A stretch of 64,000 bases of DNA from a virus, in the IMG/VR virus record IMGVR_UViG_3300035001_000006, positions 8,823 through 72,822 of that record. One strand, written 5' to 3'. Position numbers and translations under genes: made by a program. The notes below the pieces were generated by a model. The model did not search any database and had not been told where the DNA came from. It worked only from the letters and a program-made list of their open reading frames with translations. Positions within the stretch are counted from its first letter, which is position 1. The number at the start of each line of letters is the position of its first letter. Below are positions 1 through 64,000 of this stretch, one piece after another.

Positions 1-3000
1 TACCAGATTTTTGCCGGGTCGAATTGCTCGCCGACGCCAGCCGAGATCAGCGTGATCTGCTGGGCCAGCGCCTCGTCGCTCGTGGCGCGTGCGCTGCGCT
101 CCTGGAAGATCAGCCCGCTGACGACCTGGGACAGATCCGAGCCGGTGTAGCCGCCGGTCATCTGGGCCTGCAGCGTCTCGCGGGCCGACACCTCGGCGGC
201 GTCGGACGTGATGCGCGCCTGGCGCTCTTCGGCGATCAACCCGCTACCCAGCTGCGTCAGCGTCAGCGGCTCCCAGGTCCGGTAGCTCGGCGCCGTGAAG
301 CTGAGGTTCAGCGAAGGACCATCCACGTACGAAATGTCCGCCGCGATGTCCTTCGTCCCAAGCAGGGCGGCTGTCAGCGACTCGCGCGTGCGGGCCTCAG
401 CGGCGTCAGCGGTGCTCCGCGTCGACGCTTCGTTGGCGATCGCGGCGGTCAGCGTGGCGTCGGCAGCCAGGAGCTGAGTGGCCAGTTGCTGGCGCGCTGT
501 CGCCTCGGCCGCATCCCCGGTCGCGCGCGCTGTCGCCTCCGTTTGCACGGCTGCGTTGGTCGCTCCCAGCGAAGCGTTCAGCGTCGTGATCTGCGAAGAC
601 AAGGCCTCGTCTGCTTGTTGCCGTGTCGTCGCTTCTGCGGTGATCGCCGCGGTGCGATTGTTCGTCTCCGCAAGAAGTGCGGCCGCTCGCGTATTCGCCT
701 CCGCGATGATCGCGTCCGCGCGGGTCGTCGCTTCCGCGAGCACTGCTGCGTGGCGGTCGGTCACCTCTTGCGCGAGCGCGGCGATGCGCGCTGCGGACTC
801 TGCGGTGATCGAGTTGGTGACCTGGGTGATCTGCTGCGATCGCGTCTGCGCCTCAGTGTTCAGCGCCGTCGCCCTCGCCGATGCCTCTGCGCTGATCGCA
901 GTGGTTCGCGCCTGCGCCTCCGCAGCGATCGCCGTCACTCGCTCCTGAACCTCGTTGGCGATGGCCTGCCCCGTCGTCGCGTCGACTTGCTTGAGCTCTT
1001 CGATCTGCTCGTCCAGGCCCTCCTGCAGCTCCTCGAGCGCTTCATCGATCCCCGGCAGCACGGTGAGCTGCACGTACCCGGGTGCGCCGGCGTTGCCGCC
1101 GGCGTCCACGGCGCGCACCCAGTACAGGTAGTTGCCGGGTACTTCGGTGTGCGTCAGCCTGCGGTCCGTGGGGCGCGCGATCTCCACCGAGTCGGCGAGA
1201 GTGGGCCCGCGGCTCACGAGGTAGAAGGAGATCGGCTGGGAGGTGGCGCAATCCTGCCAGGCGAGATCGATCTCGTTGCGCCACACGGCGCCGGTGACGA
1301 GCGGCTGCAGCGGCGCGAGGATCTCAATGGTTGCTGAGACCGGCACCGACCACTCGTTCGTCGTGCTGCTGTGCGACGCCCACACTCGTGCTGTGCCGGC
1401 CTGGAGCCAGCCGAGCGCCGCGCTCGTTGCCTTGCCCGAGAACACCTCAGTGGCGAGTTCCCACGTCGGGCCGATGCGCACGCTGGTCGTGTTCCAGTCG
1501 AGAAGGTCAAGGCCTGCCGGTTGCTGCCAGGTCGCCAGCACGCCGGTCGGCGTCATCGAGAGCGTCAGGCCGGCAACATCCTCCGGGAACTCGCTCTTGC
1601 CGGTGACGGTGTGCGTCACGGTGACCCAGTTGCTGCTCACGTACGGCGTCTGGAAGCGCACGCGGACCTGATACTCGTCCCTGACGGCCAGACCGAGGAT
1701 GTAGGTCTCCACGGCTTCGCCGGGCAGATCCATGGTCTGCCACTCGCCGACCGGCACGACCGTGCGGTACTGCACCCGAACCGAGCCGCCCATCCGGACG
1801 GCCGGCGAGTTGGACTGCCCCCAGCTGACGCGCACCCGCACGACGGCCGTGCTCCCCTGGAGCACGAGCTCGTCCGGGCCCGAGCGCACCGCGAGGTCGA
1901 ACGGCGCGTCCGGGACGATCAGCGGGCTCGGCAGGTTCGTGTTGGGTGCTGGGTCCGCCTTCGACTCGTCCGCCAAGTCGTAGAAGCTCGCCTCGTCTTC
2001 GATGACCTGAAAGGTCAAAGGCGAGGTGGCCGAGTATGTCCACTCCTGGATGCGGAACGGCTTGTTGGTGAAGCCGTAGAGAAGGCTCGACAGCGTGATG
2101 CGATCGCCCGGCTGCAAGTGCCACGCCGACATTTTCGGGTTGATCTGCAGAATGAAGCCGCCGCGACTCTGCTCTACCAGGGTCCGTGCGATCTGGTGGG
2201 TGCGCGCGTGCGAAGCCGTGAAGGTCAGCGCCAGGTCAAGGAACTTGTCCTTGGCGTCCGCCGCGCGGAACACTGCGTTCTGGTACGGCGTGTAGTCTTC
2301 CGTGACGCCGTTGCGCGCCTGGTTTACGTAGCTGCCGCGCGCGCCGTTGTAGCGCTGCGTGCCGGGGTTGCAGGTCTGCACCACGGACACCGGGCCAAGG
2401 AGATCCGCATCGGTGAGGGCCATGACGGGCGTGGTCCACGCACCAGCGAGGATCCGCCACACGCCGCCGGACTCGAGGCTGTAGCCGGCCATCGAGTCTT
2501 CGATCTGCTGGCGCGTCGTGTCGCGGTCCTGGTCGGTCCGGAACATGCCGTCACAGGTGTAGAGACGGACGTCGTTGCCGAAGGTCGGTGCATCGGCCCA
2601 GGCCTCTGGACCGTAGGCGACCTGGTCGCAGGCGTTGGCTGCAGCGATGAGCGCGTTGTCATCGATCTGCTCTGGCAGCGCCATGTACCCGGCCTCGGAC
2701 CGGATGAAGTCGGCAAGGCAGATTGCGGGGTTGCGCGTGTACGCGACGGCGCCTGTGCGAGGGTCGAAGCAGCGCTTGCCCTTGACCTTCGCGGTGAATG
2801 CCGGCAGCCCGCCCTGGAACCGCTCGAGCAGTAGGTTGATCGTGATCACCAAGTAGGTGAACCCGGTCAGCTTGTGGTTCTCCGTCCAGAGGGCCGGCTG
2901 CGCACCCATCAGGATCGGGTCAGCGAAGTCCACGCCGCCCCGGCAGAGGTGCTTGCTGACGTGCACGGCGCTGCCGGGGCCGTCCACGCGGATCGTCACG

Positions 3001-3776
3001 TTGCCGGTGAGGCCCAACTGCGCCTGGCTGCCCAGCAGGACGAACCCGACGTTGCCGACCTGGCCAGGCACGGAAAGCCTATTGCCAAGCGTCAGCGAGA
3101 CGTTCGCGCCGTTGCCGTTCTTGATCGAGACGATTTGCGGGCTGTAGAACTGCCCGTCGGCGCTGGTGTTGACCAGCGCTGCATAGATGGTGTCGGTCTG
3201 CTGGTCTTCGCTGTTGTAGACGGGGTACGCCTTGACCTCGAACGCATACGTGATGTCCCGAGGAATGCCGTACTCGAGCTGGTACGACGGGTTCTGCGAC
3301 GTCCCGTACTCGTTGAGCTGAAGACTCTCGCCGTCGATTAGCACGTCGTCGACCGACTCGCACTCGTGCGCCGCAAGCACCATCACGATGTGCTTGAACT
3401 GCGCCTTGTCGCCGCTGGTGATCACCGCCTTAATCGAGCCACCGATTGGCGCCGGCTGACCGTAGACGATTGGCCACGCATCGTCCCCAGCAATGATCGA
3501 GGTCGTCCGGTCCTGCAGGTTGGCCACGTCCTGCTGGAACTTTCGTTCCGCGGCCCGGCGCGCCTGCTTCTTCGCCTGCATGGAGCCGTAGACGCTAGAG
3601 GCGACCGAAGCCACCGTGACCACTGCGCTGATGATGGCGCCATAGGAGATGGCTGCACCGGCCGCGGTGGTGAACGCGGTGGAAGCAAGGAACGTGGTGA
3701 TCGGCTCAGCGCCTGCGCTCAGGCACAGGGTGGCAAGAGTTGCGAAGGCGAACGCGCCGCGGATCAGACGCGCCAT
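1..3776 (-). CDS. Tail tip / central fibre (host-specificity J-like) protein, runs off the left edge (>1258 aa)
   Basis: Read manually (absent from the ORF track because it is truncated). ATG at 3776 overlaps the upstream stop. Contains AWPIVYG, HIVMVLAAHECESVDDVLIDGE and VKGKRCFDPRTG..AYTRNPAICLADF, Fn3-like segments, an Ala/Glu/Thr coiled-coil repeat (about 400-960) and GVGEQFDPAKIW at the edge. The frame is consistent between the start and the edge. Confidence 0.85.
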   Translation of the reverse strand, partial: MARLIRGAFAFATLATLCLSAGAEPITTFLASTAFTTAAGAAISYGAIISAVVTVASVASSVYGSMQAKKQARRAAERKFQQDVANLQDRTTSIIAGDDAWPIVYGQPAPIGGSIKAVITSGDKAQFKHIVMVLAAHECESVDDVLIDGESLQLNEYGTSQNPSYQLEYGIPRDITYAFEVKAYPVYNSEDQQTDTIYAALVNTSADGQFYSPQIVSIKNGNGANVSLTLGNRLSVPGQVGNVGFVLLGSQAQLGLTGNVTIRVDGPGSAVHVSKHLCRGGVDFADPILMGAQPALWTENHKLTGFTYLVITINLLLERFQGGLPAFTAKVKGKRCFDPRTGAVAYTRNPAICLADFIRSEAGYMALPEQIDDNALIAAANACDQVAYGPEAWADAPTFGNDVRLYTCDGMFRTDQDRDTTRQQIEDSMAGYSLESGGVWRILAGAWTTPVMALTDADLLGPVSVVQTCNPGTQRYNGARGSYVNQARNGVTEDYTPYQNAVFRAADAKDKFLDLALTFTASHARTHQIARTLVEQSRGGFILQINPKMSAWHLQPGDRITLSSLLYGFTNKPFRIQEWTYSATSPLTFQVIEDEASFYDLADESKADPAPNTNLPSPLIVPDAPFDLAVRSGPDELVLQGSTAVVRVRVSWGQSNSPAVRMGGSVRVQYRTVVPVGEWQTMDLPGEAVETYILGLAVRDEYQVRVRFQTPYVSSNWVTVTHTVTGKSEFPEDVAGLTLSMTPTGVLATWQQPAGLDLLDWNTTSVRIGPTWELATEVFSGKATSAALGWLQAGTARVWASHSSTTNEWSVPVSATIEILAPLQPLVTGAVWRNEIDLAWQDCATSQPISFYLVSRGPTLADSVEIARPTDRRLTHTEVPGNYLYWVRAVDAGGNAGAPGYVQLTVLPGIDEALEELQEGLDEQIEELKQVDATTGQAIANEVQERVTAIAAEAQARTTAISAEASARATALNTEAQTRSQQITQVTNSITAESAARIAALAQEVTDRHAAVLAEATTRADAIIAEANTRAAALLAETNNRTAAITAEATTRQQADEALSSQITTLNASLGATNAAVQTEATARATGDAAEATARQQLATQLLAADATLTAAIANEASTRSTADAAEARTRESLTAALLGTKDIAADISYVDGPSLNLSFTAPSYRTWEPLTLTQLGSGLIAEERQARITSDAAEVSARETLQAQMTGGYTGSDLSQVVSGLIFQERSARATSDEALAQQITLISAGVGEQFDPAKIW

Positions 3777-4180
3777 GCAGCGACTCCTTGGGTAAGCGGG
3801 AGAAACTCGAGTTGCTCGTTGCCCGGGCACACGATGTGCGAGCCGGTGCAGATGCCGAAGCTGTAGCCGGAGACGCGGCCGATCTTTCCGCCACTCAGCG
3901 CAAGAACCACGTCGCCCCGTTGAGCCATCTGGCCTGGCAGGAAGGGGCCGAGGCGCTGCGACCCGATCTGCACGAATCCGCCGGCGCGGCGCACCAGGCG
4001 AAGCGACGCGAGCAGATTCTTGCGGCCGAGGGGCGCCGTCGGCAGGCGCAGATCCGCAAGCGGGTCCTTGCCGGTTTTCGCTAGGACCCAGTCGGCCGCG
4101 ATGTGCGCGCAGTCGTGCTGGAAGTATTCGAAGCGCGTGTTGCGGCGCTCGGCGATGAAGGCGTCGAGATCGGGTTTCAT
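3764..4180 (-). CDS. Tail assembly protein, NlpC/P60-like fold (gpK-like position)
   Basis: MKPDLDAFIAERRNTRFEYFQHDCAHIAADWV...GDVVL...FGICTG: conserved DC motif; ATGA overlap with the upstream gene; lies directly before the tail tip gene. Confidence 0.75.
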   Translation of the reverse strand: MKPDLDAFIAERRNTRFEYFQHDCAHIAADWVLAKTGKDPLADLRLPTAPLGRKNLLASLRLVRRAGGFVQIGSQRLGPFLPGQMAQRGDVVLALSGGKIGRVSGYSFGICTGSHIVCPGNEQLEFLPLTQGVAAWRV

Positions 4181-4803
4181 CGGCCTTGCGCTGCCTTCAC
4201 GGTCGCGAGGTGCTGCAGATTGGCCTGCAGCCATTTGCTGACCCACACAGCAGGGTTGCCGATGATCCCGGTGAGGTACTCGAAGCCGCGCTCCGTCGGG
4301 TACCGTGCGGCGTGCTGCGCGTGGTTCATGCGAAGGCCGGCCGGGTTAGCGCGCATGTCGTACGACGCCGTGCGGCAGTCCATCTTGATCGAGGCCATTG
4401 GCCCATCACGCTCGATCTTCAGCTGGTCCATCACGCCGGCGAACCTCAACACTGGCGCTCCGCTGATCTGCAGCGTCTGGGCGTTCAGTAGCGCTACCCA
4501 GACCCGGGCGGGGCGATCCTGGTAGTCGGAGGGATCACCTAGCGCGAGAGCTCGGGTTCCGACATCCACAGCCGAGAGCGCGAGGGTGATCTTTTCGGCT
4601 GCGCCGTCCTCGCTCTCGTGCATTTCCCCGATAGAGCCCAGGTTTCCCATGCCCTGCCAGGTCTGACCCATCACGTCGATGGTCAATGGCCAGTTGGTGT
4701 ATCGGACAGTGCCTTGCCTGAGCCGAAGTTCGACGAGCGCAAGCTGCCCGTAGGAATCAGCTCCTGCGGCAGCTTGGAAGCCGGAATTGGTGAGAAGGGA
4801 CAT
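4177..4803 (-). CDS. Minor tail protein (hub / gpL-like position)
   Basis: 208 aa; GQTWQGMGNLGSIGEMHES, FAGVMD, NHAQHAARYPTERGFEY, typical of siphophage tail-tip proteins; synteny. Confidence 0.7.
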   Translation of the reverse strand: MSLLTNSGFQAAAGADSYGQLALVELRLRQGTVRYTNWPLTIDVMGQTWQGMGNLGSIGEMHESEDGAAEKITLALSAVDVGTRALALGDPSDYQDRPARVWVALLNAQTLQISGAPVLRFAGVMDQLKIERDGPMASIKMDCRTASYDMRANPAGLRMNHAQHAARYPTERGFEYLTGIIGNPAVWVSKWLQANLQHLATVKAAQGR

Positions 4804-4830
4804 GTCCAGATCTGCGGTTGGGGTCCGCGG

Positions 4831-4865
4831 ATACTGGAAGCCGGGTGCGGGGGAGGAAATCCCCC
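4831..4865 (-). promoter_or_regulatory. Putative late promoter A (GGGGGATT-N21-CAGTAT)
   Basis: Intergenic; matches a signature found at five other virion-arm gene starts. Confidence 0.6.
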
Positions 4866-4875
4866 ACCATATGGT

Positions 4876-5499
4876 TCAGAACCAGTGCTCCATGAGCTCG
4901 ATGCTGAAGCCGCCCTGCACTGCCCCCTCGCTCGACCAGCTGCCGACCTGCTCGACACGCCGCATCAAGCAGGTCGGCTTGTCCCACACCACCGCGCCCC
5001 CTGCCTGCACGCCCACCCGAAGAACAGGCTCGAACTTCACTGTGATCACCCCATTCGAGGCGACAGTGGCGTCCTCTTGGAGGTGCAGCAGCTGGCGGTT
5101 CGAACCGCCCTGATTCACGCCGATCCAGTCGCCAAGGCGCAGGGTCCGACCGACTTGACCGGCACCCGCCTGGATCTGCAGCGTCGACGCGCCGTCCGGC
5201 GCCGCCGTTGCAGCCGTGAGGCTGCCGCGCACGGTCCCGCGCGGCGCGGGGTTCAGCACGTCGGAGATGGCCAGGAAGTTGACCCGCCCTTTCAACGAGA
5301 GCACGAGCGCGCGCCAGGACGCAGCCTGATCCCGATCAAGCATGTCGTTTGACAGCAGGCTGCAGGTCCAGCGCGCCGGGCCGTTCACCGCAACCTGCGA
5401 CGCGCCAGCGTCGCCGCCGGAGAACTCGAGATCGAAATTCTGCTGACCGAACTGCTGCTTCTTGAAAAGGATGCTCTCGGGCAGGGTGATGATCGTCAT
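4876..5499 (-). CDS. Distal tail (Dit-like) protein
   Basis: MTIITLPESILFKKQQF...GPARWTCSL...W.ALVLSLKGRVNF; start overlaps the tape-measure stop (ATGA); typical position after the TMP. Confidence 0.7.
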   Translation of the reverse strand: MTIITLPESILFKKQQFGQQNFDLEFSGGDAGASQVAVNGPARWTCSLLSNDMLDRDQAASWRALVLSLKGRVNFLAISDVLNPAPRGTVRGSLTAATAAPDGASTLQIQAGAGQVGRTLRLGDWIGVNQGGSNRQLLHLQEDATVASNGVITVKFEPVLRVGVQAGGAVVWDKPTCLMRRVEQVGSWSSEGAVQGGFSIELMEHWF

Positions 5500-6911
5500 G
5501 AGGGGAGCACCTTCATTCGCTTCAGGGTTTCGGTGTAGTGCTTCTGGCTCTCTGCCACGACGCGCTGGACGTCCTGGATGACCGCTGCGCGGTCGCTGCG
5601 CGAGTCGACCTGGATCGACGTTTGTGGCGAGAACACGATGGACGGGCCGCTGGCGGCGCTCACCCGGCCGGCCGGGTTGCTGGTCAGCGACGGGCCGGAC
5701 GTGAGCGGCACGAAGCCGCCGTCCGCGTACTGATTCAAACTGTTCAGGAAGCCGAGGCCCAGCTTGTTGGTCGACTCCTTGTTGATCACGAACTCGCCGC
5801 CATGCACAACGCCTTTGGGCTCGTACTTGCCGCCCGCGCCGGTGAACCCGCCGTCCGCGAAGCCCAGGAAGCCGGTGACGACGTTCCAGAGCGCTCCCCA
5901 ACCGGAGCCCCCGCCTCCGGAGGCCGGCGCCCCGCTCGCGCCCGTCTTGGTGGTCGGCACGATTGCGTTCTTGATCGAGTTCATCAAGTCGTTCGCCATG
6001 CCCTTGACGGCCTTGTCCAGGAACGCGTCGTAGAAGGCGTCAACCAGCGCGCCGGTCACGGTCTTTTGGAGCGTCTTGCCGAAGTCAGCCATTGCGGTCA
6101 GGTCTCCTGACAGGCCGGCGGTCAGGCCCTCCTTGATCGAGCCCTCCATACTGCTGGAGAGCCGCTGCGTGGATGCCTCCCACTTCTTCCCGTCGAAAGC
6201 ATCTCCCGCGGCGCGCGCAATCACCGGGCGCGCAGCGCTGACGGTGGAATTCTTCGAGTCGATGTAGGCCTGCAGACGGTCGCGCACGGCCGCCGTTTCT
6301 GAATTGGTGCCGGCGTCCTTGAAAACTCCTGCAGCCGTGAGGTCGCGCATCGTCTCGCGCGAGGCCGCGAGCTTGCGCTCCTGCTCGCCGAGGATGCGCA
6401 GGATCTCCGCCTGGACGAACTGCTCGCGCTCGCTCAGTTCAAGGCCTGAGCCCTTCAGCTGCAGCTTGGCCATTTCCTGGCGCAGGCGCTCGCCCTCGTG
6501 CGCGCTCTCCTTGTCCGCGTTCCTCAGGAGTTCGGAGGCGGGCTTGAGCCTCTCGGTCAGCGCGTCCTCGGTCTTCTCCTTTTGCTCAGCGAGGAGCTTT
6601 GCGACCCGCTGCTCGGCCTTGAGGTAGTTTTGGGTCTGGACCTGGATCTCATTGGCAAGCGCGTCGTCGGTGTCCGCCTTGCCTGCCTTCTTCTGCGCGG
6701 CCGACTTCTGCGCAAGGTCGGCCAGCGCAACCTTGATGGCGTTGCGCTCGGATTCAGCCAGGTTGATGCGTACGGTCGCTTGCTCCTGCTGCGACTGCGT
6801 GAGCTTCTCCTGGTACGACTCATAGCTCAGGACGCCGCGGTCGTAGCTCTGTCGGAGCGCGTTCTCGCGTGCCTTGGCCTCCGTATCCGTCTGCTCCGCC
6901 AGCAGCCGGTG
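5496..6911 (-). CDS. Tape measure protein, C-terminal part (frame after the break)
   Basis: Frame open from about 6911 (HRLLAEQTDTEAKARENALRQ...) through the 5496..6473 ORF; ends with GFADGGFTGAGGKYEPKGVVHGGEFVINKE, a typical TMP C-terminus. Confidence 0.8.
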   Translation of the reverse strand, partial: HRLLAEQTDTEAKARENALRQSYDRGVLSYESYQEKLTQSQQEQATVRINLAESERNAIKVALADLAQKSAAQKKAGKADTDDALANEIQVQTQNYLKAEQRVAKLLAEQKEKTEDALTERLKPASELLRNADKESAHEGERLRQEMAKLQLKGSGLELSEREQFVQAEILRILGEQERKLAASRETMRDLTAAGVFKDAGTNSETAAVRDRLQAYIDSKNSTVSAARPVIARAAGDAFDGKKWEASTQRLSSSMEGSIKEGLTAGLSGDLTAMADFGKTLQKTVTGALVDAFYDAFLDKAVKGMANDLMNSIKNAIVPTTKTGASGAPASGGGGSGWGALWNVVTGFLGFADGGFTGAGGKYEPKGVVHGGEFVINKESTNKLGLGFLNSLNQYADGGFVPLTSGPSLTSNPAGRVSAASGPSIVFSPQTSIQVDSRSDRAAVIQDVQRVVAESQKHYTETLKRMKVLPS

Positions 6912-9745
6912 CCGGCGGAGATCAGGTCGAGGCGCTTCTTCTCGTTCTTGTAGTCTTCGTCGGCCGCGCGCCGGGCCGCCGACCCGCCCCGACTCTTCTC
7001 GGGGATCGAGTACGCCTTCGTGCCAGTCGACAGAGCATTGGCCGGCACCGCTGTCGGTTCGAACGTCGACTTGTACTGCCGCTCGAGCGCAATCAGTTCG
7101 ATGTTCTTGTCGTGGGCACCGAGCAAGCGCGACTGCGCGTCATCGTAGGCCCTCTTCGCCTTCGCGTAGTCGTTGCCCTCACGTAGCATGATCGCAGGCT
7201 TGCCGGCGGCCTGGTCGGCCAGGATCTTGTCTCGCGCCGCCGCGGCAGTCTTCAAGTTCGCCTCCGCCCCGTCGCGCGCGGCGCGCAGAGCGGAAATACC
7301 GGCCGCCGGAGCAGTGCCGTCGGCGCGAGCTTTCTCGGCGATCAGCTCCCGAACCTTGCGAATCTGCTGGTCAAGGTTCGTGATGTAGGCGTTGCCCTGG
7401 GAGATGGCCGCGTTGGTGCCGCTCGGGTCCTTGAGCTTGTCGTACAGTTGGCCGAGCGCGCCGACGAATTCCGGAAGGATGAGCAGCTTGCTCACCCAGC
7501 CGTAAACCGTCCCAAGTGCTCCGGCGGCCCCCACGCCCAGGTTCGCCAGCTCACCGAAGCCTCGCACCAGGCCATTCAGCCCCTGCTGGAACCCCTCCGA
7601 CGCGATGATCTGGCTGATGCCCTGGAGAGCCTGCCGGAACTCCGAGGATCCGCTGGAACCGGCTTCTGCCAGGGCGTTGGTGAATGCCGCCTTGAGGCGG
7701 TCCATGTCGCCCTGGACGGAGTCCAGCAGCTGCTCGTTCGCGGTAGCCGTGAAGCCAGACGCCTGCTCGAGCTTGGACTTGATGTCGTTCAGCGACTCGT
7801 CCGTCAGGCCAAGGATCGCGCCAAGGGCTTTCTCGCCCCGGTTGTTCGTCAGCCGGTTGAGCACGAACGCCTGGCTCTTCGGGTCCAGCACCTCAAGGCT
7901 CTTGCGAAGCTCCGGGATGAACCGCTCGAAGAAGTCCTTGCGCGATTGGTCCAGCGGGTCCCAGAGCGTGATGCCCAGGTCCTTGGCAATGCGCTTCGCG
8001 TCGCCGCCGTGCGGACTGCCGAGTTCGCGGAACAAGTTGGCCGTCGCGGTACCAGCAGCCGAGCCGGTGATGTTGCGCTTGGCCATCGCGACCAGGATGG
8101 TGGAGACTTCCTCGATCTTCAGCCCGTATTGTTGGGCGATCGTTGAAGCCTGCTTCATCGACTCCGACATCTTTGCGACGCTGGTGTTGGAGATCGCGCC
8201 GGCTTTCGCCATCACGTCGCCTACCCGGCCCATGTCCGACATCTGCAGGCCGAACGCGTGCACCTGGCCCGTCAGCGTCTCGGTCGCCTCGGCAACGCCG
8301 AGCTCGCCCACGCGGGCGGTATTCAGTACGGCCGGCAGTGCGCTCAGCGCTTCCTGCGCGGTCAGGCCCGACTGAGCAAGGAGTCGCAGCCCCTTGGCCG
8401 CCTCAACCGGATCGAAGCCTGCCTTGACCGCGGTATCGCCAGTCTGGGTGCGCATGGCCTTCTCGGTCACCCCGGCTCCGCCCTCCTCCAGTGCGCGCAC
8501 GAATTTGATCTGGTACTCGAGGTCCTTGTAGGCCCGGATCGATTCCTTCACGGCCGTTGCCGTGAAGAACGTGGTTGTCAGAGGGATCAGCGCCCCATAG
8601 GTCAGGAACAGCGCGTTCGAGGCGCCGGCAAGGCCTCTCATTGCCGAGTGCATGTCGCGGGTGCTGCCCATGCCGCGCTGCATGCTCGTGTGAAGCGTGT
8701 CCTGCGATCCCTTTAGGCGATCAAGATCCCTGGAGGCGGCAACAGCGGCTGAGCCGTAGCGCGCGACGGCGTCTGCCTCGGCCATCCCCAGTTGCATGGC
8801 AGAAGCCACGCGCGTGGCGCGCGACAACTGCCCCGTCTGGCTTGCGGCCGCGAACGCTGCGTTCTTGTCGATCAGGCCGTTGCGCGATGCCGCGGCCTTG
8901 GCTGCCTCCACCTGCTCCGATCGTATGTAGGACATCCGCATGCGGAACGTTCTGTTGGCGTCGAGCTGCTCCTGCGCGGCTTGGCGCTCCTTCTCCCGGG
9001 CCTCCGTCTTGTAGAAGGTCTGTCGAAACCTGAACGTGCGCGCGGAGTCGGCGGCCTCCTCGGCAGCCTGCTTTCGCAGCTCGACCTGCTCCGACTTGTA
9101 GAAGTTCTGCCGAAATGCGAACGTGCGCGCGGCGTCTGCCGTCTCCGCCGCTGCCGCCTTCCGCCGCTGCACCTCTTCGGATTTGAGGTAGTTGCTCCGC
9201 ATGGCGTACGTGAGCTTGGACGAGTCCACACTCATCTTCTCGAGTTCAGCCCGGGCCTTGGCCGCCTGGCTGATCTGCGCCTGCGTGCGGGCGCCGCTCT
9301 CGGCCATGAGCTTCCTGGCTTCAGCCAGCACGCTGTCCGCGGACTCGATGCCCTTGCCGCCGACGCTTGCGGACAGGCCGCTCGGCAGCACCAGGCGCGG
9401 CGCTGCCACGCGAACCTTGGCGCGCGACACCTCCTCTTCCATGCTTTCCGCGAACTGCTTGCCCACAGCCGCGCCGGCCGCCTTCGCCTTGCCCTTCGCC
9501 TGAGCTCCGGCCTTCTCGACGGCAGACGTCACGCCGGTGACGAACTTCTGCATGTCGCTCGAGGTCGCGGCTGCAAGGCTCTTCAGGTTGGTGACGAGGC
9601 CCCGCGTTTCCTTGTTGAGGCGGGACAGGCTGGCCTGGTCAAGCTGCTCCACCGCCACTTGGAGTTGCTTGAGCGCGTCGAGCGCAGGCTTCGCCGCCGC
9701 TTGAAGGGGCGAGCCGTCTAGTCCGATCTTGATGTCGTCTGCCAT
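6912..9745 (-). CDS. Tape measure protein, N-terminal part (TP901-type core)
   Basis: Start MADDIKIGLDG at 9745; core VGELGVAEATETL...DVMAKAGAISNTSV...GSAAGTA. After ...LDLISA the ORF degenerates into Arg-rich junk, and the coding signal continues in the -1 frame. Confidence 0.85.
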
Positions 9746-9753
9746 GGCCTCGA

Positions 9754-10137
9754 TCAGCTCTTGTTGTTGTTCTTGCCGCCCTTGCCGGGCGAGCTGCTCG
9801 AGGGGTTCTTGTCGGCCCAATGGCCGAGGTACACCTGATCAAGCAGTTGGATCAGGCGCAGATACTTGGACCTCTCCGCGGGGGAAGCAATCCCCTGGAA
9901 TGACACGTAGGCCCAGATCTCGGCAAGAGAGATCGGGTTTGGGGCCGCTGCACCGAAGGTGCGCGCCGCGTGAAGTGCGTAGAAGGCGTCCGCGAATGGG
10001 ACGTCTGTGACCCTGAGCTTGGGCCGGCTGAGGAGCGCCGCCGGCTTCACACCTGTCCTGCGCGCGCGCTCCTCAAGAACCTTGGCGTGGGCTGACCATT
10101 TCAGCTGCCACGCCAAGTGCGCGCTTAGGCGTTTCCC
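9754..10137 (-). CDS. Tail assembly chaperone extension (gpT-like), expressed by -1 frameshift
   Basis: The -1 frame from the slippery site reads ..KRLSAHLAWQLKWSAHAK...NPISLAEIWAY...YLRLIQLLDQVYL; lies between the chaperone and the TMP. Confidence 0.8.
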   Translation of the reverse strand, partial: GKRLSAHLAWQLKWSAHAKVLEERARRTGVKPAALLSRPKLRVTDVPFADAFYALHAARTFGAAAPNPISLAEIWAYVSFQGIASPAERSKYLRLIQLLDQVYLGHWADKNPSSSSPGKGGKNNNKS

Positions 10138-10520
10138 AGGTCCTTTTCGACCTTGACCTTGAAGGCCTCGAAGTTGTCAGCAAACCCGGAGATCTTCCTG
10201 CGGAACTCCTTCACGCCGAGCAGGGTGCGCGCGTTCTCCGTCGAATACGGGATGGGCGGGCCCTGGAACTCGAGGCCTTCCCAGCCCAGCAGGATGGTGG
10301 ATGCCATCACGTCGATGAACACCTTCTCGGCGGCCTGCTCGTCTTCCTTCGTGGTGCCCTGCAGGTCGATGCCCGAAGCCTCGAGCTTCTTTCGGAGCAT
10401 GTGCACGTAGTTCTCGTTGCCAGAGCGTGCGACGAGCACTTTGGCCGTCTTGCTCAGCGGGAACCAGGCGCCCTCGATTTCCTTCTTCTCGTCGGTGGCG
10501 AAAGTGTTGAAGATGTCCAT
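10125..10520 (-). CDS. Tail assembly chaperone (gpG-like)
   Basis: 131 aa, MDIFNTFATDEKKEIEGAWF...ILLGWEGL...PYSTENARTLL; ends at the slippery site, CTG GGA AAC GCC TAA. Confidence 0.85.
   Translation of the reverse strand: MDIFNTFATDEKKEIEGAWFPLSKTAKVLVARSGNENYVHMLRKKLEASGIDLQGTTKEDEQAAEKVFIDVMASTILLGWEGLEFQGPPIPYSTENARTLLGVKEFRRKISGFADNFEAFKVKVEKDLGNA
10131..10137 (-). other. Programmed -1 ribosomal frameshift heptamer G GGA AAC
   Basis: X XXY YYZ heptamer in the correct phase two codons before the stop; the -1 frame is open to 9754; same arrangement as lambda G/G-T. Confidence 0.85.
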
Positions 10521-10572
10521 TTTGTTTTTCTTTTTGCGGGAGGTGAAAAGCCTAGCAGGGCCTGAGGTCCTT

Positions 10573-10594
10573 GGGGCAGCTCGAAGGCTGCCCC
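10573..10594. other. GC-rich stem-loop after the major tail gene (attenuator or stabiliser)
   Basis: GGGGCAGC-N6-GCTGCCCC perfect 8-bp inverted repeat; no adjacent U-tract. Confidence 0.5.
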
Positions 10595-10604
10595 AGCGGA
10601 TTGG

Positions 10605-11834
10605 TTACGCGGCAAGGGCGCGCGTGATGCGGATGCCACGCTGCGTTGCTGCGTCATAGAAGGCGTCGAACGGGAGATCCAGCATCACGTCGTCGTCATT
10701 GCCGCCGGGGTTCAGACCGCCGTCACGGAACTTGACCTTGTCGAGCTCGATGAGATAGCCGTTGCCAGCTGCGTCGCAGAAACCCACGGTGAGGCTGGTC
10801 CGCTCGCCGTCCAGCCACTTCTTGTAGTAGGTGGTGTCCTGAAAGTACACCTGCATCGAGCCGGAAATCTCGAACTCGCCCAGGCCGACGCCTGCGTTGC
10901 CGAACACACCCACCGCCTTCTGGCCGCGCGCGTTGTTGTTGAGGCTCAGGGATAGGCTCTTGATGAACGAGCCGTTGGCAAGCAGGTTCGCGCCGCCCTC
11001 GTAGACCGTGCCCACGTCCGTGACGGCGTTCATCACCTCGTGCGCCTTCGATGCGACCGGCACGCCCGGCAGGTAGCTCGCGCCGTCTCGGGCGTCGTGG
11101 CTCGAGCCGATGAAGCCGAACGAGCCGGTGATGATTGAGCCCACCTCGACGTTCAGCTCCAGGGTGTTGGGCTCCATGCCGGTGTAGAGCATGCGCGAGC
11201 CGACATCCGTGAGCGAGTGCTCGAAGGAGAAGGTCTTGCGGGCGGGGCCGTTGACGATGATCGACTGGCTGATTGCGGAGCCCGCAAGGTCCGCCGCCAG
11301 GAGGCCAGGCGCGACGATCGGGGTCGCGGCGTCCACGGCAAGGTTCGTGGTGGTCGAGCCCACGCCGACCTTGAACCAGGCGTCCGCGAAGTACGCTTTC
11401 ACCGCGGCGCTGGCTGTAGGGCCCGGGACGACCTTGAACCAGCTGCCTACAGCCAGCGAGGTGAATGCCGAGGAGCCGGTGGGGGCGACAGCCGCCTTGA
11501 TGGAATTGGCAGTGGTCTGGAGCGCGAACGCGGCGCCCAGTCCGGCGGTGCCGAAGTGGACGAATGTGCCGCCGACGATGGCCTCGAGGAAGGGGTCGTA
11601 CTCGGCTGCCGACAGCTCGAAGTTGAACCCGCCATCGACGTTCTGGTCCACACGGGTGTTGCCCGTGGACATCCGATTCGCATTGACCTCGCTCGACTTG
11701 GTGGTCTCGATCGAGGCTTTCATGGTGGGCTCCACCATGCGCAGGTTGATGGCGTTGCCGGCGACGGGGACTTGGCCCCGCACGGTCTCGGGGATAAAGC
11801 GCAGTTGGCCAAACGACCCAGAAGCAAAAGGCAT
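10605..11834 (-). CDS. Major tail (tube) protein
   Basis: 409 aa; MPFASGSFGQLRFIPETVRG, GGFNFELS...YDPFLEA, GEFEISGSMQVYF; position before the chaperones. Confidence 0.85.
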   Translation of the reverse strand: MPFASGSFGQLRFIPETVRGQVPVAGNAINLRMVEPTMKASIETTKSSEVNANRMSTGNTRVDQNVDGGFNFELSAAEYDPFLEAIVGGTFVHFGTAGLGAAFALQTTANSIKAAVAPTGSSAFTSLAVGSWFKVVPGPTASAAVKAYFADAWFKVGVGSTTTNLAVDAATPIVAPGLLAADLAGSAISQSIIVNGPARKTFSFEHSLTDVGSRMLYTGMEPNTLELNVEVGSIITGSFGFIGSSHDARDGASYLPGVPVASKAHEVMNAVTDVGTVYEGGANLLANGSFIKSLSLSLNNNARGQKAVGVFGNAGVGLGEFEISGSMQVYFQDTTYYKKWLDGERTSLTVGFCDAAGNGYLIELDKVKFRDGGLNPGGNDDDVMLDLPFDAFYDAATQRGIRITRALAA

Positions 11835-11870
11835 GGTGTGCTCCGCGAAATTCTTGTTCTTGTGCGGAGC

Positions 11871-11905
11871 AGACTAGGAAGGGGATTCCCAAAACGGAAT
11901 CCCCC
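11871..11905 (-). promoter_or_regulatory. Putative late promoter B (GGGGGATT-N21-TAGTCT)
   Basis: Intergenic, upstream of the tail tube gene; also contains the inverted repeat GGGGATTCC/GGAATCCCC (11881-11904). Confidence 0.6.
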
Positions 11906-11911
11906 GGTACA

Positions 11912-12319
11912 TCACGCGTCGTCGAGCGTGAACGGCGTGATCAGGCCGACCTTGTGCCAGCCATTGACGACGGTCGGGATCGTGCGCTGCGGCATGTACA
12001 GCGTGGCCGAGCCAAGGCGCCGCCCGCGTAGCAGCTCCTTGATCGCATCGAGCACCTGGTCAGGAAGCGCGGTGCCCTCTCCTTCCCGGTGGTACACGTT
12101 CGTTGCGAAGACCCCAGTGTGGCGCCCGCGCGGCCGCCCGCCGACCGTCACGAATTTCGCGCCATACCAACGGATGGTGCAGTCGATCCAGAGCGGACCG
12201 ACAGTGCTTTCATCGGCCATTGGGCCGTTCTCGTAGAAGGCCTGGACGTCCGGGAACGCGTCAGCGAGCCAGGTCGCAAGCGTCTCTTGTGCGTCTTTGC
12301 GGAATTGTTCGGTGGCCAC
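11912..12319 (-). CDS. Tail terminator / completion protein (putative)
   Basis: 135 aa directly upstream of the tail tube gene; synteny and size. Confidence 0.6.
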   Translation of the reverse strand: MATEQFRKDAQETLATWLADAFPDVQAFYENGPMADESTVGPLWIDCTIRWYGAKFVTVGGRPRGRHTGVFATNVYHREGEGTALPDQVLDAIKELLRGRRLGSATLYMPQRTIPTVVNGWHKVGLITPFTLDDA

Positions 12320-12326
12320 GGTGCTC

Positions 12327-12884
12327 CTAAAAGTTCGAGTCGATTCCGCCGATCGGAGTGGTTCCGTCTGCGAGCAGCCCTTCGGCGATCAGCACGGCGC
12401 TCTCCATCGCGGTCTCGTACGGTTGGTTCTCTGCGCGCAGCTTGGTCATCCAGTACCCTTTTTCCTGCAGGTCCGCGAGATAGGCCGCGCTCGACTTCCC
12501 TCCGTCGGTGTCCCCGCGGGTGGCGTTGGTGATGTAGACCTTGTCGCCTCGCTTGAGCCGGCGCAGCACGAACTTCGCGCGGTCAAGGGCCTCCGACGCC
12601 CACTTCATGTCGCCGCGCTCGCGCGCGAGCTTGTTGTTCACGTAGCCGGAACCCGTGAGCTCGAGCTCGTCGCCCATCCCAGAGTCGAACGAGAGATCCG
12701 GCGAATTGATGCCGAGATTCCAATTGGCGACCGCCCGGCCGGAGTACTGCGGAGTCTGAAGAACGATTCGCTCGAAGATCTGCCACACGACACGGCGGAA
12801 CAACGCCACCGGCGCATCCTCTACGCGAGCGATCGCCGCCACGATGTCGCGGCTGACGGCGGCCCTGTTCTTCACCATCCCCAT
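12327..12884 (-). CDS. Neck / tail-completion protein (HK97 gp10-like)
   Basis: IVLQTPQYSGRAVANWNLG matches the TP..TG.AR.NW signature; synteny. Confidence 0.65.
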   Translation of the reverse strand: MGMVKNRAAVSRDIVAAIARVEDAPVALFRRVVWQIFERIVLQTPQYSGRAVANWNLGINSPDLSFDSGMGDELELTGSGYVNNKLARERGDMKWASEALDRAKFVLRRLKRGDKVYITNATRGDTDGGKSSAAYLADLQEKGYWMTKLRAENQPYETAMESAVLIAEGLLADGTTPIGGIDSNF

Positions 12885-12885
12885 G

Positions 12886-13722
12886 TCAGCCCCTACGGAC
12901 GTGAACGGCGACCGCACCCTCGATCGGGTTGACGGCCAGCACGCTCAGCGACATGCCGGCGAAGGCAATCTTCGAGGACGTGTCCACCACGGTGCCGTCC
13001 GGCAGCGCAAGCGTGAAGTCGCCCTCTTGGTGCCGCGCCTCCAGCTGCGCGTCGTAGCGAAATAGGCTCTGCCACCTCACGCGCAGAGCGGCGGCGGTCG
13101 CCGAGACGCCCGGTGAATAGGCGCCGGCGCCCGGGTTGTAGGTACGGGCCTGGATCGTGGCGTTGACGGGTTCGGTCTGGTCAAGCCGTACCGCAGTCGC
13201 GCCCACGTAGTCCGAGGGGAGTCGACGGACCGAGGTCGTGATGTAGGCGACGCCCGCGCGCCAGAGGATCTGCTGCGGCTTGAGCTCTGTGCCGAGCGGC
13301 AGGATCACTTCGAACACGTTGGCCACGTCGGACGACTCCTCCTCCTGCTTGGCATCCTTCGTCCACGAGGCAAAGCCGTAGGCGGTCGCCGCGGGCGCGC
13401 TGGCCAGGAACTGGGTGATGGTGCCGAGGTTGAACTGCCCGTCTGCCGACTGGAGAACGTACTTGACCCGGTGCGCCTCATCGAGTCCGTCGATCGAGGG
13501 CTCGCCGGCCACGACATACACGGCGCCGAAGACGCGGATGCAGCGGTGCGATGGGATCTCCACGCCAGGAGCGACGGACAGCACGCGCCGATACGCGACC
13601 ATCGCGTCGCGCTTGCTGTCGTCGTAGGGATCGATCTGCGCCAGGAACAGCGGGACGCCGGAGTAGGCATCGAAGACCTCCGTCCGGTCGAAGTACGAAG
13701 ACGCGGCGGCAAGGGTCATCAT
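12886..13722 (-). CDS. Head-tail joining / virion structural protein
   Basis: 278 aa ORF with good codon usage, tightly packed in the neck module. Confidence 0.55.
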   Translation of the reverse strand: MMTLAAASSYFDRTEVFDAYSGVPLFLAQIDPYDDSKRDAMVAYRRVLSVAPGVEIPSHRCIRVFGAVYVVAGEPSIDGLDEAHRVKYVLQSADGQFNLGTITQFLASAPAATAYGFASWTKDAKQEEESSDVANVFEVILPLGTELKPQQILWRAGVAYITTSVRRLPSDYVGATAVRLDQTEPVNATIQARTYNPGAGAYSPGVSATAAALRVRWQSLFRYDAQLEARHQEGDFTLALPDGTVVDTSSKIAFAGMSLSVLAVNPIEGAVAVHVRRG

Positions 13723-13727
13723 GGCGG

Positions 13728-14222
13728 CTACCCCGTGACCGGGTCGTATGAGCGCGTGGCGGCGATGAAGGCGAGCGGCGTGCGGGCTGCGGCCGCGGGC
13801 GTCTGCGCCAGCTCACCGAGAGATGTGATGAGGCTCGCGCGCGACGCCAGGTACATGGCTTCGATCCGCGAGAGCGTCTCCTTGTAGGGTGCGTCTGCAA
13901 AGCGGGAAACGGATGCTTTCCCGTCGCCCACGTCTTTGGGCATGATGCTGGCCAAGGACACGCCGACCTGGCGCGCGCTGGCATAAGCGCTGAAGAGCTT
14001 CGTTGCATCGAGCACAGCCTGCTCCGCTTCCGACCTGTCGCCCGTCGGCTTGCCGGAGATTGCAGAAAAAGAGGCAGGCAATGACGGCGCGACCTTGTTC
14101 AGCTCGCGCACCAGTCCGATCGCGTAGATCGGCAGGTTCAGGACTGCATCGGGAAGCTCGATCGCGTTCACCCCGAGGGTCGCGCGAACCTCCGCGTTTT
14201 CACAGTAAGGCGTCAGTGCCAT
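13728..14222 (-). CDS. Head-tail adaptor (connector) protein, putative
   Basis: 164 aa, MALTPYCENAEVRATLGVN...; first neck gene after the capsid. Confidence 0.55.
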   Translation of the reverse strand: MALTPYCENAEVRATLGVNAIELPDAVLNLPIYAIGLVRELNKVAPSLPASFSAISGKPTGDRSEAEQAVLDATKLFSAYASARQVGVSLASIMPKDVGDGKASVSRFADAPYKETLSRIEAMYLASRASLITSLGELAQTPAAAARTPLAFIAATRSYDPVTG

Positions 14223-14243
14223 GCCAAAAGCTCCCGCAAAGGA

Positions 14244-14726
14244 TCAGGACTCGCTGGGCGCGATGGCCAGCTTGCCAGCGTCAAGCTGGAGGGAAAGGAA
14301 CGCGTCGATCTCGGCTGTCACGGGCGCAGCGCCGAACATGTCGCCGGTGTGCAGGTGTTGGAGCGGGCCGTGGACGGACACGAGCTCGACAACGTCGCCG
14401 ATCTTCCAGGCATGTGCCTTGGCAAGGGGTTCGGCTGCAGGTGCTTCGGGCGTGGCGCCCTGATTTGCCTCTGCGGCAGCAGGGGCTTGTTCAGTTTCCT
14501 TCACGGCCAAGGCAGCGAGCGTGTGCAGGGGCAGCGTCTCGCTTTGCCCTGCGTCGGCGGTATCCTGTGACACGCGCGCCGGCCGCTCTTCGAAGTGAAG
14601 GGAGTTGTCGGGCGCCGGCGGGGTGGCGGCTGCCCCCTCTTCCAGCGCGGATGTGATTTCGGCGACGGGCGCTGCGGGCGCGGCGGCGGGCGCAGAGTTG
14701 AGCGTGAGGGTGTTCTTCCGGGACAT
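14244..14726 (-). CDS. Ala/Pro-rich hypothetical virion-associated protein
   Basis: 160 aa; RBS CAGGAG before the ATG; low-complexity N-half and a compact C-terminal domain. Confidence 0.55.
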   Translation of the reverse strand: MSRKNTLTLNSAPAAAPAAPVAEITSALEEGAAATPPAPDNSLHFEERPARVSQDTADAGQSETLPLHTLAALAVKETEQAPAAAEANQGATPEAPAAEPLAKAHAWKIGDVVELVSVHGPLQHLHTGDMFGAAPVTAEIDAFLSLQLDAGKLAIAPSES

Positions 14727-14747
14727 GGGGGACTCCTGTTGCGGATG

Positions 14748-14781
14748 GAGAAAGGCGCCGGCCAGCGAACCGACCGGCGCC
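14748..14781 (-). terminator. Rho-independent terminator after the major capsid gene
   Basis: GGCGCCGGTCGG-TTCG-CTGGCCGGCGCC followed by TTTCT on the minus strand. Confidence 0.65.
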
Positions 14782-14802
14782 CTACTGCTGGGTCTGCGCT
14801 GC

Positions 14803-15984
14803 TTAGGTGAGCGTCAGGACCTCGAACGCTTCGTCGAACAGGCGATACAGGAGCTCGCCCTTGTCGACACGCATCGCCGTGGAGCGCTTGAGCACGAACT
14901 GCTCGATGGCGCTGTACTCCGCGGTGAGCGACTTGACGCGGTGCACGGCGTAGCGCGTGTCCATGCCCATGATCGTGCCGGCCGGCCAGTTCACGTCGTT
15001 CGTCAAGAAGATCTTGACGGTCGAGGTCCAGCTCGGGTTCACCACCTGCATCAGCGTGTCGATGCGCGGGCTGTTCGGGTTGTCGTTCTGGTTGGTCGGC
15101 TTGCCCACCCGGTTCTCGATTGCCATCGCTCCGGCAAGGTCGGTCACCACCAGGTCGATGGTCCGCTTGTGCGCGTTGCGCGCCAGCCACTTGATCCAGG
15201 CGGTCTGGGTCAGCTTGCCGGCGGTCGCGTCCGCGTCGAGCGTGCTGGCCGCGACGACCTTGCCGGCGATCGAGGAAAGCGCGGCGATGGCGTAGTCGGT
15301 GTCGCCGTTCAGGAACGACAGGATGTAGGCATAGGCCTTCTCGTTCGACTCGACCGCTGCCTGGCGACCGACCGCAAGGCCCACCAGGTCAAGCGTGGTA
15401 CTGCGCTGCGCCTGCTCGGAGATCTCCATGCCGATCGCCCAGCTGGGGATCTTGCGGGCCACGTCCGACGCGGTGATCGTCAGCATGGACTGCGGCAGCG
15501 CGAGCTGGCCGACGGGCGCGCTGCGGGCCGCTTCCGGGTTGCTGAAGTTCAGCACCGGGCGCTCGAACTTGTCGCTGGCGATGCTGTCGTCCACAGCGAT
15601 CATCATGTCCAGCCCGGCGACGCTGGTCTTCAGGTCGGTGGCCAGCTTGTCCTCGATCACGCCCAGGATCACGGCCGGGAAGAGGATGCGCGAGGCTGGC
15701 ACGCCTTCCTTGGTGATGGCCGCAGCGTCCTGCTTCGGGTTCAGCACTTCGCCCACGGTCGAGGGACGGATGCCGAATTCCTTGTTGCCCTTGACGAAGA
15801 TGCCGGTCTGCTCGCACAGCTGCTCGAACGGGCTGCCGTGCTTGGCCGCGTCGGTCGGGAACTGCGTCGCGAGGTACTGCGGCACGGTCTGGCCCGCGTC
15901 TGCAGCTTCCTTGTACGTGTGGAGGCCGAGGTCGATCGCCTGGTTCTTGCCCTGCGCGTCGATGAAAACGAGTTCTTTGCCCAC
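14803..15984 (-). CDS. Major capsid protein
   Basis: 393 aa after the protease/scaffold and decoration genes, followed by a strong terminator; size and position typical of an HK97-fold capsid. Confidence 0.8.
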   Translation of the reverse strand: MGKELVFIDAQGKNQAIDLGLHTYKEAADAGQTVPQYLATQFPTDAAKHGSPFEQLCEQTGIFVKGNKEFGIRPSTVGEVLNPKQDAAAITKEGVPASRILFPAVILGVIEDKLATDLKTSVAGLDMMIAVDDSIASDKFERPVLNFSNPEAARSAPVGQLALPQSMLTITASDVARKIPSWAIGMEISEQAQRSTTLDLVGLAVGRQAAVESNEKAYAYILSFLNGDTDYAIAALSSIAGKVVAASTLDADATAGKLTQTAWIKWLARNAHKRTIDLVVTDLAGAMAIENRVGKPTNQNDNPNSPRIDTLMQVVNPSWTSTVKIFLTNDVNWPAGTIMGMDTRYAVHRVKSLTAEYSAIEQFVLKRSTAMRVDKGELLYRLFDEAFEVLTLT

Positions 15985-16013
15985 TTTTTTCTCCTTGTTC
16001 TGTGGGTTGGTGA

Positions 16014-16496
16014 TCAGACGCGTTCGATGACCGCGACTTGGCCGACGGCGCCGGTGCCCTTGAGGGCGACGACGCGCCAGAGGAACGTGAGCTCCCCCTT
16101 TGCGGCGGTCGCCTTGCAGACGCGCGGGTGGCCCGGCAGCTTCGTGCCGCGCGCGGTCACAGTGCCCGCCACGACGAAGTCGTTGACGGCGATGGCACCC
16201 ACGCCGGGGGTGGCCTGCAGGCCGTCCAGCGTGACGGTCTTGCGGCCCGTCTCTTGGATCGTGCCGAGCTTGAAGCCGTCGTACAGCGCCCCGCCGGCCT
16301 CATCGGCCGTGACCAGGAAGCCTTCGATCTCGTCGCCGGCGGCGCACAGGCCGTACTGGCTGTCGCCCTTCAGCTTGACGAACTTGTTGACGTCGGCGTC
16401 GGACAGCGGGTTGGCTGCGCCGGCGCCGTCCGCGACACGAACGGTCTTGTTCGTGTCGTACGGGCGGATCAGCTCGTTGAGTTGGAACTTCGCCAT
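16014..16496 (-). CDS. Capsid decoration / cement protein
   Basis: 160 aa beta-rich protein between the scaffold and the capsid (lambda gpD position). Confidence 0.6.
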   Translation of the reverse strand: MAKFQLNELIRPYDTNKTVRVADGAGAANPLSDADVNKFVKLKGDSQYGLCAAGDEIEGFLVTADEAGGALYDGFKLGTIQETGRKTVTLDGLQATPGVGAIAVNDFVVAGTVTARGTKLPGHPRVCKATAAKGELTFLWRVVALKGTGAVGQVAVIERV

Positions 16497-16507
16497 GGTT
16501 TTTCTCC

Positions 16508-17104
16508 TTAGTTGGGGCGAGTGGCTGCGATGCGGGCCATGCGCGTCGGGTCGGCCGACGCGCGATTGCCCTCCTTGTCGGACGGCGCACCCGCGGAAAC
16601 CGCGGCCACACCACCCGCCTTGAACTTCTTCTCGAACTGCTCACGCAGCGAGCTGTGCGCGGCAAGCAGCTCGGCGTCGCTCATCGAGTCGGCGGCGCCA
16701 CCCGAGTGGCCGAGCGCCACGCGCAGCTGATTGACTGCGGCGACCGTGATGACACGCATCGAGGCGAGTGAAGCCTTCATGTCATCGCTCGCGGCCTTCG
16801 CGTCGCGCGCTTCCACGGTGAGGTCGGTGACCTTGGCCTGCGCCGCGACCAGCTGGCCCTGCAGATAGCTCACCACCGCGTCGTTCGAAGGCGCAGCGGC
16901 AGCAGCCGCGGGGTCACCCGCGGGAGCGGCTGCAGCGGCCTGAGCGCCGGCACCTTCACCGGCCGCAGCGGGGTCGCCGCCTTCGGCAGCGGGAGCGGCG
17001 CCGGTGGCGCCGGTGGCATCGGCGCTCGCGGCTGCGGCGCCTTCGGCTGCAGCAGCGCCTTGGGCGATGGCAGCGATTTGGGCTTCGGTGAGTGCGTTTT
17101 TCAA
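16508..17104 (-). CDS. Nested scaffolding protein (Nu3-like), internal in-frame TTG start
   Basis: GAAGGA-accacc-TTG in frame at 17104, preceded by a copy of the late-promoter signature; 198 aa. Confidence 0.6.
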   Translation of the reverse strand: MKNALTEAQIAAIAQGAAAAEGAAAASADATGATGAAPAAEGGDPAAAGEGAGAQAAAAAPAGDPAAAAAAPSNDAVVSYLQGQLVAAQAKVTDLTVEARDAKAASDDMKASLASMRVITVAAVNQLRVALGHSGGAADSMSDAELLAAHSSLREQFEKKFKAGGVAAVSAGAPSDKEGNRASADPTRMARIAATRPN

Positions 17105-18040
17105 GGTGGTTCCTTCTGGATGCGCGCCATACTGGGAAGGCTTCATTTCGGAGGCAATCCCACCCCTAATGTTTTCCTTCGGCTTGGCCTTCTCGGCCTT
17201 GCCGATCACGGAGTCGAACGTTCCGACGGCGTCGACCAAGCCTGCTTCCTTGGCGCGCTCGCCTGGGAAAACGCGGCCCTGAGCCATCTTTGTGTCAGCC
17301 ACCTGGTAAGCGACGCCGCGCTTGTCGGCGACGTGCTGCACGAACAAGCCGTAGCTGTGGTCGACGCTCGCCTGGAGCTCTTCTTTGGCAAGCTCGCTGA
17401 GCGGCTCGTAGGGGTTGCCGAGGGCCTTGTACTTGCCCGCGCGGATGACGGTCGGCGTGATGCCAACCTTCTTCATCATTTCGCTCATCTCCTGGTGGAC
17501 GATGAGGACGCCGACCGATCCGGCCTCGGCCGACTTGGAGATCGTGATGTGGCGCGCGCTGACGCCGAGGGCGTAGGCGGCGGACATCATTGCGCTGTCG
17601 CTGAACGCGGTGACCGGCTTGAGCTTCTTGTCGATGCTCGCGATCAGGTCGGCCGTGTCGAACATGCCCGACACCGCGCCGCCGCCTGAGGCGATGTCCA
17701 GGACGATCGACTTGATCGTCTGGTCGTTGGCGGCATGGACAAGCGCCTGGCGGATCTCCGGGTAGCCGGTGAAGCCGAGGTACTCGTTGATCCAGCTCGA
17801 GCTGTTGTTCAGCGGGCCAGCGATGCGGATGGTCGCGACGCCGTCTGCCACGCGCAGCAGGCGCGGCATGTCATCGGCGGCCTGGCCGTTCGGGGCGTAC
17901 GCGCCCTGCTGCGGTCGCTTGCCGCCGTTGGCCATGATCTCGCTGAACGAGGCGTCCATCGCCAGTTTGCGCAGCTGCAGCAGGTAGCCGGCGAGCGACT
18001 CCTCGGTGCCGGCCCAGAGCTTCAGGTCGAAAAGGTCCAT
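16508..18040 (-). CDS. Prohead protease (S49/SppA family) fused to a scaffold domain
   Basis: IVLDIASGGGAVSG, MSAAYALGVSARHI, EAGSVGV, GKYKALGNP, QGRVFPGERAKEAGLVDAVG are S49 motifs; Ala-rich coiled-coil C-terminus. Confidence 0.9.
   Translation of the reverse strand: MDLFDLKLWAGTEESLAGYLLQLRKLAMDASFSEIMANGGKRPQQGAYAPNGQAADDMPRLLRVADGVATIRIAGPLNNSSSWINEYLGFTGYPEIRQALVHAANDQTIKSIVLDIASGGGAVSGMFDTADLIASIDKKLKPVTAFSDSAMMSAAYALGVSARHITISKSAEAGSVGVLIVHQEMSEMMKKVGITPTVIRAGKYKALGNPYEPLSELAKEELQASVDHSYGLFVQHVADKRGVAYQVADTKMAQGRVFPGERAKEAGLVDAVGTFDSVIGKAEKAKPKENIRGGIASEMKPSQYGAHPEGTTLKNALTEAQIAAIAQGAAAAEGAAAASADATGATGAAPAAEGGDPAAAGEGAGAQAAAAAPAGDPAAAAAAPSNDAVVSYLQGQLVAAQAKVTDLTVEARDAKAASDDMKASLASMRVITVAAVNQLRVALGHSGGAADSMSDAELLAAHSSLREQFEKKFKAGGVAAVSAGAPSDKEGNRASADPTRMARIAATRPN
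17129..17163 (-). promoter_or_regulatory. Putative late promoter F inside the protease gene (GTGGGATT-N21-CAGTAT)
   Basis: One mismatch to the signature, identical spacing, 24 nt upstream of the scaffold TTG. Confidence 0.55.
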
Positions 18041-18076
18041 GGGGGATTGCCCTTCTTGTTGTTGTCAGTCCAGTAT
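18041..18076 (+). promoter_or_regulatory. Putative late-type promoter E (GGGGGATT-N22-CAGTAT), leaderless into the RHH gene
   Basis: The -10-like hexamer is followed 6 nt later by ATG 18083. Confidence 0.55.
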
Positions 18077-18082
18077 GTGGGC

Positions 18083-18214
18083 ATGAAACGCACACATCTA
18101 TTTCTTCCGGAACCGGTTCTCGCGCAGCTGCGCTCCCTCTCACAAATGCAAGACGTATCGGTCGCCGAGATCGTTCGAAAGGCCGTTGAGGAGTACCTCA
18201 AAACGCAGCCGTAG
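18083..18214 (+). CDS. Ribbon-helix-helix (CopG/Arc-like) DNA-binding protein, 43 aa
   Basis: MKRTHLFLPEPVLAQLRSLSQMQDVSVAEIVRKAVEEYL: alternating beta strand, helix, S-x-A-E-I-V-R helix; below the ORF-track cutoff as a standalone ORF. Confidence 0.8.
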   Translation: MKRTHLFLPEPVLAQLRSLSQMQDVSVAEIVRKAVEEYLKTQP

Positions 18215-18256
18215 CTAGTTCGCGTAAGTCCGAAAAACACCCGCAAAGAGGTTGGA

Positions 18257-18823
18257 ATGGAAGAAGAAGTTTGGAGGTCGGTCGTCGGCTTCGAAGGCCT
18301 ATACGAGGTATCAGACCAGGGTCGCGTGAGATCGTTGAACCGAATCGCTGCCGCAGGCCGTGGCGGTCCGAGGACGTACAAGGGGAAAGTGCTCGCCGGT
18401 TTCGTCACCGACAATGGGTATCGCGGCTTCCACTTGTACAAGAACACGCGAGCGACCTCCGTCCTCGCGCACAGACTGGTGGCCACCGCTTTCGTAAGCG
18501 CAGCCCGCGTTGACCAAATCGAGGTCAACCACAAGAACCATGACAGGCTCGACAACCGCACGCAAAACCTCGAGTGGTGCACGCGCCAAGAGAACATGGA
18601 CCATGCGAGTGCCGGAGGTCGCGTCGTTGCTGCCACTGATCCAACAACGAACCCTTTAGTGTGGAAAAAACTGAGCCTGGAGATCGCGATTGTTGCGGTA
18701 AAGGACATCCAAAACAGGGTGCGGACCAAGGCGCAGGTCGCCGCCGATCTCGGTGTCGGTCGCTCCACCGTAACTCGGCTGTGGAAGTCGCGGGAACGGT
18801 ACTTAACGGCCGACATCATTTGA
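18257..18823 (+). CDS. NUMOD4-HNH homing endonuclease with a C-terminal HTH
   Basis: EVWRSVVGFEGLYEVSDQGRVRS (NUMOD4); HRLVATAF...VNHKNHDRLDNRTQNLEWCTRQEN (HNH); KAQVAADLGVGRSTVTRLW (HTH). Confidence 0.9.
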   Translation: MEEEVWRSVVGFEGLYEVSDQGRVRSLNRIAAAGRGGPRTYKGKVLAGFVTDNGYRGFHLYKNTRATSVLAHRLVATAFVSAARVDQIEVNHKNHDRLDNRTQNLEWCTRQENMDHASAGGRVVAATDPTTNPLVWKKLSLEIAIVAVKDIQNRVRTKAQVAADLGVGRSTVTRLWKSRERYLTADII

Positions 18824-20399
18824 CCCGCTTCACCGCCGGAGCCTTATTTTTGGAGTTGTCCGGCTCTTTGCCTTTGTTGCTCTTGGGTGCATCCGAAGTC
18901 AAGCTCTGGTTGAGTGCGCCGGTCGTGCTCTCGGGCGCAGCGGTCGGATCGGCCGCGCCGGCCTTGAAGAAGGTGCCGCTGAGCTTCTGCGCTCCAGCCG
19001 GCGGCAGATGGCCTGTGAGCTTGATCGAGGCCTCTTCGTCCGAAATCAAGCCGATGGAGAGTTGTTCGAGCACGCGGGATTGCTTCATCGCGCGGAAGGC
19101 CTCGAGCTCGCTGTCGGGCCGCAGGTCCACGCGGTCGAAGCCGAAGACGACGTAGACGTCGTGACCGAGCAGGCGCACGCCCAGAGTGAGCGCGCGCGAG
19201 ATGATCGAGTTGACCTTGTTCTGTACGCCCTCGCAATATCGCGCAAACAGGGCACTTTCGGTCGATGCCACGTTCTGCGAGCCCGATCCGTGACCGAGCA
19301 CGGCCGGCGGAGCCTTGGCGCCCGTGGCCATCTTGGCGTTGTTGATCGCCTGAATGACCTCGTACTCCTTGTTCAGCGTGACGTTCCCGTTGTTCAGGTA
19401 GTCGAATTCAACCGAGTCGAAGTGCACCAGCGCGTCGTCGGGCTCGAGCCCGTTGACGGTGTCCGAGACTGCCTGGATGAAGGCGTCTGTCCACTCCTGC
19501 ATCTTCTCGGCATCGCCAGTGATCTCCGGCGGCATCGAGTCCCTGAACTTCTCGAAGTCAATCTTCGCGTCCAGGCGCGGATGCAGAGACCTTTTGATAA
19601 CACGGCGCACGTCGTTCTGGAATTCCGTGTCGGCAAGCACCGCTTGCAGCGCGGCCTCCATTGGCGAGTCGGAATAGGCCTGCAGCAGGTCCTGGTCCAG
19701 CGCCTCGTAGAAGAACGTCGGGATGTCCAGCGGGATGTCGCCGACGGTCGCCTTCTGCACCGGGTAGGTGTAGCCGGTGGCGTCCTCCATGAACTCGATC
19801 TGCGTCGTGGAGACGGGCACAAGTCGGTTCGGCAGGCGGGCCTTGTCGAGCACCAGCTCGAGCGAGCACGAGCCGTACAGGCGCAGCTCCTTCGTCAGCG
19901 ACTCGGCCACCGAGTGCACGGAGGAGACGCCGCTGAAGCCGTCGACATAGTCGGTCAGGTAGTTAAAGCGTGCGAGCAGCTGTTGCACCGCGGCCGTCGC
20001 CTCCGGGTTCGGCGTGCCGTCTTCGTTGCGCGCCACCGCAGTGAAGTCGCGCGTGACGACCATGCGCTGGTAGGCCCAGACGCTCGCCGACAGGTCGGGA
20101 GACACCTGGGCCAGGTCGTGGATCGTCGACTTGGTGCTCGTGCCATTGCGCAGCGTGAGCAGGTCGAGGTTGGCCGTGCGCCGGTCGGTCGCCGTCAGGC
20201 GCTGGTCGCCGTTGGAGGTTCGCGAGCGCTTCGAGAAGCTCTGCTGCGCCTGCGGCTTTGTCGGAACCTTCGGCTCAACGATCGGCGGCAGCTGGCCGGC
20301 GCCAATCTTCTCGAGCGTGGGCTCGGCGCGCGTGGCGGCCGGCGCGCGCGAGGCGCGTCCGAACATGCCGGAGACGATTTTATTGAGGCCGAAACGCAT
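18816..20399 (-). CDS. Portal protein
   Basis: About 527 aa between terminase and protease; ELRLYGSCSLELV, AKAPPAVLGHGSGSQNVA. Start 20399 chosen from promoter geometry; 20366 is the alternative. Confidence 0.8.
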   Translation of the reverse strand: MRFGLNKIVSGMFGRASRAPAATRAEPTLEKIGAGQLPPIVEPKVPTKPQAQQSFSKRSRTSNGDQRLTATDRRTANLDLLTLRNGTSTKSTIHDLAQVSPDLSASVWAYQRMVVTRDFTAVARNEDGTPNPEATAAVQQLLARFNYLTDYVDGFSGVSSVHSVAESLTKELRLYGSCSLELVLDKARLPNRLVPVSTTQIEFMEDATGYTYPVQKATVGDIPLDIPTFFYEALDQDLLQAYSDSPMEAALQAVLADTEFQNDVRRVIKRSLHPRLDAKIDFEKFRDSMPPEITGDAEKMQEWTDAFIQAVSDTVNGLEPDDALVHFDSVEFDYLNNGNVTLNKEYEVIQAINNAKMATGAKAPPAVLGHGSGSQNVASTESALFARYCEGVQNKVNSIISRALTLGVRLLGHDVYVVFGFDRVDLRPDSELEAFRAMKQSRVLEQLSIGLISDEEASIKLTGHLPPAGAQKLSGTFFKAGAADPTAAPESTTGALNQSLTSDAPKSNKGKEPDNSKNKAPAVKRVK

Positions 20400-20406
20400 G
20401 GGCGGC

Positions 20407-20441
20407 AGACTGGGGGCCTGCCGCCAGGAATGGAATCCCCC
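20407..20441 (-). promoter_or_regulatory. Putative late promoter C (GGGGGATT-N21-CAGTCT), leaderless into the portal
   Basis: The -10-like hexamer is followed 7 nt later by ATG 20399. Confidence 0.6.
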
Positions 20442-20490
20442 GGTGGATAAGCTGCGTCGATAAAATCCGGGCCCAAACAACGGAGACGAC

Positions 20491-20931
20491 ATGAATACCG
20501 AAGGCGTCAACGCACATCATGTGCTGGTCAACTGGCTAGAGGAAGCCGAAAGCAAGAGTCGCGCGTTTGCCGCGCACTTGGCTGAAGCAAGGCAGGGCGC
20601 GCTCACGTACGGTACCCTGCGGACGGTAAACGGAGAGATCCGCGTCACCGTTTTCGGCCACGAGTGCATCGCTTCGCCGCGGACCGTCATAGCAGATGAG
20701 GTCTACGTCGAGTACGAGTTCGTCGTGCATTACCGAGGCACGGACTATCCAATCGCCTGCCTCTACGTTGGGATGCGTGGGCGGCTTCACACTGGTGCCT
20801 CTAAGGACTCGGATGTCATGGACACGGGCAACATCTACGCTGACCGTGCGATCATCAACATGGTGGCGGACGGCCTACGGCGATCTGTGGTTTTCCAACC
20901 GACATCCGGTCAACCCCGTCCAGCTGCCTGA
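20491..20931 (+). CDS. Hypothetical protein (moron between terminase and portal)
   Basis: 146 aa; RBS GGAGA; opposite strand to the operon; AT-richer codons. Confidence 0.7.
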   Translation: MNTEGVNAHHVLVNWLEEAESKSRAFAAHLAEARQGALTYGTLRTVNGEIRVTVFGHECIASPRTVIADEVYVEYEFVVHYRGTDYPIACLYVGMRGRLHTGASKDSDVMDTGNIYADRAIINMVADGLRRSVVFQPTSGQPRPAA

Positions 20932-22647
20932 TCAGCCCATCCCCGTGCCGGTCCTCTTGCCGGCAGGCGGCTTAAGCTTGAACGAGCCGACCATCGGCGC
21001 CATGCCGAAGCCGCGCGACGCGGCCACCCGGATCTGCGCAGCCAGCCACGTGTAGAGCAGCGCGTAGTGGAAGTGGTCGTCGCCATTGCTCGGCTTGTTC
21101 CACACCGACAGCTGCCCGTCCTCGGTCACCTTCTTCGAGCGCTTCGACGCCGTCATCTGCGCCTTGATGTCCGGCGCATCCGCGGTCTTGCGGATCAGGA
21201 TCTTGCCCGCGCGCAGCTCATCGAGCAGCAGGTCAAGGGCGGCGTGCTTGTTGACCGAGATCTGGCGCAGCGCCGTCTTGCCCTCTTTCTCGTTCTCCTC
21301 GCGCGACACCGTGTCGTAGATCGCGATGCCCTTCTTCGTGACGAAGTAGGCGGCGAACAGGTTCCGATCGGTCTGCTGCAGGTTCAGCAGCGTCTCGACG
21401 TACGGCTGTGCGTCAAGCACCTTGGACGTGACCCGGTACTGGCGCGAGAGCTCGGCGTAGCGGCGGCGGAAGTCGCCGATCGGGATCTGCTCGGTGTGCA
21501 CGATCACCAGCTCTTCCTTCGAGGTGATGCCGGCCACGAAGAGTCGGCACACCAGTCCCATGTCGCCGCCGATAACGTGCGTCGAGAACGGCGACGCCTC
21601 CATCTCGATCATCGCGTTGTCGACGTCCTGCGGCGTGATGCCGGAGTCGGCGTCCTCCGCCGTGAGGCCCAGGTTGAAATTGACAAAGTCCGCCCAGCGC
21701 GCGTAGCTCGTGCTGGCCTGCACCAGGTAGGAAGTCGGGATCACGTTCGGCGCGTCGAACGGCTGCACCTGGTAGCCGGCCGCCAGGTGGTTCTCGAGCG
21801 AGTTCTCCACTACCCACTCTCGGTTCTCCGGCTGCAGGCTCGGCGCGCGGCCGCAGTGCGGGCACAGCAGCACCGCCTCTTCCCAGCGGATGCGCGCGAG
21901 CGTCGCCTTCGTGATCCTGCGCAGCTCGTCGTCGTAGCCCGGGATCTTCACGTGCTCCAGGTAGCTCGGGCAGAACTGGTGGCCACAGTGGTGGCACTTC
22001 ACGAAGTTCCAGTGCCGGCGGCTGTCCTGGAACGCGGCGTCGATCGGATCGCCCGGGTAGGTCGGCGTCGACAGGTAGGTGCGGATCTTGTGCTGCGAGT
22101 GCGTCAAGCGCGACTGGAACTGGCCCGCGATGTCCTGGTTTGCGAAGCTGTACTCGTCGAAGATGACTGCGTCGGCCGCCACAGAGATCGCCGCGGTGTC
22201 CGAGCTCGCGCCGCGGAAGTAGAGGAAGCCGCCGGCCCCCAGCTGCTTCACCTCGGCCGAGTCCGCACCGTCGCTGTTGCGCACGGCCGACCGAAGGAAC
22301 GGCGATCCGTTGATGATCGGGTTCAGCCGCGTCTTGACGTACATCTGGCTGAACGACGCCGTCGGGAAGACGTAGATCAGGCTGAAGTTCTGCATGATCG
22401 ACACCAGGCCGAGCGCCAGGCGCAGCGAGGTCTCGGACATGCCCACCTGCGAGCACTTGCGGATGACGATGATCTGCGACTCGTCGCTGAGGATCCGCTC
22501 CTGGAACTCGTGGTCCTTGAAGCTGTAGGGCTTGCCGTTGATGAAGGTCTCGGTCTCGACCCACTTTGCAAGGTCCTTGCGCGTCAGCTTCCCGGACGTG
22601 GCCATCCGGATGCGCTGGACATGCCGTTTCCAAAGCTCGTCGCTCAC
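20932..22647 (-). CDS. terL: Terminase large subunit (GpA-like)
   Basis: IRKCSQVGMSE (Walker A variant), AVIFDEY (Walker B), STPT, CHHCG and CPHCG Zn motifs, IGGDMG and DDHFHYA nuclease motifs. Confidence 0.9.
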   Translation of the reverse strand: MSDELWKRHVQRIRMATSGKLTRKDLAKWVETETFINGKPYSFKDHEFQERILSDESQIIVIRKCSQVGMSETSLRLALGLVSIMQNFSLIYVFPTASFSQMYVKTRLNPIINGSPFLRSAVRNSDGADSAEVKQLGAGGFLYFRGASSDTAAISVAADAVIFDEYSFANQDIAGQFQSRLTHSQHKIRTYLSTPTYPGDPIDAAFQDSRRHWNFVKCHHCGHQFCPSYLEHVKIPGYDDELRRITKATLARIRWEEAVLLCPHCGRAPSLQPENREWVVENSLENHLAAGYQVQPFDAPNVIPTSYLVQASTSYARWADFVNFNLGLTAEDADSGITPQDVDNAMIEMEASPFSTHVIGGDMGLVCRLFVAGITSKEELVIVHTEQIPIGDFRRRYAELSRQYRVTSKVLDAQPYVETLLNLQQTDRNLFAAYFVTKKGIAIYDTVSREENEKEGKTALRQISVNKHAALDLLLDELRAGKILIRKTADAPDIKAQMTASKRSKKVTEDGQLSVWNKPSNGDDHFHYALLYTWLAAQIRVAASRGFGMAPMVGSFKLKPPAGKRTGTGMG

Positions 22648-23090
22648 CGCGGCGCCCCGCCTTCACCTGCCTCGTACAGCTCGAGGAACTTCGCCTGCGC
22701 CACGGTTGGCAGCTGCTGCAGCGACTCGATCAGGTAGCCCTCGATTCGCTTCAGCCGCTCGCTCGTGTAGAGCTCGGCCTGCAGCTTCGCGAGCTGCGCG
22801 ATGATCGCGGCGACGGCGTTCGCCACCTGCGCGCGCTGGTTGGCGGGAGTGTCCGCGTCCTTGAGCACGTCCGACTGCAGGCGCTGGGTCTGCAGCATCT
22901 GCAGCACCAGCTCTCGGTTCAGGTCGACGTCGGCCAGGTCCTTGACGGGCAGCTTTTCGTCGATCTGCGCGCGCAGCTCGAGCAATTCCGCCACCGGCAT
23001 GCCGGTCAGGTCGACCTGCAGGCTATGGGTGGGCGTCGCGGTTCGGAAAAATCCGCCGGCCGAAGCCGGCGGGAGTGCTGGGAGAGCCAT
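22644..23090 (-). CDS. Putative terminase small subunit
   Basis: 148 aa helical protein overlapping the terL start; first gene of the late operon. Confidence 0.55.
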   Translation of the reverse strand: MALPALPPASAGGFFRTATPTHSLQVDLTGMPVAELLELRAQIDEKLPVKDLADVDLNRELVLQMLQTQRLQSDVLKDADTPANQRAQVANAVAAIIAQLAKLQAELYTSERLKRIEGYLIESLQQLPTVAQAKFLELYEAGEGGAPR

Positions 23091-23129
23091 GGAGCCAGGC
23101 CGCTTGAGCGGCTCTTGTTGTTGGCTCCG

Positions 23130-23165
23130 AAACTAGGGGTTCGAGCATAGAAGAGTCAATCCCCC
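23130..23165 (-). promoter_or_regulatory. Putative late promoter D (GGGGGATT-N22-TAGTTT; includes TTGACT -35)
   Basis: Upstream of the first packaging gene; matches the signature. Confidence 0.6.
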
Positions 23166-23250
23166 GGATCCAAGTGATCGAAACGGACTACTGCGGAGTG
23201 GGGGGCCCGAGTACCATCGCGGTTACATTGGGTTGCGAGGAGACGTACAC

Positions 23251-24531
23251 ATGCATGAGAAGTTCCAGCCGATCGTTGACGCCTTGGCAAGTTTGGCCGA
23301 AACGGTAAAAGCCTCAACAACAGAAACGCGCTCGGCTCAGGAGATATCGAACGCCTGGAATTTCCCGGCTCTTGATAAGCATGACCTGATGAACAGGGCC
23401 AACATGCTTGCCTCGCTCGTGCGGGCGCGAGCCCCCGACGAGGACACGGAGGAGTCAGTGGACGTGGCAGTAGTAGTGTCCAGGATCAAGTTGCTCCAAT
23501 CCCAGACAGTGCCATATTGCTTCAACGGCCATGGGAACGTTGCCATTCCCGCTTTCATGACGACGCTCGATGGCATGCAGGCATGGATGGAAGCCTCTTG
23601 GCCCACTCGTGAGTCATTAGACCCAAGCTCATTCCCTGCAAAACTTGCCCGGCAGGCACGCGCCGCGAAATCGCGCCTAGACTCTGTTTTAGAAGGGCTT
23701 GACGATCTTGATCACCGACTGGAGTCTATCGTTGCCGCGCATCAAGCGGCCGAGGCTTTACCGACGGACCTGGAAGAACTTAAGCAGTTGCGACTCACCC
23801 TTGTTGCTCTCAATGGCCAATCCACTGCAGACTCTCAGGCAATTGGCGAGAAGCGAGAACTGGTGCAAAAGTCCTTGGAAGCGATTCAAGAAGATGAAAG
23901 AACGGCTCAACAGCTCGTCTCAAATTGCGGGGAGGCGTACCGCATTACGACAACGAAGGGTTTAGCAAGCGCCTTCGACCAGCGTGCAAACTCCCTCGCG
24001 GTTTCAGTACGAATTTGGGTTGGAGGTCTGGTAGTAGCATTATTGGCTGTCGCGCTCATTGGACACAATCGCGTCACTGCGTTGAGTGCCCTTTTAGAAA
24101 GCGAGCCGCGGTGGGGCGCGGTTCTTTTGAATTTTCTACTCTCGGCTATCAGTGTCGGCGCCCCCCTTTGGTTCGCATGGGTTGCAACGAAACAGATTGG
24201 CCAGCGCTTTCGCCTTTCCGAGGACTATGGGTTTAAAGCAAGCGTCGCGAAGGCATACGAAGGCTATCGACGGGAGGCGGTGCGTATCGATCCTGAGTTC
24301 GAAGCTCAGCTATTCGGAATCGCGCTCAGCCGATTGGACGAGGAACCCCTCCGACTTGTGGAAACGGAGTCTCACGGAAGTCCTTGGCACGAAATGCTTG
24401 ATGCAGCTCAGCGCGTGCCGGGTTTCAAGGAGAAAGTCACTCAGCTAGCCAAGGATGCTCTCCGCAAGAAAGACGTAGCGTCGAGGGGAGTGACACCGGA
24501 GTCAAGTCCAGCCGATTCGACACCCGCTTGA
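23251..24531 (+). CDS. Coiled-coil membrane protein (moron)
   Basis: Long helical/coiled-coil N-region, two hydrophobic segments (IWVGGLVVALLAVALIG; VLLNFLLSAISVGAPLWFAWVA), then RLSEDYGFKASVAKAYEGY; visibly lower GC. Start ATG at 23251 (RBS GAGGAG). Confidence 0.75.
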   Translation: MHEKFQPIVDALASLAETVKASTTETRSAQEISNAWNFPALDKHDLMNRANMLASLVRARAPDEDTEESVDVAVVVSRIKLLQSQTVPYCFNGHGNVAIPAFMTTLDGMQAWMEASWPTRESLDPSSFPAKLARQARAAKSRLDSVLEGLDDLDHRLESIVAAHQAAEALPTDLEELKQLRLTLVALNGQSTADSQAIGEKRELVQKSLEAIQEDERTAQQLVSNCGEAYRITTTKGLASAFDQRANSLAVSVRIWVGGLVVALLAVALIGHNRVTALSALLESEPRWGAVLLNFLLSAISVGAPLWFAWVATKQIGQRFRLSEDYGFKASVAKAYEGYRREAVRIDPEFEAQLFGIALSRLDEEPLRLVETESHGSPWHEMLDAAQRVPGFKEKVTQLAKDALRKKDVASRGVTPESSPADSTPA

Positions 24532-24556
24532 GAGTTTCCCCTCGTTGGCAGTGCAT

Positions 24557-25366
24557 TTAATCGACCCACATGCCAATGACGGTCCCGAGCACCTTGAACT
24601 CCTCGCGGATGGGCTCGTGCTGGGGGTTCAGTGGCATCAGCCACTGCCGTCCGTCCTCGTTTTTGTAGACCTTGAATGTCACCTCGTCGGTGCCCTCGAG
24701 CTTGGCAATGATCCGATCGCCGTTGTCGGGCGCGCGCTTCTCAGGATCGACGTAGATCAGGCTCCCTTCTGGGTAGCTGCGCTTCGCGCCACTCGGCGCG
24801 GTCATGCTGTCACCGCGCACACGAAGGACGTACGAGCTCGCGCTCATCGCTTTCGGGCTGGCGTACCACCCTTCCGCGTCGCCCGGCTGCAGATAGTCGT
24901 TCGCCGCGTCCCACTTGCCCGCACGGATCCACGAAATCAGCGGGAGCATGCGGATTTGGCTCGGGCCCGGAGAAACGTTCGTACGGGCACCTTCTGCCGC
25001 GTCCTGAACTTCGTCATCCGGGGTGTTTCTCTGGCCCTTGTGACCGCTTGGATAGGCCTTCTTCACGTGGTTCCGAACCGTCCCTTCAGACATCCCGAAC
25101 GCATTTGCAACGGAGGCGATGTTCTGACCTGCCATCACGGCCTTCACATGGTCCGACTCCCGTAGCTCTTCCATCGTGTACGTGGGGCGCTGCCTGATCT
25201 TCCCCGCGGCCAGAGCCTCCGCATAGGCTGGATCAGCAATGATCAGCCGGCGCAGCTCCGTCGGATCAACTTTCGCAGCTTTAGCCTGAGAATTTATGGA
25301 TAGACCGTCACGAATGACAGCTTGGACATAGGGTGAAAGGTCTTTTGCAGTCATGCGCGCCATCAT
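24557..25366 (-). CDS. CI/LexA-type repressor: S24 autopeptidase with two HTH-like units
   Basis: Ala-Gly cleavage site (IRAGKW), catalytic Ser (RVRGDSM) and Lys (VTFKVY); HTHs SINSQAKAAKVDPTELRRLI and NIASVANAFGMSEGTVRNHV; divergent from the early operon. Confidence 0.9.
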   Translation of the reverse strand: MMARMTAKDLSPYVQAVIRDGLSINSQAKAAKVDPTELRRLIIADPAYAEALAAGKIRQRPTYTMEELRESDHVKAVMAGQNIASVANAFGMSEGTVRNHVKKAYPSGHKGQRNTPDDEVQDAAEGARTNVSPGPSQIRMLPLISWIRAGKWDAANDYLQPGDAEGWYASPKAMSASSYVLRVRGDSMTAPSGAKRSYPEGSLIYVDPEKRAPDNGDRIIAKLEGTDEVTFKVYKNEDGRQWLMPLNPQHEPIREEFKVLGTVIGMWVD

Positions 25367-25547
25367 AGACTACTTTTGACAAATATAGACAAAAGTTCAG
25401 AAAAATCTTACCCGTTTAGTGGGCACCTGGAGCCCAAGCGATCGCCGTCTAACAGAAAAAAGCCTACCCGTCAACGCTTTGGACAAAACGCAACGCCATA
25501 GACACGGCGCAAAAATACCGTCTAAGTTGTTGTCATGGGTTGTCTAA
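25365..25547. promoter_or_regulatory. Immunity / control region with repeated GTCTA(A/T) half-sites
   Basis: ATAGAC at 25365, 25385 and 25498; GTCTAA at 25447, 25520 and 25542; TAGAC-N16-GTCTA at 25499-25524 abuts the early promoter. Confidence 0.5.
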
Positions 25548-25558
25548 CGTGACATAAT
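25530..25558 (+). promoter_or_regulatory. Sigma70-type early promoter TTGTCA-N17-CATAAT
   Basis: Near-consensus hexamers with 17-nt spacing, upstream of the first rightward gene. Confidence 0.7.
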
Positions 25559-25585
25559 CTGTGAATGGGTTAGGCGATCGTGCCT

Positions 25586-25689
25586 CCCACGGCCCGCAAG
25601 GGTCTTGTTCTTCCCGTGGGCCATGCCGGCAAACCGTCGGCATGCGCTCCACCCTTGCTAAAGCCCTTGTCGGGGCCTAAGGGCGGAGC
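25586..25689 (+). ncRNA. Structured 5' leader of the early transcript (putative)
   Basis: Stems CCCACGG/CCGTGGG with an internal CCC-GCAA-GGG, CATGCCG/CGGCATG, and nested GCTCC/GGAGC, CCCTT/AAGGG, GCCC/GGGC. Confidence 0.45.
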
Positions 25690-25764
25690 TTTGTCCGGAG
25701 CGTTTTGCTCAATGACCGACCCCCTACATATCTTCAAGATAAGTAGCAGCAAAGGAAAAAGAGA

Positions 25765-26568
25765 ATGTCCAAAGCCATTATCGCGGCTCCGGCTCAAAAG
25801 GCCATCAATGCCACCCGTGCCGATCTCGAAAGCGCAACCCTCTCGACCATCGCAGCCGCCTGCGGCGCCGCCGGTGCGAACCTCTCGGCCTTGAGCGGCG
25901 CCGCAAAGGCGCTGTCGGGCAGCGTGACCAAAGCCGTCCTGCGCGTCATCGCAAAGGAGCGCATCGGCGACGTGGTCGGCCCGCTGCGCGAAGCCATCGG
26001 CAACGCTGGCAAGGGCGTATCGAACCTCTCGACCATCCGCACGGCCGTGCTGAAGATGCGCGTTGCCTACGCTGAAGGCAAGGCCGAGGACGGCGCCGGC
26101 CCTGCCCTGCCCGTGTGGGAGACCGTCGCCGAAGCGAAGGAATCCGGCGACGCGGCAGTGACAGCGGCCGTCAGCGCGTGCATTGTCTACGCTGGCAAGA
26201 CGGATGCAGGCGTGCCCGTCGACCCGCGCGTCGACACTGCGACCCGCGATGCGCTCATGGCCCGCATCAACGATGCATGCGCCGAATTCGGGCTTTCCGA
26301 AGACAGCGCGGGTAAGGTGCGCGGCGTGTATTTCACGGCGCTGCAAAACATCGTCGCCGATGCCGAGCAAGCCAGCGAGACGGCCGCCGCTGATGCCGAA
26401 CAGGCGCAGCAGCAGGCAGAAGATGCCGCCATCGTGGCCGATGCGCATGCGCAATTGCTGGCCGAAGTGGAGACGCTGCGCCAGATCGCGGCCGAAGCGA
26501 AGCGCATTTTCGGCATCGAAACCGAATCCGAATTGCTGGCGGAGATGGCGATCACGGATGCGGCCTGA
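25765..26568 (+). CDS. Ala-rich hypothetical protein, first early gene
   Basis: 267 aa; strong purine-rich RBS; acidic coiled-coil C-terminus; no recognisable domain. Confidence 0.8.
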   Translation: MSKAIIAAPAQKAINATRADLESATLSTIAAACGAAGANLSALSGAAKALSGSVTKAVLRVIAKERIGDVVGPLREAIGNAGKGVSNLSTIRTAVLKMRVAYAEGKAEDGAGPALPVWETVAEAKESGDAAVTAAVSACIVYAGKTDAGVPVDPRVDTATRDALMARINDACAEFGLSEDSAGKVRGVYFTALQNIVADAEQASETAAADAEQAQQQAEDAAIVADAHAQLLAEVETLRQIAAEAKRIFGIETESELLAEMAITDAA

Positions 26569-26675
26569 ATCCGCGACGAAACCACCGACCGGGCCGCTGG
26601 CCTTGTCGGGGTTGCCGTGTGCGCTCATAGAGCGCAGACGACAGCCTTTCCCTTGGACGCGCATGGAGACCTGCG

Positions 26676-27218
26676 ATGAAGCAACCCCGCTTATTGACCG
26701 CCAACGGCAAAGCCAAAACGGCCAGCCCAAACGGTGGCCCTCGCAGTGGTTTCGAGGTGGTCGACAAACGGGGCTTTGTGCGCCTTGTTGGCAGCATGGC
26801 GACTGCACCTCAGAACGACGCCGGCATCTCGGACATATCTCCGAGATTTGAGGAGCGCGTCGACGGGGTCTGGCAGTCGGTCTCGTGGACGACGCTGAGC
26901 CAGATCCGCCGGCTGAAGACCGAGCGAGACCGCCGCGCCTTCTTCGCTGTGCGTGTGGGCCTGGTGCGTGAGCTGCCGGGGGACGCGCACGGGATCGTTG
27001 ACGGGGAGGCATGGTGCTGTCCGCGCGACTACGACCGCGCCCTGGACCGGGACCAGTTCCTGGCCAAGGCGCTCAAGGTGGGCTTGCTCTCTATTGGCGG
27101 GCGCACCTACAGGCTCCGGGAGATCCGGCCCGACACGATTCAGCTGAACCGCGCCGCGGGCAGCGTCAACTACACCCGCGAGGCGCTGCTCGAGAGCATC
27201 TCGAGCGGCTCAATCTGA
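26676..27218 (+). CDS. Hypothetical protein
   Basis: 180 aa; RBS GGAGA; phage-like codon usage in the C-half. Confidence 0.6.
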   Translation: MKQPRLLTANGKAKTASPNGGPRSGFEVVDKRGFVRLVGSMATAPQNDAGISDISPRFEERVDGVWQSVSWTTLSQIRRLKTERDRRAFFAVRVGLVRELPGDAHGIVDGEAWCCPRDYDRALDRDQFLAKALKVGLLSIGGRTYRLREIRPDTIQLNRAAGSVNYTREALLESISSGSI

Positions 27219-27233
27219 ACTGAGGAAACCGAC

Positions 27234-27518
27234 ATGGACGAGATCATCGACGCGCGCCCCGTCAACGTCATCAGGCTCGAGTTGGCCATTGCCAACGAGC
27301 GCCTGGCGATGTTCGGCCACGGTGCCGATGTCGATGGTCGCGACTACTGGCTCGCCAGCAACCGGGTCAACTGCCTGACCGATGAGCTGCTCGTTGCCGA
27401 GAGCGCTGCGCAGCGCATGGTCGAGGGCGTCGTGGCGAAGTGGATGCATCGCTATGGGCCCCGACAACGTCAGCGCGAATCGACATTGGTTCAGGACTGG
27501 ATCGAGGTTCTGGACTGA
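27234..27518 (+). CDS. Hypothetical protein
   Basis: 94 aa; RBS GAGGA. Confidence 0.65.
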   Translation: MDEIIDARPVNVIRLELAIANERLAMFGHGADVDGRDYWLASNRVNCLTDELLVAESAAQRMVEGVVAKWMHRYGPRQRQRESTLVQDWIEVLD

Positions 27519-27520
27519 GC

Positions 27521-27646
27521 CGTTGACGGGGATGCTCACCGCGCAGCGGTGAGAGCGGCGCGCAGCGCCGCGGGCCTTGTCGTTGACTGGGGCGCGGGTG
27601 TTGCGGCGGGCGGCGACGTTGACGGGACCGAGCCCGCGCAGCGGGC
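27521..27646 (+). other. Cluster of three hairpins with an identical GC-GCA-GC apex, interleaved with three CGTTGAC motifs
   Basis: CTCACCGC-GCA-GCGGTGAG 27535-27553; GCGGCGC-GCA-GCGCCGC 27555-27571; GCCCGC-GCA-GCGGGC 27632-27646; CGTTGAC at 27521, 27581 and 27617. Confidence 0.75.
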
Positions 27647-27716
27647 GAGGGCCCTGGGCGATGCCCATTCCAAATCACTTTTGTTAGTGCCCACCAACTG
27701 GACGCGGGGAGAAGCC

Positions 27717-27971
27717 TTGCCCACAAAAGCTGACCTGCAGCGCCGGGTGGCCTCGCTCGAGGCCAAGGTGCGCGCCGACGCGCGGCTCATCGAGTCGCTG
27801 CGCAACGAGAACTACGACCTGCGCTGGCAGCTGGGACTGACCGGCGAGCCGCAGGACGACCAGAACAGGCCATTCGAGCCCAACGGCTTGATGGGCGTGC
27901 CCGGCTACGTGCAGGACCTGCTGGTCCGGCTGCGCGCCGAGCAGAAATCGAAAGGAAGACGCCATGCGTGA
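27717..27971 (+). CDS. Hypothetical coiled-coil protein
   Basis: TTG start after GGGAGA; PTKADLQRRVASLEAKVRADARLIESLRNEN. Confidence 0.6.
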   Translation: MPTKADLQRRVASLEAKVRADARLIESLRNENYDLRWQLGLTGEPQDDQNRPFEPNGLMGVPGYVQDLLVRLRAEQKSKGRRHA

Positions 27972-28236
27972 AATGCGAGACCGTGCAGCCATCCTCTACG
28001 TGACCGTCGGCCCGTCGCCGCTCGGGATCCCGCTCGACGGCGGCGCACCGAGCTACGTGCCCACCACGCCCAAGGCGCTGGCCAGTCGGCGGCCGGTCGG
28101 CAAGCCGATCCGCCAGATGGCGTCGATCGACCGCTACCGCGAGGCCTTCAAGCCGATTCCCGCCAGACCAGCCCCGACAACGTCGATGGGCCGGTTCCTG
28201 CGCCGGATCGAGGACAGGCTGGCCGCCTGGCTCTGA
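27964..28236 (+). CDS. Hypothetical protein
   Basis: 90 aa; overlaps the previous stop; RBS AAAGGA. Confidence 0.55.
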   Translation: MREMRDRAAILYVTVGPSPLGIPLDGGAPSYVPTTPKALASRRPVGKPIRQMASIDRYREAFKPIPARPAPTTSMGRFLRRIEDRLAAWL

Positions 28237-28292
28237 GTTCTACCCGGGTACAAAGCCCCGACAAGGTCGAAAATCCCGGCTCAAGCGGCACT

Positions 28293-28320
28293 CCGAACTC
28301 TGATTACTTCGGTCTTTTTT
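28293..28320 (+). terminator. Rho-independent terminator
   Basis: CCGAA-N10-TTCGG followed by TCTTTTTT. Confidence 0.5.
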
Positions 28321-28622
28321 GATCCCTGATTCCCTTTGTTATCAACGACTTAAGTACCGAAGAAAGAGTGATTCATTGATTTTATAAGTGCCTGCTCCTC
28401 GGGGTACTTCACAAGAAAAACTCATCTTCCCTTCACAAGTTGGTCTCGAAATAGGGGGCCCTCGCGAACTCGAACCGCCACGGGGCCTTCTGGGCTCTTG
28501 GGCCCCCACCCTCACTGCACCTAAGTGGCTGCTCCGATTGAAGATTTCCTCTGCGACGCTTCATTTTGTTGAGTGCCACTTCAAGTGCCAATTCGGAGAT
28601 GACCTTGGCTTCGTCTGACCGC

Positions 28623-28916
28623 ATGGACTGGATCGCGCTCTACGCTTACCCCGAAAGGCTTGCCAAGCTCCTGCCTGGCGAATCGGGGGTGTTCATCTGC
28701 CCGCCGGCCTGGCGTGGGTCCCTCGGTCGCGTCTGCTCGAAGTGGGTGCGAGAGAACACGAGCTGGTCGGAGGACTTCCCTGACGGCACGCCGCCGACGT
28801 ACGTCTTCTGGACCTGTGCCGCTCCGCACGGCCTGCGCGTGAACCGCGGCCACCTGCCCGGCCCGCACCGGCCGCAGCACGTGCGCTACACGTACCGCCC
28901 CCTGCCGCAGGCATAG
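28623..28916 (+). CDS. Hypothetical protein
   Basis: MDWIALYAYPERLAKLLPGESGVFICPP...; codon usage matches the phage. Confidence 0.5.
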   Translation: MDWIALYAYPERLAKLLPGESGVFICPPAWRGSLGRVCSKWVRENTSWSEDFPDGTPPTYVFWTCAAPHGLRVNRGHLPGPHRPQHVRYTYRPLPQA

Positions 28917-28937
28917 GGCGAAACCAAACTGCTGTCA

Positions 28938-29246
28938 CGCAGCGCGCCGGGCGCCCCCGACAACGTCAACCGAACGGACCTGACCGTGAGCACCGGAACC
29001 CACCGGGGCCCGGCCTGTGTCGCTGCGACCGACGTTGTCGGGGATCCCGCCTGGCGCCCCGGCTGCGCTTGACCCCGATCACCCCGCCCTTGCTGGCGGC
29101 TCGAGCGCTCTGAGCGCCGACGTCGAACCCGGCGCAGAGCGATCTGCACAACAGGAGGAGCCGCCGTGCACACCTTACCGGCATGAAGCGGGCGAGCCGC
29201 TACGCCATCCCCTGAGAGCCTTCGCAAAGCGTGAGCGTCGAAGGCT
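28938..29246 (+). ncRNA. Highly structured intergenic element (candidate ncRNA / cis element)
   Basis: 13-bp stem 28955-28967/29031-29043; nested stems 29095-29102/29158-29165, 29106-29112/29135-29141 and 29115-29119/29130-29134; 8-bp stem 29217-29224/29239-29246. Confidence 0.5.
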
Positions 29247-29261
29247 GTTCAGACCCTGCGC

Positions 29262-29585
29262 TTACCGACCGGAAAAATCCCAACGATCCTTGGGCATCTG
29301 CGGGTCCGCTGGCCCCTCACGAAGCCAAGGCACTCCGCGAATTATTCGAAGGTCAAGGCGAAGCGCGGCACCAAAAGCAAAGCCCAGTACGCCGTTTGCA
29401 CCCCCAGCGCAGCTCCACAGCACAACTTCGATCTCGCTCATCTCGCACATCCAGCAAGGGAGCAAGAAGAACGAAAGAACGAAGCACCAAAAGATGACGT
29501 GGGCAACTCGATTGATTGCCGTGTAGAGCCTTCGCTCCCGGCGCGTCAGCGGATGGGGCGAAACGTCATTTCGTGGGATCAGCAT
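29262..29585 (-). CDS. Small two-TM membrane protein (moron)
   Basis: 107 aa with hydrophobic VIFWCFVLSFFLLPCW and VLGFAFGAAL segments. Confidence 0.55.
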   Translation of the reverse strand: MLIPRNDVSPHPLTRRERRLYTAINRVAHVIFWCFVLSFFLLPCWMCEMSEIEVVLWSCAGGANGVLGFAFGAALRLDLRIIRGVPWLREGPADPQMPKDRWDFSGR

Positions 29586-29665
29586 TTAGCTCAATCGAGT
29601 ATTTCAGATCCGAGACACAGACACCACTGAAGCGAAAGCCGCAACAGCGGCACGAATGGTAAGCA

Positions 29666-30199
29666 CTATCCATCGCCGAGTCGCGGCCCCTCGTTGACGA
29701 CCGATCGGATCCACTCGATAGCAGAGGAGATGCTGGCCGCGCGTAGCGACGGGTCGCCTCCCCCGTGGTCGAACTGCCTGCCCTCGATTTCGACCAAGCG
29801 GTCGGGATCCGATTTCATACGCGACAGGGTCCACTCCCACAGATCGCGCCGTGTTGCATAGCTCCACCAGTTCGAGAAGTGGCAGATAAGCAGCGGCTGC
29901 GTGGGCGAGTTGCTCAGTTCGCCGCGGCAGTAAGGCCAGTACTTGAGGAGGTTCGACAGGGGCAGCTCTTTGCTCTCGAACTCCACAACAACCTTCCACC
30001 CGAGATACGGCGCAGTCGCATCCCCAAGCTCGAACCTCTCCGAAGTCCGGGCGCCAACCGCTCGGCGGCAGGCGTAGGGGGTCACGAACGCGGCGCAGTT
30101 CTGCGTGACTTGACCGCCGGACCAGAGGAGGCTCTCCCCGGCGGCCTGGTTGAGCGACTGCCTGAACTCCTCGAGAAACCCCGACTGCGTCAATCCCAT
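29666..30199 (-). CDS. Hypothetical protein with a possible PD-(D/E)XK motif (moron)
   Basis: RBS GGAGAG before ATG 30199; LGDATAPYLGWKVVVEFESK. Confidence 0.65.
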   Translation of the reverse strand: MGLTQSGFLEEFRQSLNQAAGESLLWSGGQVTQNCAAFVTPYACRRAVGARTSERFELGDATAPYLGWKVVVEFESKELPLSNLLKYWPYCRGELSNSPTQPLLICHFSNWWSYATRRDLWEWTLSRMKSDPDRLVEIEGRQFDHGGGDPSLRAASISSAIEWIRSVVNEGPRLGDG

Positions 30200-30305
30200 G
30201 CCTTCTCTCCGACAGCTGTAATTCGCGGCCATGCCGCCATCGAAGTCTAGCGCGGCCCCCCGCGCCCAACTCGCCGCCTCGCCGGCAGCACCACCCCCCT
30301 AGACC

Positions 30306-30734
30306 ATGAACGAAGCCCGCCTCCTACTCCTCGCCGACGCGCTCGAGCATCGCATTCCCGCCGACAAGTTCGACCTGGCCGAGTGGCGCGGTCGCGAAGA
30401 CTACGACCCCGATCGTGATGACCGCCCGGGGACCTACGTCACAGACGCCGCGCTGCTGCACGGCTGCGGGACTACCGGATGCGCCGTGGGCTGGGCATGC
30501 GCGCTGCCCGAGTTCAACGCCGAGGGCTTGACCTGGGACGGAACCATGCCCGCCTACCACCAGCCCGGGCCCCTGGGCCTCAGCTTCATCCACTTCGAGG
30601 CTGTGAACCGGTTCTTCGGCATCTGCGAGGAGGACTCCAGCTACCTGTTCCTGAGCTCCTCCTACGACGACCCGGCGGGCCCGCTTGACGTGGCGGCTCG
30701 CATTCGTGAATTCGTAGCCAATCGTCGGGCCTGA
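30306..30734 (+). CDS. Phage hypothetical protein (CGTxGCxxGW motif)
   Basis: 142 aa; HGCGTTGCAVGWAC is recalled from small phage proteins. Confidence 0.75.
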   Translation: MNEARLLLLADALEHRIPADKFDLAEWRGREDYDPDRDDRPGTYVTDAALLHGCGTTGCAVGWACALPEFNAEGLTWDGTMPAYHQPGPLGLSFIHFEAVNRFFGICEEDSSYLFLSSSYDDPAGPLDVAARIREFVANRRA

Positions 30735-30951
30735 TCCACTGCTGGGTGCCCGGCCGTTCGAAACTCGCTACATTCCAGCGCTTCTGGAGGAATTGTCTAT
30801 GCCGCTCTCGGCGTGTTCGGGGCAAGCTATCCGTGGGTCACAACCATTTTCCTGGACGGGGTAGCCGGCGTTGCGCCGCGGAGATCGACAGGCTTCGGAA
30901 AAAACTCGAGACGCACGGAATCGCGGAGTGGTAGCCTGAGCTGGCACAGCT

Positions 30952-31692
30952 TCAATTTCTGGCGTGTAGCCCCAACTTGATCCGAACCTTTTCCCACCGG
31001 TTCGCCTCACCCCATCGCTGCTCTTCCAGTTGAGCGCTCTCACGCACTGCCCCTCGACCCAAGTAGAACGCAGAAAGGCTCACCGAACATCTGGCCGCCG
31101 CAGTCCGGACGTCCTCCAGATTTGCGAGGACCCCACCCCTCAGGTTCTTCATCCTCGGCTCAAACGCGTTTTGAATCCAGTCGAGACTCTGTGTCGCGCT
31201 ACGAAGGCGGTACAGCAGTACCGGCAAGAGTGCTAGATCGCTCGCAGTTTGTGGGTGAATCACTGCGATTCGCATGATGTGCTCCGCAGTCGGATCGCTT
31301 AGCCGCGCGATGCTGTTGGCGGCCTCGATGAAAGGCCGCCAGTTCCCCACCGGACCCGAGGCGTCGCGGTAGGCCTCCTCTGCCTCCTGTATCGCGGAGG
31401 ACAGTTTGTGCAACTCTGCGTGCATCAGGACTGCTGACGCCTCAGCAAGGTTGGCGGCTTCGACTCGCCGCGCCCTCTCGCCGGACCTTGCGATCCAAAT
31501 CGCCGCCAAGATCGCGGCGACCGAAAAAATGGCCTGGAACCACCCAGACCATTCCGACTTTGTCATGCAGAGTGGCCACCACTCCAAGCCCAGCAGGCAG
31601 TACTCCGACGTTGGCAATCGACTTCTCCTCGTTGGCGGGATCGTAGCTCGACAGCTGCTCCCGGCCTTCGTGTCTACCGCCAGCACTTTCAA
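30952..31692 (-). CDS. Membrane-anchored helical protein (moron)
   Basis: WSGWFQAIFSVAAILAAIWIA TM followed by a helical domain; true start uncertain (31566 possible). Confidence 0.65.
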   Translation of the reverse strand: MKVLAVDTKAGSSCRATIPPTRRSRLPTSEYCLLGLEWWPLCMTKSEWSGWFQAIFSVAAILAAIWIARSGERARRVEAANLAEASAVLMHAELHKLSSAIQEAEEAYRDASGPVGNWRPFIEAANSIARLSDPTAEHIMRIAVIHPQTASDLALLPVLLYRLRSATQSLDWIQNAFEPRMKNLRGGVLANLEDVRTAAARCSVSLSAFYLGRGAVRESAQLEEQRWGEANRWEKVRIKLGLHARN

Positions 31693-31801
31693 CGTGATTT
31701 ACAAAGCACCCCAATGCCGCAACAAACTCGCCTGACTCTCTGACCAGCCGCCCGCGCACGGCGCACGGCCAGCCCACTCCGAGTACGAGATCCGCTTGGC
31801 C

Positions 31802-33292
31802 TTACGTCTGATTAGACCGCTTGCTCGGCTTAGAAGCAGCACCTGTTGCTTTGCCTTCCAGTCGCGGAACGTCCTCTAAGCCTTTAGGAATTGGGAAAGC
31901 TACGCGTCCAGCGGTATTGACCAGCGCTTCTCGGCAAGCTTTCGCGTAGCTTAGATCTTTCGACTCGAGAACATACTGCATGGCAAAGAACAAATCAGGG
32001 GTAAACACCAGTGCCGTTTGAGACATCTCTGCGGCCGTACAACATTTATCCGTAAACGGGTCGCCCCGCTCTGGCAGCGGAGCTAGTCGAAAGGCATTAC
32101 CAAAGAGGACCGGCTTTGCAAGCTTCTGCACCTCTTCGCGTTGGAAGTCCTCTTGGATGTTCATCGCCAGTTGCCGAAGCTTCTCGATGTTCACGGCTTT
32201 GTTGTCCTTACCTTCTGCTTCTCCGATAAGGCGTCCTTCGGCGGATTCGAATACGACATCAAACTCGGAGTCCGTTAGCTTGAAGTTTGAGGCACTGAAT
32301 CCTAAGCATTTGAGAGCACCGATGATCGCAGCCTCCAAAGGCCTGCCTTTCTCGAAGAGAAGCGCACGACTTACCCCTGCCTCAATTAACGAGCATTCAA
32401 TGTTCTCCTTTCTTCTTTGAGCCTCCTCCACTGCTTTCTCAGCTTCCAACAAAGCAGCCTTCAAGTTTTTCTCACCGGTGAGTTCAAAGGAAGGATGCTC
32501 AGCCCAAGCGGGCGGAGGGGTCGCACCCATTTCGGAACGAAGGGACTTGTCGAGCGAAACCATTGCTGCGATTAATCGCGCTGCAAAATGATAAGCATTC
32601 TCGGTGTATTCAAAATCTTTGGCCTCGTCGAAGAACTCGTCTGGGTTGAATTCGATGTTTGGCAGCAGCAAAAGGGAGCCCTGCGAAGTCTTGCTGCGTA
32701 ATAACGCTCCTACCGCTCTGTCGCCATTCTTCGTAGTTATTAGAGGGGGCACTTCTAAGTCCGGGAGCAGAACCTCGAAGGTCGAGGCTCCGGAAAACTC
32801 GTCCCAGTACGAAGATAAAATTTCAGCACCCTTAGATGCCAATTTCATCGAGTTTCCACGGGCTACCAACGGCGCCGTCATGCCTGGGATCATTTGATAA
32901 TTGGAACAGGCCGAGACCATGCGCGTCGTCCGTGTGTTCTTACCAGTTCCAGAATACTGTTTCGCGCCAGTGTCCGCGTAGAAACCAATTGATTCTGAAA
33001 GAAAAACTACCACCATTTTTCCTGCATCGACTGCTTGTTTGATTTCGCGACGCCAATGCTCTGTGGCCTCACGCAGCCGAAAAGATCCTGTAGTAGTTAG
33101 ACTCGGCTTCCCTTGGTAATAATCGTCGTGGTAGCGCGAAAGCGCGTCAGCCACGTCCGGCTGGAACAGAACAATATCCCAGTCAAGAAGTGACACCTTT
33201 GACTCAATGTCTTCGTAAGCGACATCATCGGACGCCAAGGAAAAGCCAACCGAAATTATCTTCTTTGCCAAGGCAGACTCCATCATGCTCAA
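31802..33292 (-). CDS. Large low-GC protein with a coiled coil and C-terminal PD-(D/E)XK-like nuclease motif (moron)
   Basis: 496 aa; SEFDVVFESAEGRLIGEAEGKDNKAV...KLRQL after a coiled coil; markedly AT-richer. Confidence 0.75.
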   Translation of the reverse strand: MSMMESALAKKIISVGFSLASDDVAYEDIESKVSLLDWDIVLFQPDVADALSRYHDDYYQGKPSLTTTGSFRLREATEHWRREIKQAVDAGKMVVVFLSESIGFYADTGAKQYSGTGKNTRTTRMVSACSNYQMIPGMTAPLVARGNSMKLASKGAEILSSYWDEFSGASTFEVLLPDLEVPPLITTKNGDRAVGALLRSKTSQGSLLLLPNIEFNPDEFFDEAKDFEYTENAYHFAARLIAAMVSLDKSLRSEMGATPPPAWAEHPSFELTGEKNLKAALLEAEKAVEEAQRRKENIECSLIEAGVSRALLFEKGRPLEAAIIGALKCLGFSASNFKLTDSEFDVVFESAEGRLIGEAEGKDNKAVNIEKLRQLAMNIQEDFQREEVQKLAKPVLFGNAFRLAPLPERGDPFTDKCCTAAEMSQTALVFTPDLFFAMQYVLESKDLSYAKACREALVNTAGRVAFPIPKGLEDVPRLEGKATGAASKPSKRSNQT

Positions 33293-33493
33293 TAGCTAAC
33301 GTGCGACCACTTACTCGCACCAGCTAATTTAGCGTCAAATATTTTCAGATCTGTATTGCGGATCGTAGCTGAACGCCAACCCACCTTTCCTCTCTGTCGA
33401 TGGCATGTGCAAGATCCCCGATGGAACCCTGGTTGTCTTCAAGGTCCACACCGGCAATTCGCGAGATGGGCGCGGACGCTAGCAGCATTAAAG

Positions 33494-33976
33494 CTAAATC
33501 CTTCGGTGCAGTTCTCCAGCAGGTCGGCGATCCAAGCTTTTTAGAGCGTCAAGGGATTGCTGAATTCGGGCATTCGCTTCTCTCGCCCGTTTTATCGATC
33601 GACTCTGAAAAAATTCCGAGATGATAAGTACAGGACTAAGAAGTAGCCCAGCAACGTGAAACGACATGGAGATTAGCTCAATCCTTGAAGGCGCACCAGG
33701 CCGAATTGCAAAGATGAGCAAACTGTAGAAGGCGAAAGCTCCTAAGCAAAAGTAGACCAGATAGGCGATGAGGCTTTCAACATACGAACGCTCCTCCGCG
33801 GAGAGTTTAGCGTGGGCATAGATCGCGGCTACCGCGATTGCCAAGATCGGAATTGCGTACGACACGGCTTCTCCTCGTAGTTTGACATCCAATTGTCGCT
33901 GAGCCGAGTCAGCACGCGCCAGTCGACGAAGTGCCTTCCGCCGCACGTCATCACACCGGGGAGTTTCCAAGAGCAT
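33494..33976 (-). CDS. Three-TM membrane protein (moron)
   Basis: 160 aa; three hydrophobic stretches; AT-richer. Confidence 0.6.
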   Translation of the reverse strand: MLLETPRCDDVRRKALRRLARADSAQRQLDVKLRGEAVSYAIPILAIAVAAIYAHAKLSAEERSYVESLIAYLVYFCLGAFAFYSLLIFAIRPGAPSRIELISMSFHVAGLLLSPVLIISEFFQSRSIKRAREANARIQQSLDALKSLDRRPAGELHRRI

Positions 33977-34021
33977 TCAGACCTGTTCCGGCAGCAGTGC
34001 TAGCCCGACAACGACAACTCC

Positions 34022-34046
34022 AAAGCCCGCCTTGAGCGGGCTTTTT
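34022..34046 (+). terminator. Rho-independent (bidirectional) terminator
   Basis: AAAGCCCGC-CTTGA-GCGGGCTTTTT. Confidence 0.75.
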
Positions 34047-34065
34047 CATGCCCGAAAGGACTTCA

Positions 34066-34803
34066 ATGACCCAGTTCAAGATCGCTTCCCTACTGCTGGC
34101 GGCGTGCCTCGCCGCGTGCGGCGGCGGAGGCGGCGGCGGTGGCTCGGCCAGCATGCCGATCCTGCCTGTCACTGCCGTGCCGCCCGCATCGCAGGCGCCC
34201 AGCGCCCCCGCCGCGCCGGGCCCCGGCAACGCCAAGGATTGCTCCGTGGCCCTGTACGGCGACTCGATCCTGCACGGAGCCTACAACGACGCCGCGGGCG
34301 AGCGCCGCCTGGCCGAGCCGCCAGCGGCCGCGCTGAAGCGCCTGCGGCCCGCCTACACCGTCACGGACCACACGCTCTCCGGCCAGTCCGCCCGCGCGCT
34401 GTCGATGACGTTCAACAACGCAACGCGCACCGCGAAGATCGTGGTGATCGAAAGCGGCGTGATCGATGCCTGGCGCAACGACCCGCCGGTCGAGACCGTG
34501 AAGGCGATGGCCGAGTACGCCCGGGCTGAGGGCCGCAAGGTCGTGATCACGGGCTTCTCCCGCATGCTGGTGTCGACGCGCATGGGCGTGACCGAGGCCG
34601 CCCTCGACCGCCGAGACGAGTTCAACCTGGCCATGAAGGCCATGGCCTCCGCGATGGGCTACGGCTTCGCCGACTTCGGCGCGGCCGCCTTCGACGACGG
34701 CTCCGTCGTCGACCAGATCCACCCCGGACAGACGTACTCGCTGCGCCTGGTCGACCAACTCGTGGCAGCGCTCGACCGCGCCGCGCCGGGATGCGCGCAA
34801 TGA
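34066..34803 (+). CDS. SGNH/GDSL hydrolase lipoprotein
   Basis: Lipobox LAAC plus Gly linker; block I YGDSI, block II SGQS, block III ESGVID, block V DQIHP. Confidence 0.85.
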   Translation: MTQFKIASLLLAACLAACGGGGGGGGSASMPILPVTAVPPASQAPSAPAAPGPGNAKDCSVALYGDSILHGAYNDAAGERRLAEPPAAALKRLRPAYTVTDHTLSGQSARALSMTFNNATRTAKIVVIESGVIDAWRNDPPVETVKAMAEYARAEGRKVVITGFSRMLVSTRMGVTEAALDRRDEFNLAMKAMASAMGYGFADFGAAAFDDGSVVDQIHPGQTYSLRLVDQLVAALDRAAPGCAQ

Positions 34804-35090
34804 ATCAACCCATCAAATCCGGGGACAAATGCCGGGTGATCCGCGGCATGGCCCGCCACCTCAGCCCGAACGTCGGCCTCGAAGTCACCGTCGGGCCCCA
34901 GATGGGCGAGCACAGCAAGTTTGGCCGTGTCGTCCGCATCACCGGCGAAAAGCTACAGCAGCTGCACCCCGAAAGCGGCGAGTTCATCGTCACCGGCTGG
35001 GCTGACATCCCGATGGCCTGGCTCGAGAAGGCCACGCCGCCAACTCCGCCGGCCCGCATGCAGGCCCGGCATCGCGAGGTGACCCTGTGA
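34800..35090 (+). CDS. Hypothetical protein (SH3/KOW-like)
   Basis: MNQPIKSGDKCRVIRG...; ATGA overlap. Confidence 0.65.
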   Translation: MNQPIKSGDKCRVIRGMARHLSPNVGLEVTVGPQMGEHSKFGRVVRITGEKLQQLHPESGEFIVTGWADIPMAWLEKATPPTPPARMQARHREVTL

Positions 35091-35278
35091 AGGTGCTCAT
35101 CGGAACCGTGGCCGGCAGCTACTACGCGAGCCTCGTCGCGCACCGTCTGATCGACGAGAGCCGCTGGTGCGTGCTCACGCCGCTCCCCGGCGAGACCTAC
35201 GAGTTCGTGGTGAAGGACGAGCCCGGCGCGCGAGTCGCACTTGCGGGCTGCGACAGCGTCGAGAAAGGAACGAGATGA
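35087..35278 (+). CDS. Hypothetical protein
   Basis: 63 aa; GTGA overlap. Confidence 0.6.
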   Translation: MKVLIGTVAGSYYASLVAHRLIDESRWCVLTPLPGETYEFVVKDEPGARVALAGCDSVEKGTR

Positions 35279-35625
35279 GTGCCCACATCAAGCAGCTTGC
35301 CCAGAAGATCCTGAACCTGCAGGCGAAGGAGCATTCGCCGGCGGATGAAGAGCTCTTTCAAACGCTCGTCGAGCTCGGCGACCAGGCGCAGACCCTCGTG
35401 CGTCTGTGCACCCCAACCGAGCCGGGCCCCGACAACGTCGAAGGCAACCTCGCGGTGTTCAGCTACTGGATCGCGGCAGACAGCGGCTACACGGCCGAGG
35501 CGACCTACGCCGGCATCACTCCCGCGCAGTACACCAACGTGGTCGGCGCGCTGAACGGCAACCTGAAGCTGGTGACGCCCGAGATCGAGGAACAACTCGC
35601 ACGGCTTTCCGGGCTGGACAAGTAA
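35275..35625 (+). CDS. Hypothetical protein
   Basis: MSAHIKQLAQKILNLQ...; RBS AAAGGA; ATGA overlap. Confidence 0.7.
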   Translation: MSAHIKQLAQKILNLQAKEHSPADEELFQTLVELGDQAQTLVRLCTPTEPGPDNVEGNLAVFSYWIAADSGYTAEATYAGITPAQYTNVVGALNGNLKLVTPEIEEQLARLSGLDK

Positions 35626-35688
35626 AACCGCCCGCAAGTAGGGCCTGCAGCTAACATGACACCGCTTGTTCAAAACCCAAGGATCACC

Positions 35689-35919
35689 ATGCCTGAACGC
35701 ATCATTGCCGTCGAGTCAATTGCAGCCGCCGCCGCTGGATGGAAGCAGACCAGTTCGGGGCTCCCGGTCGCTTGCTTCGCGCTCGTGCGAACCATCCCCG
35801 AGGACACGCCGGCAATTCAGAACACGTACATCGTGCCGATCACTTCCGAAATGGTCGGCACCGACCTTGTCGGCTACGAGATCGGGTACACAGAATTCGA
35901 AGTGAATTTCGACGCCTAG
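35689..35919 (+). CDS. Hypothetical protein
   Basis: MPERIIAVESI...; RBS AAGGA. Confidence 0.55.
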   Translation: MPERIIAVESIAAAAAGWKQTSSGLPVACFALVRTIPEDTPAIQNTYIVPITSEMVGTDLVGYEIGYTEFEVNFDA

Positions 35920-35940
35920 TAGGCGACACAGCGCCTTACT

Positions 35941-36001
35941 AAGCCCGCTGACCGCGGGCTTTTTCATTCCCAGAACCAAGCCCGCCGCGCGCGGGCTTTT
36001 T
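35941..36001 (+). terminator. Tandem Rho-independent terminators
   Basis: AAGCCCGC-TGACC-GCGGGCTTTTT (35941-35964) and AAGCCCGC-CGCGC-GCGGGCTTTTT (35978-36001). Confidence 0.75.
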
Positions 36002-36013
36002 CACGCCTGGACC

Positions 36014-36277
36014 ATGGACAAGATCATCCTCAAAAGCCGGCGCCTCGGCATCGGAGCGCTCGTCACGGCAGCCGCCGGCCTCTCCTGCGCCCACTTCCCG
36101 ACTGGCATCACCGACAACGGCCGCGGCACCGCGCTGCGCCGCGGCCGCCGCCATCGCCCCATGGTCGTCGACACGTCGGCGCGCCAGGTCAGCGACCCCG
36201 AGATCGCAGCCTGGAACGCGGCTGTCGACCGCAAGAGGGCCGAAAAGCGCCGAGCCAAGCTCTCGCGGGAGGCATGA
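36014..36277 (+). CDS. Hypothetical basic protein
   Basis: 87 aa; abuts the next gene. Confidence 0.55.
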   Translation: MDKIILKSRRLGIGALVTAAAGLSCAHFPTGITDNGRGTALRRGRRHRPMVVDTSARQVSDPEIAAWNAAVDRKRAEKRRAKLSREA

Positions 36278-36278
36278 C

Positions 36279-36836
36279 ATGGGCTGGTCCTTCAGCTGCG
36301 ACGTGAACTACACGATCGCCGATCAGCTCGCTGACTTCCGCAAGCCCGGCCGCTACTCAGCAGGCTACACCCTGCTGCGCAGCGTGCGCGTCGGCAACAA
36401 CCACTGGGCGCTGCTCGAGATGGCCAACGGCCATCACGTCATCGCGCTGGATCTCATGAAAGGGCCGAGCAAGAAGCACGGCGAAGGTGCCGGCTACAAG
36501 GGGATCGACGAAATGTGGGGCCCGGTCGAGGTCAACTGCCCGCTTTCGATCCTCGACAACGCCAGGGCACCCGAGAACCAGTTCGCCTACGAGTGGCGGA
36601 AGAAGGTCCGCGCCTATCACGAGGCGAAGAAGGCAAAGAAGAAGGCGATCGAGCCCGGCACCGTCGTTGAGTACGGCGGCATCAAGTACCGGCTGGAAAG
36701 CCCGCGCGGCCCGCGTAAAGGCTGGAACGTGACACGACTTGACCAGCCGGGCTCTGCCTATCGCATGAGGGCGAACCAGATCGCAACCGCCAGGGTCATC
36801 GGGGAGGAAATCTGTGAACAACCTGCAACCGCTTGA
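36279..36836 (+). CDS. Conserved phage/MGE hypothetical protein
   Basis: MGWSF...GYKGIDEMWGPVEVNCPLSILD...AYEWRKKVR, a pattern recalled from phage and plasmid hypotheticals. Confidence 0.75.
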   Translation: MGWSFSCDVNYTIADQLADFRKPGRYSAGYTLLRSVRVGNNHWALLEMANGHHVIALDLMKGPSKKHGEGAGYKGIDEMWGPVEVNCPLSILDNARAPENQFAYEWRKKVRAYHEAKKAKKKAIEPGTVVEYGGIKYRLESPRGPRKGWNVTRLDQPGSAYRMRANQIATARVIGEEICEQPATA

Positions 36837-37104
36837 CACGGTGCCCCCCTTCACCCGCGACCTCCAGGATCGCTTGAACCTGAAGTGGTCGGCATCCTTC
36901 GACCCGCCGGCCATCGGGACGGACGTCATCCTGAGCATCAACGCAATCGGACGCGCGAAGGTCGTCGGCTACGCCGAGCTGGACGGCTACCTCGGCCTGA
37001 TGACGGTCCCCTACAGCCCGCCTGCATGGTGGATCGAGCAGAACGGGCGGCCCGGCGAGGCTGCTCCGGCACTCGCATTCGGCGCCGAGGTGTCCCTCCC
37101 ATGA
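36814..37104 (+). CDS. Hypothetical protein
   Basis: 96 aa; GTG start with GGGGAGGA RBS. Confidence 0.65.
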   Translation: MNNLQPLDTVPPFTRDLQDRLNLKWSASFDPPAIGTDVILSINAIGRAKVVGYAELDGYLGLMTVPYSPPAWWIEQNGRPGEAAPALAFGAEVSLP

Positions 37105-37328
37105 AGCGCACCTTCATCATCTCGATCGAAGTCGAGGTCAACGACGAAGACCTGCTGCGCGCCGCCGCGCTGCGGCGAGCCCTCGCAGATGGCGTCGACG
37201 AGCTGGACTGGCTGGAAACGCAGGCCGCCGGCGGCCCCGGCGCCGACCTGCAGATGCTGCTCGACCCTGGCTCTATGTGGGACGAGGGCTGCTCGATCAA
37301 TCAGTCCTACGTGGAGGAGCAACTGTGA
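37101..37328 (+). CDS. Hypothetical acidic protein
   Basis: MKRTFIISIEVEVNDEDLL...; ATGA overlap. Confidence 0.65.
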   Translation: MKRTFIISIEVEVNDEDLLRAAALRRALADGVDELDWLETQAAGGPGADLQMLLDPGSMWDEGCSINQSYVEEQL

Positions 37329-37588
37329 AGCGCAGTGATGCCCTGCCCTATGTCGGCTACTGCGTCGACGACTCGCTCAACTCCTTCGAGGGTACCGAGG
37401 CAACGATCCCCGACAACGCCAGGCTCGTGGGCTGGCAGTGCGGCTTCGAACCCATGTTCGTCGCCGTCTGGTCGTACCTCGGCAGCCGGCTCGACGACGA
37501 CGACGCGATCGACATCGCAACGGACCTGCTCGACGAAATGGGCTGGTTCGGCGACGAGATGCCGCGCGAACCCGACTACGTGATCTGA
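37325..37588 (+). CDS. Hypothetical acidic protein
   Basis: GTGA overlap; RBS GGAGGA. Confidence 0.65.
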   Translation: MKRSDALPYVGYCVDDSLNSFEGTEATIPDNARLVGWQCGFEPMFVAVWSYLGSRLDDDDAIDIATDLLDEMGWFGDEMPREPDYVI

Positions 37589-37598
37589 AAGACACAGC

Positions 37599-37898
37599 AT
37601 GAACATCCCCATTACCGTGATCGATCCGCAATCCCTGGCGCTCTACGAGCTAAACGGGAATCTCTATAGCGGACAACAACTGCAAGCAGCACTGCGCGTC
37701 TGCTTCGACATGGCCGTCAGCTACGCGATGGCGGAGCCGAGGAACGGCGGCAACGAGCACATCGAATGGGAGTGGCTCGACGAGGTCGCGGAGCTCGCCG
37801 ACGAGGTGATGGCCGACCGGATGGACGAGGTCACGCAGGAGGCCCGCGATAACAACGAGTACGTTGAAGAGACCGAGCGCGAAGGCGAGGAGGACTGA
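37599..37898 (+). CDS. Hypothetical acidic protein
   Basis: 99 aa, very Asp/Glu-rich C-half. Confidence 0.7.
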   Translation: MNIPITVIDPQSLALYELNGNLYSGQQLQAALRVCFDMAVSYAMAEPRNGGNEHIEWEWLDEVAELADEVMADRMDEVTQEARDNNEYVEETEREGEED

Positions 37899-37899
37899 G

Positions 37900-38199
37900 A
37901 TGGCACACATGAAACCCGAGATCTTCGAAGGCGAGTACTTCCAGGTCGACACTTCCACCGGCACCGAAATTGTCTCAGCGAGCGACTTCGGCGTGCTGCG
38001 AGCTGATGTCGAGGCAGCGCTACTCACCCCCTACCTCGAAGGCGAACCCACCGATCCGTTGGAAGTCGTACAGCGTAAGAGCGGTTGGCTGGGCCGCATG
38101 TCCGCGCCCGGCTACATGGACCGTACCGACTGGAACGTGTTCGACACGCAGTGGCAGGCGCGGACGTACCTCATCGCCAACTACCAAGACGACGACTAA
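37900..38199 (+). CDS. Hypothetical protein
   Basis: MAHMKPEIFEG...GWLGRMSAPGYMDRTDWNVFDT; RBS GAGGAGG. Confidence 0.75.
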   Translation: MAHMKPEIFEGEYFQVDTSTGTEIVSASDFGVLRADVEAALLTPYLEGEPTDPLEVVQRKSGWLGRMSAPGYMDRTDWNVFDTQWQARTYLIANYQDDD

Positions 38200-38403
38200 A
38201 TCCTGGTCGATGTCCCGTCGCACTTCCTATGGGCGCTGATCAACGACGACCGCACGGGGCTGAGCGACCAAGACGAGGCCGACCTCGAAGCATTTCTTGC
38301 GAACAACCCCGAGGCCCAACGGATCGTCGACACCGCGCCACAGGCCCATTTCGACGGCTACCAAGACGTCACCGAGTGCATCTGCCAGCTCGAGAACGAC
38401 CCG

Positions 38404-38631
38404 ATGCCTCAAGGACCGAAGAGCAACACCGAGTTCGTCCGCGACCTGATGGAGTACAGCCGCAACGGGCCGCTGATCCAGGCTTTCATCATCCAGGCAC
38501 TCGATCGCTTTTCGAAGCGGGTGGCCGCCGGCAAGCCCGAGGACTTCGACAGCGCCATGGTGAGCGGGCGGGCCTGGCACGACTGCGGCGCGGAGCTGCA
38601 GGAGAAGCTCAACGCCCGCTTGGGCGCCTGA
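38404..38631 (+). CDS. Hypothetical protein (frame is open back to 38200 without a standard start)
   Basis: 75 aa from ATG; the in-frame upstream segment is also protein-like. Confidence 0.65.
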   Translation: MPQGPKSNTEFVRDLMEYSRNGPLIQAFIIQALDRFSKRVAAGKPEDFDSAMVSGRAWHDCGAELQEKLNARLGA

Positions 38632-38687
38632 CCCCCGACAACGTCAATCACTTCGCGCCCGAGACCGCTCGGGTGCTGGGAGAACTC

Positions 38688-39233
38688 ATGCTGCAAGCCA
38701 TGAAGCCGAAGCTCACCGAAACGGACCAGCGTGTAGAAGACGCACTGGTCGAGATGGGGATCACCTACGACACCCAGTACCTCGGCGAGCGCGAGGAAGT
38801 CAGCGACGACGGTCGTCCTTGGAAGCATGATCTATGGACCATCACCTTCGTGCGTCGCGAGGGCGAGATCTTCGCCAAGAAGGTTGGGGAGCTGCGCCAA
38901 GACTACCGCACCGGGATCGGCCAGCGAGCATTTCCGCCTGGCGCAGTCACTCCAAGACCGCCTTACACACCCAATACGCTCGCCTGGCACGACTGGCAAG
39001 CCACCAAGCGCGCAGTGCGGCCAACGGCCGCCGCCGTTCTCCACAGCATGTTCATGGACACACTGAGTGTTCAAGCCACTTTCGAGGACTGGTGTGATGA
39101 ATGCGGGGCCTGCTCTGACTCAATCAAGGCTCTCTGCACCTACCGGAGCTGCCAACAACTACTGATCGAACTGCGCACGTTCTTTGCGCGCGGACAGTCT
39201 GAGCGACTGGCGTCACTCGTGGAGGACTATTAA
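38688..39233 (+). CDS. Hypothetical protein
   Basis: RBS GGGAGA; QDYRTGIGQR, TFEDWCDECGACSDSIKALCTYRSC. Confidence 0.7.
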   Translation: MLQAMKPKLTETDQRVEDALVEMGITYDTQYLGEREEVSDDGRPWKHDLWTITFVRREGEIFAKKVGELRQDYRTGIGQRAFPPGAVTPRPPYTPNTLAWHDWQATKRAVRPTAAAVLHSMFMDTLSVQATFEDWCDECGACSDSIKALCTYRSCQQLLIELRTFFARGQSERLASLVEDY

Positions 39234-39601
39234 TGTTCCACGAACACGAAGCAATCATCTGCACGGTGCTGGAAGGCGGCAACCTCGAGCTGACGTTGTC
39301 CTGCCCGGAGGCTCGAGACTGGCTGATCGAGGGGATGCAGTCGAGACCAAGCGACGACCTGCTGTGGGAGGGCATGGAGCACTACTGGTGCAACGGCCAG
39401 TTCGAGCCATTCTGCGCAGGCCTCGGCAACCCGTTCGTAGGGCTGACCGATGCCCCGTGTATCGCCGAGGCGATGGACCTAGACGACAACGGCCTGAAGA
39501 CCATCCACGGCCGCTGCTGGTGGTTCCCCGCCTACATGGTCCGTGACTTCGCACAAGACCTGCTCGAGTGGGGTCGAGCCATCTTTCAACTCGCCCCATG
39601 A
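39233..39601 (+). CDS. Hypothetical protein
   Basis: 122 aa; TAATG overlap. Confidence 0.7.
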   Translation: MFHEHEAIICTVLEGGNLELTLSCPEARDWLIEGMQSRPSDDLLWEGMEHYWCNGQFEPFCAGLGNPFVGLTDAPCIAEAMDLDDNGLKTIHGRCWWFPAYMVRDFAQDLLEWGRAIFQLAP

Positions 39602-40215
39602 ACTACTTCGATCCGCACGGCGAATCGATCAGCGTCTTCGACGTCTGCCACGCCTACCAGTTGCTGGAGGCCAACTACAGCCATGGCGGATGGCTGCGCG
39701 AGCGCCCCTCGAATAAGCGCCGCATGGAATCCATCGGCTGCCAGCTTGGCCGACTCGGCTACTCGGACGTCTACCGCACGGTAGATCTATGGGCGGACGA
39801 GGAAGAAGTCTCCGACGAGTTGGAGACCTCCAGCGACAACGAGAGCGTTCGTTACGTCTACTTCAAAAAGGTGCTCGAGTGGGGGCTTCCGCTCGACGAT
39901 GACGACCGCGCAGTGATCGACCGCACTTTCACGATCGAAGCCATCGAGAGATGGAGGCCCGACTACTTCCGCATGCGGCCCTGGCGAGCCGTTGTGCGAC
40001 CCGACTACTGCCCTGGGGATCTGGACATGCCTGTCTGGCAGGTCCACCTCCCCGACAACGCCACTGACATCAAGGCCGTCCTCTGCGATGGCAACGGCCC
40101 AATCAACTTCCACAGCTACAGCGAAGCAACCCAGAAGGCGAAAAGCCTCACAGAGGAAATGAATGCACGCAACCAAGGAGCCGGCGCGCAAGACGCGCAA
40201 CGCCCCGGCGCATAA
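39598..40215 (+). CDS. Hypothetical protein
   Basis: MNYFDPHGESISVFDVCHAYQLLEANY..GGWLRERPSN; ATGA overlap. Confidence 0.7.
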   Translation: MNYFDPHGESISVFDVCHAYQLLEANYSHGGWLRERPSNKRRMESIGCQLGRLGYSDVYRTVDLWADEEEVSDELETSSDNESVRYVYFKKVLEWGLPLDDDDRAVIDRTFTIEAIERWRPDYFRMRPWRAVVRPDYCPGDLDMPVWQVHLPDNATDIKAVLCDGNGPINFHSYSEATQKAKSLTEEMNARNQGAGAQDAQRPGA

Positions 40216-40903
40216 GCCGGCCACCTACAGCTACCACTTCACCCGCGTCAGCGGGAATCAGAAGACCGGCCCGATGCCTGTCACCACGACAAGCAGCAAC
40301 TCGTGCCCTCCCACCTGCAGCTTCAAGAAGAATGGATGCTACGCCGAGCACGGCCCGCTTGCCATTCACTGGCGGCAGATCGACGCAGGCAAGCGCGGCA
40401 CCCCGTTCGATGAGCTTCTCGAGGAGGTGCGCACCATTCGCCGCAACGCACTGTGGCGCCACAACCAAGCGGGCGACCTGACCCCGACAACGCCGGGGAA
40501 GATCGACGGGCAGCTGCTCACACGGCTTGCGATCGCGAATAGGGGTCGCCGCGGGTTCACTTACACCCACTACAAGCCGACGCCGCACAACCGCGCAGCG
40601 ATCCGGACGGCGAACCTCATGGGGTTCACGATCAACCTGAGCGCCGAGACGCTCGAACAGGCCGACGAGTACGCGGATATCGGCATCGCGCCGGTGGTCG
40701 TCGTGCTCCCAGCCGACGCCACGAAGGCGACAAAGACGCCGAACGGCCGGCTGGTAATCGTCTGCCCCGCCACCACCGGCAACACCGACTGCTTGAACTG
40801 CGGCATCTGCCAGCAGGTCGATCGCAAGGCGATCGTCGGGTTCCCTGCACACGGCAGTGGCCAGAAAAAGGCCCAGGCTGTTTTCTTCATGGAGCGAAAG
40901 TGA
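40163..40903 (+). CDS. Cys-rich phage protein with a radical-SAM-like CxxxC...CYA motif
   Basis: SCPPTCSFKKNGCYA, WRHNQAGD, GFTYTH, GFTINLSAET, CPATTGNTDCLNCGIC. Confidence 0.75.
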   Translation: MHATKEPARKTRNAPAHKPATYSYHFTRVSGNQKTGPMPVTTTSSNSCPPTCSFKKNGCYAEHGPLAIHWRQIDAGKRGTPFDELLEEVRTIRRNALWRHNQAGDLTPTTPGKIDGQLLTRLAIANRGRRGFTYTHYKPTPHNRAAIRTANLMGFTINLSAETLEQADEYADIGIAPVVVVLPADATKATKTPNGRLVIVCPATTGNTDCLNCGICQQVDRKAIVGFPAHGSGQKKAQAVFFMERK

Positions 40904-41247
40904 AAACTGCACGCATCACATTCCTGATCGAGCTCGGCGTCGAGCCACGATCGGACCACATCGTGTCCGACAAGGGCGCCGGATTCGGCCTGGCCCTGAA
41001 GCCTGTGCAAGGCTGCCAGGTCATCGGGGAGCCGAGGATCGAAGTCGACGACCACCACCGGTGCTCGATGAGCGCGGCGCAGCTGCTGGCTGCGCTCAGG
41101 GCCATGCGCCAGTACGGCGGCGGCTTCGCGGGACGACTTGCCGACCTGCTCGAAGTATCCGACGGCGGCAACACCGAGAAGCTGCTCGACGCGTTCCACG
41201 ACCTGCTGTGGGGCTATGTGCCCATGGGCCTGGAGGTGCGCGGATGA
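40900..41247 (+). CDS. Hypothetical protein
   Basis: GTGA overlap; AMRQYGGGFAGRLADLL. Confidence 0.65.
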   Translation: MKTARITFLIELGVEPRSDHIVSDKGAGFGLALKPVQGCQVIGEPRIEVDDHHRCSMSAAQLLAALRAMRQYGGGFAGRLADLLEVSDGGNTEKLLDAFHDLLWGYVPMGLEVRG

Positions 41248-41753
41248 GCAGCATCAGCTGGAACTCGAAGTACATCGATGGCCGCCAAGTCGAAGCCCGC
41301 ATCGCGGAGTTGGAGAACGACGTCTCCGATTTCGAAAAGATGGCTGCGAACGCCGGATGGTCTTTCCGAACCGAAGGCGATCTCTGGGTGGCAGTAGGTC
41401 CCGAGGTCGATGGCTCACCTGGCAACGTCTACACCGACGAATCGCGCGATGTGGTCGTGGTGTGCGCGGCCGAGGATGCCGGCGCGCGATGGGCCGACGT
41501 CACAGACGTTGAAGAGCTACACGACCTCCGCCAGCTGCGCGAAGAGGCCCAGAGCTACGGTGGCTGGCCCAACTGCACGCTGATCAACGAGGACAACTGG
41601 GTCGAATACGCGCAACAGTACGCCGATGACCTCGGCGGGGTTACCGACGAGTGGCCGCCTCGGCACATCGACTGGGACGCAGCGGCTGAGGCCCTACGCG
41701 AGGACTACACCGAGGTGCAGTTCTCCGGCAGTTCTTTCTACGTGAGGACGTGA
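41244..41753 (+). CDS. Acidic antirestriction-like (ArdA C-terminus-like) protein
   Basis: Highly acidic; EYAQQYADD...HIDWDAAAEALREDYTEVQF resembles the ArdA-type C-terminal motif. Confidence 0.55.
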   Translation: MSSISWNSKYIDGRQVEARIAELENDVSDFEKMAANAGWSFRTEGDLWVAVGPEVDGSPGNVYTDESRDVVVVCAAEDAGARWADVTDVEELHDLRQLREEAQSYGGWPNCTLINEDNWVEYAQQYADDLGGVTDEWPPRHIDWDAAAEALREDYTEVQFSGSSFYVRT

Positions 41754-41926
41754 TGGAAGTTCTCGAAGCGCCCACCACCGCAGATGCGTACGGCCTCGAC
41801 CAGGACTTCCTGGAACGCGTGGACCGCGCCACTCACCACTACAAGGTGCACGACCCGCTACAGCTTGACCGCGTGCACCTCGCGATCGAGGAAGAGCTGC
41901 GCATGAACAGATCTGGAGGCTACTGA
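41753..41926 (+). CDS. Hypothetical protein, 57 aa
   Basis: TGATG overlap; read manually, fills the gap exactly. Confidence 0.55.
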   Translation: MEVLEAPTTADAYGLDQDFLERVDRATHHYKVHDPLQLDRVHLAIEEELRMNRSGGY

Positions 41927-41927
41927 C

Positions 41928-42224
41928 ATGGCGAAACTGATTGGAAGCAAGTCCTTCGAGGCAGAGATGGTCCTCGAGGGTAGTTGGGGCAGCCGGAGGC
42001 ATGGGAAGCACAGCTCGACCATGGAGCTCTGGCAGCTCGATGACCCGGGCCGCTACTTCATCGAATGGGACATCCCCGACATGGACCGCACCGAAGAGAT
42101 CGGCATCTGGGTCGATCACGGCACGCGCGAGTTGACTGACTACGACGGCGTCTTCTCGCTCCCCGTCGAGGCAATCGCGCTGCTCGAGAAGCACGGCATC
42201 AAGGTGGGAGACGACTTCCGTTGA
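41928..42224 (+). CDS. Hypothetical protein
   Basis: 98 aa; RBS GGAGG. Confidence 0.7.
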   Translation: MAKLIGSKSFEAEMVLEGSWGSRRHGKHSSTMELWQLDDPGRYFIEWDIPDMDRTEEIGIWVDHGTRELTDYDGVFSLPVEAIALLEKHGIKVGDDFR

Positions 42225-42472
42225 AGCTGGACCTCCGACCGAACCGCATCCGATCCGCGCACCGACGCGAGCCTCTCTACACCCTCACCGAAGTTGCCGA
42301 GCGCCTGAAGACCTCCACAAACCGGATCGTGGCCGTCTGTCGCCACCATCCCGGGCTTCAGTGCGAGAAGGTCATCGGCGCGTCCACCGTCGCGCCGCGG
42401 CGTCGGCTCTACCGCATGTCCGCGGTCCGAGCCTGGTGGGCCGCCGCGCCACCACACATGAAAGGGTCCTGA
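42221..42472 (+). CDS. Xis/MerR-like winged-helix DNA-binding protein
   Basis: LYTLTEVAERLKTSTNRI...RRLYRMSAVRAW. Confidence 0.55.
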   Translation: MKLDLRPNRIRSAHRREPLYTLTEVAERLKTSTNRIVAVCRHHPGLQCEKVIGASTVAPRRRLYRMSAVRAWWAAAPPHMKGS

Positions 42473-42473
42473 C

Positions 42474-42704
42474 ATGCCACGAACCATCCGAGTCAGTGTC
42501 CGCGAAGACGTGACCGAGCGACAGACGCTCGACTTCGAGATCCCCGACGAACTCGATGTCAACGACACCGACGCACTGCAGGAGTACTTCGAGGAGGCCT
42601 TCATCGAAGGTAGCTATCGCGAAGTGCCGAACACCAAGGACCTCGCCATCGAAGAGCGAGTGTTCTACGACCCCGAGATTCTGACCCAGGGGAAAACCGC
42701 ATGA
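42474..42704 (+). CDS. Hypothetical acidic protein
   Basis: 76 aa. Confidence 0.65.
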   Translation: MPRTIRVSVREDVTERQTLDFEIPDELDVNDTDALQEYFEEAFIEGSYREVPNTKDLAIEERVFYDPEILTQGKTA

Positions 42705-42958
42705 AGTTCTTCGCCCGAACCGACACCGAACCCGCCCGCTACTTCGGAACGCAGGCTGAAGCCCACAACGACGGCCGGACCGAGGCCCCCCAGTGGCGAT
42801 CCGCCGTTCGCATCAAGGAGGTCGACCTCAAGTGCGACAAGGACGCCATCCTGCGTCTGCTGCAAGAAGGGCCCGCCGGCGCCGAGGACCTCCTGGGAGG
42901 CCGGGGCCGCACCTGGACCCTCACATCACGCGGAGGCTTGAAGGAACTCGACGCATGA
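42701..42958 (+). CDS. Hypothetical protein
   Basis: 85 aa; ATGA overlap. Confidence 0.65.
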   Translation: MKFFARTDTEPARYFGTQAEAHNDGRTEAPQWRSAVRIKEVDLKCDKDAILRLLQEGPAGAEDLLGGRGRTWTLTSRGGLKELDA

Positions 42959-43266
42959 TCTGCGAGGTGTGCGGCAGGCCTACCCGTGTGCTCGCCACCC
43001 GCGAGGGGGAGCACGGGACCGTGACGCGACGGCGCGAGTGCACGAACGAGCACCCACACCGCTTCACGACGTTCGAGATCCATGAAGCGCCTTTCCGAAA
43101 CGTCGCGAAGCGCGTCGGTCGATACGCCTTCGGGCGAGAACTCCGGCTTGCCTTGCGCCGCAGGGACGAATCGATCATTTCCGACCCTCGCCAGGCGCGG
43201 GAGGTTGCCGCTGCCCACGGCATTCACCCCGCGCATGTCCGGCGCATCCGGCGGATGCAACTCTGA
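42955..43266 (+). CDS. NrdR-type Zn-ribbon protein with a C-terminal HTH
   Basis: CEVCGRPTRVLATR...TRRRECTNEHPHRFTTFE; AREVAAAHGIHPAHVRRIR. Confidence 0.75.
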   Translation: MICEVCGRPTRVLATREGEHGTVTRRRECTNEHPHRFTTFEIHEAPFRNVAKRVGRYAFGRELRLALRRRDESIISDPRQAREVAAAHGIHPAHVRRIRRMQL

Positions 43267-43274
43267 CAGGAACC

Positions 43275-43559
43275 ATGCCTCACCAACACGCAAGGGACGC
43301 CCTTCTCCGCGCGCTCAGCGCACTTCGCTTACCCCTCACCGCGCTGCAGCTTGCCGGCGTCATTGAGACCGTTCTGGACCAGATCGCCCAGGAGCTGCAG
43401 GACGCAGAGATGTTCCGTTGGATCTCCGACAACGCAACGATTAGCTGGGACACCGCCCACGAGAACGCCCAGGTCTGCTTCCCCCTCAAGGCCGACTTCT
43501 TCGACACGATCGAGGACGCGGTTCGAAAAGCAATGGGCGACGAGCCCGAGGATTCATGA
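43275..43559 (+). CDS. Hypothetical protein
   Basis: 94 aa; RBS CAGGA. Confidence 0.6.
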   Translation: MPHQHARDALLRALSALRLPLTALQLAGVIETVLDQIAQELQDAEMFRWISDNATISWDTAHENAQVCFPLKADFFDTIEDAVRKAMGDEPEDS

Positions 43560-43819
43560 TGAACTTCAACGACACCACTTCGCACGAGCGCCAGGTGAAC
43601 TGCACCGTGCCCCAGAAGGAGATGTTCCGGTTGGTGGCTGAACACGTCGCGAAGGAGGCGAACTTCGACTTCAACGCGCCGATCGGCGTTCGTGCTCGCG
43701 TTTACATCAGCGAGAGCAACCGCGGCAGCATCACGGGCTCCGTCGAGCGCAACGTGCGCGTGGAGCTCACGCAGGACCTGCTGCCGACGGCCGGCCCTTC
43801 CCGGTACGAGTTCACCTGA
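43556..43819 (+). CDS. Hypothetical protein
   Basis: 87 aa; ATGA overlap. Confidence 0.65.
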   Translation: MMNFNDTTSHERQVNCTVPQKEMFRLVAEHVAKEANFDFNAPIGVRARVYISESNRGSITGSVERNVRVELTQDLLPTAGPSRYEFT

Positions 43820-44136
43820 TGGGCAGCGTCGACCGTCGCCTCCGACGCGAGTTCGACTCGCACGTCGACACCATCATGGATCGCTCATCCAAGGCTGCCG
43901 CCTATGCAGCCGACCCGCAGTGGAAGGTCCGCGCCTACCACCAATGGCTTGGGGAGCGCGACGACGTGTTCGTCTCGCCCGAACCTGAGCCCGTGCTCTC
44001 TGGCTTCGAACTCGAAGTCGAACTGCGCGGGATCATCTCCTTCTGCGAAGACTTCCTTTGCGGCTTCGAGGACGACCGCGACCAGCACGGCGTCGTGGAG
44101 ACGCTCGAGCGAATCAGAAAACTTCCGCCGCTCTGA
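43819..44136 (+). CDS. Hypothetical protein
   Basis: 105 aa; TGATG overlap. Confidence 0.6.
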   Translation: MGSVDRRLRREFDSHVDTIMDRSSKAAAYAADPQWKVRAYHQWLGERDDVFVSPEPEPVLSGFELEVELRGIISFCEDFLCGFEDDRDQHGVVETLERIRKLPPL

Positions 44137-44352
44137 GCGGCGCACCCCGACATCGTCAACGACACCGGCCACCTGCACAGGTCTGGCCAGCCTGACCCTG
44201 CTTGACTGAGAGACAAAGATCTCTACTGCGCGGACCTCTTGCGCAATCGGCGACCGCGGCCGAGACAAGAAGAGGTGGATGCCTTGAGCTGACATAGAGC
44301 AGCGCAGCGCGATATTGCGCTAGGGAGCACCCCCCTTACATGCGGACAAACA

Positions 44353-44655
44353 TTGAACAACGCCAACGCACTCATCCGTGCTGAATTTCGTCAAGGCACC
44401 TGGGAGATCGTAATCCCAGGCTCGAACCCTATCAGCGTCGACCAGCTCCTCATGGACGTCGAAAGCTCGGGTGACGGATTCGCCGTCGGAACGGTACTCG
44501 CCGTCCACGGACTTCCCCAAGACATCGTCGCCGACCCTCCGCCGCGCATGCTGCGCGCACTTGGTGTCGGCTTCCCCATCCGGATCTCCAACACGCCCCG
44601 AGGCTGCAGCCGCGTTCGCTGCGTCGCCGGCAAGAGCCGCCCTGTGAGGGCCTGA
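44353..44655 (+). CDS. Hypothetical protein
   Basis: 100 aa; TTG start, uncertain. Confidence 0.45.
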   Translation: MNNANALIRAEFRQGTWEIVIPGSNPISVDQLLMDVESSGDGFAVGTVLAVHGLPQDIVADPPPRMLRALGVGFPIRISNTPRGCSRVRCVAGKSRPVRA

Positions 44656-44659
44656 CACC

Positions 44660-45895
44660 ATGTACAACTCGAACGACACCCACAAGCTGCTCTCGAAGCT
44701 GGCCGCTACAAAGAGCAAGAACGAGAAGCTGCAGATCCTCAAGTCGGCGAGCCAGATCGACCGCAACACGATGCACCAGGCGATGAACCCGCTCATCACC
44801 TACGGCATCGCCAAGATCGACCCGCCCGCCGAGTTCGGCACCCTGCCCCTCGGCCCCGAGGAGGCGCTGCTGCTGGAGAGGCTCGCCTCCCGCGAGCTGT
44901 CCGGGAACGCCGCCAAGCGAGCGATCTCGATTGCGATGGAGCGACTCACTCCCGAAAGCGCAGAGGTCCTCAAGCGCATCATCACCAAGGACCTGAAGTG
45001 CGGCACTGGCACGACGCTGATCAACGAAATCTGGCCAGGCCTGATCCCCAAGTTCGCCGTCCAGCTGAGCGAGGTCTACGAACCCAAGCGTGTCACAGAG
45101 TGGCCTGTCGGCTTCCAGCGCAAGCTCGACGGCATGCGCGCCGTCGCCATCATCGACCCCGACAAGGGCGAGGTGAACATGGTGAGCCGCGAAGGTCGAC
45201 CGCTGCCCGCGCTCGAGCCCATCGCCGAGTTGCTGCGCTCCAAGCTGGACATCTTCCGCCCCTGGCGCGAGAAGCCGATCTTCCTCGACGGCGAAGCCAC
45301 CAGCGGGACGTTCAACGACACCGTGAGCCAGGTGCGCCGCAAGTCGAAGACTGCCGAAGACGCGGTGTTCAACATCTTCGACGTGTTCGGGCCGGGCGGT
45401 TCGACGATCGAGCTCTCGAGGCGACTCGAGCTGGTCGACTCCATCGTGCCCGCCTACGACGATCCGCGCATCGGCCGTGTCCCCATGAAGCTGTGCTACT
45501 CCGACGAGGAGGTGCAGGCCGCAGTCAACGTGGAGTGGGATGCGGGCGAAGAAGGCGGCATGGTCAAGCGCCTCGACGCGCCCTACGAGCTCAAGCGCGG
45601 CTACAACTGGATGAAGATCAAGGGCTACGACTCGGCCGAGTTCGAGGTGCTCGGCGTGTTCGAAGGCACCGGCCAGTACGTCGGAACTGCCGGCGGGTTC
45701 ATCGTGCGGCTCGAGAACGGCGGCGAGTGCCGCGTGGCGGGCATCACCGAGAAGCTGCGCAGCCTCATCTGGAACAACCCCGAGGTCATCGGCCGGCTCA
45801 TCGAAGTCGGCTTCCACGAGCGCACCCCCGACGGTTCGCTCCGCCACCCCCGGTTCGTCAAGTTCCGGGATACCTTCACCGGAGAAAGGGAATAA
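44660..45895 (+). CDS. lig: ATP-dependent DNA ligase
   Basis: Motif I RKLDGMR, FLDGE, FNIFDV, EEGGMVK, RGYNWMKIK, SLRHPRFVKFR. Confidence 0.92.
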   Translation: MYNSNDTHKLLSKLAATKSKNEKLQILKSASQIDRNTMHQAMNPLITYGIAKIDPPAEFGTLPLGPEEALLLERLASRELSGNAAKRAISIAMERLTPESAEVLKRIITKDLKCGTGTTLINEIWPGLIPKFAVQLSEVYEPKRVTEWPVGFQRKLDGMRAVAIIDPDKGEVNMVSREGRPLPALEPIAELLRSKLDIFRPWREKPIFLDGEATSGTFNDTVSQVRRKSKTAEDAVFNIFDVFGPGGSTIELSRRLELVDSIVPAYDDPRIGRVPMKLCYSDEEVQAAVNVEWDAGEEGGMVKRLDAPYELKRGYNWMKIKGYDSAEFEVLGVFEGTGQYVGTAGGFIVRLENGGECRVAGITEKLRSLIWNNPEVIGRLIEVGFHERTPDGSLRHPRFVKFRDTFTGERE

Positions 45896-45930
45896 TCCTG
45901 CCCACAGCCACTGTCACGCCCCAACCCATC

Positions 45931-46404
45931 ATGCGTTACTCGCCCCGCCCTATCGAAGACTACGGTCGCGTCGCTGGCGGGAAGTTCATAGGGCCCGCAA
46001 CGTCGCTCCTCCTCAAGGAAGAAGTCGAGCGGTGGAACCTCGCGTTCCTCTCGTTCGACTACGACGCGCGCCCCGTGCCGCAGAACCCGCAGTTCACCTC
46101 CCTGGTGGTGAAGACTGTGGCCACGCGGCTGGACACAGGCGAGATCGACTACAGCGCGAGCGGCCCGATGTTGGTCCGCAGCCTGCTCAAGCTGCCCGCA
46201 CCGCAGTTCGTGAAGGTGATTGAGGTCCACTCGATCCTTGCACAGTTGCCGCTCTACAAGGCGCTCGGCAACGCATGGCTTGCGACCATCAAGGAGCGCA
46301 GCTGGCTGTGCTCCACCTCTGACGACGGCACCGACCTCGAGGCAGACCCTCGCGCCGTCGCGGAAGCGCAGAAGCTCTTCGCCGCGCTCATGTCCCGACG
46401 ATAA
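45931..46404 (+). CDS. Hypothetical protein
   Basis: MRYSPRPIEDYGRVAGGKF...; C-terminal part of the ORF-track entry 44998..46404; start uncertain. Confidence 0.6.
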   Translation: MRYSPRPIEDYGRVAGGKFIGPATSLLLKEEVERWNLAFLSFDYDARPVPQNPQFTSLVVKTVATRLDTGEIDYSASGPMLVRSLLKLPAPQFVKVIEVHSILAQLPLYKALGNAWLATIKERSWLCSTSDDGTDLEADPRAVAEAQKLFAALMSRR

Positions 46405-46515
46405 GTGACCGGGCCGGTCACCAACCCCTTCGAGCAGCTCACCAAGCTACTCGAAGCGGCCATCCACGGCCAGGATCTTCCTGGCCCGTCTCCACCTGCT
46501 CTCAAAGAAAACACC

Positions 46516-48036
46516 ATGACGCCATACGAAGCGGTCAGGGAGCGATTCGTCTTTCCGTTCGAACTACGCCCCTATCAAATCGAGGAGGTCAACCGACTCT
46601 CAGAAGGAAACATCGGAGTCTTCCACTACTCCGGCTCTGCCGGCGACCAGGGCGACGGCCTGCACGCGGGCCACTACGACGAGCCTGGCACCGGCAAGAC
46701 CGCGATCTCCACCCACCAGATGCTCTACCAGTTCGAGTTCCACGGCCTCGCGCACTACATCGTGCTGATGCCGCCGATCTTGATCCCGCAGTGGGCGCGG
46801 TGGCTGCGGAGCATCACCCGCAAGGCGACGGGCAAACGCCTGACCGTGACCGAGTGGGTCGGCACGCCGGCGCAGCGCAAGAAGCTCGACACAACGAGCG
46901 AGTTCCTCCTCATGTCGTACCAGATGTTCAAGAACGACTGGGAGCGGCTGTGGGGTATCGCTGAAGGCAAGGTGGTCGGGCTCAACGCGGACGAGGGGCA
47001 TGCGCTCAAGAACATCGAGTCGGCCAACCACAAGGCCTTCTACCAGTTCGTGGGCCATGAGCGACCGCGCATGATCCTGACCGGCACCCCGCTGACAAAG
47101 CCCGGCGACGCCTACGGGCTGTGCCGGCTGATCGCGCCAGGTCGGTATCGGAACCGTCGCCACTTCGAGCAGATCCACGCAGGCGAGCGTGACGACTACG
47201 ACAAGATCCTCACCTGGCAGAACCTCGACGTTCTCGCCGAGAGCATGCGGATCAACTCGAGCCGGATCCTTCGCCGCGAGGTTCAATCGCAGCTGCCGCC
47301 GGTCCAGTTCACGCCCATCGTCTACAAGCTCGACTCCGCCCATCAGAAGCTCTACGAGCGGCTGTCGGTGGAGAAGCTGCTGGAGTACGACGATGGGCGC
47401 GAGATCAACGCGATCAACGAGTCGGCACTCTACGCGGCGCTGCAGCAGATCGTGGTGAACTGGGCCTACTTCGAGGACGACCCGGGCATGCGGCCGGCCA
47501 TCCTCGATGTCATCGACGAGATCTTCGAAGAGATCGGCGAAGGCAAGAAGTTGGCCATCGCGGCGCACTTCGTGCGCTCGAACCAAACGCTCCTTGGGGC
47601 GCTGCAGAAGTACGGCGTCGTGGCCGTATACGGTGAGGTCTCAGCCAAGCAGAAGCAGGCGGCGATCTCACGATTCATCGACGACCCCTCGTGCCGCTGC
47701 ATCCTGCTGCAGCCCTCCTCCGCCGGATTCGGCGTGGACGGGCTGCAGCACGTGTGCAGCGACATGCTGATCGTCGAGGCGCCAACAACGGCGCCCCCGT
47801 TCTGGCAGGTGGTCGCGCGACTTGACCGCGACGGCCAGAAGGATCCCGTCAACTGCCGGATTGCAATCGCCGACAAGACCGTCCAGGTGCGGATGTTCAA
47901 GAACCTGTTGGCCAACGATGCACAGATCAACGCTGTGCAGCGCGGCTACCAGGACCTGAAGGACGCCGTCCTCGGCAATGAAGAGGTGCCGCTCCAGATC
48001 GACGCGACCCAGCCGCAGGAGGCGGAGGTGGCCTAG
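46516..48036 (+). CDS. SNF2/SF2 DNA helicase
   Basis: DEPGTGKT, ADEGHALKN, ILTGTP, SAGFGVDGLQ, QVVARLDRDGQ. Confidence 0.9.
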   Translation: MTPYEAVRERFVFPFELRPYQIEEVNRLSEGNIGVFHYSGSAGDQGDGLHAGHYDEPGTGKTAISTHQMLYQFEFHGLAHYIVLMPPILIPQWARWLRSITRKATGKRLTVTEWVGTPAQRKKLDTTSEFLLMSYQMFKNDWERLWGIAEGKVVGLNADEGHALKNIESANHKAFYQFVGHERPRMILTGTPLTKPGDAYGLCRLIAPGRYRNRRHFEQIHAGERDDYDKILTWQNLDVLAESMRINSSRILRREVQSQLPPVQFTPIVYKLDSAHQKLYERLSVEKLLEYDDGREINAINESALYAALQQIVVNWAYFEDDPGMRPAILDVIDEIFEEIGEGKKLAIAAHFVRSNQTLLGALQKYGVVAVYGEVSAKQKQAAISRFIDDPSCRCILLQPSSAGFGVDGLQHVCSDMLIVEAPTTAPPFWQVVARLDRDGQKDPVNCRIAIADKTVQVRMFKNLLANDAQINAVQRGYQDLKDAVLGNEEVPLQIDATQPQEAEVA

Positions 48037-48069
48037 CGGGCGGCTTTTTAGGGTACGCGGGGTGCGGGT

Positions 48070-48098
48070 TTGCGGAGTCAGAGATTGACCCCTAGAAT
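48070..48098 (+). promoter_or_regulatory. Sigma70-type promoter TTGCGG-N17-TAGAAT
   Basis: Intergenic, upstream of the primase gene; 17-nt spacing. Confidence 0.6.
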
Positions 48099-48209
48099 CT
48101 GCAGCCTTCGGCGCGAAGACGCCGAGCAACCCCGCACAAAAATGAGCGCGGTGAGGCCTAGAGCCCTCCGCCGCTCAGCCCGATAAGAAGAAAAACAAAG
48201 TGGGCGTCA

Positions 48210-51083
48210 ATGAGTTTTCTCTGGTACCAGAAGACAGGCGGTGAAGACGCCTGGGTGGAAGGCCTTGCCGAACACCGACAAAAGATCATCGCCGAGCTCC
48301 ACCCCGCATTCGTGACGGTGCTCGACGCACACACCGCCCCCGACGCAACGTGGGGCCGTGAGGAATACTCGAAGATGAAGTACAGCGGCCCGCTGTACTT
48401 CGACTGGGATGCGGAAGACGTCAAGGAGACGATCCCCCAATTCCAGCTGTTCCTGGCCAAGTTCCAGGACGAACAGGGCGTGGACCTCAAGCAGTTGCGC
48501 CTGTACGCCACCGGCGGCCGCGGCTTCCACTGCGAGGTGCCCGAGGACGTCTTCATGCCGAAGGTGCCCCGCACCGGCGTGCAGAGCCTGCCCTACATCT
48601 ACAAGGAAATGGCGCTCGAGCTGGTCGTGGACACGCTCGACCTACGCGTCTACACGGGCCGCAAGGGGCGCATGTGGCGCACCCCGAACATCGTTCGCAG
48701 CAACGGCAAGTACAAGGTGCCGATCACGCTGGAAGAGGCGTTGAAGATGACGCCGGAGCGCTACGACGAGATCTGCAGCGCGCCGCGCGCGGAACCCGAG
48801 CGTGCCGCCCCGACAACGGCGATGGGCCTGACGGCCCTCTACGTCAAGGCACAGCACAAGATCAACGAGGCGGTGAAGCGCCAGGCCAAGGCCGGTGTTG
48901 ACACTGCGCTCCTGGCCAAGTTCAAGGGCGAGTTCCCCGCAACGATGCAGCGCATCATGGCCGGCGAAGGCATCATGCCCGGCACCGGCTTCCAGAAGCT
49001 CTCGATGCAGCTGGCCATCGCCGCCAACGCGCTCGGCAAGTCCGCGGACGAGCTGGTCGCGGCGGCCGAAGGCCTCTGCAAGACGCACTCGAGCGACTCG
49101 AGCCGCTACAACAGCCCACGCAAGCGCAAGGAAGAGTTGCGGCGGATGTGGGACTACACGCACGACAACCCGTGCTACTCCTTCTCCGCAGGCGGCCTCC
49201 GCTCGCTGCTCGAGCCCGGCGCGCCCTCCGGCGATCTGGACGTCGTCAACCGTTCGCTCGAAGGCCACGTGCCGATGGACGACGAGGAGACGCTCACCGA
49301 GGAGCAGCAGGCCGAAATCGAGCTGGCCAACCGCGGCCAGATGGCCAACGTGATGATCCACCGCCAGGGCATCTTCCTGCGCGGGCCTGAGGGCCTCAAG
49401 CCGCTCAGCCACATCGCGCTGACCAAGCCAACCAGGCTGCTGTCCGCCGAGGACCGCATGCACATCGGGTTCGAGTGCGACGTGCTCGCCGGCGGCGTGC
49501 GCCACTCCACCGCCTACGTCTCCCTCGAGACGTTCAAGTCCCGCGCCAAGATGCACGAGACCTTCTCGAGCTACGGCGGGACCTTCATGGGAAACGACAT
49601 TCAAGCAGGAGCAATCTTGACCGCACTCGACAGCGCCGCGAAGAAGGCCAATCGCGAGGTCTTCGTGGTGCACCGCGAGGGGCTGGACCTTGTCCAGAAC
49701 CCGAACGTGACCGACCAGATCCAGCGTGACGTCATCTGGGCATCGCCCGACGGCGTCCTCTCTCACAACCCCGAGGTGAACTATCGCTTCCGCGCACGTC
49801 TCTCCAACGAGCCGGTGTACCGCAGCGACGTTCACGCCTGCCCGCCGATCGAGGACACCCCCGATACGCGAGCATGGCTGCATCACCTCTTCCAGATCAA
49901 CGAGCCGCTGGTCGTCGCCCAGATGGTCGGATGGTTCGTTTCGACGCTGCACAAGCAGTTCTACCAGGAGGCAACCAACCAGTTTCCGCTCCTTCACCCC
50001 AACGGCAGCGCCGGCTCCGGCAAGACGCAGACCACCGCACTGCTCGCGCGGCTCTGGCACCACACCACGAAACCCCTGCAGTACGGCTGCGGCGTCGCGA
50101 TGACACCCTTCATGCTCAAGTCGGCATGCCAGGGCAGCGCTTCGATCCCGCTGATCCTGGACGAGTACAAGCCGGCCGAACTCGGCCCGGTGCGCACCGA
50201 CCTCCTGCTGCAGACGTTCCGCCTCTCCTACAACCAGGCGCGCGGCGCAACCGGTGGCATCTCCCGCGGCGGCGCCGCGAGCAGCTTCCGGGACGTGACC
50301 AACTTCGACTACAGCGCGCCGATCGTCTTCATGGCTGAGTCGCAGGAGACGCAGACCGCCATCGTGCAGCGCTCGCTGCCCGTCAGCTTCACCCAACGTG
50401 GAAAGGACACCCACTCCGAGCACTTCTACGCGGCTCAGGCCGGCGTCGACTACCTGCCCCGCCTTGGCGCGGCGTTGCTGCGCGCGGGAATGGTCGAGAC
50501 AGTCGAGAGCCGCAAGCAGGCGCTGGCGCCACTCGTCAAGGATCTGCGCGCCTCGCTTGACCACTACGTGCACGACCGCCAGGTCTACAACTTGGCCGTC
50601 GTCCTCGCAGGCCTGAATTTCCTCGACGACGTGCTGCAGATCATCTTCGGTGCCGAGTTGCGCCCAGACCTGGATCGCCTCAAGGAGGCGGTCTACACCA
50701 ACAAGCAGGAGATCGCAGCTCAGGCAGTGAACGAAGCAGCAAAGGCGTTGAACGACATGTCGCTCATCAGCCGAACCGAGGCCCCCGACAGCGAGTTCGC
50801 CCTCCGCGAAGGCGTGGACTACCTGCACGGCGAAGGCTTCATCGAGATCTTGATGCGCGAGTCGTTCGTCAAGTACTTCGCATGGAACAAGAGAAAGGGG
50901 TTCAACGCCCTCTTCTCCAGTGCAGATGCATTCATCGTGGCGATGGCCAAGTTCGACGCCACGATCGACAAACTTTGCCTTAACTCTCCGCTTCGGAAGG
51001 GTGGGCAATCAAGGATCTACCGATTCAGCCTTGAACGGCTGGCGGCAGAAGGCGTCGAGATGTTCCGCCAAGGGCGGGACTGA
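48210..51083 (+). CDS. Primase-helicase (AEP/Prim-Pol N-terminus, P-loop ATPase C-terminus)
   Basis: PLYFDWD, YATGGRGFH (AEP motifs); NGSAGSGKT (Walker A), LILDEYK (Walker B). Confidence 0.85.
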   Translation: MSFLWYQKTGGEDAWVEGLAEHRQKIIAELHPAFVTVLDAHTAPDATWGREEYSKMKYSGPLYFDWDAEDVKETIPQFQLFLAKFQDEQGVDLKQLRLYATGGRGFHCEVPEDVFMPKVPRTGVQSLPYIYKEMALELVVDTLDLRVYTGRKGRMWRTPNIVRSNGKYKVPITLEEALKMTPERYDEICSAPRAEPERAAPTTAMGLTALYVKAQHKINEAVKRQAKAGVDTALLAKFKGEFPATMQRIMAGEGIMPGTGFQKLSMQLAIAANALGKSADELVAAAEGLCKTHSSDSSRYNSPRKRKEELRRMWDYTHDNPCYSFSAGGLRSLLEPGAPSGDLDVVNRSLEGHVPMDDEETLTEEQQAEIELANRGQMANVMIHRQGIFLRGPEGLKPLSHIALTKPTRLLSAEDRMHIGFECDVLAGGVRHSTAYVSLETFKSRAKMHETFSSYGGTFMGNDIQAGAILTALDSAAKKANREVFVVHREGLDLVQNPNVTDQIQRDVIWASPDGVLSHNPEVNYRFRARLSNEPVYRSDVHACPPIEDTPDTRAWLHHLFQINEPLVVAQMVGWFVSTLHKQFYQEATNQFPLLHPNGSAGSGKTQTTALLARLWHHTTKPLQYGCGVAMTPFMLKSACQGSASIPLILDEYKPAELGPVRTDLLLQTFRLSYNQARGATGGISRGGAASSFRDVTNFDYSAPIVFMAESQETQTAIVQRSLPVSFTQRGKDTHSEHFYAAQAGVDYLPRLGAALLRAGMVETVESRKQALAPLVKDLRASLDHYVHDRQVYNLAVVLAGLNFLDDVLQIIFGAELRPDLDRLKEAVYTNKQEIAAQAVNEAAKALNDMSLISRTEAPDSEFALREGVDYLHGEGFIEILMRESFVKYFAWNKRKGFNALFSSADAFIVAMAKFDATIDKLCLNSPLRKGGQSRIYRFSLERLAAEGVEMFRQGRD

Positions 51084-51121
51084 TCGACAGACAAGTGTGT
51101 AAATCGACTAGGAAAAAAACC

Positions 51122-51997
51122 ATGGCACTCAAGAAGCCCGCATTCGAAAACGAACCCACCAACAACGCCACAGATGCCGCCGCCGACACCGGCGCAGACA
51201 CGGCCGTGATGGAGCGCTCGACGCCTTCGAATGCGAACCCCGCAGCAGACGCTGCTGAAACGCCGGTGGCCGCCGCCACCGAAGCGCCCGCCGCTGCCTC
51301 GACCGCTCCCGCGATCGTGAAGGCGGTCAACACCGCCGTCGGCGCGGTGAACGACGCGGCCGCAAAGGCCAAGGCGTTCCAGAAGGAGTTCGACGCCATG
51401 CGCGGCGCAAGCGACTTCAGCTTCGGCAACTACCGCACCTTCAAGGGCAACCAAGGCACGATCTCCGAGTCCGGCGGCGACAAGGCGGATCTGGGCCGCT
51501 GGGCCCAGGTGCGCCTGATCTCCTGGGACGAGCATTTCGAGGTCTCGCCCGGCGAGCAATCGGCTTCGACCAAGGACTTCGTCGCCTACTCGAAGGATGG
51601 CAAGGTCATCGACTCGGCGATCGGCGAGGACGTCAAGGAGTGGGTCGGCCGCTCGGTCGCAGAGTATGTCGAGTACCTGCGGTCCGAGGAAGACTTCAAG
51701 AACGCCAAGTGCCGCCGCTTCATCGACGTGGCGGGCGCCCTGCTGACCTGCGAAAACGGCGACGACTCCCCCCTCGGGACCGTGATCCAGATCACACTGG
51801 CCGAGTCGTCGATTCCGTCGTTCTCCCGCTACCAGCAGGAGCTCAACGACAAGGCGCGCTGCGTCGCGATGGGCATTCCCGGCTTCAAGCTGCCGGATGA
51901 CCCGTTCACCTTCTACTTCATCCGCGAGGCGGCCGAGAAGGGCACCAACAAGTGGACGAAGCTGAAGATCTCGGGCACGCTGCCGGCGAAGATCTGA
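51122..51997 (+). CDS. Putative ssDNA-binding / replication accessory protein
   Basis: Abundant-protein signature (own RBS, followed by a terminator); Ala-rich N-terminus, beta-rich core; position in the replication module. Confidence 0.45.
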   Translation: MALKKPAFENEPTNNATDAAADTGADTAVMERSTPSNANPAADAAETPVAAATEAPAAASTAPAIVKAVNTAVGAVNDAAAKAKAFQKEFDAMRGASDFSFGNYRTFKGNQGTISESGGDKADLGRWAQVRLISWDEHFEVSPGEQSASTKDFVAYSKDGKVIDSAIGEDVKEWVGRSVAEYVEYLRSEEDFKNAKCRRFIDVAGALLTCENGDDSPLGTVIQITLAESSIPSFSRYQQELNDKARCVAMGIPGFKLPDDPFTFYFIREAAEKGTNKWTKLKISGTLPAKI

Positions 51998-52013
51998 TCT
52001 CGCAGTGAACCCT

Positions 52014-52034
52014 GGGGGCCTTCGGGCCCCCTTC
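52014..52034 (+). terminator. Stem-loop terminator
   Basis: GGGGGCC-TTCG-GGCCCCC-TTC. Confidence 0.6.
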
Positions 52035-52042
52035 ACACGAGC

Positions 52043-52786
52043 ATGAGCTTCCCCGACAACGTCCGCTTCTTCGTAGCGGACACAGAAACCACTGGCGCCG
52101 GGCCCGAGGACAAGGTCTGCGAGTTGGGATGGATCGAGATCGACGAGAACATGAACGTTCTCTCCGAGGTCCAGAGCCTGATCGACCCGCAGTACATGAT
52201 CTCGCCCAGCGCGTCAGGCATTCACGGCCTGACCAACGCCGACGTCGAACAGGCGCCGACGATCGAGGAGTTCTTCAGCGTCGACGACCCCAGCTGCTAC
52301 GGCCGCAAGGTCACCGACCCGATCGTCCTCATCGGCCACCGCATCTCATTCGACTACCGCTTCCTGTCGCCCTACATCAACGTGACGCAGGAGCTGTGCA
52401 CGCTGAGGTGGGCGCGCAAGCTGTACCCGCACGCCGACGACCACAAGCTGTCGACGCTGATGTTCGCCCTTGGCCTCCCGCGGCCCGAAGGCGCGCACCG
52501 GGTGATGTCCGACATCTACTCCGCTTTCCACCTCGTGAAGCACATTTGCGAGCGGACGGGCACGACCATCCGACAGCTTGCCGAAGCGAGCATTGCGCCC
52601 ATGGAGGTGGCGATGATGCCGTTCGGAAAGCACAAGGGGCAACCGATCTCCGACGTGCCGAAATCGTATATCCGCTGGGCCATGGACAACATGAAAGACC
52701 TGGACGCCGATTTCGTGCATACTTTTCAGCTCGCTCTCAATAAAAAGAAAAATAATGAGCAATCTACTGCAGGCGCAGGAGCCTAG
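52043..52786 (+). CDS. DEDDh 3'-5' exonuclease (ExoX-like)
   Basis: VADTETTG, GHRISFD, AHRVMSD, and C-terminal MPFGKHKGQPISDVPKSYIRW. Confidence 0.9.
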   Translation: MSFPDNVRFFVADTETTGAGPEDKVCELGWIEIDENMNVLSEVQSLIDPQYMISPSASGIHGLTNADVEQAPTIEEFFSVDDPSCYGRKVTDPIVLIGHRISFDYRFLSPYINVTQELCTLRWARKLYPHADDHKLSTLMFALGLPRPEGAHRVMSDIYSAFHLVKHICERTGTTIRQLAEASIAPMEVAMMPFGKHKGQPISDVPKSYIRWAMDNMKDLDADFVHTFQLALNKKKNNEQSTAGAGA

Positions 52787-53354
52787 CTATCCCGCATTCG
52801 TCCGCAAGCTGTTCAACCGCAGCGGCGACCCCTCCAAAGACTTCGCCCACGCCGTGCTCGGCATCGCGACGGAGAACCACGAGCTTCTCAGCGCAACCGA
52901 TCGCGTGAACGCGATCGAAGAAATCGGCGACGCCGAGTTCTACGCAGTGGCTCTTCAGCAGGTCATCGAGGACCGCTGGCAGCATCCGCTGGAGATGGCC
53001 GCGCTGGAGGACACCATCCAAGAGGACGTCGACCTGATCCTCTCGTCGACAGAGCCGTACGCACTGCTCCAGGACACCACGAACGAGCTTCTCGACCACG
53101 CGAAGCGCTGGGTCGGCTACGGGCGCGCACCCGAGCGGCTCGAGGCCTCCTACACGCTGGCGATAGTCGCGCAGCGTGTGGCCCGCGAACTCAGCCTCGT
53201 GAAGCATGCCGACGCCACCCAGGCGCACATCCGATCCGTGAACATGGCCAAGCTGCTCAAGCGCTACCCCGGTGGCGACTTCGATCAGTTCCGAGCCTTG
53301 CAACGCGACCTGGGTGCCGAGCGTGCGACTCTGGAATCTGCCGTCCTGGGTTGA
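52755..53354 (+). CDS. MazG-like nucleotide pyrophosphohydrolase
   Basis: HAVLGIATENHELL...EEIGDAEFY...NMAKLLKRYP. Confidence 0.75.
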   Translation: MSNLLQAQEPSYPAFVRKLFNRSGDPSKDFAHAVLGIATENHELLSATDRVNAIEEIGDAEFYAVALQQVIEDRWQHPLEMAALEDTIQEDVDLILSSTEPYALLQDTTNELLDHAKRWVGYGRAPERLEASYTLAIVAQRVARELSLVKHADATQAHIRSVNMAKLLKRYPGGDFDQFRALQRDLGAERATLESAVLG

Positions 53355-54306
53355 CCCGAAGAAGGCCCTCCAGACGCTGAACCGCGCTGCCGTTGACGGC
53401 GGCGTCGCTTTAGCGGTGAAGGAGCGCGCGCGGGAGCTTGGCCGCAAGCCACTCTCTAGCGTGCTACTGCCCGGCTTCCACCTCTTCGAGGGCCCCTGCC
53501 CCGTCGCCCCCTACAGCTGGCTGCTGCCGAAGCCCAAGGGCGACGTGCAGGATCTGCTCGGCCTATGGGAGGCGTATGTGGATCAGGACCTCGGCGCGCG
53601 CTATAGCCGGCGGTCACCGCTCGAGGCGATCCAGCGCGACCGCTTCGTCTTGGGGTCGGCAGCCTTCAAGCGCGTCTTCGGCGGACCACGGCACCCCCGC
53701 GATTGGGCGCAGCCGGCGGCAATGATCATCGCCCTCGCGCAACACCTGGAAGGCCAGGAGAACCTGCAGTTCACCCTCTCGAACGCAGCGTTGATGCACG
53801 AGCGCACGCTGCAGCTGCGAATGCACCTGTCCGGCTACATGCTCGAGGTGAGCCACCGAGGCATCTTCTCGAACATGCACCGAAAGGTGGTCTCTCCGCG
53901 CTACCAGGCCTCCGACGCCAAGCTGGAAGGTCTGTGCATCCGTCCGCTGCGATCGGCGCACCCGCTTGCCGTTGCGTTGATGGAGAACGAGGACACCCCG
54001 CACGCTTGCCTGCAGGCCGCCAACGTGGTGCTTCGGGCCGTCCGGCAGGGTCTGCTCGATGAGCAAGACGTGAGGCTCTCAGCTGGCGCAGCGCCGCGCG
54101 CTGCGAGAGAAGAGGCGGTCGTGGCAGCGCTGCAGCTGCTGGACCGCGAAAAGAACCTGCGCCTGGTGTACGACAAGGTCGTGCCCCGCGTGGTTTCTGC
54201 AGCGGAGTTCCGAAATCTCTTCGGGAACCCATTCAGAGGTGTCTCAGCGCCGCGGGCCGACACGGTCGACAAGTGGCGGGCTCACCTCTACTCGCTCGTT
54301 CCATAA
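53323..54306 (+). CDS. Hypothetical protein
   Basis: About 327 aa; start uncertain; no recognised motif. Confidence 0.65.
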   Translation: MRLWNLPSWVDPKKALQTLNRAAVDGGVALAVKERARELGRKPLSSVLLPGFHLFEGPCPVAPYSWLLPKPKGDVQDLLGLWEAYVDQDLGARYSRRSPLEAIQRDRFVLGSAAFKRVFGGPRHPRDWAQPAAMIIALAQHLEGQENLQFTLSNAALMHERTLQLRMHLSGYMLEVSHRGIFSNMHRKVVSPRYQASDAKLEGLCIRPLRSAHPLAVALMENEDTPHACLQAANVVLRAVRQGLLDEQDVRLSAGAAPRAAREEAVVAALQLLDREKNLRLVYDKVVPRVVSAAEFRNLFGNPFRGVSAPRADTVDKWRAHLYSLVP

Positions 54307-54323
54307 CAAGAAGAAGAACAAAA

Positions 54324-54626
54324 ATGGACCAGACAAACGAACAAAAGGTAGCGGCCGCCCGGCAGAAGCAGGCTGCCGTTGCCGAGACCATCCGCGCCGT
54401 GCAGGGTGAGCAGTACCTCGAAATCACGTTCGCACTCGCCGGCATCCTGATGCTGGGCCGTGCGCTCGCTATCGTGGGCCACGCCGAGACCTCCAGGATG
54501 CTTACACAGCAAGCCCTGGTCAACGCCTTCAAAGCGTTCGGGGTCGAGGAGGACGAACAGCTGACGGCGAGCCTTGGCAAGGACGCCCTGTCCCTGGCTG
54601 AAGTGAGCTACGTGCCGGCGACCTGA
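54324..54626 (+). CDS. Hypothetical protein
   Basis: MDQTNEQKVAAARQ...; A-rich leader. Confidence 0.65.
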   Translation: MDQTNEQKVAAARQKQAAVAETIRAVQGEQYLEITFALAGILMLGRALAIVGHAETSRMLTQQALVNAFKAFGVEEDEQLTASLGKDALSLAEVSYVPAT

Positions 54627-54877
54627 TGCAGACCCGGCGCGGCTCCCTCGTCGAGGTGGTGAGCGGGACTGCGGTCGCCTTCGCCATCTCCCTGATTCTC
54701 CAGCACTGCGTGGTCGACCCTCTGTGGAACCTGAACACGTCGTTCTTCGAGAACCTGAGCATCACGGTGCTCTTCACCGTCGTCAGCGTGGCTCGCAGCT
54801 ACGTCTGGCGGCGCTTCTTCAACTGGCTCCAAAACAAAAACAACAACAGCCATGTCACTTCAAGGAATCACCGGTAA
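54626..54877 (+). CDS. Small two-TM phage protein
   Basis: MQTRRGSLVEVVSGTAVAF...FTVVSVARSYVWRRFFN. Confidence 0.75.
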   Translation: MQTRRGSLVEVVSGTAVAFAISLILQHCVVDPLWNLNTSFFENLSITVLFTVVSVARSYVWRRFFNWLQNKNNNSHVTSRNHR

Positions 54878-55406
54878 GGCCTACAGCGGCAAAGACACCT
54901 TCGGCGAGGCATTCATCCGCGCGGGTTACCGCCGGATCTCGTTCGCAGAGCCGCTCAAGGAAGCAGTCGCCATCATCGCCGGCGAGCCCACGCATCTCTA
55001 TCACTCAGCCGAGGGCAAGGAGGGCTTCTCGCCCGTCCTGAATTGCACACGGCGCCACGCCCTTCAGGCGGTCGGCAAGGGTGTGCGCGATGTGCTCGAC
55101 CAGGACATCTGGGTGCGACGCGCGCTGGATGCGTGGGACCGAATGGGCCGACCCAACGCCGTCATCACGGATGTTCGCTACGACAACGAAGCGGATCTTA
55201 TTCGGCAGTACGGCGGCACGGTCGTGAAGATCGAACGCCCCAACCAGCAGCAGGGCCTCGAAGGCGCTGCCGCGCTGCACGAGTCCGAGCGCGGCATCAG
55301 CGAGCACCTCATCGACATCGTCATCGTGAATGACGGGACGATCGGCGAGCTCCACGCCGAGGCGCGCAAGCTCATCGACGCGGTGCCGGCCGACGGAGGT
55401 CTCTGA
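54852..55406 (+). CDS. Deoxynucleoside monophosphate kinase
   Basis: GITGKAYSGKDT, ISFAEPLKE, VITDVRYDNEA, HESE. Confidence 0.9.
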   Translation: MSLQGITGKAYSGKDTFGEAFIRAGYRRISFAEPLKEAVAIIAGEPTHLYHSAEGKEGFSPVLNCTRRHALQAVGKGVRDVLDQDIWVRRALDAWDRMGRPNAVITDVRYDNEADLIRQYGGTVVKIERPNQQQGLEGAAALHESERGISEHLIDIVIVNDGTIGELHAEARKLIDAVPADGGL

Positions 55407-55651
55407 TGGCCGCCGAAGCCGACAACCTTGACAGGGCTGCGGACCTCACCCGCGCGCGGACGGACACGCAGATCGCCGCGGTGCGGAGCTTGGCCGCTCC
55501 CGAGCAGATCCAGAACTCCGACGGCACCTGGCCCGAGACCGAGTGCGTCGTGTGCGGCGTCGACCTCGGGAAGCGGGCGGAGCTCGGGAAGATCCGCTGC
55601 GTTCACTGCCAGGGCCAGATCGAAGCCAGGGGCGCGCGATGGCCAAGGTGA
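55406..55651 (+). CDS. TraR/DksA C4 zinc-finger protein
   Basis: ADNLDRAA N-terminus; CVVCG...RCVHCQ. Confidence 0.8.
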   Translation: MAAEADNLDRAADLTRARTDTQIAAVRSLAAPEQIQNSDGTWPETECVVCGVDLGKRAELGKIRCVHCQGQIEARGARWPR

Positions 55652-56019
55652 ACCCCAACTCCAAGGCATCCAAGTTGCGGCGCGCCAAGGCCCTGCTAGA
55701 GGCCCTGCTGCGCGCCCCGAAGACCCAGGCTGGCCTGATCGCCGCCGCGCGGACCAAGGGCGTCACCCGCAACTTCGTCTATGGCTGGCTGACGAACGCG
55801 GTTCAGACCGCTGTGGTCGTGAAGCACAAGAGCACCGACCCACCGACTTTCCAGCTCGCCGCTACCGCGGCGACCGAACAACCCTCCGCCGGCGACTACC
55901 CCCCATGGCTTGAGCCGCGGGGCCTGCCGGCTTTCACCGGCCGCACCGCCTTCATCGGCGGAGCGCGCCGAACGCGAACCGCAAAGGAGACCACATGCGC
56001 TTCAACATCGACCATCTGA
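55639..56019 (+). CDS. Putative HTH DNA-binding protein
   Basis: PKTQAGLIAAARTKGVTRNFVYGWL. Confidence 0.55.
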   Translation: MAKVNPNSKASKLRRAKALLEALLRAPKTQAGLIAAARTKGVTRNFVYGWLTNAVQTAVVVKHKSTDPPTFQLAATAATEQPSAGDYPPWLEPRGLPAFTGRTAFIGGARRTRTAKETTCASTSTI

Positions 56020-59000
56020 TCATCGACGGCAACAGCTACCTGAACTCCGCCCTGCTGAAGGGCACCGACCACGACGCCGGCTACAAGGTCAAGACCGAAG
56101 ACGGCAAGGAGGTGCAGGTCAACGGCGCCGAATACGGCGTCGAGAACTTCTTCGACAAGGTCACCGCGGACATCGAGCACTTCGGCGTTCCCCCGCGCAA
56201 GATCATCCTCGTGTGGGACGGCAAGAACGCGAAGATGCGCCGGCGCGCCGTGCTGGCTCGCTACAAGGAGGGCCGCGACAAGATCGAGGAGGTCAACATC
56301 GAGCTGAACAAGGCTCGCGAAATCTGCACCCAGATGATGCTCGACCTGGGCGCCACCGTGATGCAGCAGAAGGGGATGGAGGCCGACGACGTCATCGGCT
56401 ACCTCACCAAGACCCTCCCGGGTTGCAAGGTCGTCGCCACCAACGACGGCGACCTGAGCGTGCTGGTGGACGAAGTGACCGACACTCACGTCTGGCGCCT
56501 CGGCGAGCTAGACAAGCAGCCCTACGGCCCCTTTCCGCACCGCTACATCACGCTGTACAAGGCGTTGGTCGGCGATTCGGGCGACAAGATTCCCGGCGCG
56601 GCCGGGTTCGGTGATGCGAAGTTCGTCGACCTGGTGCGGATCTTCGGCATGGACGGCCTCGAGCTCATGCAGGACTTGATCCTGACCGGCAAGCTGGCGC
56701 GCCTGCGCGAGGACGTGGCCGACTTCCCTGCCCTGCAGAAGATCATCGACGGCGCCGACCAGGTCGCGATCTCGTGGCGCTGCGCGGAGCTGCACGTCGA
56801 GGACGTGAACACGCTCCACAGCCCCCTGGAGATCCAGGCCGGCATGGTGAAGACTTGGGCGTCGCTGCCCGACGAACGCCGAGCCACCAGCCTGCGCCGC
56901 TTCTACGGCACCAACACGCTGATGCACGCCGCGAACTACGACGAGGTGAAGGCCAAGCTGGCCGCGCGCCTCGCCGAGTCGCCGTTCGTCGCGCTCGACA
57001 TCGAGACCTCGTCGACCGAAGAGTCCGACGAGTGGGTGGCGGCAGTGGCCGACGCAATGGACAAAGACGAGAAGCTGGACGCGCTCGGCCACGAGCTCAC
57101 CGGCGGATCGCTGACCTTCGGCGACAACACTCAGCACACCATCTACATGACGGTGGACCACCTGGAGACGCCTGACCACAAGAATCTCACCAAGGACCAG
57201 TTCCGCGAGGTGGTCGAGCTGATCCCGTCGGACAAGATGCACACGGTCATCCACAACCGTGCGTTCGAGTTCAACGTCCTGTACCGAACTTTCGGCGAGG
57301 CCTGGAAGGACAACGGCTGGGGCGGCTTTGTGCCAAACGCGATCGACACCCAACTCGGCAGCTCCTACGTCAACGAGAACCTGCCGCTGGGCCTGAAGGA
57401 TCGCAGCGCGACCCACCTGGGCTACAAGCAGACCACGTACGAGGAAGTGACCACGATGCGCGGCAAGGTGGGCTCCCTTTTGGGTGGCGTTGTGAAGTCC
57501 ATCTATCCGGTCGAGCTTGTGCCCGCCGTCATGGCCCCGAACCCGAAGTCGACCGAGAAGAAGCCGCTGAAGGACATCGTCATCACGCCGGCGGTGACTG
57601 AGGACTGGGAGCTGCGCGAGTACAAGATGAACCAGCTGACCGCCCAGCACGTGCTGAGCTACGGCTGCGACGACACGATGTGCACGGCCGCGCTGCACAC
57701 CTACTACCGGCTCGTGATGGACATCGAGGGAACCTGGGACGTGTACCTCGAGGTCGAGCAGCGCCCGCAGTACCTGACCAGCCTTGCCAACCTGCAGGGC
57801 GTCAAGATCTCGATGTCCAAGCTCAAGGAGATGGAGCGGAAAGACGACCAGCGCTACGCCGAAGGCTGGGACACGCTCCGCGCGTTTCTGCTTGACCATG
57901 GTTGGGAGGGCACGGTGTGCCCCGAGTTCGAGGGCAGCCTGGAGCCGTCCGACGTCAAGCTGGCCGCCGGCATCATCCTGCCGGACGGCGAGTTCACGAC
58001 GAAGAAGCGCAAGCACAACGCGATGGCGTTTGACCTGCGCGAGCAGTTCCCCGACAGCGACGTGGCAAGCGTGCTGGCCAACTTCGTCGAAGCGGACGAT
58101 GTGGAGGGAGTGAACAAGCTGGTCCGCCGGCACTTCACCGGCGAGCCTCAGATCAAGTTCAACTCGGCCAAGCAGATGCAGAACCTGTTCTACAACGTGC
58201 TGGGCATGACGCCGCGGAAGTTCAACGCGCTGACCGAAAAGCAGCGCGAGATCCCCGAGATGGCCTCCGCGTTCAAGAAGCTGCGCTCGATCAAGGACGG
58301 CAAGATGACGATGGCCGACCTCACGAAGGAGGAGCGCGACATCCTGATCTCGAAGGCATCGACGGACGACGACCTGGTCGAGTTCTCGCTGGCGCGCGAC
58401 ACTCTGACGGACGAGAACCGGAAGGCTCTGAAGGCCTACCAATCCGTGCGCTCGGTGATGACTCGCCGAAGCCTGTTCTACAAGACCTACAAGGCGCTCC
58501 CGCACTGGCGCACCGGCCGCATTCACAGCGCCATGAACCAGTGCCAGGCGGTGACGCGACGCTACTCGAGCAGCGGGCCCAACCTGCAGCAGCTGCCCAA
58601 GCTGGATGAGGGCTCGGAGTTCCGAGGCATCATCCAACCGCACAAGCCGACGGCCGTGATCGTATCGTGCGACTTCTCCGGTCAGGAGCTGCGTTTGATG
58701 GCGCACTTGTCGGAAGACGAGAACCTGACGTCCTGCTACGTTGGCGACAACCTGAAGGACGTGCACAGCCTGACGGCAGCCGCCGTGTCGGAGTACCTCT
58801 GGGACCGACGCCTGGCGTACGAGGAGTTCGTGGCGCGCCGCGAGGGAGAGGAGAAGACTGTCTCCGACAAGGCGGAGAAGCTGCGCAAGGACTCGAAGAT
58901 CGTGAACTTCGGCACCAACTACGACATGCAGGCGGAAGCGCTTGCCATGAAGCTGAAGGTCGAAGCGGAGATCGCGCAGCAGTTCATCGACGCGAAGGAC

Positions 59001-59507
59001 GCCGCGATGCCTGGAATCGGCGTCTGGAAGGACGATGTGCGCCAAAAGGTAGAGGAGACTGGATTCGCATCCACCCTGCTCGGCGCGCGCCGCCACCTCC
59101 AGGAGGTCCTTCGCAGCGACAACCACTGGGACCGCGCGAAGGCTGGTCGCCAGGGCCCGAACTTCGAGATCCAGGGCTCCGGCGCCGAGCAGTCGAAGCT
59201 CTCCATGGGCTCTATGTGGGACCAGGGCCTGTTCACGGGCAGGTACGACGCACAGTTCATCGCGCCGATCCACGACGAGTGCGTGGCCAGCGTCGATGCG
59301 GCTGACCCGGACCACGCAGTTGAGTTCATCCGCGAGTTCCATGCCTGCATGGCGCAGCCCTACGGCGGCATGACCATCCCGGTCGTCTCGTCGATCTCGA
59401 TCGGGCCGGACTTCAAGCACCAGATCGAGTGTGGCGACTACTTCGACGAGGCCGCGATCCGCGCAGCCTTGGCGAAGATCTTCAGCAAAGAGGAGGTGGC
59501 CGCTTGA
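55995..59507 (+). CDS. polA: Family A DNA polymerase with an N-terminal 5'-3' (flap) exonuclease and a 3'-5' exonuclease
   Basis: IIDGNS, MEADDVIG, NDGD, LVGDSGDKIPG (5'-3' exo); ALDIET, HNRAFE (3'-5' exo); CDFSGQELR, KIVNFG, IHDE (motifs A, B, C). Confidence 0.95.
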   Translation: MRFNIDHLIIDGNSYLNSALLKGTDHDAGYKVKTEDGKEVQVNGAEYGVENFFDKVTADIEHFGVPPRKIILVWDGKNAKMRRRAVLARYKEGRDKIEEVNIELNKAREICTQMMLDLGATVMQQKGMEADDVIGYLTKTLPGCKVVATNDGDLSVLVDEVTDTHVWRLGELDKQPYGPFPHRYITLYKALVGDSGDKIPGAAGFGDAKFVDLVRIFGMDGLELMQDLILTGKLARLREDVADFPALQKIIDGADQVAISWRCAELHVEDVNTLHSPLEIQAGMVKTWASLPDERRATSLRRFYGTNTLMHAANYDEVKAKLAARLAESPFVALDIETSSTEESDEWVAAVADAMDKDEKLDALGHELTGGSLTFGDNTQHTIYMTVDHLETPDHKNLTKDQFREVVELIPSDKMHTVIHNRAFEFNVLYRTFGEAWKDNGWGGFVPNAIDTQLGSSYVNENLPLGLKDRSATHLGYKQTTYEEVTTMRGKVGSLLGGVVKSIYPVELVPAVMAPNPKSTEKKPLKDIVITPAVTEDWELREYKMNQLTAQHVLSYGCDDTMCTAALHTYYRLVMDIEGTWDVYLEVEQRPQYLTSLANLQGVKISMSKLKEMERKDDQRYAEGWDTLRAFLLDHGWEGTVCPEFEGSLEPSDVKLAAGIILPDGEFTTKKRKHNAMAFDLREQFPDSDVASVLANFVEADDVEGVNKLVRRHFTGEPQIKFNSAKQMQNLFYNVLGMTPRKFNALTEKQREIPEMASAFKKLRSIKDGKMTMADLTKEERDILISKASTDDDLVEFSLARDTLTDENRKALKAYQSVRSVMTRRSLFYKTYKALPHWRTGRIHSAMNQCQAVTRRYSSSGPNLQQLPKLDEGSEFRGIIQPHKPTAVIVSCDFSGQELRLMAHLSEDENLTSCYVGDNLKDVHSLTAAAVSEYLWDRRLAYEEFVARREGEEKTVSDKAEKLRKDSKIVNFGTNYDMQAEALAMKLKVEAEIAQQFIDAKDAAMPGIGVWKDDVRQKVEETGFASTLLGARRHLQEVLRSDNHWDRAKAGRQGPNFEIQGSGAEQSKLSMGSMWDQGLFTGRYDAQFIAPIHDECVASVDAADPDHAVEFIREFHACMAQPYGGMTIPVVSSISIGPDFKHQIECGDYFDEAAIRAALAKIFSKEEVAA

Positions 59508-59665
59508 ACGAAATCCGCGAGATCCACGGCGACGACATCATCCTTTGGCCAGACGGCAACTGGGCCTTCCGCCGAGACATCCAAGAACACGAGTTCCAGG
59601 GCATCTACGACTTCGAGGTCATCGAGGTTGATTCCCCGAGGTGGTTGGAGATGCTCGATGGCTGA
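59504..59665 (+). CDS. Hypothetical protein
   Basis: TTG start; DDIILWPDGNWAFR. Confidence 0.55.
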   Translation: MNEIREIHGDDIILWPDGNWAFRRDIQEHEFQGIYDFEVIEVDSPRWLEMLDG

Positions 59666-59933
59666 CCGCAATGTGCTGACCGCGCCGGTCAGCGTCTGCT
59701 TCGATCCAGAGACTCACCCCGCCCCGCGCGGCGTGACTCTCTGGGTCGTCGGGCCGGGTGGATCCGGCTACAAGGGGCATTGGTACGAGGGCGCCATCGC
59801 CTGGGCGTACCTGCCCCAACTTCCTGAGAGCGTGAAGGCACGCCAGGACCAGCGCACAAAACAACAACAAGAAAACGAGCGCAACCGTGACCAACACCAT
59901 CATTCCGAGCTTCCGGAAGAGCAAGTTCGCTGA
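59658..59933 (+). CDS. Hypothetical protein
   Basis: MADRNVL...AIAWAYLPQLP. Confidence 0.6.
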   Translation: MADRNVLTAPVSVCFDPETHPAPRGVTLWVVGPGGSGYKGHWYEGAIAWAYLPQLPESVKARQDQRTKQQQENERNRDQHHHSELPEEQVR

Positions 59934-60381
59934 CCGGGGCAAAGAGGCCGAGAACGCGGCCTCCAAGTACCTTTCGCTGTGGGCGAAAGATCGCTCCAAC
60001 CGAGAGTTCAACCGCCTTCTCGACTCCAAGGCCGCGGGCCGGATCGTCAAGGCCTCGAAGGCGGACTTCGAGTTCTTCTATAGCCCCACGAACGGGAGCT
60101 TCTCCTTCTTCGGTCTGCTCGAAGTGAAGGAGACCGAGCACGAGTACCGCCTCGCGCGATCCAAGGTCTCGCAGATGCCGAGCTTGATCAAGCGCATGAA
60201 GTGCGGCGGCACCTGCCACGTCCTCGTGCATCACAGCACCATCAAGAAGTGGCGCTGCATCAACGCCGCCTGGCTGCGGGACAACGGCGACAAGGGCAGC
60301 TGGAACATCGGGCAGTTCCCTGCGTTCGACACACCAGGGGAGGCCTTGCGCCAGACCAACCTGCTGCTGTGGTCGCTGTGA
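59887..60381 (+). CDS. Holliday junction resolvase (RecU-like, PD-(D/E)XK)
   Basis: RGKEAE, SKADFE, LLEVKET, SQMPSL. Confidence 0.7.
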   Translation: MTNTIIPSFRKSKFADRGKEAENAASKYLSLWAKDRSNREFNRLLDSKAAGRIVKASKADFEFFYSPTNGSFSFFGLLEVKETEHEYRLARSKVSQMPSLIKRMKCGGTCHVLVHHSTIKKWRCINAAWLRDNGDKGSWNIGQFPAFDTPGEALRQTNLLLWSL

Positions 60382-60626
60382 CCAAGGAGCGCTACTGCCC
60401 CTACCACCAGGGCTTTGTCGCCGACGAGGGCTTCCGCATCGTCGTCGACGTCCGCTCGAACACCAAGCGCGGCATGTGCCCGGCCTGTCAGGAGAAGCGG
60501 CGCCAGCCGCGCGCCGCGCTGCAGGCCCTCGCCGATCGCGATCGATCCGAGCGCGCCGCCAAGTCTCAACGCATCACCGCGGAAGCGCGCGAAAGGAATT
60601 CCAATGCGAACCCTGATCATCAATGA
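60378..60626 (+). CDS. Small Zn-binding protein
   Basis: CPYH...CPAC. Confidence 0.55.
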   Translation: MTKERYCPYHQGFVADEGFRIVVDVRSNTKRGMCPACQEKRRQPRAALQALADRDRSERAAKSQRITAEARERNSNANPDHQ

Positions 60627-61710
60627 CCTGCACCTGGGCGTGAACCGCTCGGGCGGCACCACCCTCGCCTCTCTCACTTCGCTCCGCGAGTATGGGCACA
60701 CGAAGCACCGGGAGCTCCTCGACCTGGCCAAGGACGGTGACACCGTCGTCGTCAACGGGGACCTCTCGGACGTCTACGACATCCCGCTCGGCCAGGCGAT
60801 CGAGATCTACGCCGTTGTCGGGGAGTTCCTGCGCGCGCAGAAGAGCTCGCGTGTTGTCTGGGCCGTGGGCAACCACGACTTGAGCAAGGACTCGAGCAAG
60901 CTGGGTACGGTGGCCTTCCTGGGCGCCCTGCTCGAGGCCCAGTTCCCCGGGCGCTTCCAGCTCCTGGACAAGCCCGGCCTGCTGGGCAGCGACACCTACA
61001 TCATCCCGCACGTGGCGAACCAGGAGATGTTCGACATGGAGCTGACGCGCATCCCGACGGGCGTCACCTTCGTGCTGCTCCACTGCAACTACGACAACGA
61101 GTTCGCCGGCGCGATGGACCACTCGCTGAATCTGTCGCGCAAGCAGGCGAAGGCGCTCAAGGACCGCGGCATCACCATGGTGTTCGGTCACGAGCACCAG
61201 CAGCGCGACCTCATCGGCGGGGCCGTGGCCATCGTTGGCAACCAGTTCCCGAGCTCGGTGAGCGACTGCCTGAACAACGAAACGAAGCGCTGCGCAGTGA
61301 TCGAGGACGGCCGGCTCTCGTTCATCCAGACCTGGTCGCGCGACGACAAGGTCGGCTACTTCAAGGAGGTCGACTGGCGCGACGTCGCCAGCTTCATCCA
61401 CGAGCCGAGCGGCTTCATTCGCGTGGTCGGCAACGCCAAGGGCGAAGAGGCAGCCGAGATGATCAAGGCGATCTCGACGCTGCGCTCCAAGAGCGAGGCT
61501 TTCGTCATCACCAACGCGGTGCAGGTCGAGCAGGCAGAGGGCCTGGGCGAGATCGCCGCCAGTGTCGAGGACGTGCGCAGCGTGAACGTGATCGACCTGC
61601 TGCTCGAGCTGGTCACGCCCGAGCAGGCGCGCGTCATCAAGCAGCTCACCGGCCGCGAGGTCGAGCTCGAGATCGCCCAAGAAGAAGAACACGAGGAAGC
61701 AACCGCATGA
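60604..61710 (+). CDS. Metallophosphoesterase nuclease (SbcD/Mre11/gp47-like)
   Basis: NDLHLG, NGDLSD, VGNHD, LHCN, FGHEH; paired with an SMC ATPase. Confidence 0.85.
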   Translation: MRTLIINDLHLGVNRSGGTTLASLTSLREYGHTKHRELLDLAKDGDTVVVNGDLSDVYDIPLGQAIEIYAVVGEFLRAQKSSRVVWAVGNHDLSKDSSKLGTVAFLGALLEAQFPGRFQLLDKPGLLGSDTYIIPHVANQEMFDMELTRIPTGVTFVLLHCNYDNEFAGAMDHSLNLSRKQAKALKDRGITMVFGHEHQQRDLIGGAVAIVGNQFPSSVSDCLNNETKRCAVIEDGRLSFIQTWSRDDKVGYFKEVDWRDVASFIHEPSGFIRVVGNAKGEEAAEMIKAISTLRSKSEAFVITNAVQVEQAEGLGEIAASVEDVRSVNVIDLLLELVTPEQARVIKQLTGREVELEIAQEEEHEEATA

Positions 61711-62555
61711 CCGCAAAAATCATCGCTCATTCCATCTCGCCCGACGGCAAGGAGATCGTCACCTTTCAGCTCGCCTACTGGCGCGCCATCCACGGCGAGC
61801 TGAAGACGCACCGCGCGTTCTCGACCAGTTCGATGTCCTCGCGCGCCGTGCCGGTTGCAAAGATGATCGCGCAGGTGCGCAACGACCCATTCATCCCGAA
61901 GCACATCGGGCGCAACACTGGGGGCATGCAGGCTCACACCCCGCTGTCCTCGGAGGAGCGAGAGAAAGCCGTCCGCATCTGGCAAGGGGCCGCACTCGAG
62001 GCAGCCGACGCCGCACAGATGCTCGACGAGATCGGCGTGGCCAAGCAGATCGCGAACCGGGTGCTTGAGCCCTTCCAGATCATGCACACCGTGGTCACGG
62101 CGACGGAGCTCGACAATTTCTGGGCGCTGCGTCGGCACCCGGACGCCGAGCCGCACTTCCACGACCTTGCCGATGAGATGTTCGCCGCGCTGGCGAAGTC
62201 CGGCGCGGTGGAGCGCGGCGGCACCGCATGGGACGAGTCGTCGTGGCATCTGCCTTACGTCTCGGACGCTGAGCGCTCCGCCAACAGCCCTGCCACGCTG
62301 TTGCGGCTGAGCGCAGCGCGATGCGCTCGTGTCAGCTACCTCAACCACGACAGCAGCGCACCGAGCGTGGAAAAGGATCTCGCGCTTTTCGACCGGCTGG
62401 CCGGCAGCGCGCCGATACACGCGTCGCCGCTGGAGCACCAGGCCCTGCCTCAGTTCCACGCCGACCTCTCCAGCCGCAGTTTCCGCGGCTGGCTCCAGTT
62501 CCGCGAGGTCTTCGAAGAGGACATCGCCGTCATGAAGGCCCTCACTCATGCTTAA
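61707..62555 (+). CDS. thyX: FAD-dependent thymidylate synthase
   Basis: THRAFSTSSMSSRAVP, KQIANRVLEPF, NFWALR, SAARCARVSY, HASPLEH. Confidence 0.85.
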   Translation: MTAKIIAHSISPDGKEIVTFQLAYWRAIHGELKTHRAFSTSSMSSRAVPVAKMIAQVRNDPFIPKHIGRNTGGMQAHTPLSSEEREKAVRIWQGAALEAADAAQMLDEIGVAKQIANRVLEPFQIMHTVVTATELDNFWALRRHPDAEPHFHDLADEMFAALAKSGAVERGGTAWDESSWHLPYVSDAERSANSPATLLRLSAARCARVSYLNHDSSAPSVEKDLALFDRLAGSAPIHASPLEHQALPQFHADLSSRSFRGWLQFREVFEEDIAVMKALTHA

Positions 62556-64000
62556 CAAGATCATCCTGACCAACTTCCAGCGCCACCGCCACCTCGAGGT
62601 GGTGTTCAACGCGGGCATCAGCGCCCTGCGCGGCTCGAACGAGGCCGGCAAGTCGACTCTGATCCGCGCGATCTGCTACGCGCTTTTCGGCGCGAAAGCG
62701 CTCCCGATGTCGCTTTCCGAAGCCGTGACCTGGGGCGAGCCCGAGGCGTCGCTGAAGGTCCTGCTCGAGTTCGTCGTCGACTCGGTCGTCTACACGATCA
62801 AGCGCGGCAAGTCCGGCGCCGAGATCACCTACGACGGCGGCATCGTCACCGGCCAAAACGAGTGCACGGCCTTCGTGGCCAAGCTGCTGAAGGCGGACGC
62901 CGTCAGCGCCTCGCGCCTGATGCTGGCCAACCAGAACGAGATCCGAGGTGCGCTCGAGAAGGGTGCGGCCGAGACCACCAAGCTGATCGAGCAGCTCGCC
63001 GAGTTCGACCAGATCGACAACCTGATCGAGACGATGGAAGGCACGCTCACCCTGGGCAGCCCGAAGGTGGCGGAAGCCGCCATCGCCAACGCCGAGATCC
63101 AGCTCGACCAGGCGCGCGCCGAGGCCACCCCCGTCGACGTCGAGGCCTACGGCCGGGAGATCGCCGCCCGGCAGGCTGAGCTTGCCGCGGCCGAGGACGC
63201 CCTTGCGCAGCTTGACGCGCAGATCGCCGAGCTGCACACCGAAGCGAACAAGCTCACCGACCAGGCCAAGGAGCGCGCAGCTGCTGACGGCGCCGTCGGG
63301 ACGGCCGCCGCGCGCCTTCAGCGCGCACGGCTGAAGCTCGAGGAAGCCCGCGGCGTCGCCGAACCGGCCGCCGTAGACCTAGCCGCACTGCGCGCCCGGG
63401 TGCTCCAGCTGAGCCAGCTCGAGGTCGTGCGCGGTGCGCGCGCGGCCGCCGAGCCGTTCCTGGGTGAACCACAGCTCGCGAAGGACGACCGCTACGAGGG
63501 CGTCTACGAGGCATTGGTGGCTGACATCACCGCAACCCGCAGGGACGTGCAGGCCAAGTCCTCCACGATTTCCGGCCTGGAGCGAACCGCAGCCCTTGCT
63601 GAGTCGAAGATCTCCACCGGAAGCTGCGCGACTTGCGGCCAGGACATCAGCCACCTGCCCGAGGTGGCAGCGCGCAACGCCGAGCTGAAGGCGGAAGCAG
63701 ATGCCGCCCGCCTCAAGCTCGAGACTGCCACGAAAGAGCACACCGAACTGCTCGAGTACCTGCGTGCGCTCGAGGCGGTCCAGAAGGAGTCGGCCCCGCG
63801 TCTGCAAGCGGTCGACCGTCTGGGCAAGTATCTGAAGGTGTCGGACGCACTCCTCCCCCCGACGCTCGAGTGGATCGGTGGCGAGATCCCCGACAACGCC
63901 GCGGCCGAGATCGCAACCATCGAGCAGCAGATCGTCGCGCACGAGAAGGCCGTGCGGGCGTTCGACATCGCTTCTGGCCAGGCCGATGCAGCCGCCAAGG
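62548..64000 (+). CDS. SMC-family ATPase (SbcC/Rad50/gp46-like), runs off the right edge
   Basis: Read manually: MLNKIILTNFQRH...GSNEAGKST (Walker A), coiled coil, Zn-hook CATCG at about 63625. Confidence 0.9.
   Translation, partial: MLNKIILTNFQRHRHLEVVFNAGISALRGSNEAGKSTLIRAICYALFGAKALPMSLSEAVTWGEPEASLKVLLEFVVDSVVYTIKRGKSGAEITYDGGIVTGQNECTAFVAKLLKADAVSASRLMLANQNEIRGALEKGAAETTKLIEQLAEFDQIDNLIETMEGTLTLGSPKVAEAAIANAEIQLDQARAEATPVDVEAYGREIAARQAELAAAEDALAQLDAQIAELHTEANKLTDQAKERAAADGAVGTAAARLQRARLKLEEARGVAEPAAVDLAALRARVLQLSQLEVVRGARAAAEPFLGEPQLAKDDRYEGVYEALVADITATRRDVQAKSSTISGLERTAALAESKISTGSCATCGQDISHLPEVAARNAELKAEADAARLKLETATKEHTELLEYLRALEAVQKESAPRLQAVDRLGKYLKVSDALLPPTLEWIGGEIPDNAAAEIATIEQQIVAHEKAVRAFDIASGQADAAAK

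What the first reader, a model, noticed from the sequence alone, without database searches (positions are those of the whole stretch)
25467..63898. Recurrent asymmetric motif CCCCG(A/T)CAA(C/G)G confined to the early/replication arm, with a sense/antisense split: candidate undescribed regulatory system
Exact CCCCGACAACG found by eye at 27459, 28172, 28955, 35427, 37408, 38633, 40050, 40482, 48808, 52051 and 63888 (+) and at 29033 and 60813 (-). CCCCGACAAGG occurs at 28256(+), 25665(-) and 26601(-); CCCCGTCAACG at 27257(+) and 27521(-). Near matches lie at 25467, 44145, 27581(-) and 27615(-). A rough base-composition estimate gives about 0.1 expected copies of the exact 11-mer in this window, versus 13 seen. 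Coding copies fall in different frames (PDN, PTT, PRQ), so it is not a peptide motif. I saw no full copy in the 25-kb virion arm. Several + copies sit right after stop codons (28955, 38633, 44145), while nearly all - copies sit in structured intergenic segments of the early transcript. Two models: (a) oriented asymmetric repressor sites like mycobacteriophage L5 stoperators; (b) leader-derived small RNAs carrying C(C/G)UUG(U/A)CGGGG pair with the complementary sites along the transcript, as P4 CI RNA (seqB vs seqA/seqC) or P1 C4 RNA do, to control termination or immunity.
Basis: partly seen in the sequence, partly recalled or inferred. Interest (0 to 1): 0.8.

Follow-up and report, generated by a model that had tools for sequence, protein, structure and literature searches.

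The report
Oriented 13-base word in prophage early arm
A small family of temperate phages of Variovorax and a related genus writes 15-30 copies of one 13-base DNA word into its early/replication genes, mostly pointing the same way as transcription; it most likely is a docking site for a phage regulator that polices early transcription, much like the 'stoperators' of mycobacteriophages, but the protein that reads it is not yet known.

Summary
CCCCGACAACG occurs 13 times in the window against 0.05 expected. All copies lie in the rightward early arm, and 11 of 13 are sense to early transcription. The full word is 13 bases, CCCCG(A/T)CAA(C/G)GNC.

The same word is the most over-represented k-mer in five further related prophages. 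One of them is distant, with proteins 25-64% identical. Pooled over six phages:
- distal early arms: 61 sense and 6 antisense exact copies
- late arms: 0 and 1
- first about 5 kb after the repressor gene: dense, both orientations

About 550 host-family genomes carry the 13-mer only at chance level. Enrichment survives a codon-preserving shuffle. Rare codons are kept at orthologous sites, and individual sites turn over while their number is kept.

Best reading (about 0.45): asymmetric double-stranded-DNA docking sites that act in a polar way on the early transcription unit, i.e. stoperator-like. The reader protein is unresolved. The repressor's tandem-HTH N-terminal domain is the only sequence-specific DNA binder shared by all six phages. 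However, it has diverged to 28% identity while the word has not changed, and different repeats surround P_R.

The antisense-RNA model (P4 CI / P1 C4) gets little support. This scan noted the same word earlier in another genome (e1-5355841).

The parts
24557..25366 (-). Immunity repressor gene (269 aa). N-terminal tandem-HTH domain (residues about 10-104), linker, and a lambda-CI-type S24 C-terminal domain. Candidate reader of the word.
   Evidence: Pfam Peptidase_S24 1.7e-19 and weak HTH_28. PDB profile hit to the lambda CI C-terminal domain, 2.5e-25. AF2 model with eight helices in two HTH subdomains, pLDDT about 80. Orthologues in all six phages at 28-72% identity.
25427..25476 (+). Bipartite element CCTGGAGCC-N30-TACCCGTCAACG, conserved in all six phages. 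Its right part is a 2-mismatch copy of the word (25466-25476). The minus strand reads TTGACG, then 17 nt, then TGnTAnnnn, which is a candidate leftward promoter of the repressor gene.
   Evidence: Read directly from the intergenic regions of G0, G1, G2, V97, W and X. The promoter reading is inference.
25530..25558 (+). Early rightward promoter P_R (TTGTCA, 17 nt, CATAAT, with TG). It is flanked by phage-specific TAGAC/GTCTAA repeats and has no consensus copy of the word.
   Evidence: Promoter scan, 10 of 12 matches. Repeats read. Mismatch scan.
25665..25675 (-). CCCCGACAAGG in the P_R leader. Probably not a family member: the relatives have the hairpin GCCATTGTCATGGC here, and this phage keeps the stem by compensatory change.
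26601..26611 (-). Antisense copy (CCCCGACAAGG) in the gap after the first early gene. Conserved in G2. W has one sense and three antisense copies at this spot.
26996..27006 (-). Antisense copy (CCCCGTCAACG) inside the 180-aa early gene. Conserved in G2 and V97, nearly so in G1.
27257..27267 (+). Sense copy (CCCCGTCAACG), 23 nt after the start of the 94-aa gene. Conserved in G2 and V97.
27459..27469 (+). Exact sense copy, frame P-R-Q using the rare codons CGA and CAA. Conserved in G1 and G2. V97 has the A6>T variant, which is synonymous.
27521..27627 (-). Three antisense copies: 27521 (1 mismatch, CCCCGTCAACG), 27581 and 27617 (2 mismatches each). They are interleaved with three GCA-triloop hairpins in a 180-nt gap.
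28172..28182 (+). Exact sense copy near the end of the 90-aa gene.
28256..28266 (+). Sense copy (CCCCGACAAGGTC), 20 nt after a stop codon and about 25 nt before an intrinsic-terminator-like hairpin with a T run (about 28293-28322). It is followed by an AT-rich region with AGTGSCACTT-like repeats.
28943..29043 (.). Conserved 12-mer TGCTGTCACGCA (28943-28954 region), then exact sense copy 28955-28965, then exact antisense copy 29033-29043. The two copies are 78 nt apart and form a perfect 13-bp inverted repeat.
   Evidence: The 12-mer plus sense copy is present in five phages. The antisense partner is intact only in G0 and G1, imperfect in V97 and G2, and absent in W.
34003..34013 (+). GCCCGACAACG (1 mismatch; exact in G2 and W at the orthologous spot). 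Homology with G2 begins exactly here, and a terminator hairpin follows 10 nt downstream.
35427..35437 (+). Exact sense copy, lineage-specific.
37408..37418 (+). Exact sense copy, shared with V63.
38633..38643 (+). Exact sense copy 1 nt after a TGA stop, followed by a hairpin, RBS and ATG of the next gene. W has the same layout after an extra gene.
40050..40060 (+). Exact sense copy, lineage-specific.
40482..40492 (+). Exact sense copy inside the DUF7227 gene. Relatives have near-misses here (CCCCCTCAACG, CCCCAACAACG).
44145..44155 (+). CCCCGACATCG (1 mismatch; exact in V63), 9 nt after a stop and between two hairpins. It lies upstream of a conserved promoter-like TTGACT element that heads the replication module.
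45157..45167 (+). CCCCGACAAGG in the DNA ligase gene, shared with V63 and W.
48808..48818 (+). Exact sense copy in the primase gene (P-T-T as CCG ACA ACG, keeping the rare codon ACA). Identical in five phages.
52051..52061 (+). Exact sense copy 8 nt after the ATG of the exonuclease gene. Identical in five phages.
60813..60823 (-). Exact antisense copy in the SbcD-like gene, shared with G2 and V63. It may be held by the protein sequence, as the SbcC antisense copy beyond the window is.
   Evidence: By analogy.
63888..63898 (+). Exact sense copy in the SbcC-like gene. Lineage-specific here, present in W.

Best explanation
The 13-bp word CCCCG(A/T)CAA(C/G)GNC is a docking site on double-stranded DNA for one sequence-specific protein encoded by this phage family. 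The sites belong to the early, rightward transcription unit and act on it in an orientation-dependent way.

The most likely role is to keep the 40-45 kb early/replication arm silent in the lysogen, by stopping RNA polymerase that escapes P_R or starts at internal promoters. That is how stoperators work in Cluster A mycobacteriophages. The dense, two-orientation cluster in the first about 5 kb, together with the conserved variant upstream of the repressor gene, would be the operator and autoregulation part of the same system.

The best candidate reader is the repressor's N-terminal tandem-HTH domain. Each subdomain would take one half of the word, and the lambda-CI-type C-terminal domain would pair molecules bound at the inverted site pairs.

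Shown:
- existence of the word, selection at the nucleotide level, confinement to the early arm, and strand bias
- conservation across six phages
- absence from host genomes above chance

Inferred:
- that a protein rather than an RNA reads it
- which protein reads it
- that binding blocks elongation
For: 1. Enrichment and specificity. There are 13 exact copies against 0.05 expected. The word is the top over-represented k-mer in G0, G1, G2 and W, and the distant phage X carries about 20 exact copies of it.
2. Confinement and polarity over six phages. Distal early arms hold 61+/6- exact copies (binomial 1.5e-12). Late arms hold 0+/1-. The proximal 4.8 kb holds 26+/24- degenerate copies.
3. Nucleotide-level selection.
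   - Enrichment survives a codon-preserving shuffle.
   - At the two sites orthologous in five phages, 6 of 8 codons in the word are identical, against 10 of 29 in the flanks. The rare codon ACA is kept.
   - Sites turn over between phages while their number is kept.
4. The word is not a host signal.
5. The tolerated variants are A6>T (17 cases) and C10>G (15 cases). These swaps look alike in the minor groove and would break RNA pairing. The paired sense/antisense copies vary independently within this set.
6. A variant, TACCCGTCAAC(G), is conserved in all six phages at a fixed 29-30 nt from CCTGGAGCC, in the repressor gene's upstream region. In L5-type phages a conserved repressor site lies in the same place (PMC6550527).
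7. The repressor N-terminal domain is the only predicted sequence-specific dsDNA binder present in all six early regions. It models as two HTH subdomains joined by a linker. It gives a weak structural match to the bipartite Tc3 DNA-binding domain. The L5-type repressor binds its 13-bp asymmetric site as a monomer with two domains (PMC9283540).
8. Silence there would not need such sites.
Against: - The word and its flanking preferences are identical in all six phages, although the repressor N-terminal domain falls to 28% identity. In Cluster A phages the stoperator motif drifts with the repressor (PMC6550527).
- No consensus copy overlaps P_R in any phage. P_R is instead surrounded by repeats that differ between phages (TAGAC, AGACA, TTAGAC, GCACAG, ATTACA). 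These look like the true immunity operators.
- About half of the copies lie inside genes rather than in short intergenic gaps.
- Copies often lie upstream, not downstream, of the internal promoter-like elements (44145).
- The balanced orientation in the proximal region is not what a pure polar roadblock predicts.
- No binding or expression data exist.
- Part of the sense bias may come from P-D-N codons, which are cheap in a high-GC3 genome. Host coding copies are also mostly sense. The density there is 200-300 times lower, however.
Confidence: 0.45

Rival explanations
1. Strand-specific DNA-processing signal tied to the T5-like replication module. The word would be the recognition site of a phage nickase, giving localized single-strand interruptions in virion DNA as in T5, phiKMV-like phages and phage tf. 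Alternatively it would be a preferred priming or loading site for the phage primase on the lagging-strand template of a rightward fork.
For: - Phage tf has 14 copies of a 9-bp asymmetric consensus, all in one strand and at similar positions in relatives, and each is nicked. phiKMV-like phages have a 20-bp nick consensus in one strand (PMC3517423).
- This phage family carries ligase, SNF2 helicase, a large primase, dNMP kinase, PolA with 5'-3' exonuclease, SbcCD and a gp32-like SSB.
- Primase, SNF2, PolA and SbcCD are shared by all six word-bearing phages.
- The word ends in G-N-C with C at 95%. This recalls the GTC template triplet of T7-type primases (my own knowledge).
- Sites inside genes in any frame, and turnover with kept density, fit a DNA-level signal.
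Against: - The word is absent from the late arms: 0+/1- in about 150 kb. A replication, nicking or priming signal would be expected genome-wide on one strand, or mirrored about an origin.
- Close inverted pairs, 44-78 bp apart, would place nicks on both strands.
- The A6>T variant breaks the would-be GTC-like logic of the complementary reading.
- G2 lacks the ligase.
- Enrichment at gene junctions is not expected for this role.
- No candidate nickase is conserved. The NUMOD4-HNH gene is present in G0 only.
Confidence: 0.15
2. RNA-level element of the early transcript. The sense copies would be targets, and the antisense copies in the proximal gaps would be guides or cis-masks, for RNA-RNA pairing that controls termination, processing or translation. 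Alternatively the sense word would be read on the mRNA by a sequence-specific RNA-binding protein or endoribonuclease that shuts off early messages, as RegB does in T4.
For: - The sense bias and confinement to one transcription unit fit.
- Sites are enriched just after stops and just after starts.
- Several intergenic copies sit between or before hairpins and terminators. Flanks are slightly more structured than random, with upstream p=0.002.
- Every phage has antisense copies in the proximal region, and each variant class exists in both senses.
- The 28955/29033 pair is a perfect 13-bp complement. In G1 it has a matched T>G / A>C change at position 12.
- No conserved protein would be needed, which fits the word's constancy.
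Against: - No Rfam family is hit, including C4.
- The leader copy is specific to this phage.
- Pairing partners are not maintained. 27459/27521 has an A.A mismatch in three phages. The 29033 partner is degenerate in G2 and V97 and missing in W.
- The tolerated variants are transversions, not wobble-compatible transitions.
- Half of the copies are in translated sequence, where ribosomes would compete.
- The conserved copy at 25466 lies upstream of the P_R start and would not be in the early RNA.
- A 13-nt protein-read RNA site would be unusually long.
Confidence: 0.12
3. Signal read on the non-template DNA strand of the elongating host RNA polymerase (ops-like), or another host-factor site, used to keep transcription processive through the many terminators of a 45-kb early operon.
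For: - The word is on the non-template strand and works at the DNA level, so it could be anywhere in genes.
- Its length of 12-13 nt matches a transcription bubble.
- Its constancy across phages with different repressors fits a conserved host reader.
- Several copies lie 10-35 nt upstream of terminator-like hairpins.
Against: - No host regulon is visible. The 13-mer is at control level in about 550 host-family genomes. The host copies inspected are ordinary coding hits.
- No NusG/RfaH-like or Q-like protein was found among early genes by Pfam or PHROGs.
- The antisense copies and the A/T, C/G tolerance are not expected for single-strand base-specific reading.
- Known ops systems use one or two sites per operon (my own knowledge).
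Confidence: 0.08
4. Recombination linker. The repeated, co-oriented word serves mainly as short homology, or as a site for a phage recombination function, at which related phages exchange early-gene cassettes.
For: - Several homology blocks between relatives start or end exactly at a copy: 34003 in G0 with 53844 in G2 and 52775 in W; also 38633 and 44145.
- The small-gene part of the arm, which is the most mosaic, has the highest density.
Against: - Once gene junctions are controlled for, junctions with a copy are breakpoints in 16 of 23 cases against 101 of 196 without (one-sided p = 0.08).
- Copies inside conserved replication genes and the proximal inverted clusters are not explained.
- No site-specific recombinase is conserved beyond the integrase.
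Confidence: 0.05

Closest known systems
Stoperators and operators of Cluster A mycobacteriophages (L5 gp71, TipsytheTRex repressor; PMC9283540, PMC6550527)
   Same: - The word is 13 bp and asymmetric, with 20-35 copies per genome.
- It is predominantly in one orientation relative to transcription.
- A conserved site lies upstream of the repressor gene.
- The candidate reader has two DNA-binding subdomains in one chain.
- The phage is temperate, with a separate replication arm.
   Different: - Here the sites are confined to the early arm, not both arms.
- About half lie inside genes.
- No consensus copy overlaps the early lytic promoter.
- The word does not drift with the repressor (28-72% identity, same logo).
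- The repressor has a lambda-CI S24 C-terminal domain in five of six phages, and shows no sequence similarity to gp71.
- The hosts are Betaproteobacteria.
- Binding and orientation-dependent blocking are untested.
22-bp oriented repeat of T1-like phages (T1, Citrobacter phage Stevie; PMC4319613)
   Same: There are 16-20 copies of an asymmetric repeat oriented one way with respect to transcription. Its function is unknown, and its authors compared it with stoperators.
   Different: The T1 repeat is longer, AT-rich and predominantly intergenic, and the phages are lytic. No sequence relation to the word here.
Nick-site consensus sequences of phages tf, phiKMV-like and T5 (PMC3517423)
   Same: A short asymmetric consensus is present about 4-14 times in one strand only, at similar positions in relatives, inside or outside genes. 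The phages carry a PolA-type replication module and a ligase.
   Different: Nick sites are spread over the genome rather than over one arm. No inverted clusters are reported. Nicks are untested here, and no nickase candidate is conserved.
P4 CI RNA (seqB against seqA/seqC) and P1 C4 antisense RNA immunity
   Same: Short complementary sequence pairs lie within an early transcript close to the immunity region.
   Different: - No Rfam C4 match.
- The complementary partners are not conserved or co-varying.
- There are dozens of targets through 40 kb, including coding sequence, rather than two sites in a leader.

Membership tests
L5-type stoperator system | Asymmetric site of about 13 bp present in more than 20 copies per genome | tested here: met
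   The logo is CCCCGWCAASGNC.
L5-type stoperator system | [quoted passage not shown] | tested here: met
   The distal early arm holds 61 sense and 6 antisense exact copies over six phages. This is not met in the first 4.8 kb, where the degenerate count is 26+/24-.
L5-type stoperator system | Sites distributed over both genome arms, mostly in short intergenic gaps | tested here: not met
   Late arms hold 0+/1-. About half of the sites lie inside genes, although junctions are enriched, 26 of 77 against 13 expected.
L5-type stoperator system | A consensus site overlaps the early lytic promoter (operator) | tested here: not met
   No copy with 2 or fewer mismatches overlaps P_R in any of the six phages. 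Only a 3-mismatch CCATGACAACA lies at the -35 in G0.
L5-type stoperator system | The immunity repressor binds the sites as a monomer with two DNA-binding domains | not testable with these tools
   The AF2 model shows two tandem HTH subdomains and a weak Tc3-like fold match. There are no binding data.
L5-type stoperator system | The site motif co-varies with repressor divergence | tested here: not met
   The logo is identical in all six phages, with repressor identity 28-72%.
L5-type stoperator system | Reversing a site abolishes the block to elongation | not testable with these tools
   This needs a reporter assay.
P4 CI / P1 C4 antisense-RNA immunity | A C4/CI-type structured RNA gene in the immunity region | tested here: not met
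   There is no Rfam match at gathering score in the window, or at E<=1 in 24500-30000.
P4 CI / P1 C4 antisense-RNA immunity | Conserved complementarity between the RNA's loop sequence and its target sites | tested here: inconclusive
   Complementary copies exist in all phages, but the partners vary independently and several are mismatched or lost.
Localized-nick sites (T5, phiKMV, tf) | Single-strand breaks at the consensus in virion DNA | not testable with these tools
   No virion DNA reads are available. Only assembled DNA runs hold the stretch.
Localized-nick sites (T5, phiKMV, tf) | All consensus copies in one strand across the genome | tested here: not met
   Copies lie on both strands in the proximal region and are absent from the late arm.

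The most novel reading that the evidence does not exclude
The word is not read by the immunity repressor at all. It would be a family-wide signal, independent of immunity specificity and dependent on orientation, written into the early arm and read by a still unidentified conserved factor. That factor could be a replication-module protein such as the primase or SNF2 enzyme, or the host transcription machinery. The signal would couple early transcription, replication or DNA entry to the direction of the arm. The phage-specific repeats at P_R would carry immunity separately. This would be a second, previously undescribed layer of genome-wide punctuation in temperate phages of Proteobacteria.
Probability: 0.3. 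Interest if true: 0.8.

Novelty: new variant of a known kind. Interest (0 to 1): 0.62.

Why it matters
Dispersed, oriented repressor sites that silence a whole prophage arm are so far a speciality of Cluster A actinobacteriophages. Finding the same layout in Betaproteobacterial prophages with a lambda-CI-type repressor would show that genome-wide elongation control arose more than once and can be combined with a classical SOS-cleavable repressor.

The system also poses a sharp question. The 13-bp word has stayed letter-perfect while the only shared DNA-binding domain has diverged to 28% identity. Either many sites freeze a protein's specificity, or an unknown reader exists. Both outcomes are testable in culturable lysogens (V. 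paradoxus ISL-3, Variovorax sp. PBS-H4).

In practice the word is a one-line diagnostic for this phage family and marks the extent of its early transcription unit.

Tried and rejected
- **Host-wide signal (Chi, uptake sequence, KOPS-like): rejected.** The 13-mer is at control level in 148 Variovorax and 400 same-family genomes. The host copies are coding IPDNA-type hits.
- **Promoter box (MotA-like, ECF-like, CII-like antisense promoters): rejected.** No conserved -10-like element lies at any fixed distance on either side. The logo flanks show only codon periodicity.
- **Integron attC-like cassette sites:** the core does not fit RYYYAAC/GTTRRRY, by inspection.
It is the most conserved small early protein but is widespread in prophages of genomes that lack the word.
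It resembles gp32-like SSBs.
They have no homologue in the distant word-bearing phage X and no family or fold lead.
- **More distant PolA relatives (three IMG/VR contigs):** they have no analogous dispersed word. One has an unrelated intergenic RBS-leader repeat.
- **Searches that found nothing:**
  - The phage-record DNA search found no match.
  - The pattern scan of viral contigs found only the two known relatives, and the metagenome scan found one 2.2-kb contig.
  - The literature search for the word found only unrelated primer strings.
- **Sequencing runs:** no RNA holder is listed for the immunity region, so expression could not be examined.
- **Mosaic-breakpoint association:** it looked striking by eye but is not significant after controlling for gene junctions.
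- **Antisense copy in SbcC beyond the window:** it is explained by the ABC signature motif TLSGSTLD rather than by selection on the word.

Full report
**What the window is**

The window is bases 8823-72822 of an 82-kb IMG/VR provirus.
- Virion genes run leftward from about 23100.
- A repressor gene lies at 24557-25366 on the minus strand. It has a lambda-CI-type S24 C-terminal domain.
- P_R lies at 25530-25558.
- A rightward early arm runs from 25765 to the SbcC-like gene that ends just beyond the window.
- That arm carries ATP-dependent ligase, SNF2 helicase, a 957-aa primase, a gp32-like SSB, a DnaQ-type exonuclease, dNMP kinase, a DksA-like protein, PolA with 5'-3' exonuclease, a Holliday-junction resolvase, SbcD, ThyX and SbcC.
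- The integrase and the host spoT gene mark the right end.
- The host genus is Variovorax. A V. paradoxus ISL-3 prophage encodes a 93%-identical primase.

**The observation**

The degenerate form gives 20 copies against 0.17 expected.

Aligning all copies from six phages extends the word to 13 bases, CCCCG(A/T)CAA(C/G)GNC. C at position 13 is kept in 95% of copies, T is preferred at position 12, and C is disfavoured just upstream.

A shuffle that keeps every protein sequence and each gene's codon usage leaves 2.8 sense copies on average. Most of those are the intergenic copies it does not touch. The observed count is 12.

**Relatives**

Five further prophages carry the same word as their outstanding k-mer:
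- two IMG/VR records
- V. paradoxus ISL-3
- Variovorax sp. PBS-H4
- a prophage in a 3.3-Mb genome of the same family but not among the Variovorax genomes searched. Its proteins are only 25-64% identical to those here.

Pooled counts:

| Region | Copies (+/-) |
|---|---|
| First 4.8 kb after the repressor gene, degenerate form | 26 / 24 |
| Rest of the early arm, exact | 61 / 6 (binomial 1.5e-12) |
| Late arms, exact | 0 / 1 |

The 13-mer is at the level of its reversed control in the other roughly 545 genomes searched. The eleven non-prophage copies in ISL-3 are mostly I-P-D-N-A coding hits such as GroES. The word is therefore a property of this phage family and of its early arm, not of the host.

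**Selection**
- Proximal sites are conserved among relatives whose flanks are only 66-87% identical.
- In the arm, two sites are identical in five phages: primase 48808 and exonuclease 52051. Others are lineage-specific, and orthologous positions show near-misses.
- The distant phage shares almost no positions yet has about 20 copies.
- At the two five-way orthologous sites, 6 of 8 codons in the word are identical, against 10 of 29 in the flanks. The rare codon ACA is retained.
- One antisense copy, in SbcC beyond the window, is explained by the ABC signature motif. The true strand bias is therefore, if anything, stronger.
- Sites are enriched at gene junctions, 26 of 77 against 13 expected. 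Several sit just after a stop and before a hairpin or terminator.
- Some homology blocks between phages begin exactly at a copy. Once junctions are controlled for, this link is not significant.

**DNA or RNA**

Among one-mismatch copies, two changes dominate on both strands: A6>T (17 cases) and C10>G (15 cases). These transversions are alike in the minor groove of duplex DNA and would disrupt base pairing. Wobble-compatible transitions are not favoured.

Sense/antisense pairs do not co-vary.
- 27459/27521 carries a central A.A mismatch in three of four phages.
- The antisense partner of 28955 is perfect here and in one relative, degenerate in two, and absent in one.
- The antisense copy in the P_R leader (25665) is peculiar to this phage. 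The relatives have the hairpin GCCAUUGUCAUGGC there.

Rfam finds nothing, including the C4/CI family. About half of all copies are in translated sequence. I therefore prefer a reader of duplex DNA. The RNA model is weakened but not excluded.

**Who reads it**

The repeats that flank P_R differ between phages: TAGAC/GTCTAA here, AGACA, TTAGAC, GCACAG and ATTACA in the others. No copy of the word with two or fewer mismatches overlaps P_R. The repressors are 28-72% identical, yet the word and its flank preferences do not differ between phages. In Cluster A mycobacteriophages the stoperator motif drifts with the repressor (PMC6550527). All of this argues against the repressor as reader.

Other points argue for it.
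- The repressor N-terminal domain is the only predicted sequence-specific duplex-DNA binder shared by all six early regions. The immediate-early proteins here have no counterpart in the distant phage.
- That domain persists even where the S24 domain has been replaced. The distant phage has a 181-aa form.
- It models as two tandem HTH subdomains, with a weak match to the bipartite Tc3 domain. This is what a monomer needs to read an asymmetric 13-bp site, as the L5-type repressor does (PMC9283540).
- Its first subdomain holds 10 of the 13 invariant N-terminal-domain residues.
- A variant, TACCCGTCAAC(G), lies at a fixed 29-30 nt from CCTGGAGCC upstream of the repressor gene in all six phages. 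This parallels the autoregulatory site of L5-type phages (PMC6550527).

Other conserved candidates were set aside:
- DUF7227 is common in prophages of genomes without the word.
- The 300-aa protein is SSB-like.

**Why the early arm only**

Absence from about 150 kb of late-arm sequence speaks against genome-wide DNA-processing roles such as nicks, priming or Chi-like protection. This holds despite the good precedent of one-strand nick consensus sequences in phage tf and phiKMV-like phages (PMC3517423) and despite the T5-like replication module here. It fits a role tied to the host-polymerase early transcription unit.

**Verdict**

The stoperator-like reading is the best supported in kind (0.45), but the system fails three membership features of the L5 system, and its reader is unresolved.

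Rivals:
- strand-specific DNA processing or priming: 0.15
- RNA-level element: 0.12
- non-template-strand or host-factor signal: 0.08
- recombination linker: 0.05
- the remainder is unassigned

This scan recorded the same word earlier in another genome (e1-5355841). That follow-up also concluded that the word is a protein docking site with unknown reader, and left the direction-dependence open. Here the strand bias of the distal arm is established statistically across six phages.

I found no description of the word in the paper library. The nearest published analogues are Cluster A stoperators and the oriented 22-bp repeat of T1-like phages (PMC4319613).

Noticed in passing
window 25427-25476: A strictly conserved bipartite element, CCTGGAGCC-N30-TACCCGTCAACG (N29 and ...CAAGG in the most distant phage), lies between the repressor gene and P_R in all six phages. 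The surrounding intergenic DNA is otherwise divergent. On the minus strand it gives TTGACG, 17 nt, then an extended -10-like TGnTA, which is a candidate repressor-gene promoter.
   Followed up: partly
window 25364-25560: Six copies of WTAGACR, in both orientations, surround P_R and the repressor start. Relatives have different repeats at the same places (AGACA, TTAGAC, GCACAG, ATTACA), each ending in a conserved ...CAAAAGTTT next to the repressor start codon. These look like the real, phage-specific immunity operators.
   Followed up: partly
window 28283-28600: An AT-rich (about 45% GC) gap lies after the immediate-early terminator. It has several near-palindromic AGTG(C/G)CACTT-like repeats. 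The PBS-H4 prophage has six or seven of them at the same place. This could be an origin or a second control region.
   Followed up: no
window 28943-28954: The 12-mer TGCTGTCACGCA lies 6-13 nt upstream of a sense copy of the word in five phages, while the sequence downstream diverges.
   Followed up: partly
L070:1080-1607 (distant prophage, same-family genome G178): The repressor homologue there is 181 aa. It has the same tandem-HTH N-terminal domain but a coiled-coil tail instead of the S24 autocleavage domain, so induction must work differently.
   Followed up: no
L052 (PBS-H4 prophage; my coordinates W 58283-58331): Three tandem copies of the word with an 18-nt period start 8 nt after a gene's ATG and encode P-D-N-V-T-A repeats. 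This shows how copies can multiply by slippage.
   Followed up: no
window 27519-27700: A 180-nt gap holds three hairpins with an identical GCA triloop, alternating with three antisense copies or near-copies of the word. My crude gene call placed an ORF start here (27549), but a start at about 27717 with its own RBS is more likely.
   Followed up: no
window 18257-18823 and 23233-24531: The NUMOD4-HNH endonuclease gene and the 432-aa low-GC3 gene next to the repressor are absent from the five related phages compared gene by gene, and only the HNH gene finds a weak match elsewhere (in W and X, at another locus). They look like recent insertions.
   Followed up: partly
L055-L058 (IMGVR_UViG_3300021440_000018), 25248-46469: A distant PolA relative has nine co-oriented copies of TGACACTTTCACACAAGGAG-type sequence, each a stop codon plus a shared RBS leader immediately before a gene. 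This is a different kind of repeated early-gene junction.
   Followed up: partly
window 44190-44230: A promoter-like element, ctgcTTGACTgagagacaaagatctcTACT, is conserved in four of the phages just upstream of the replication module. It lies downstream of the word copy at 44145.
   Followed up: no
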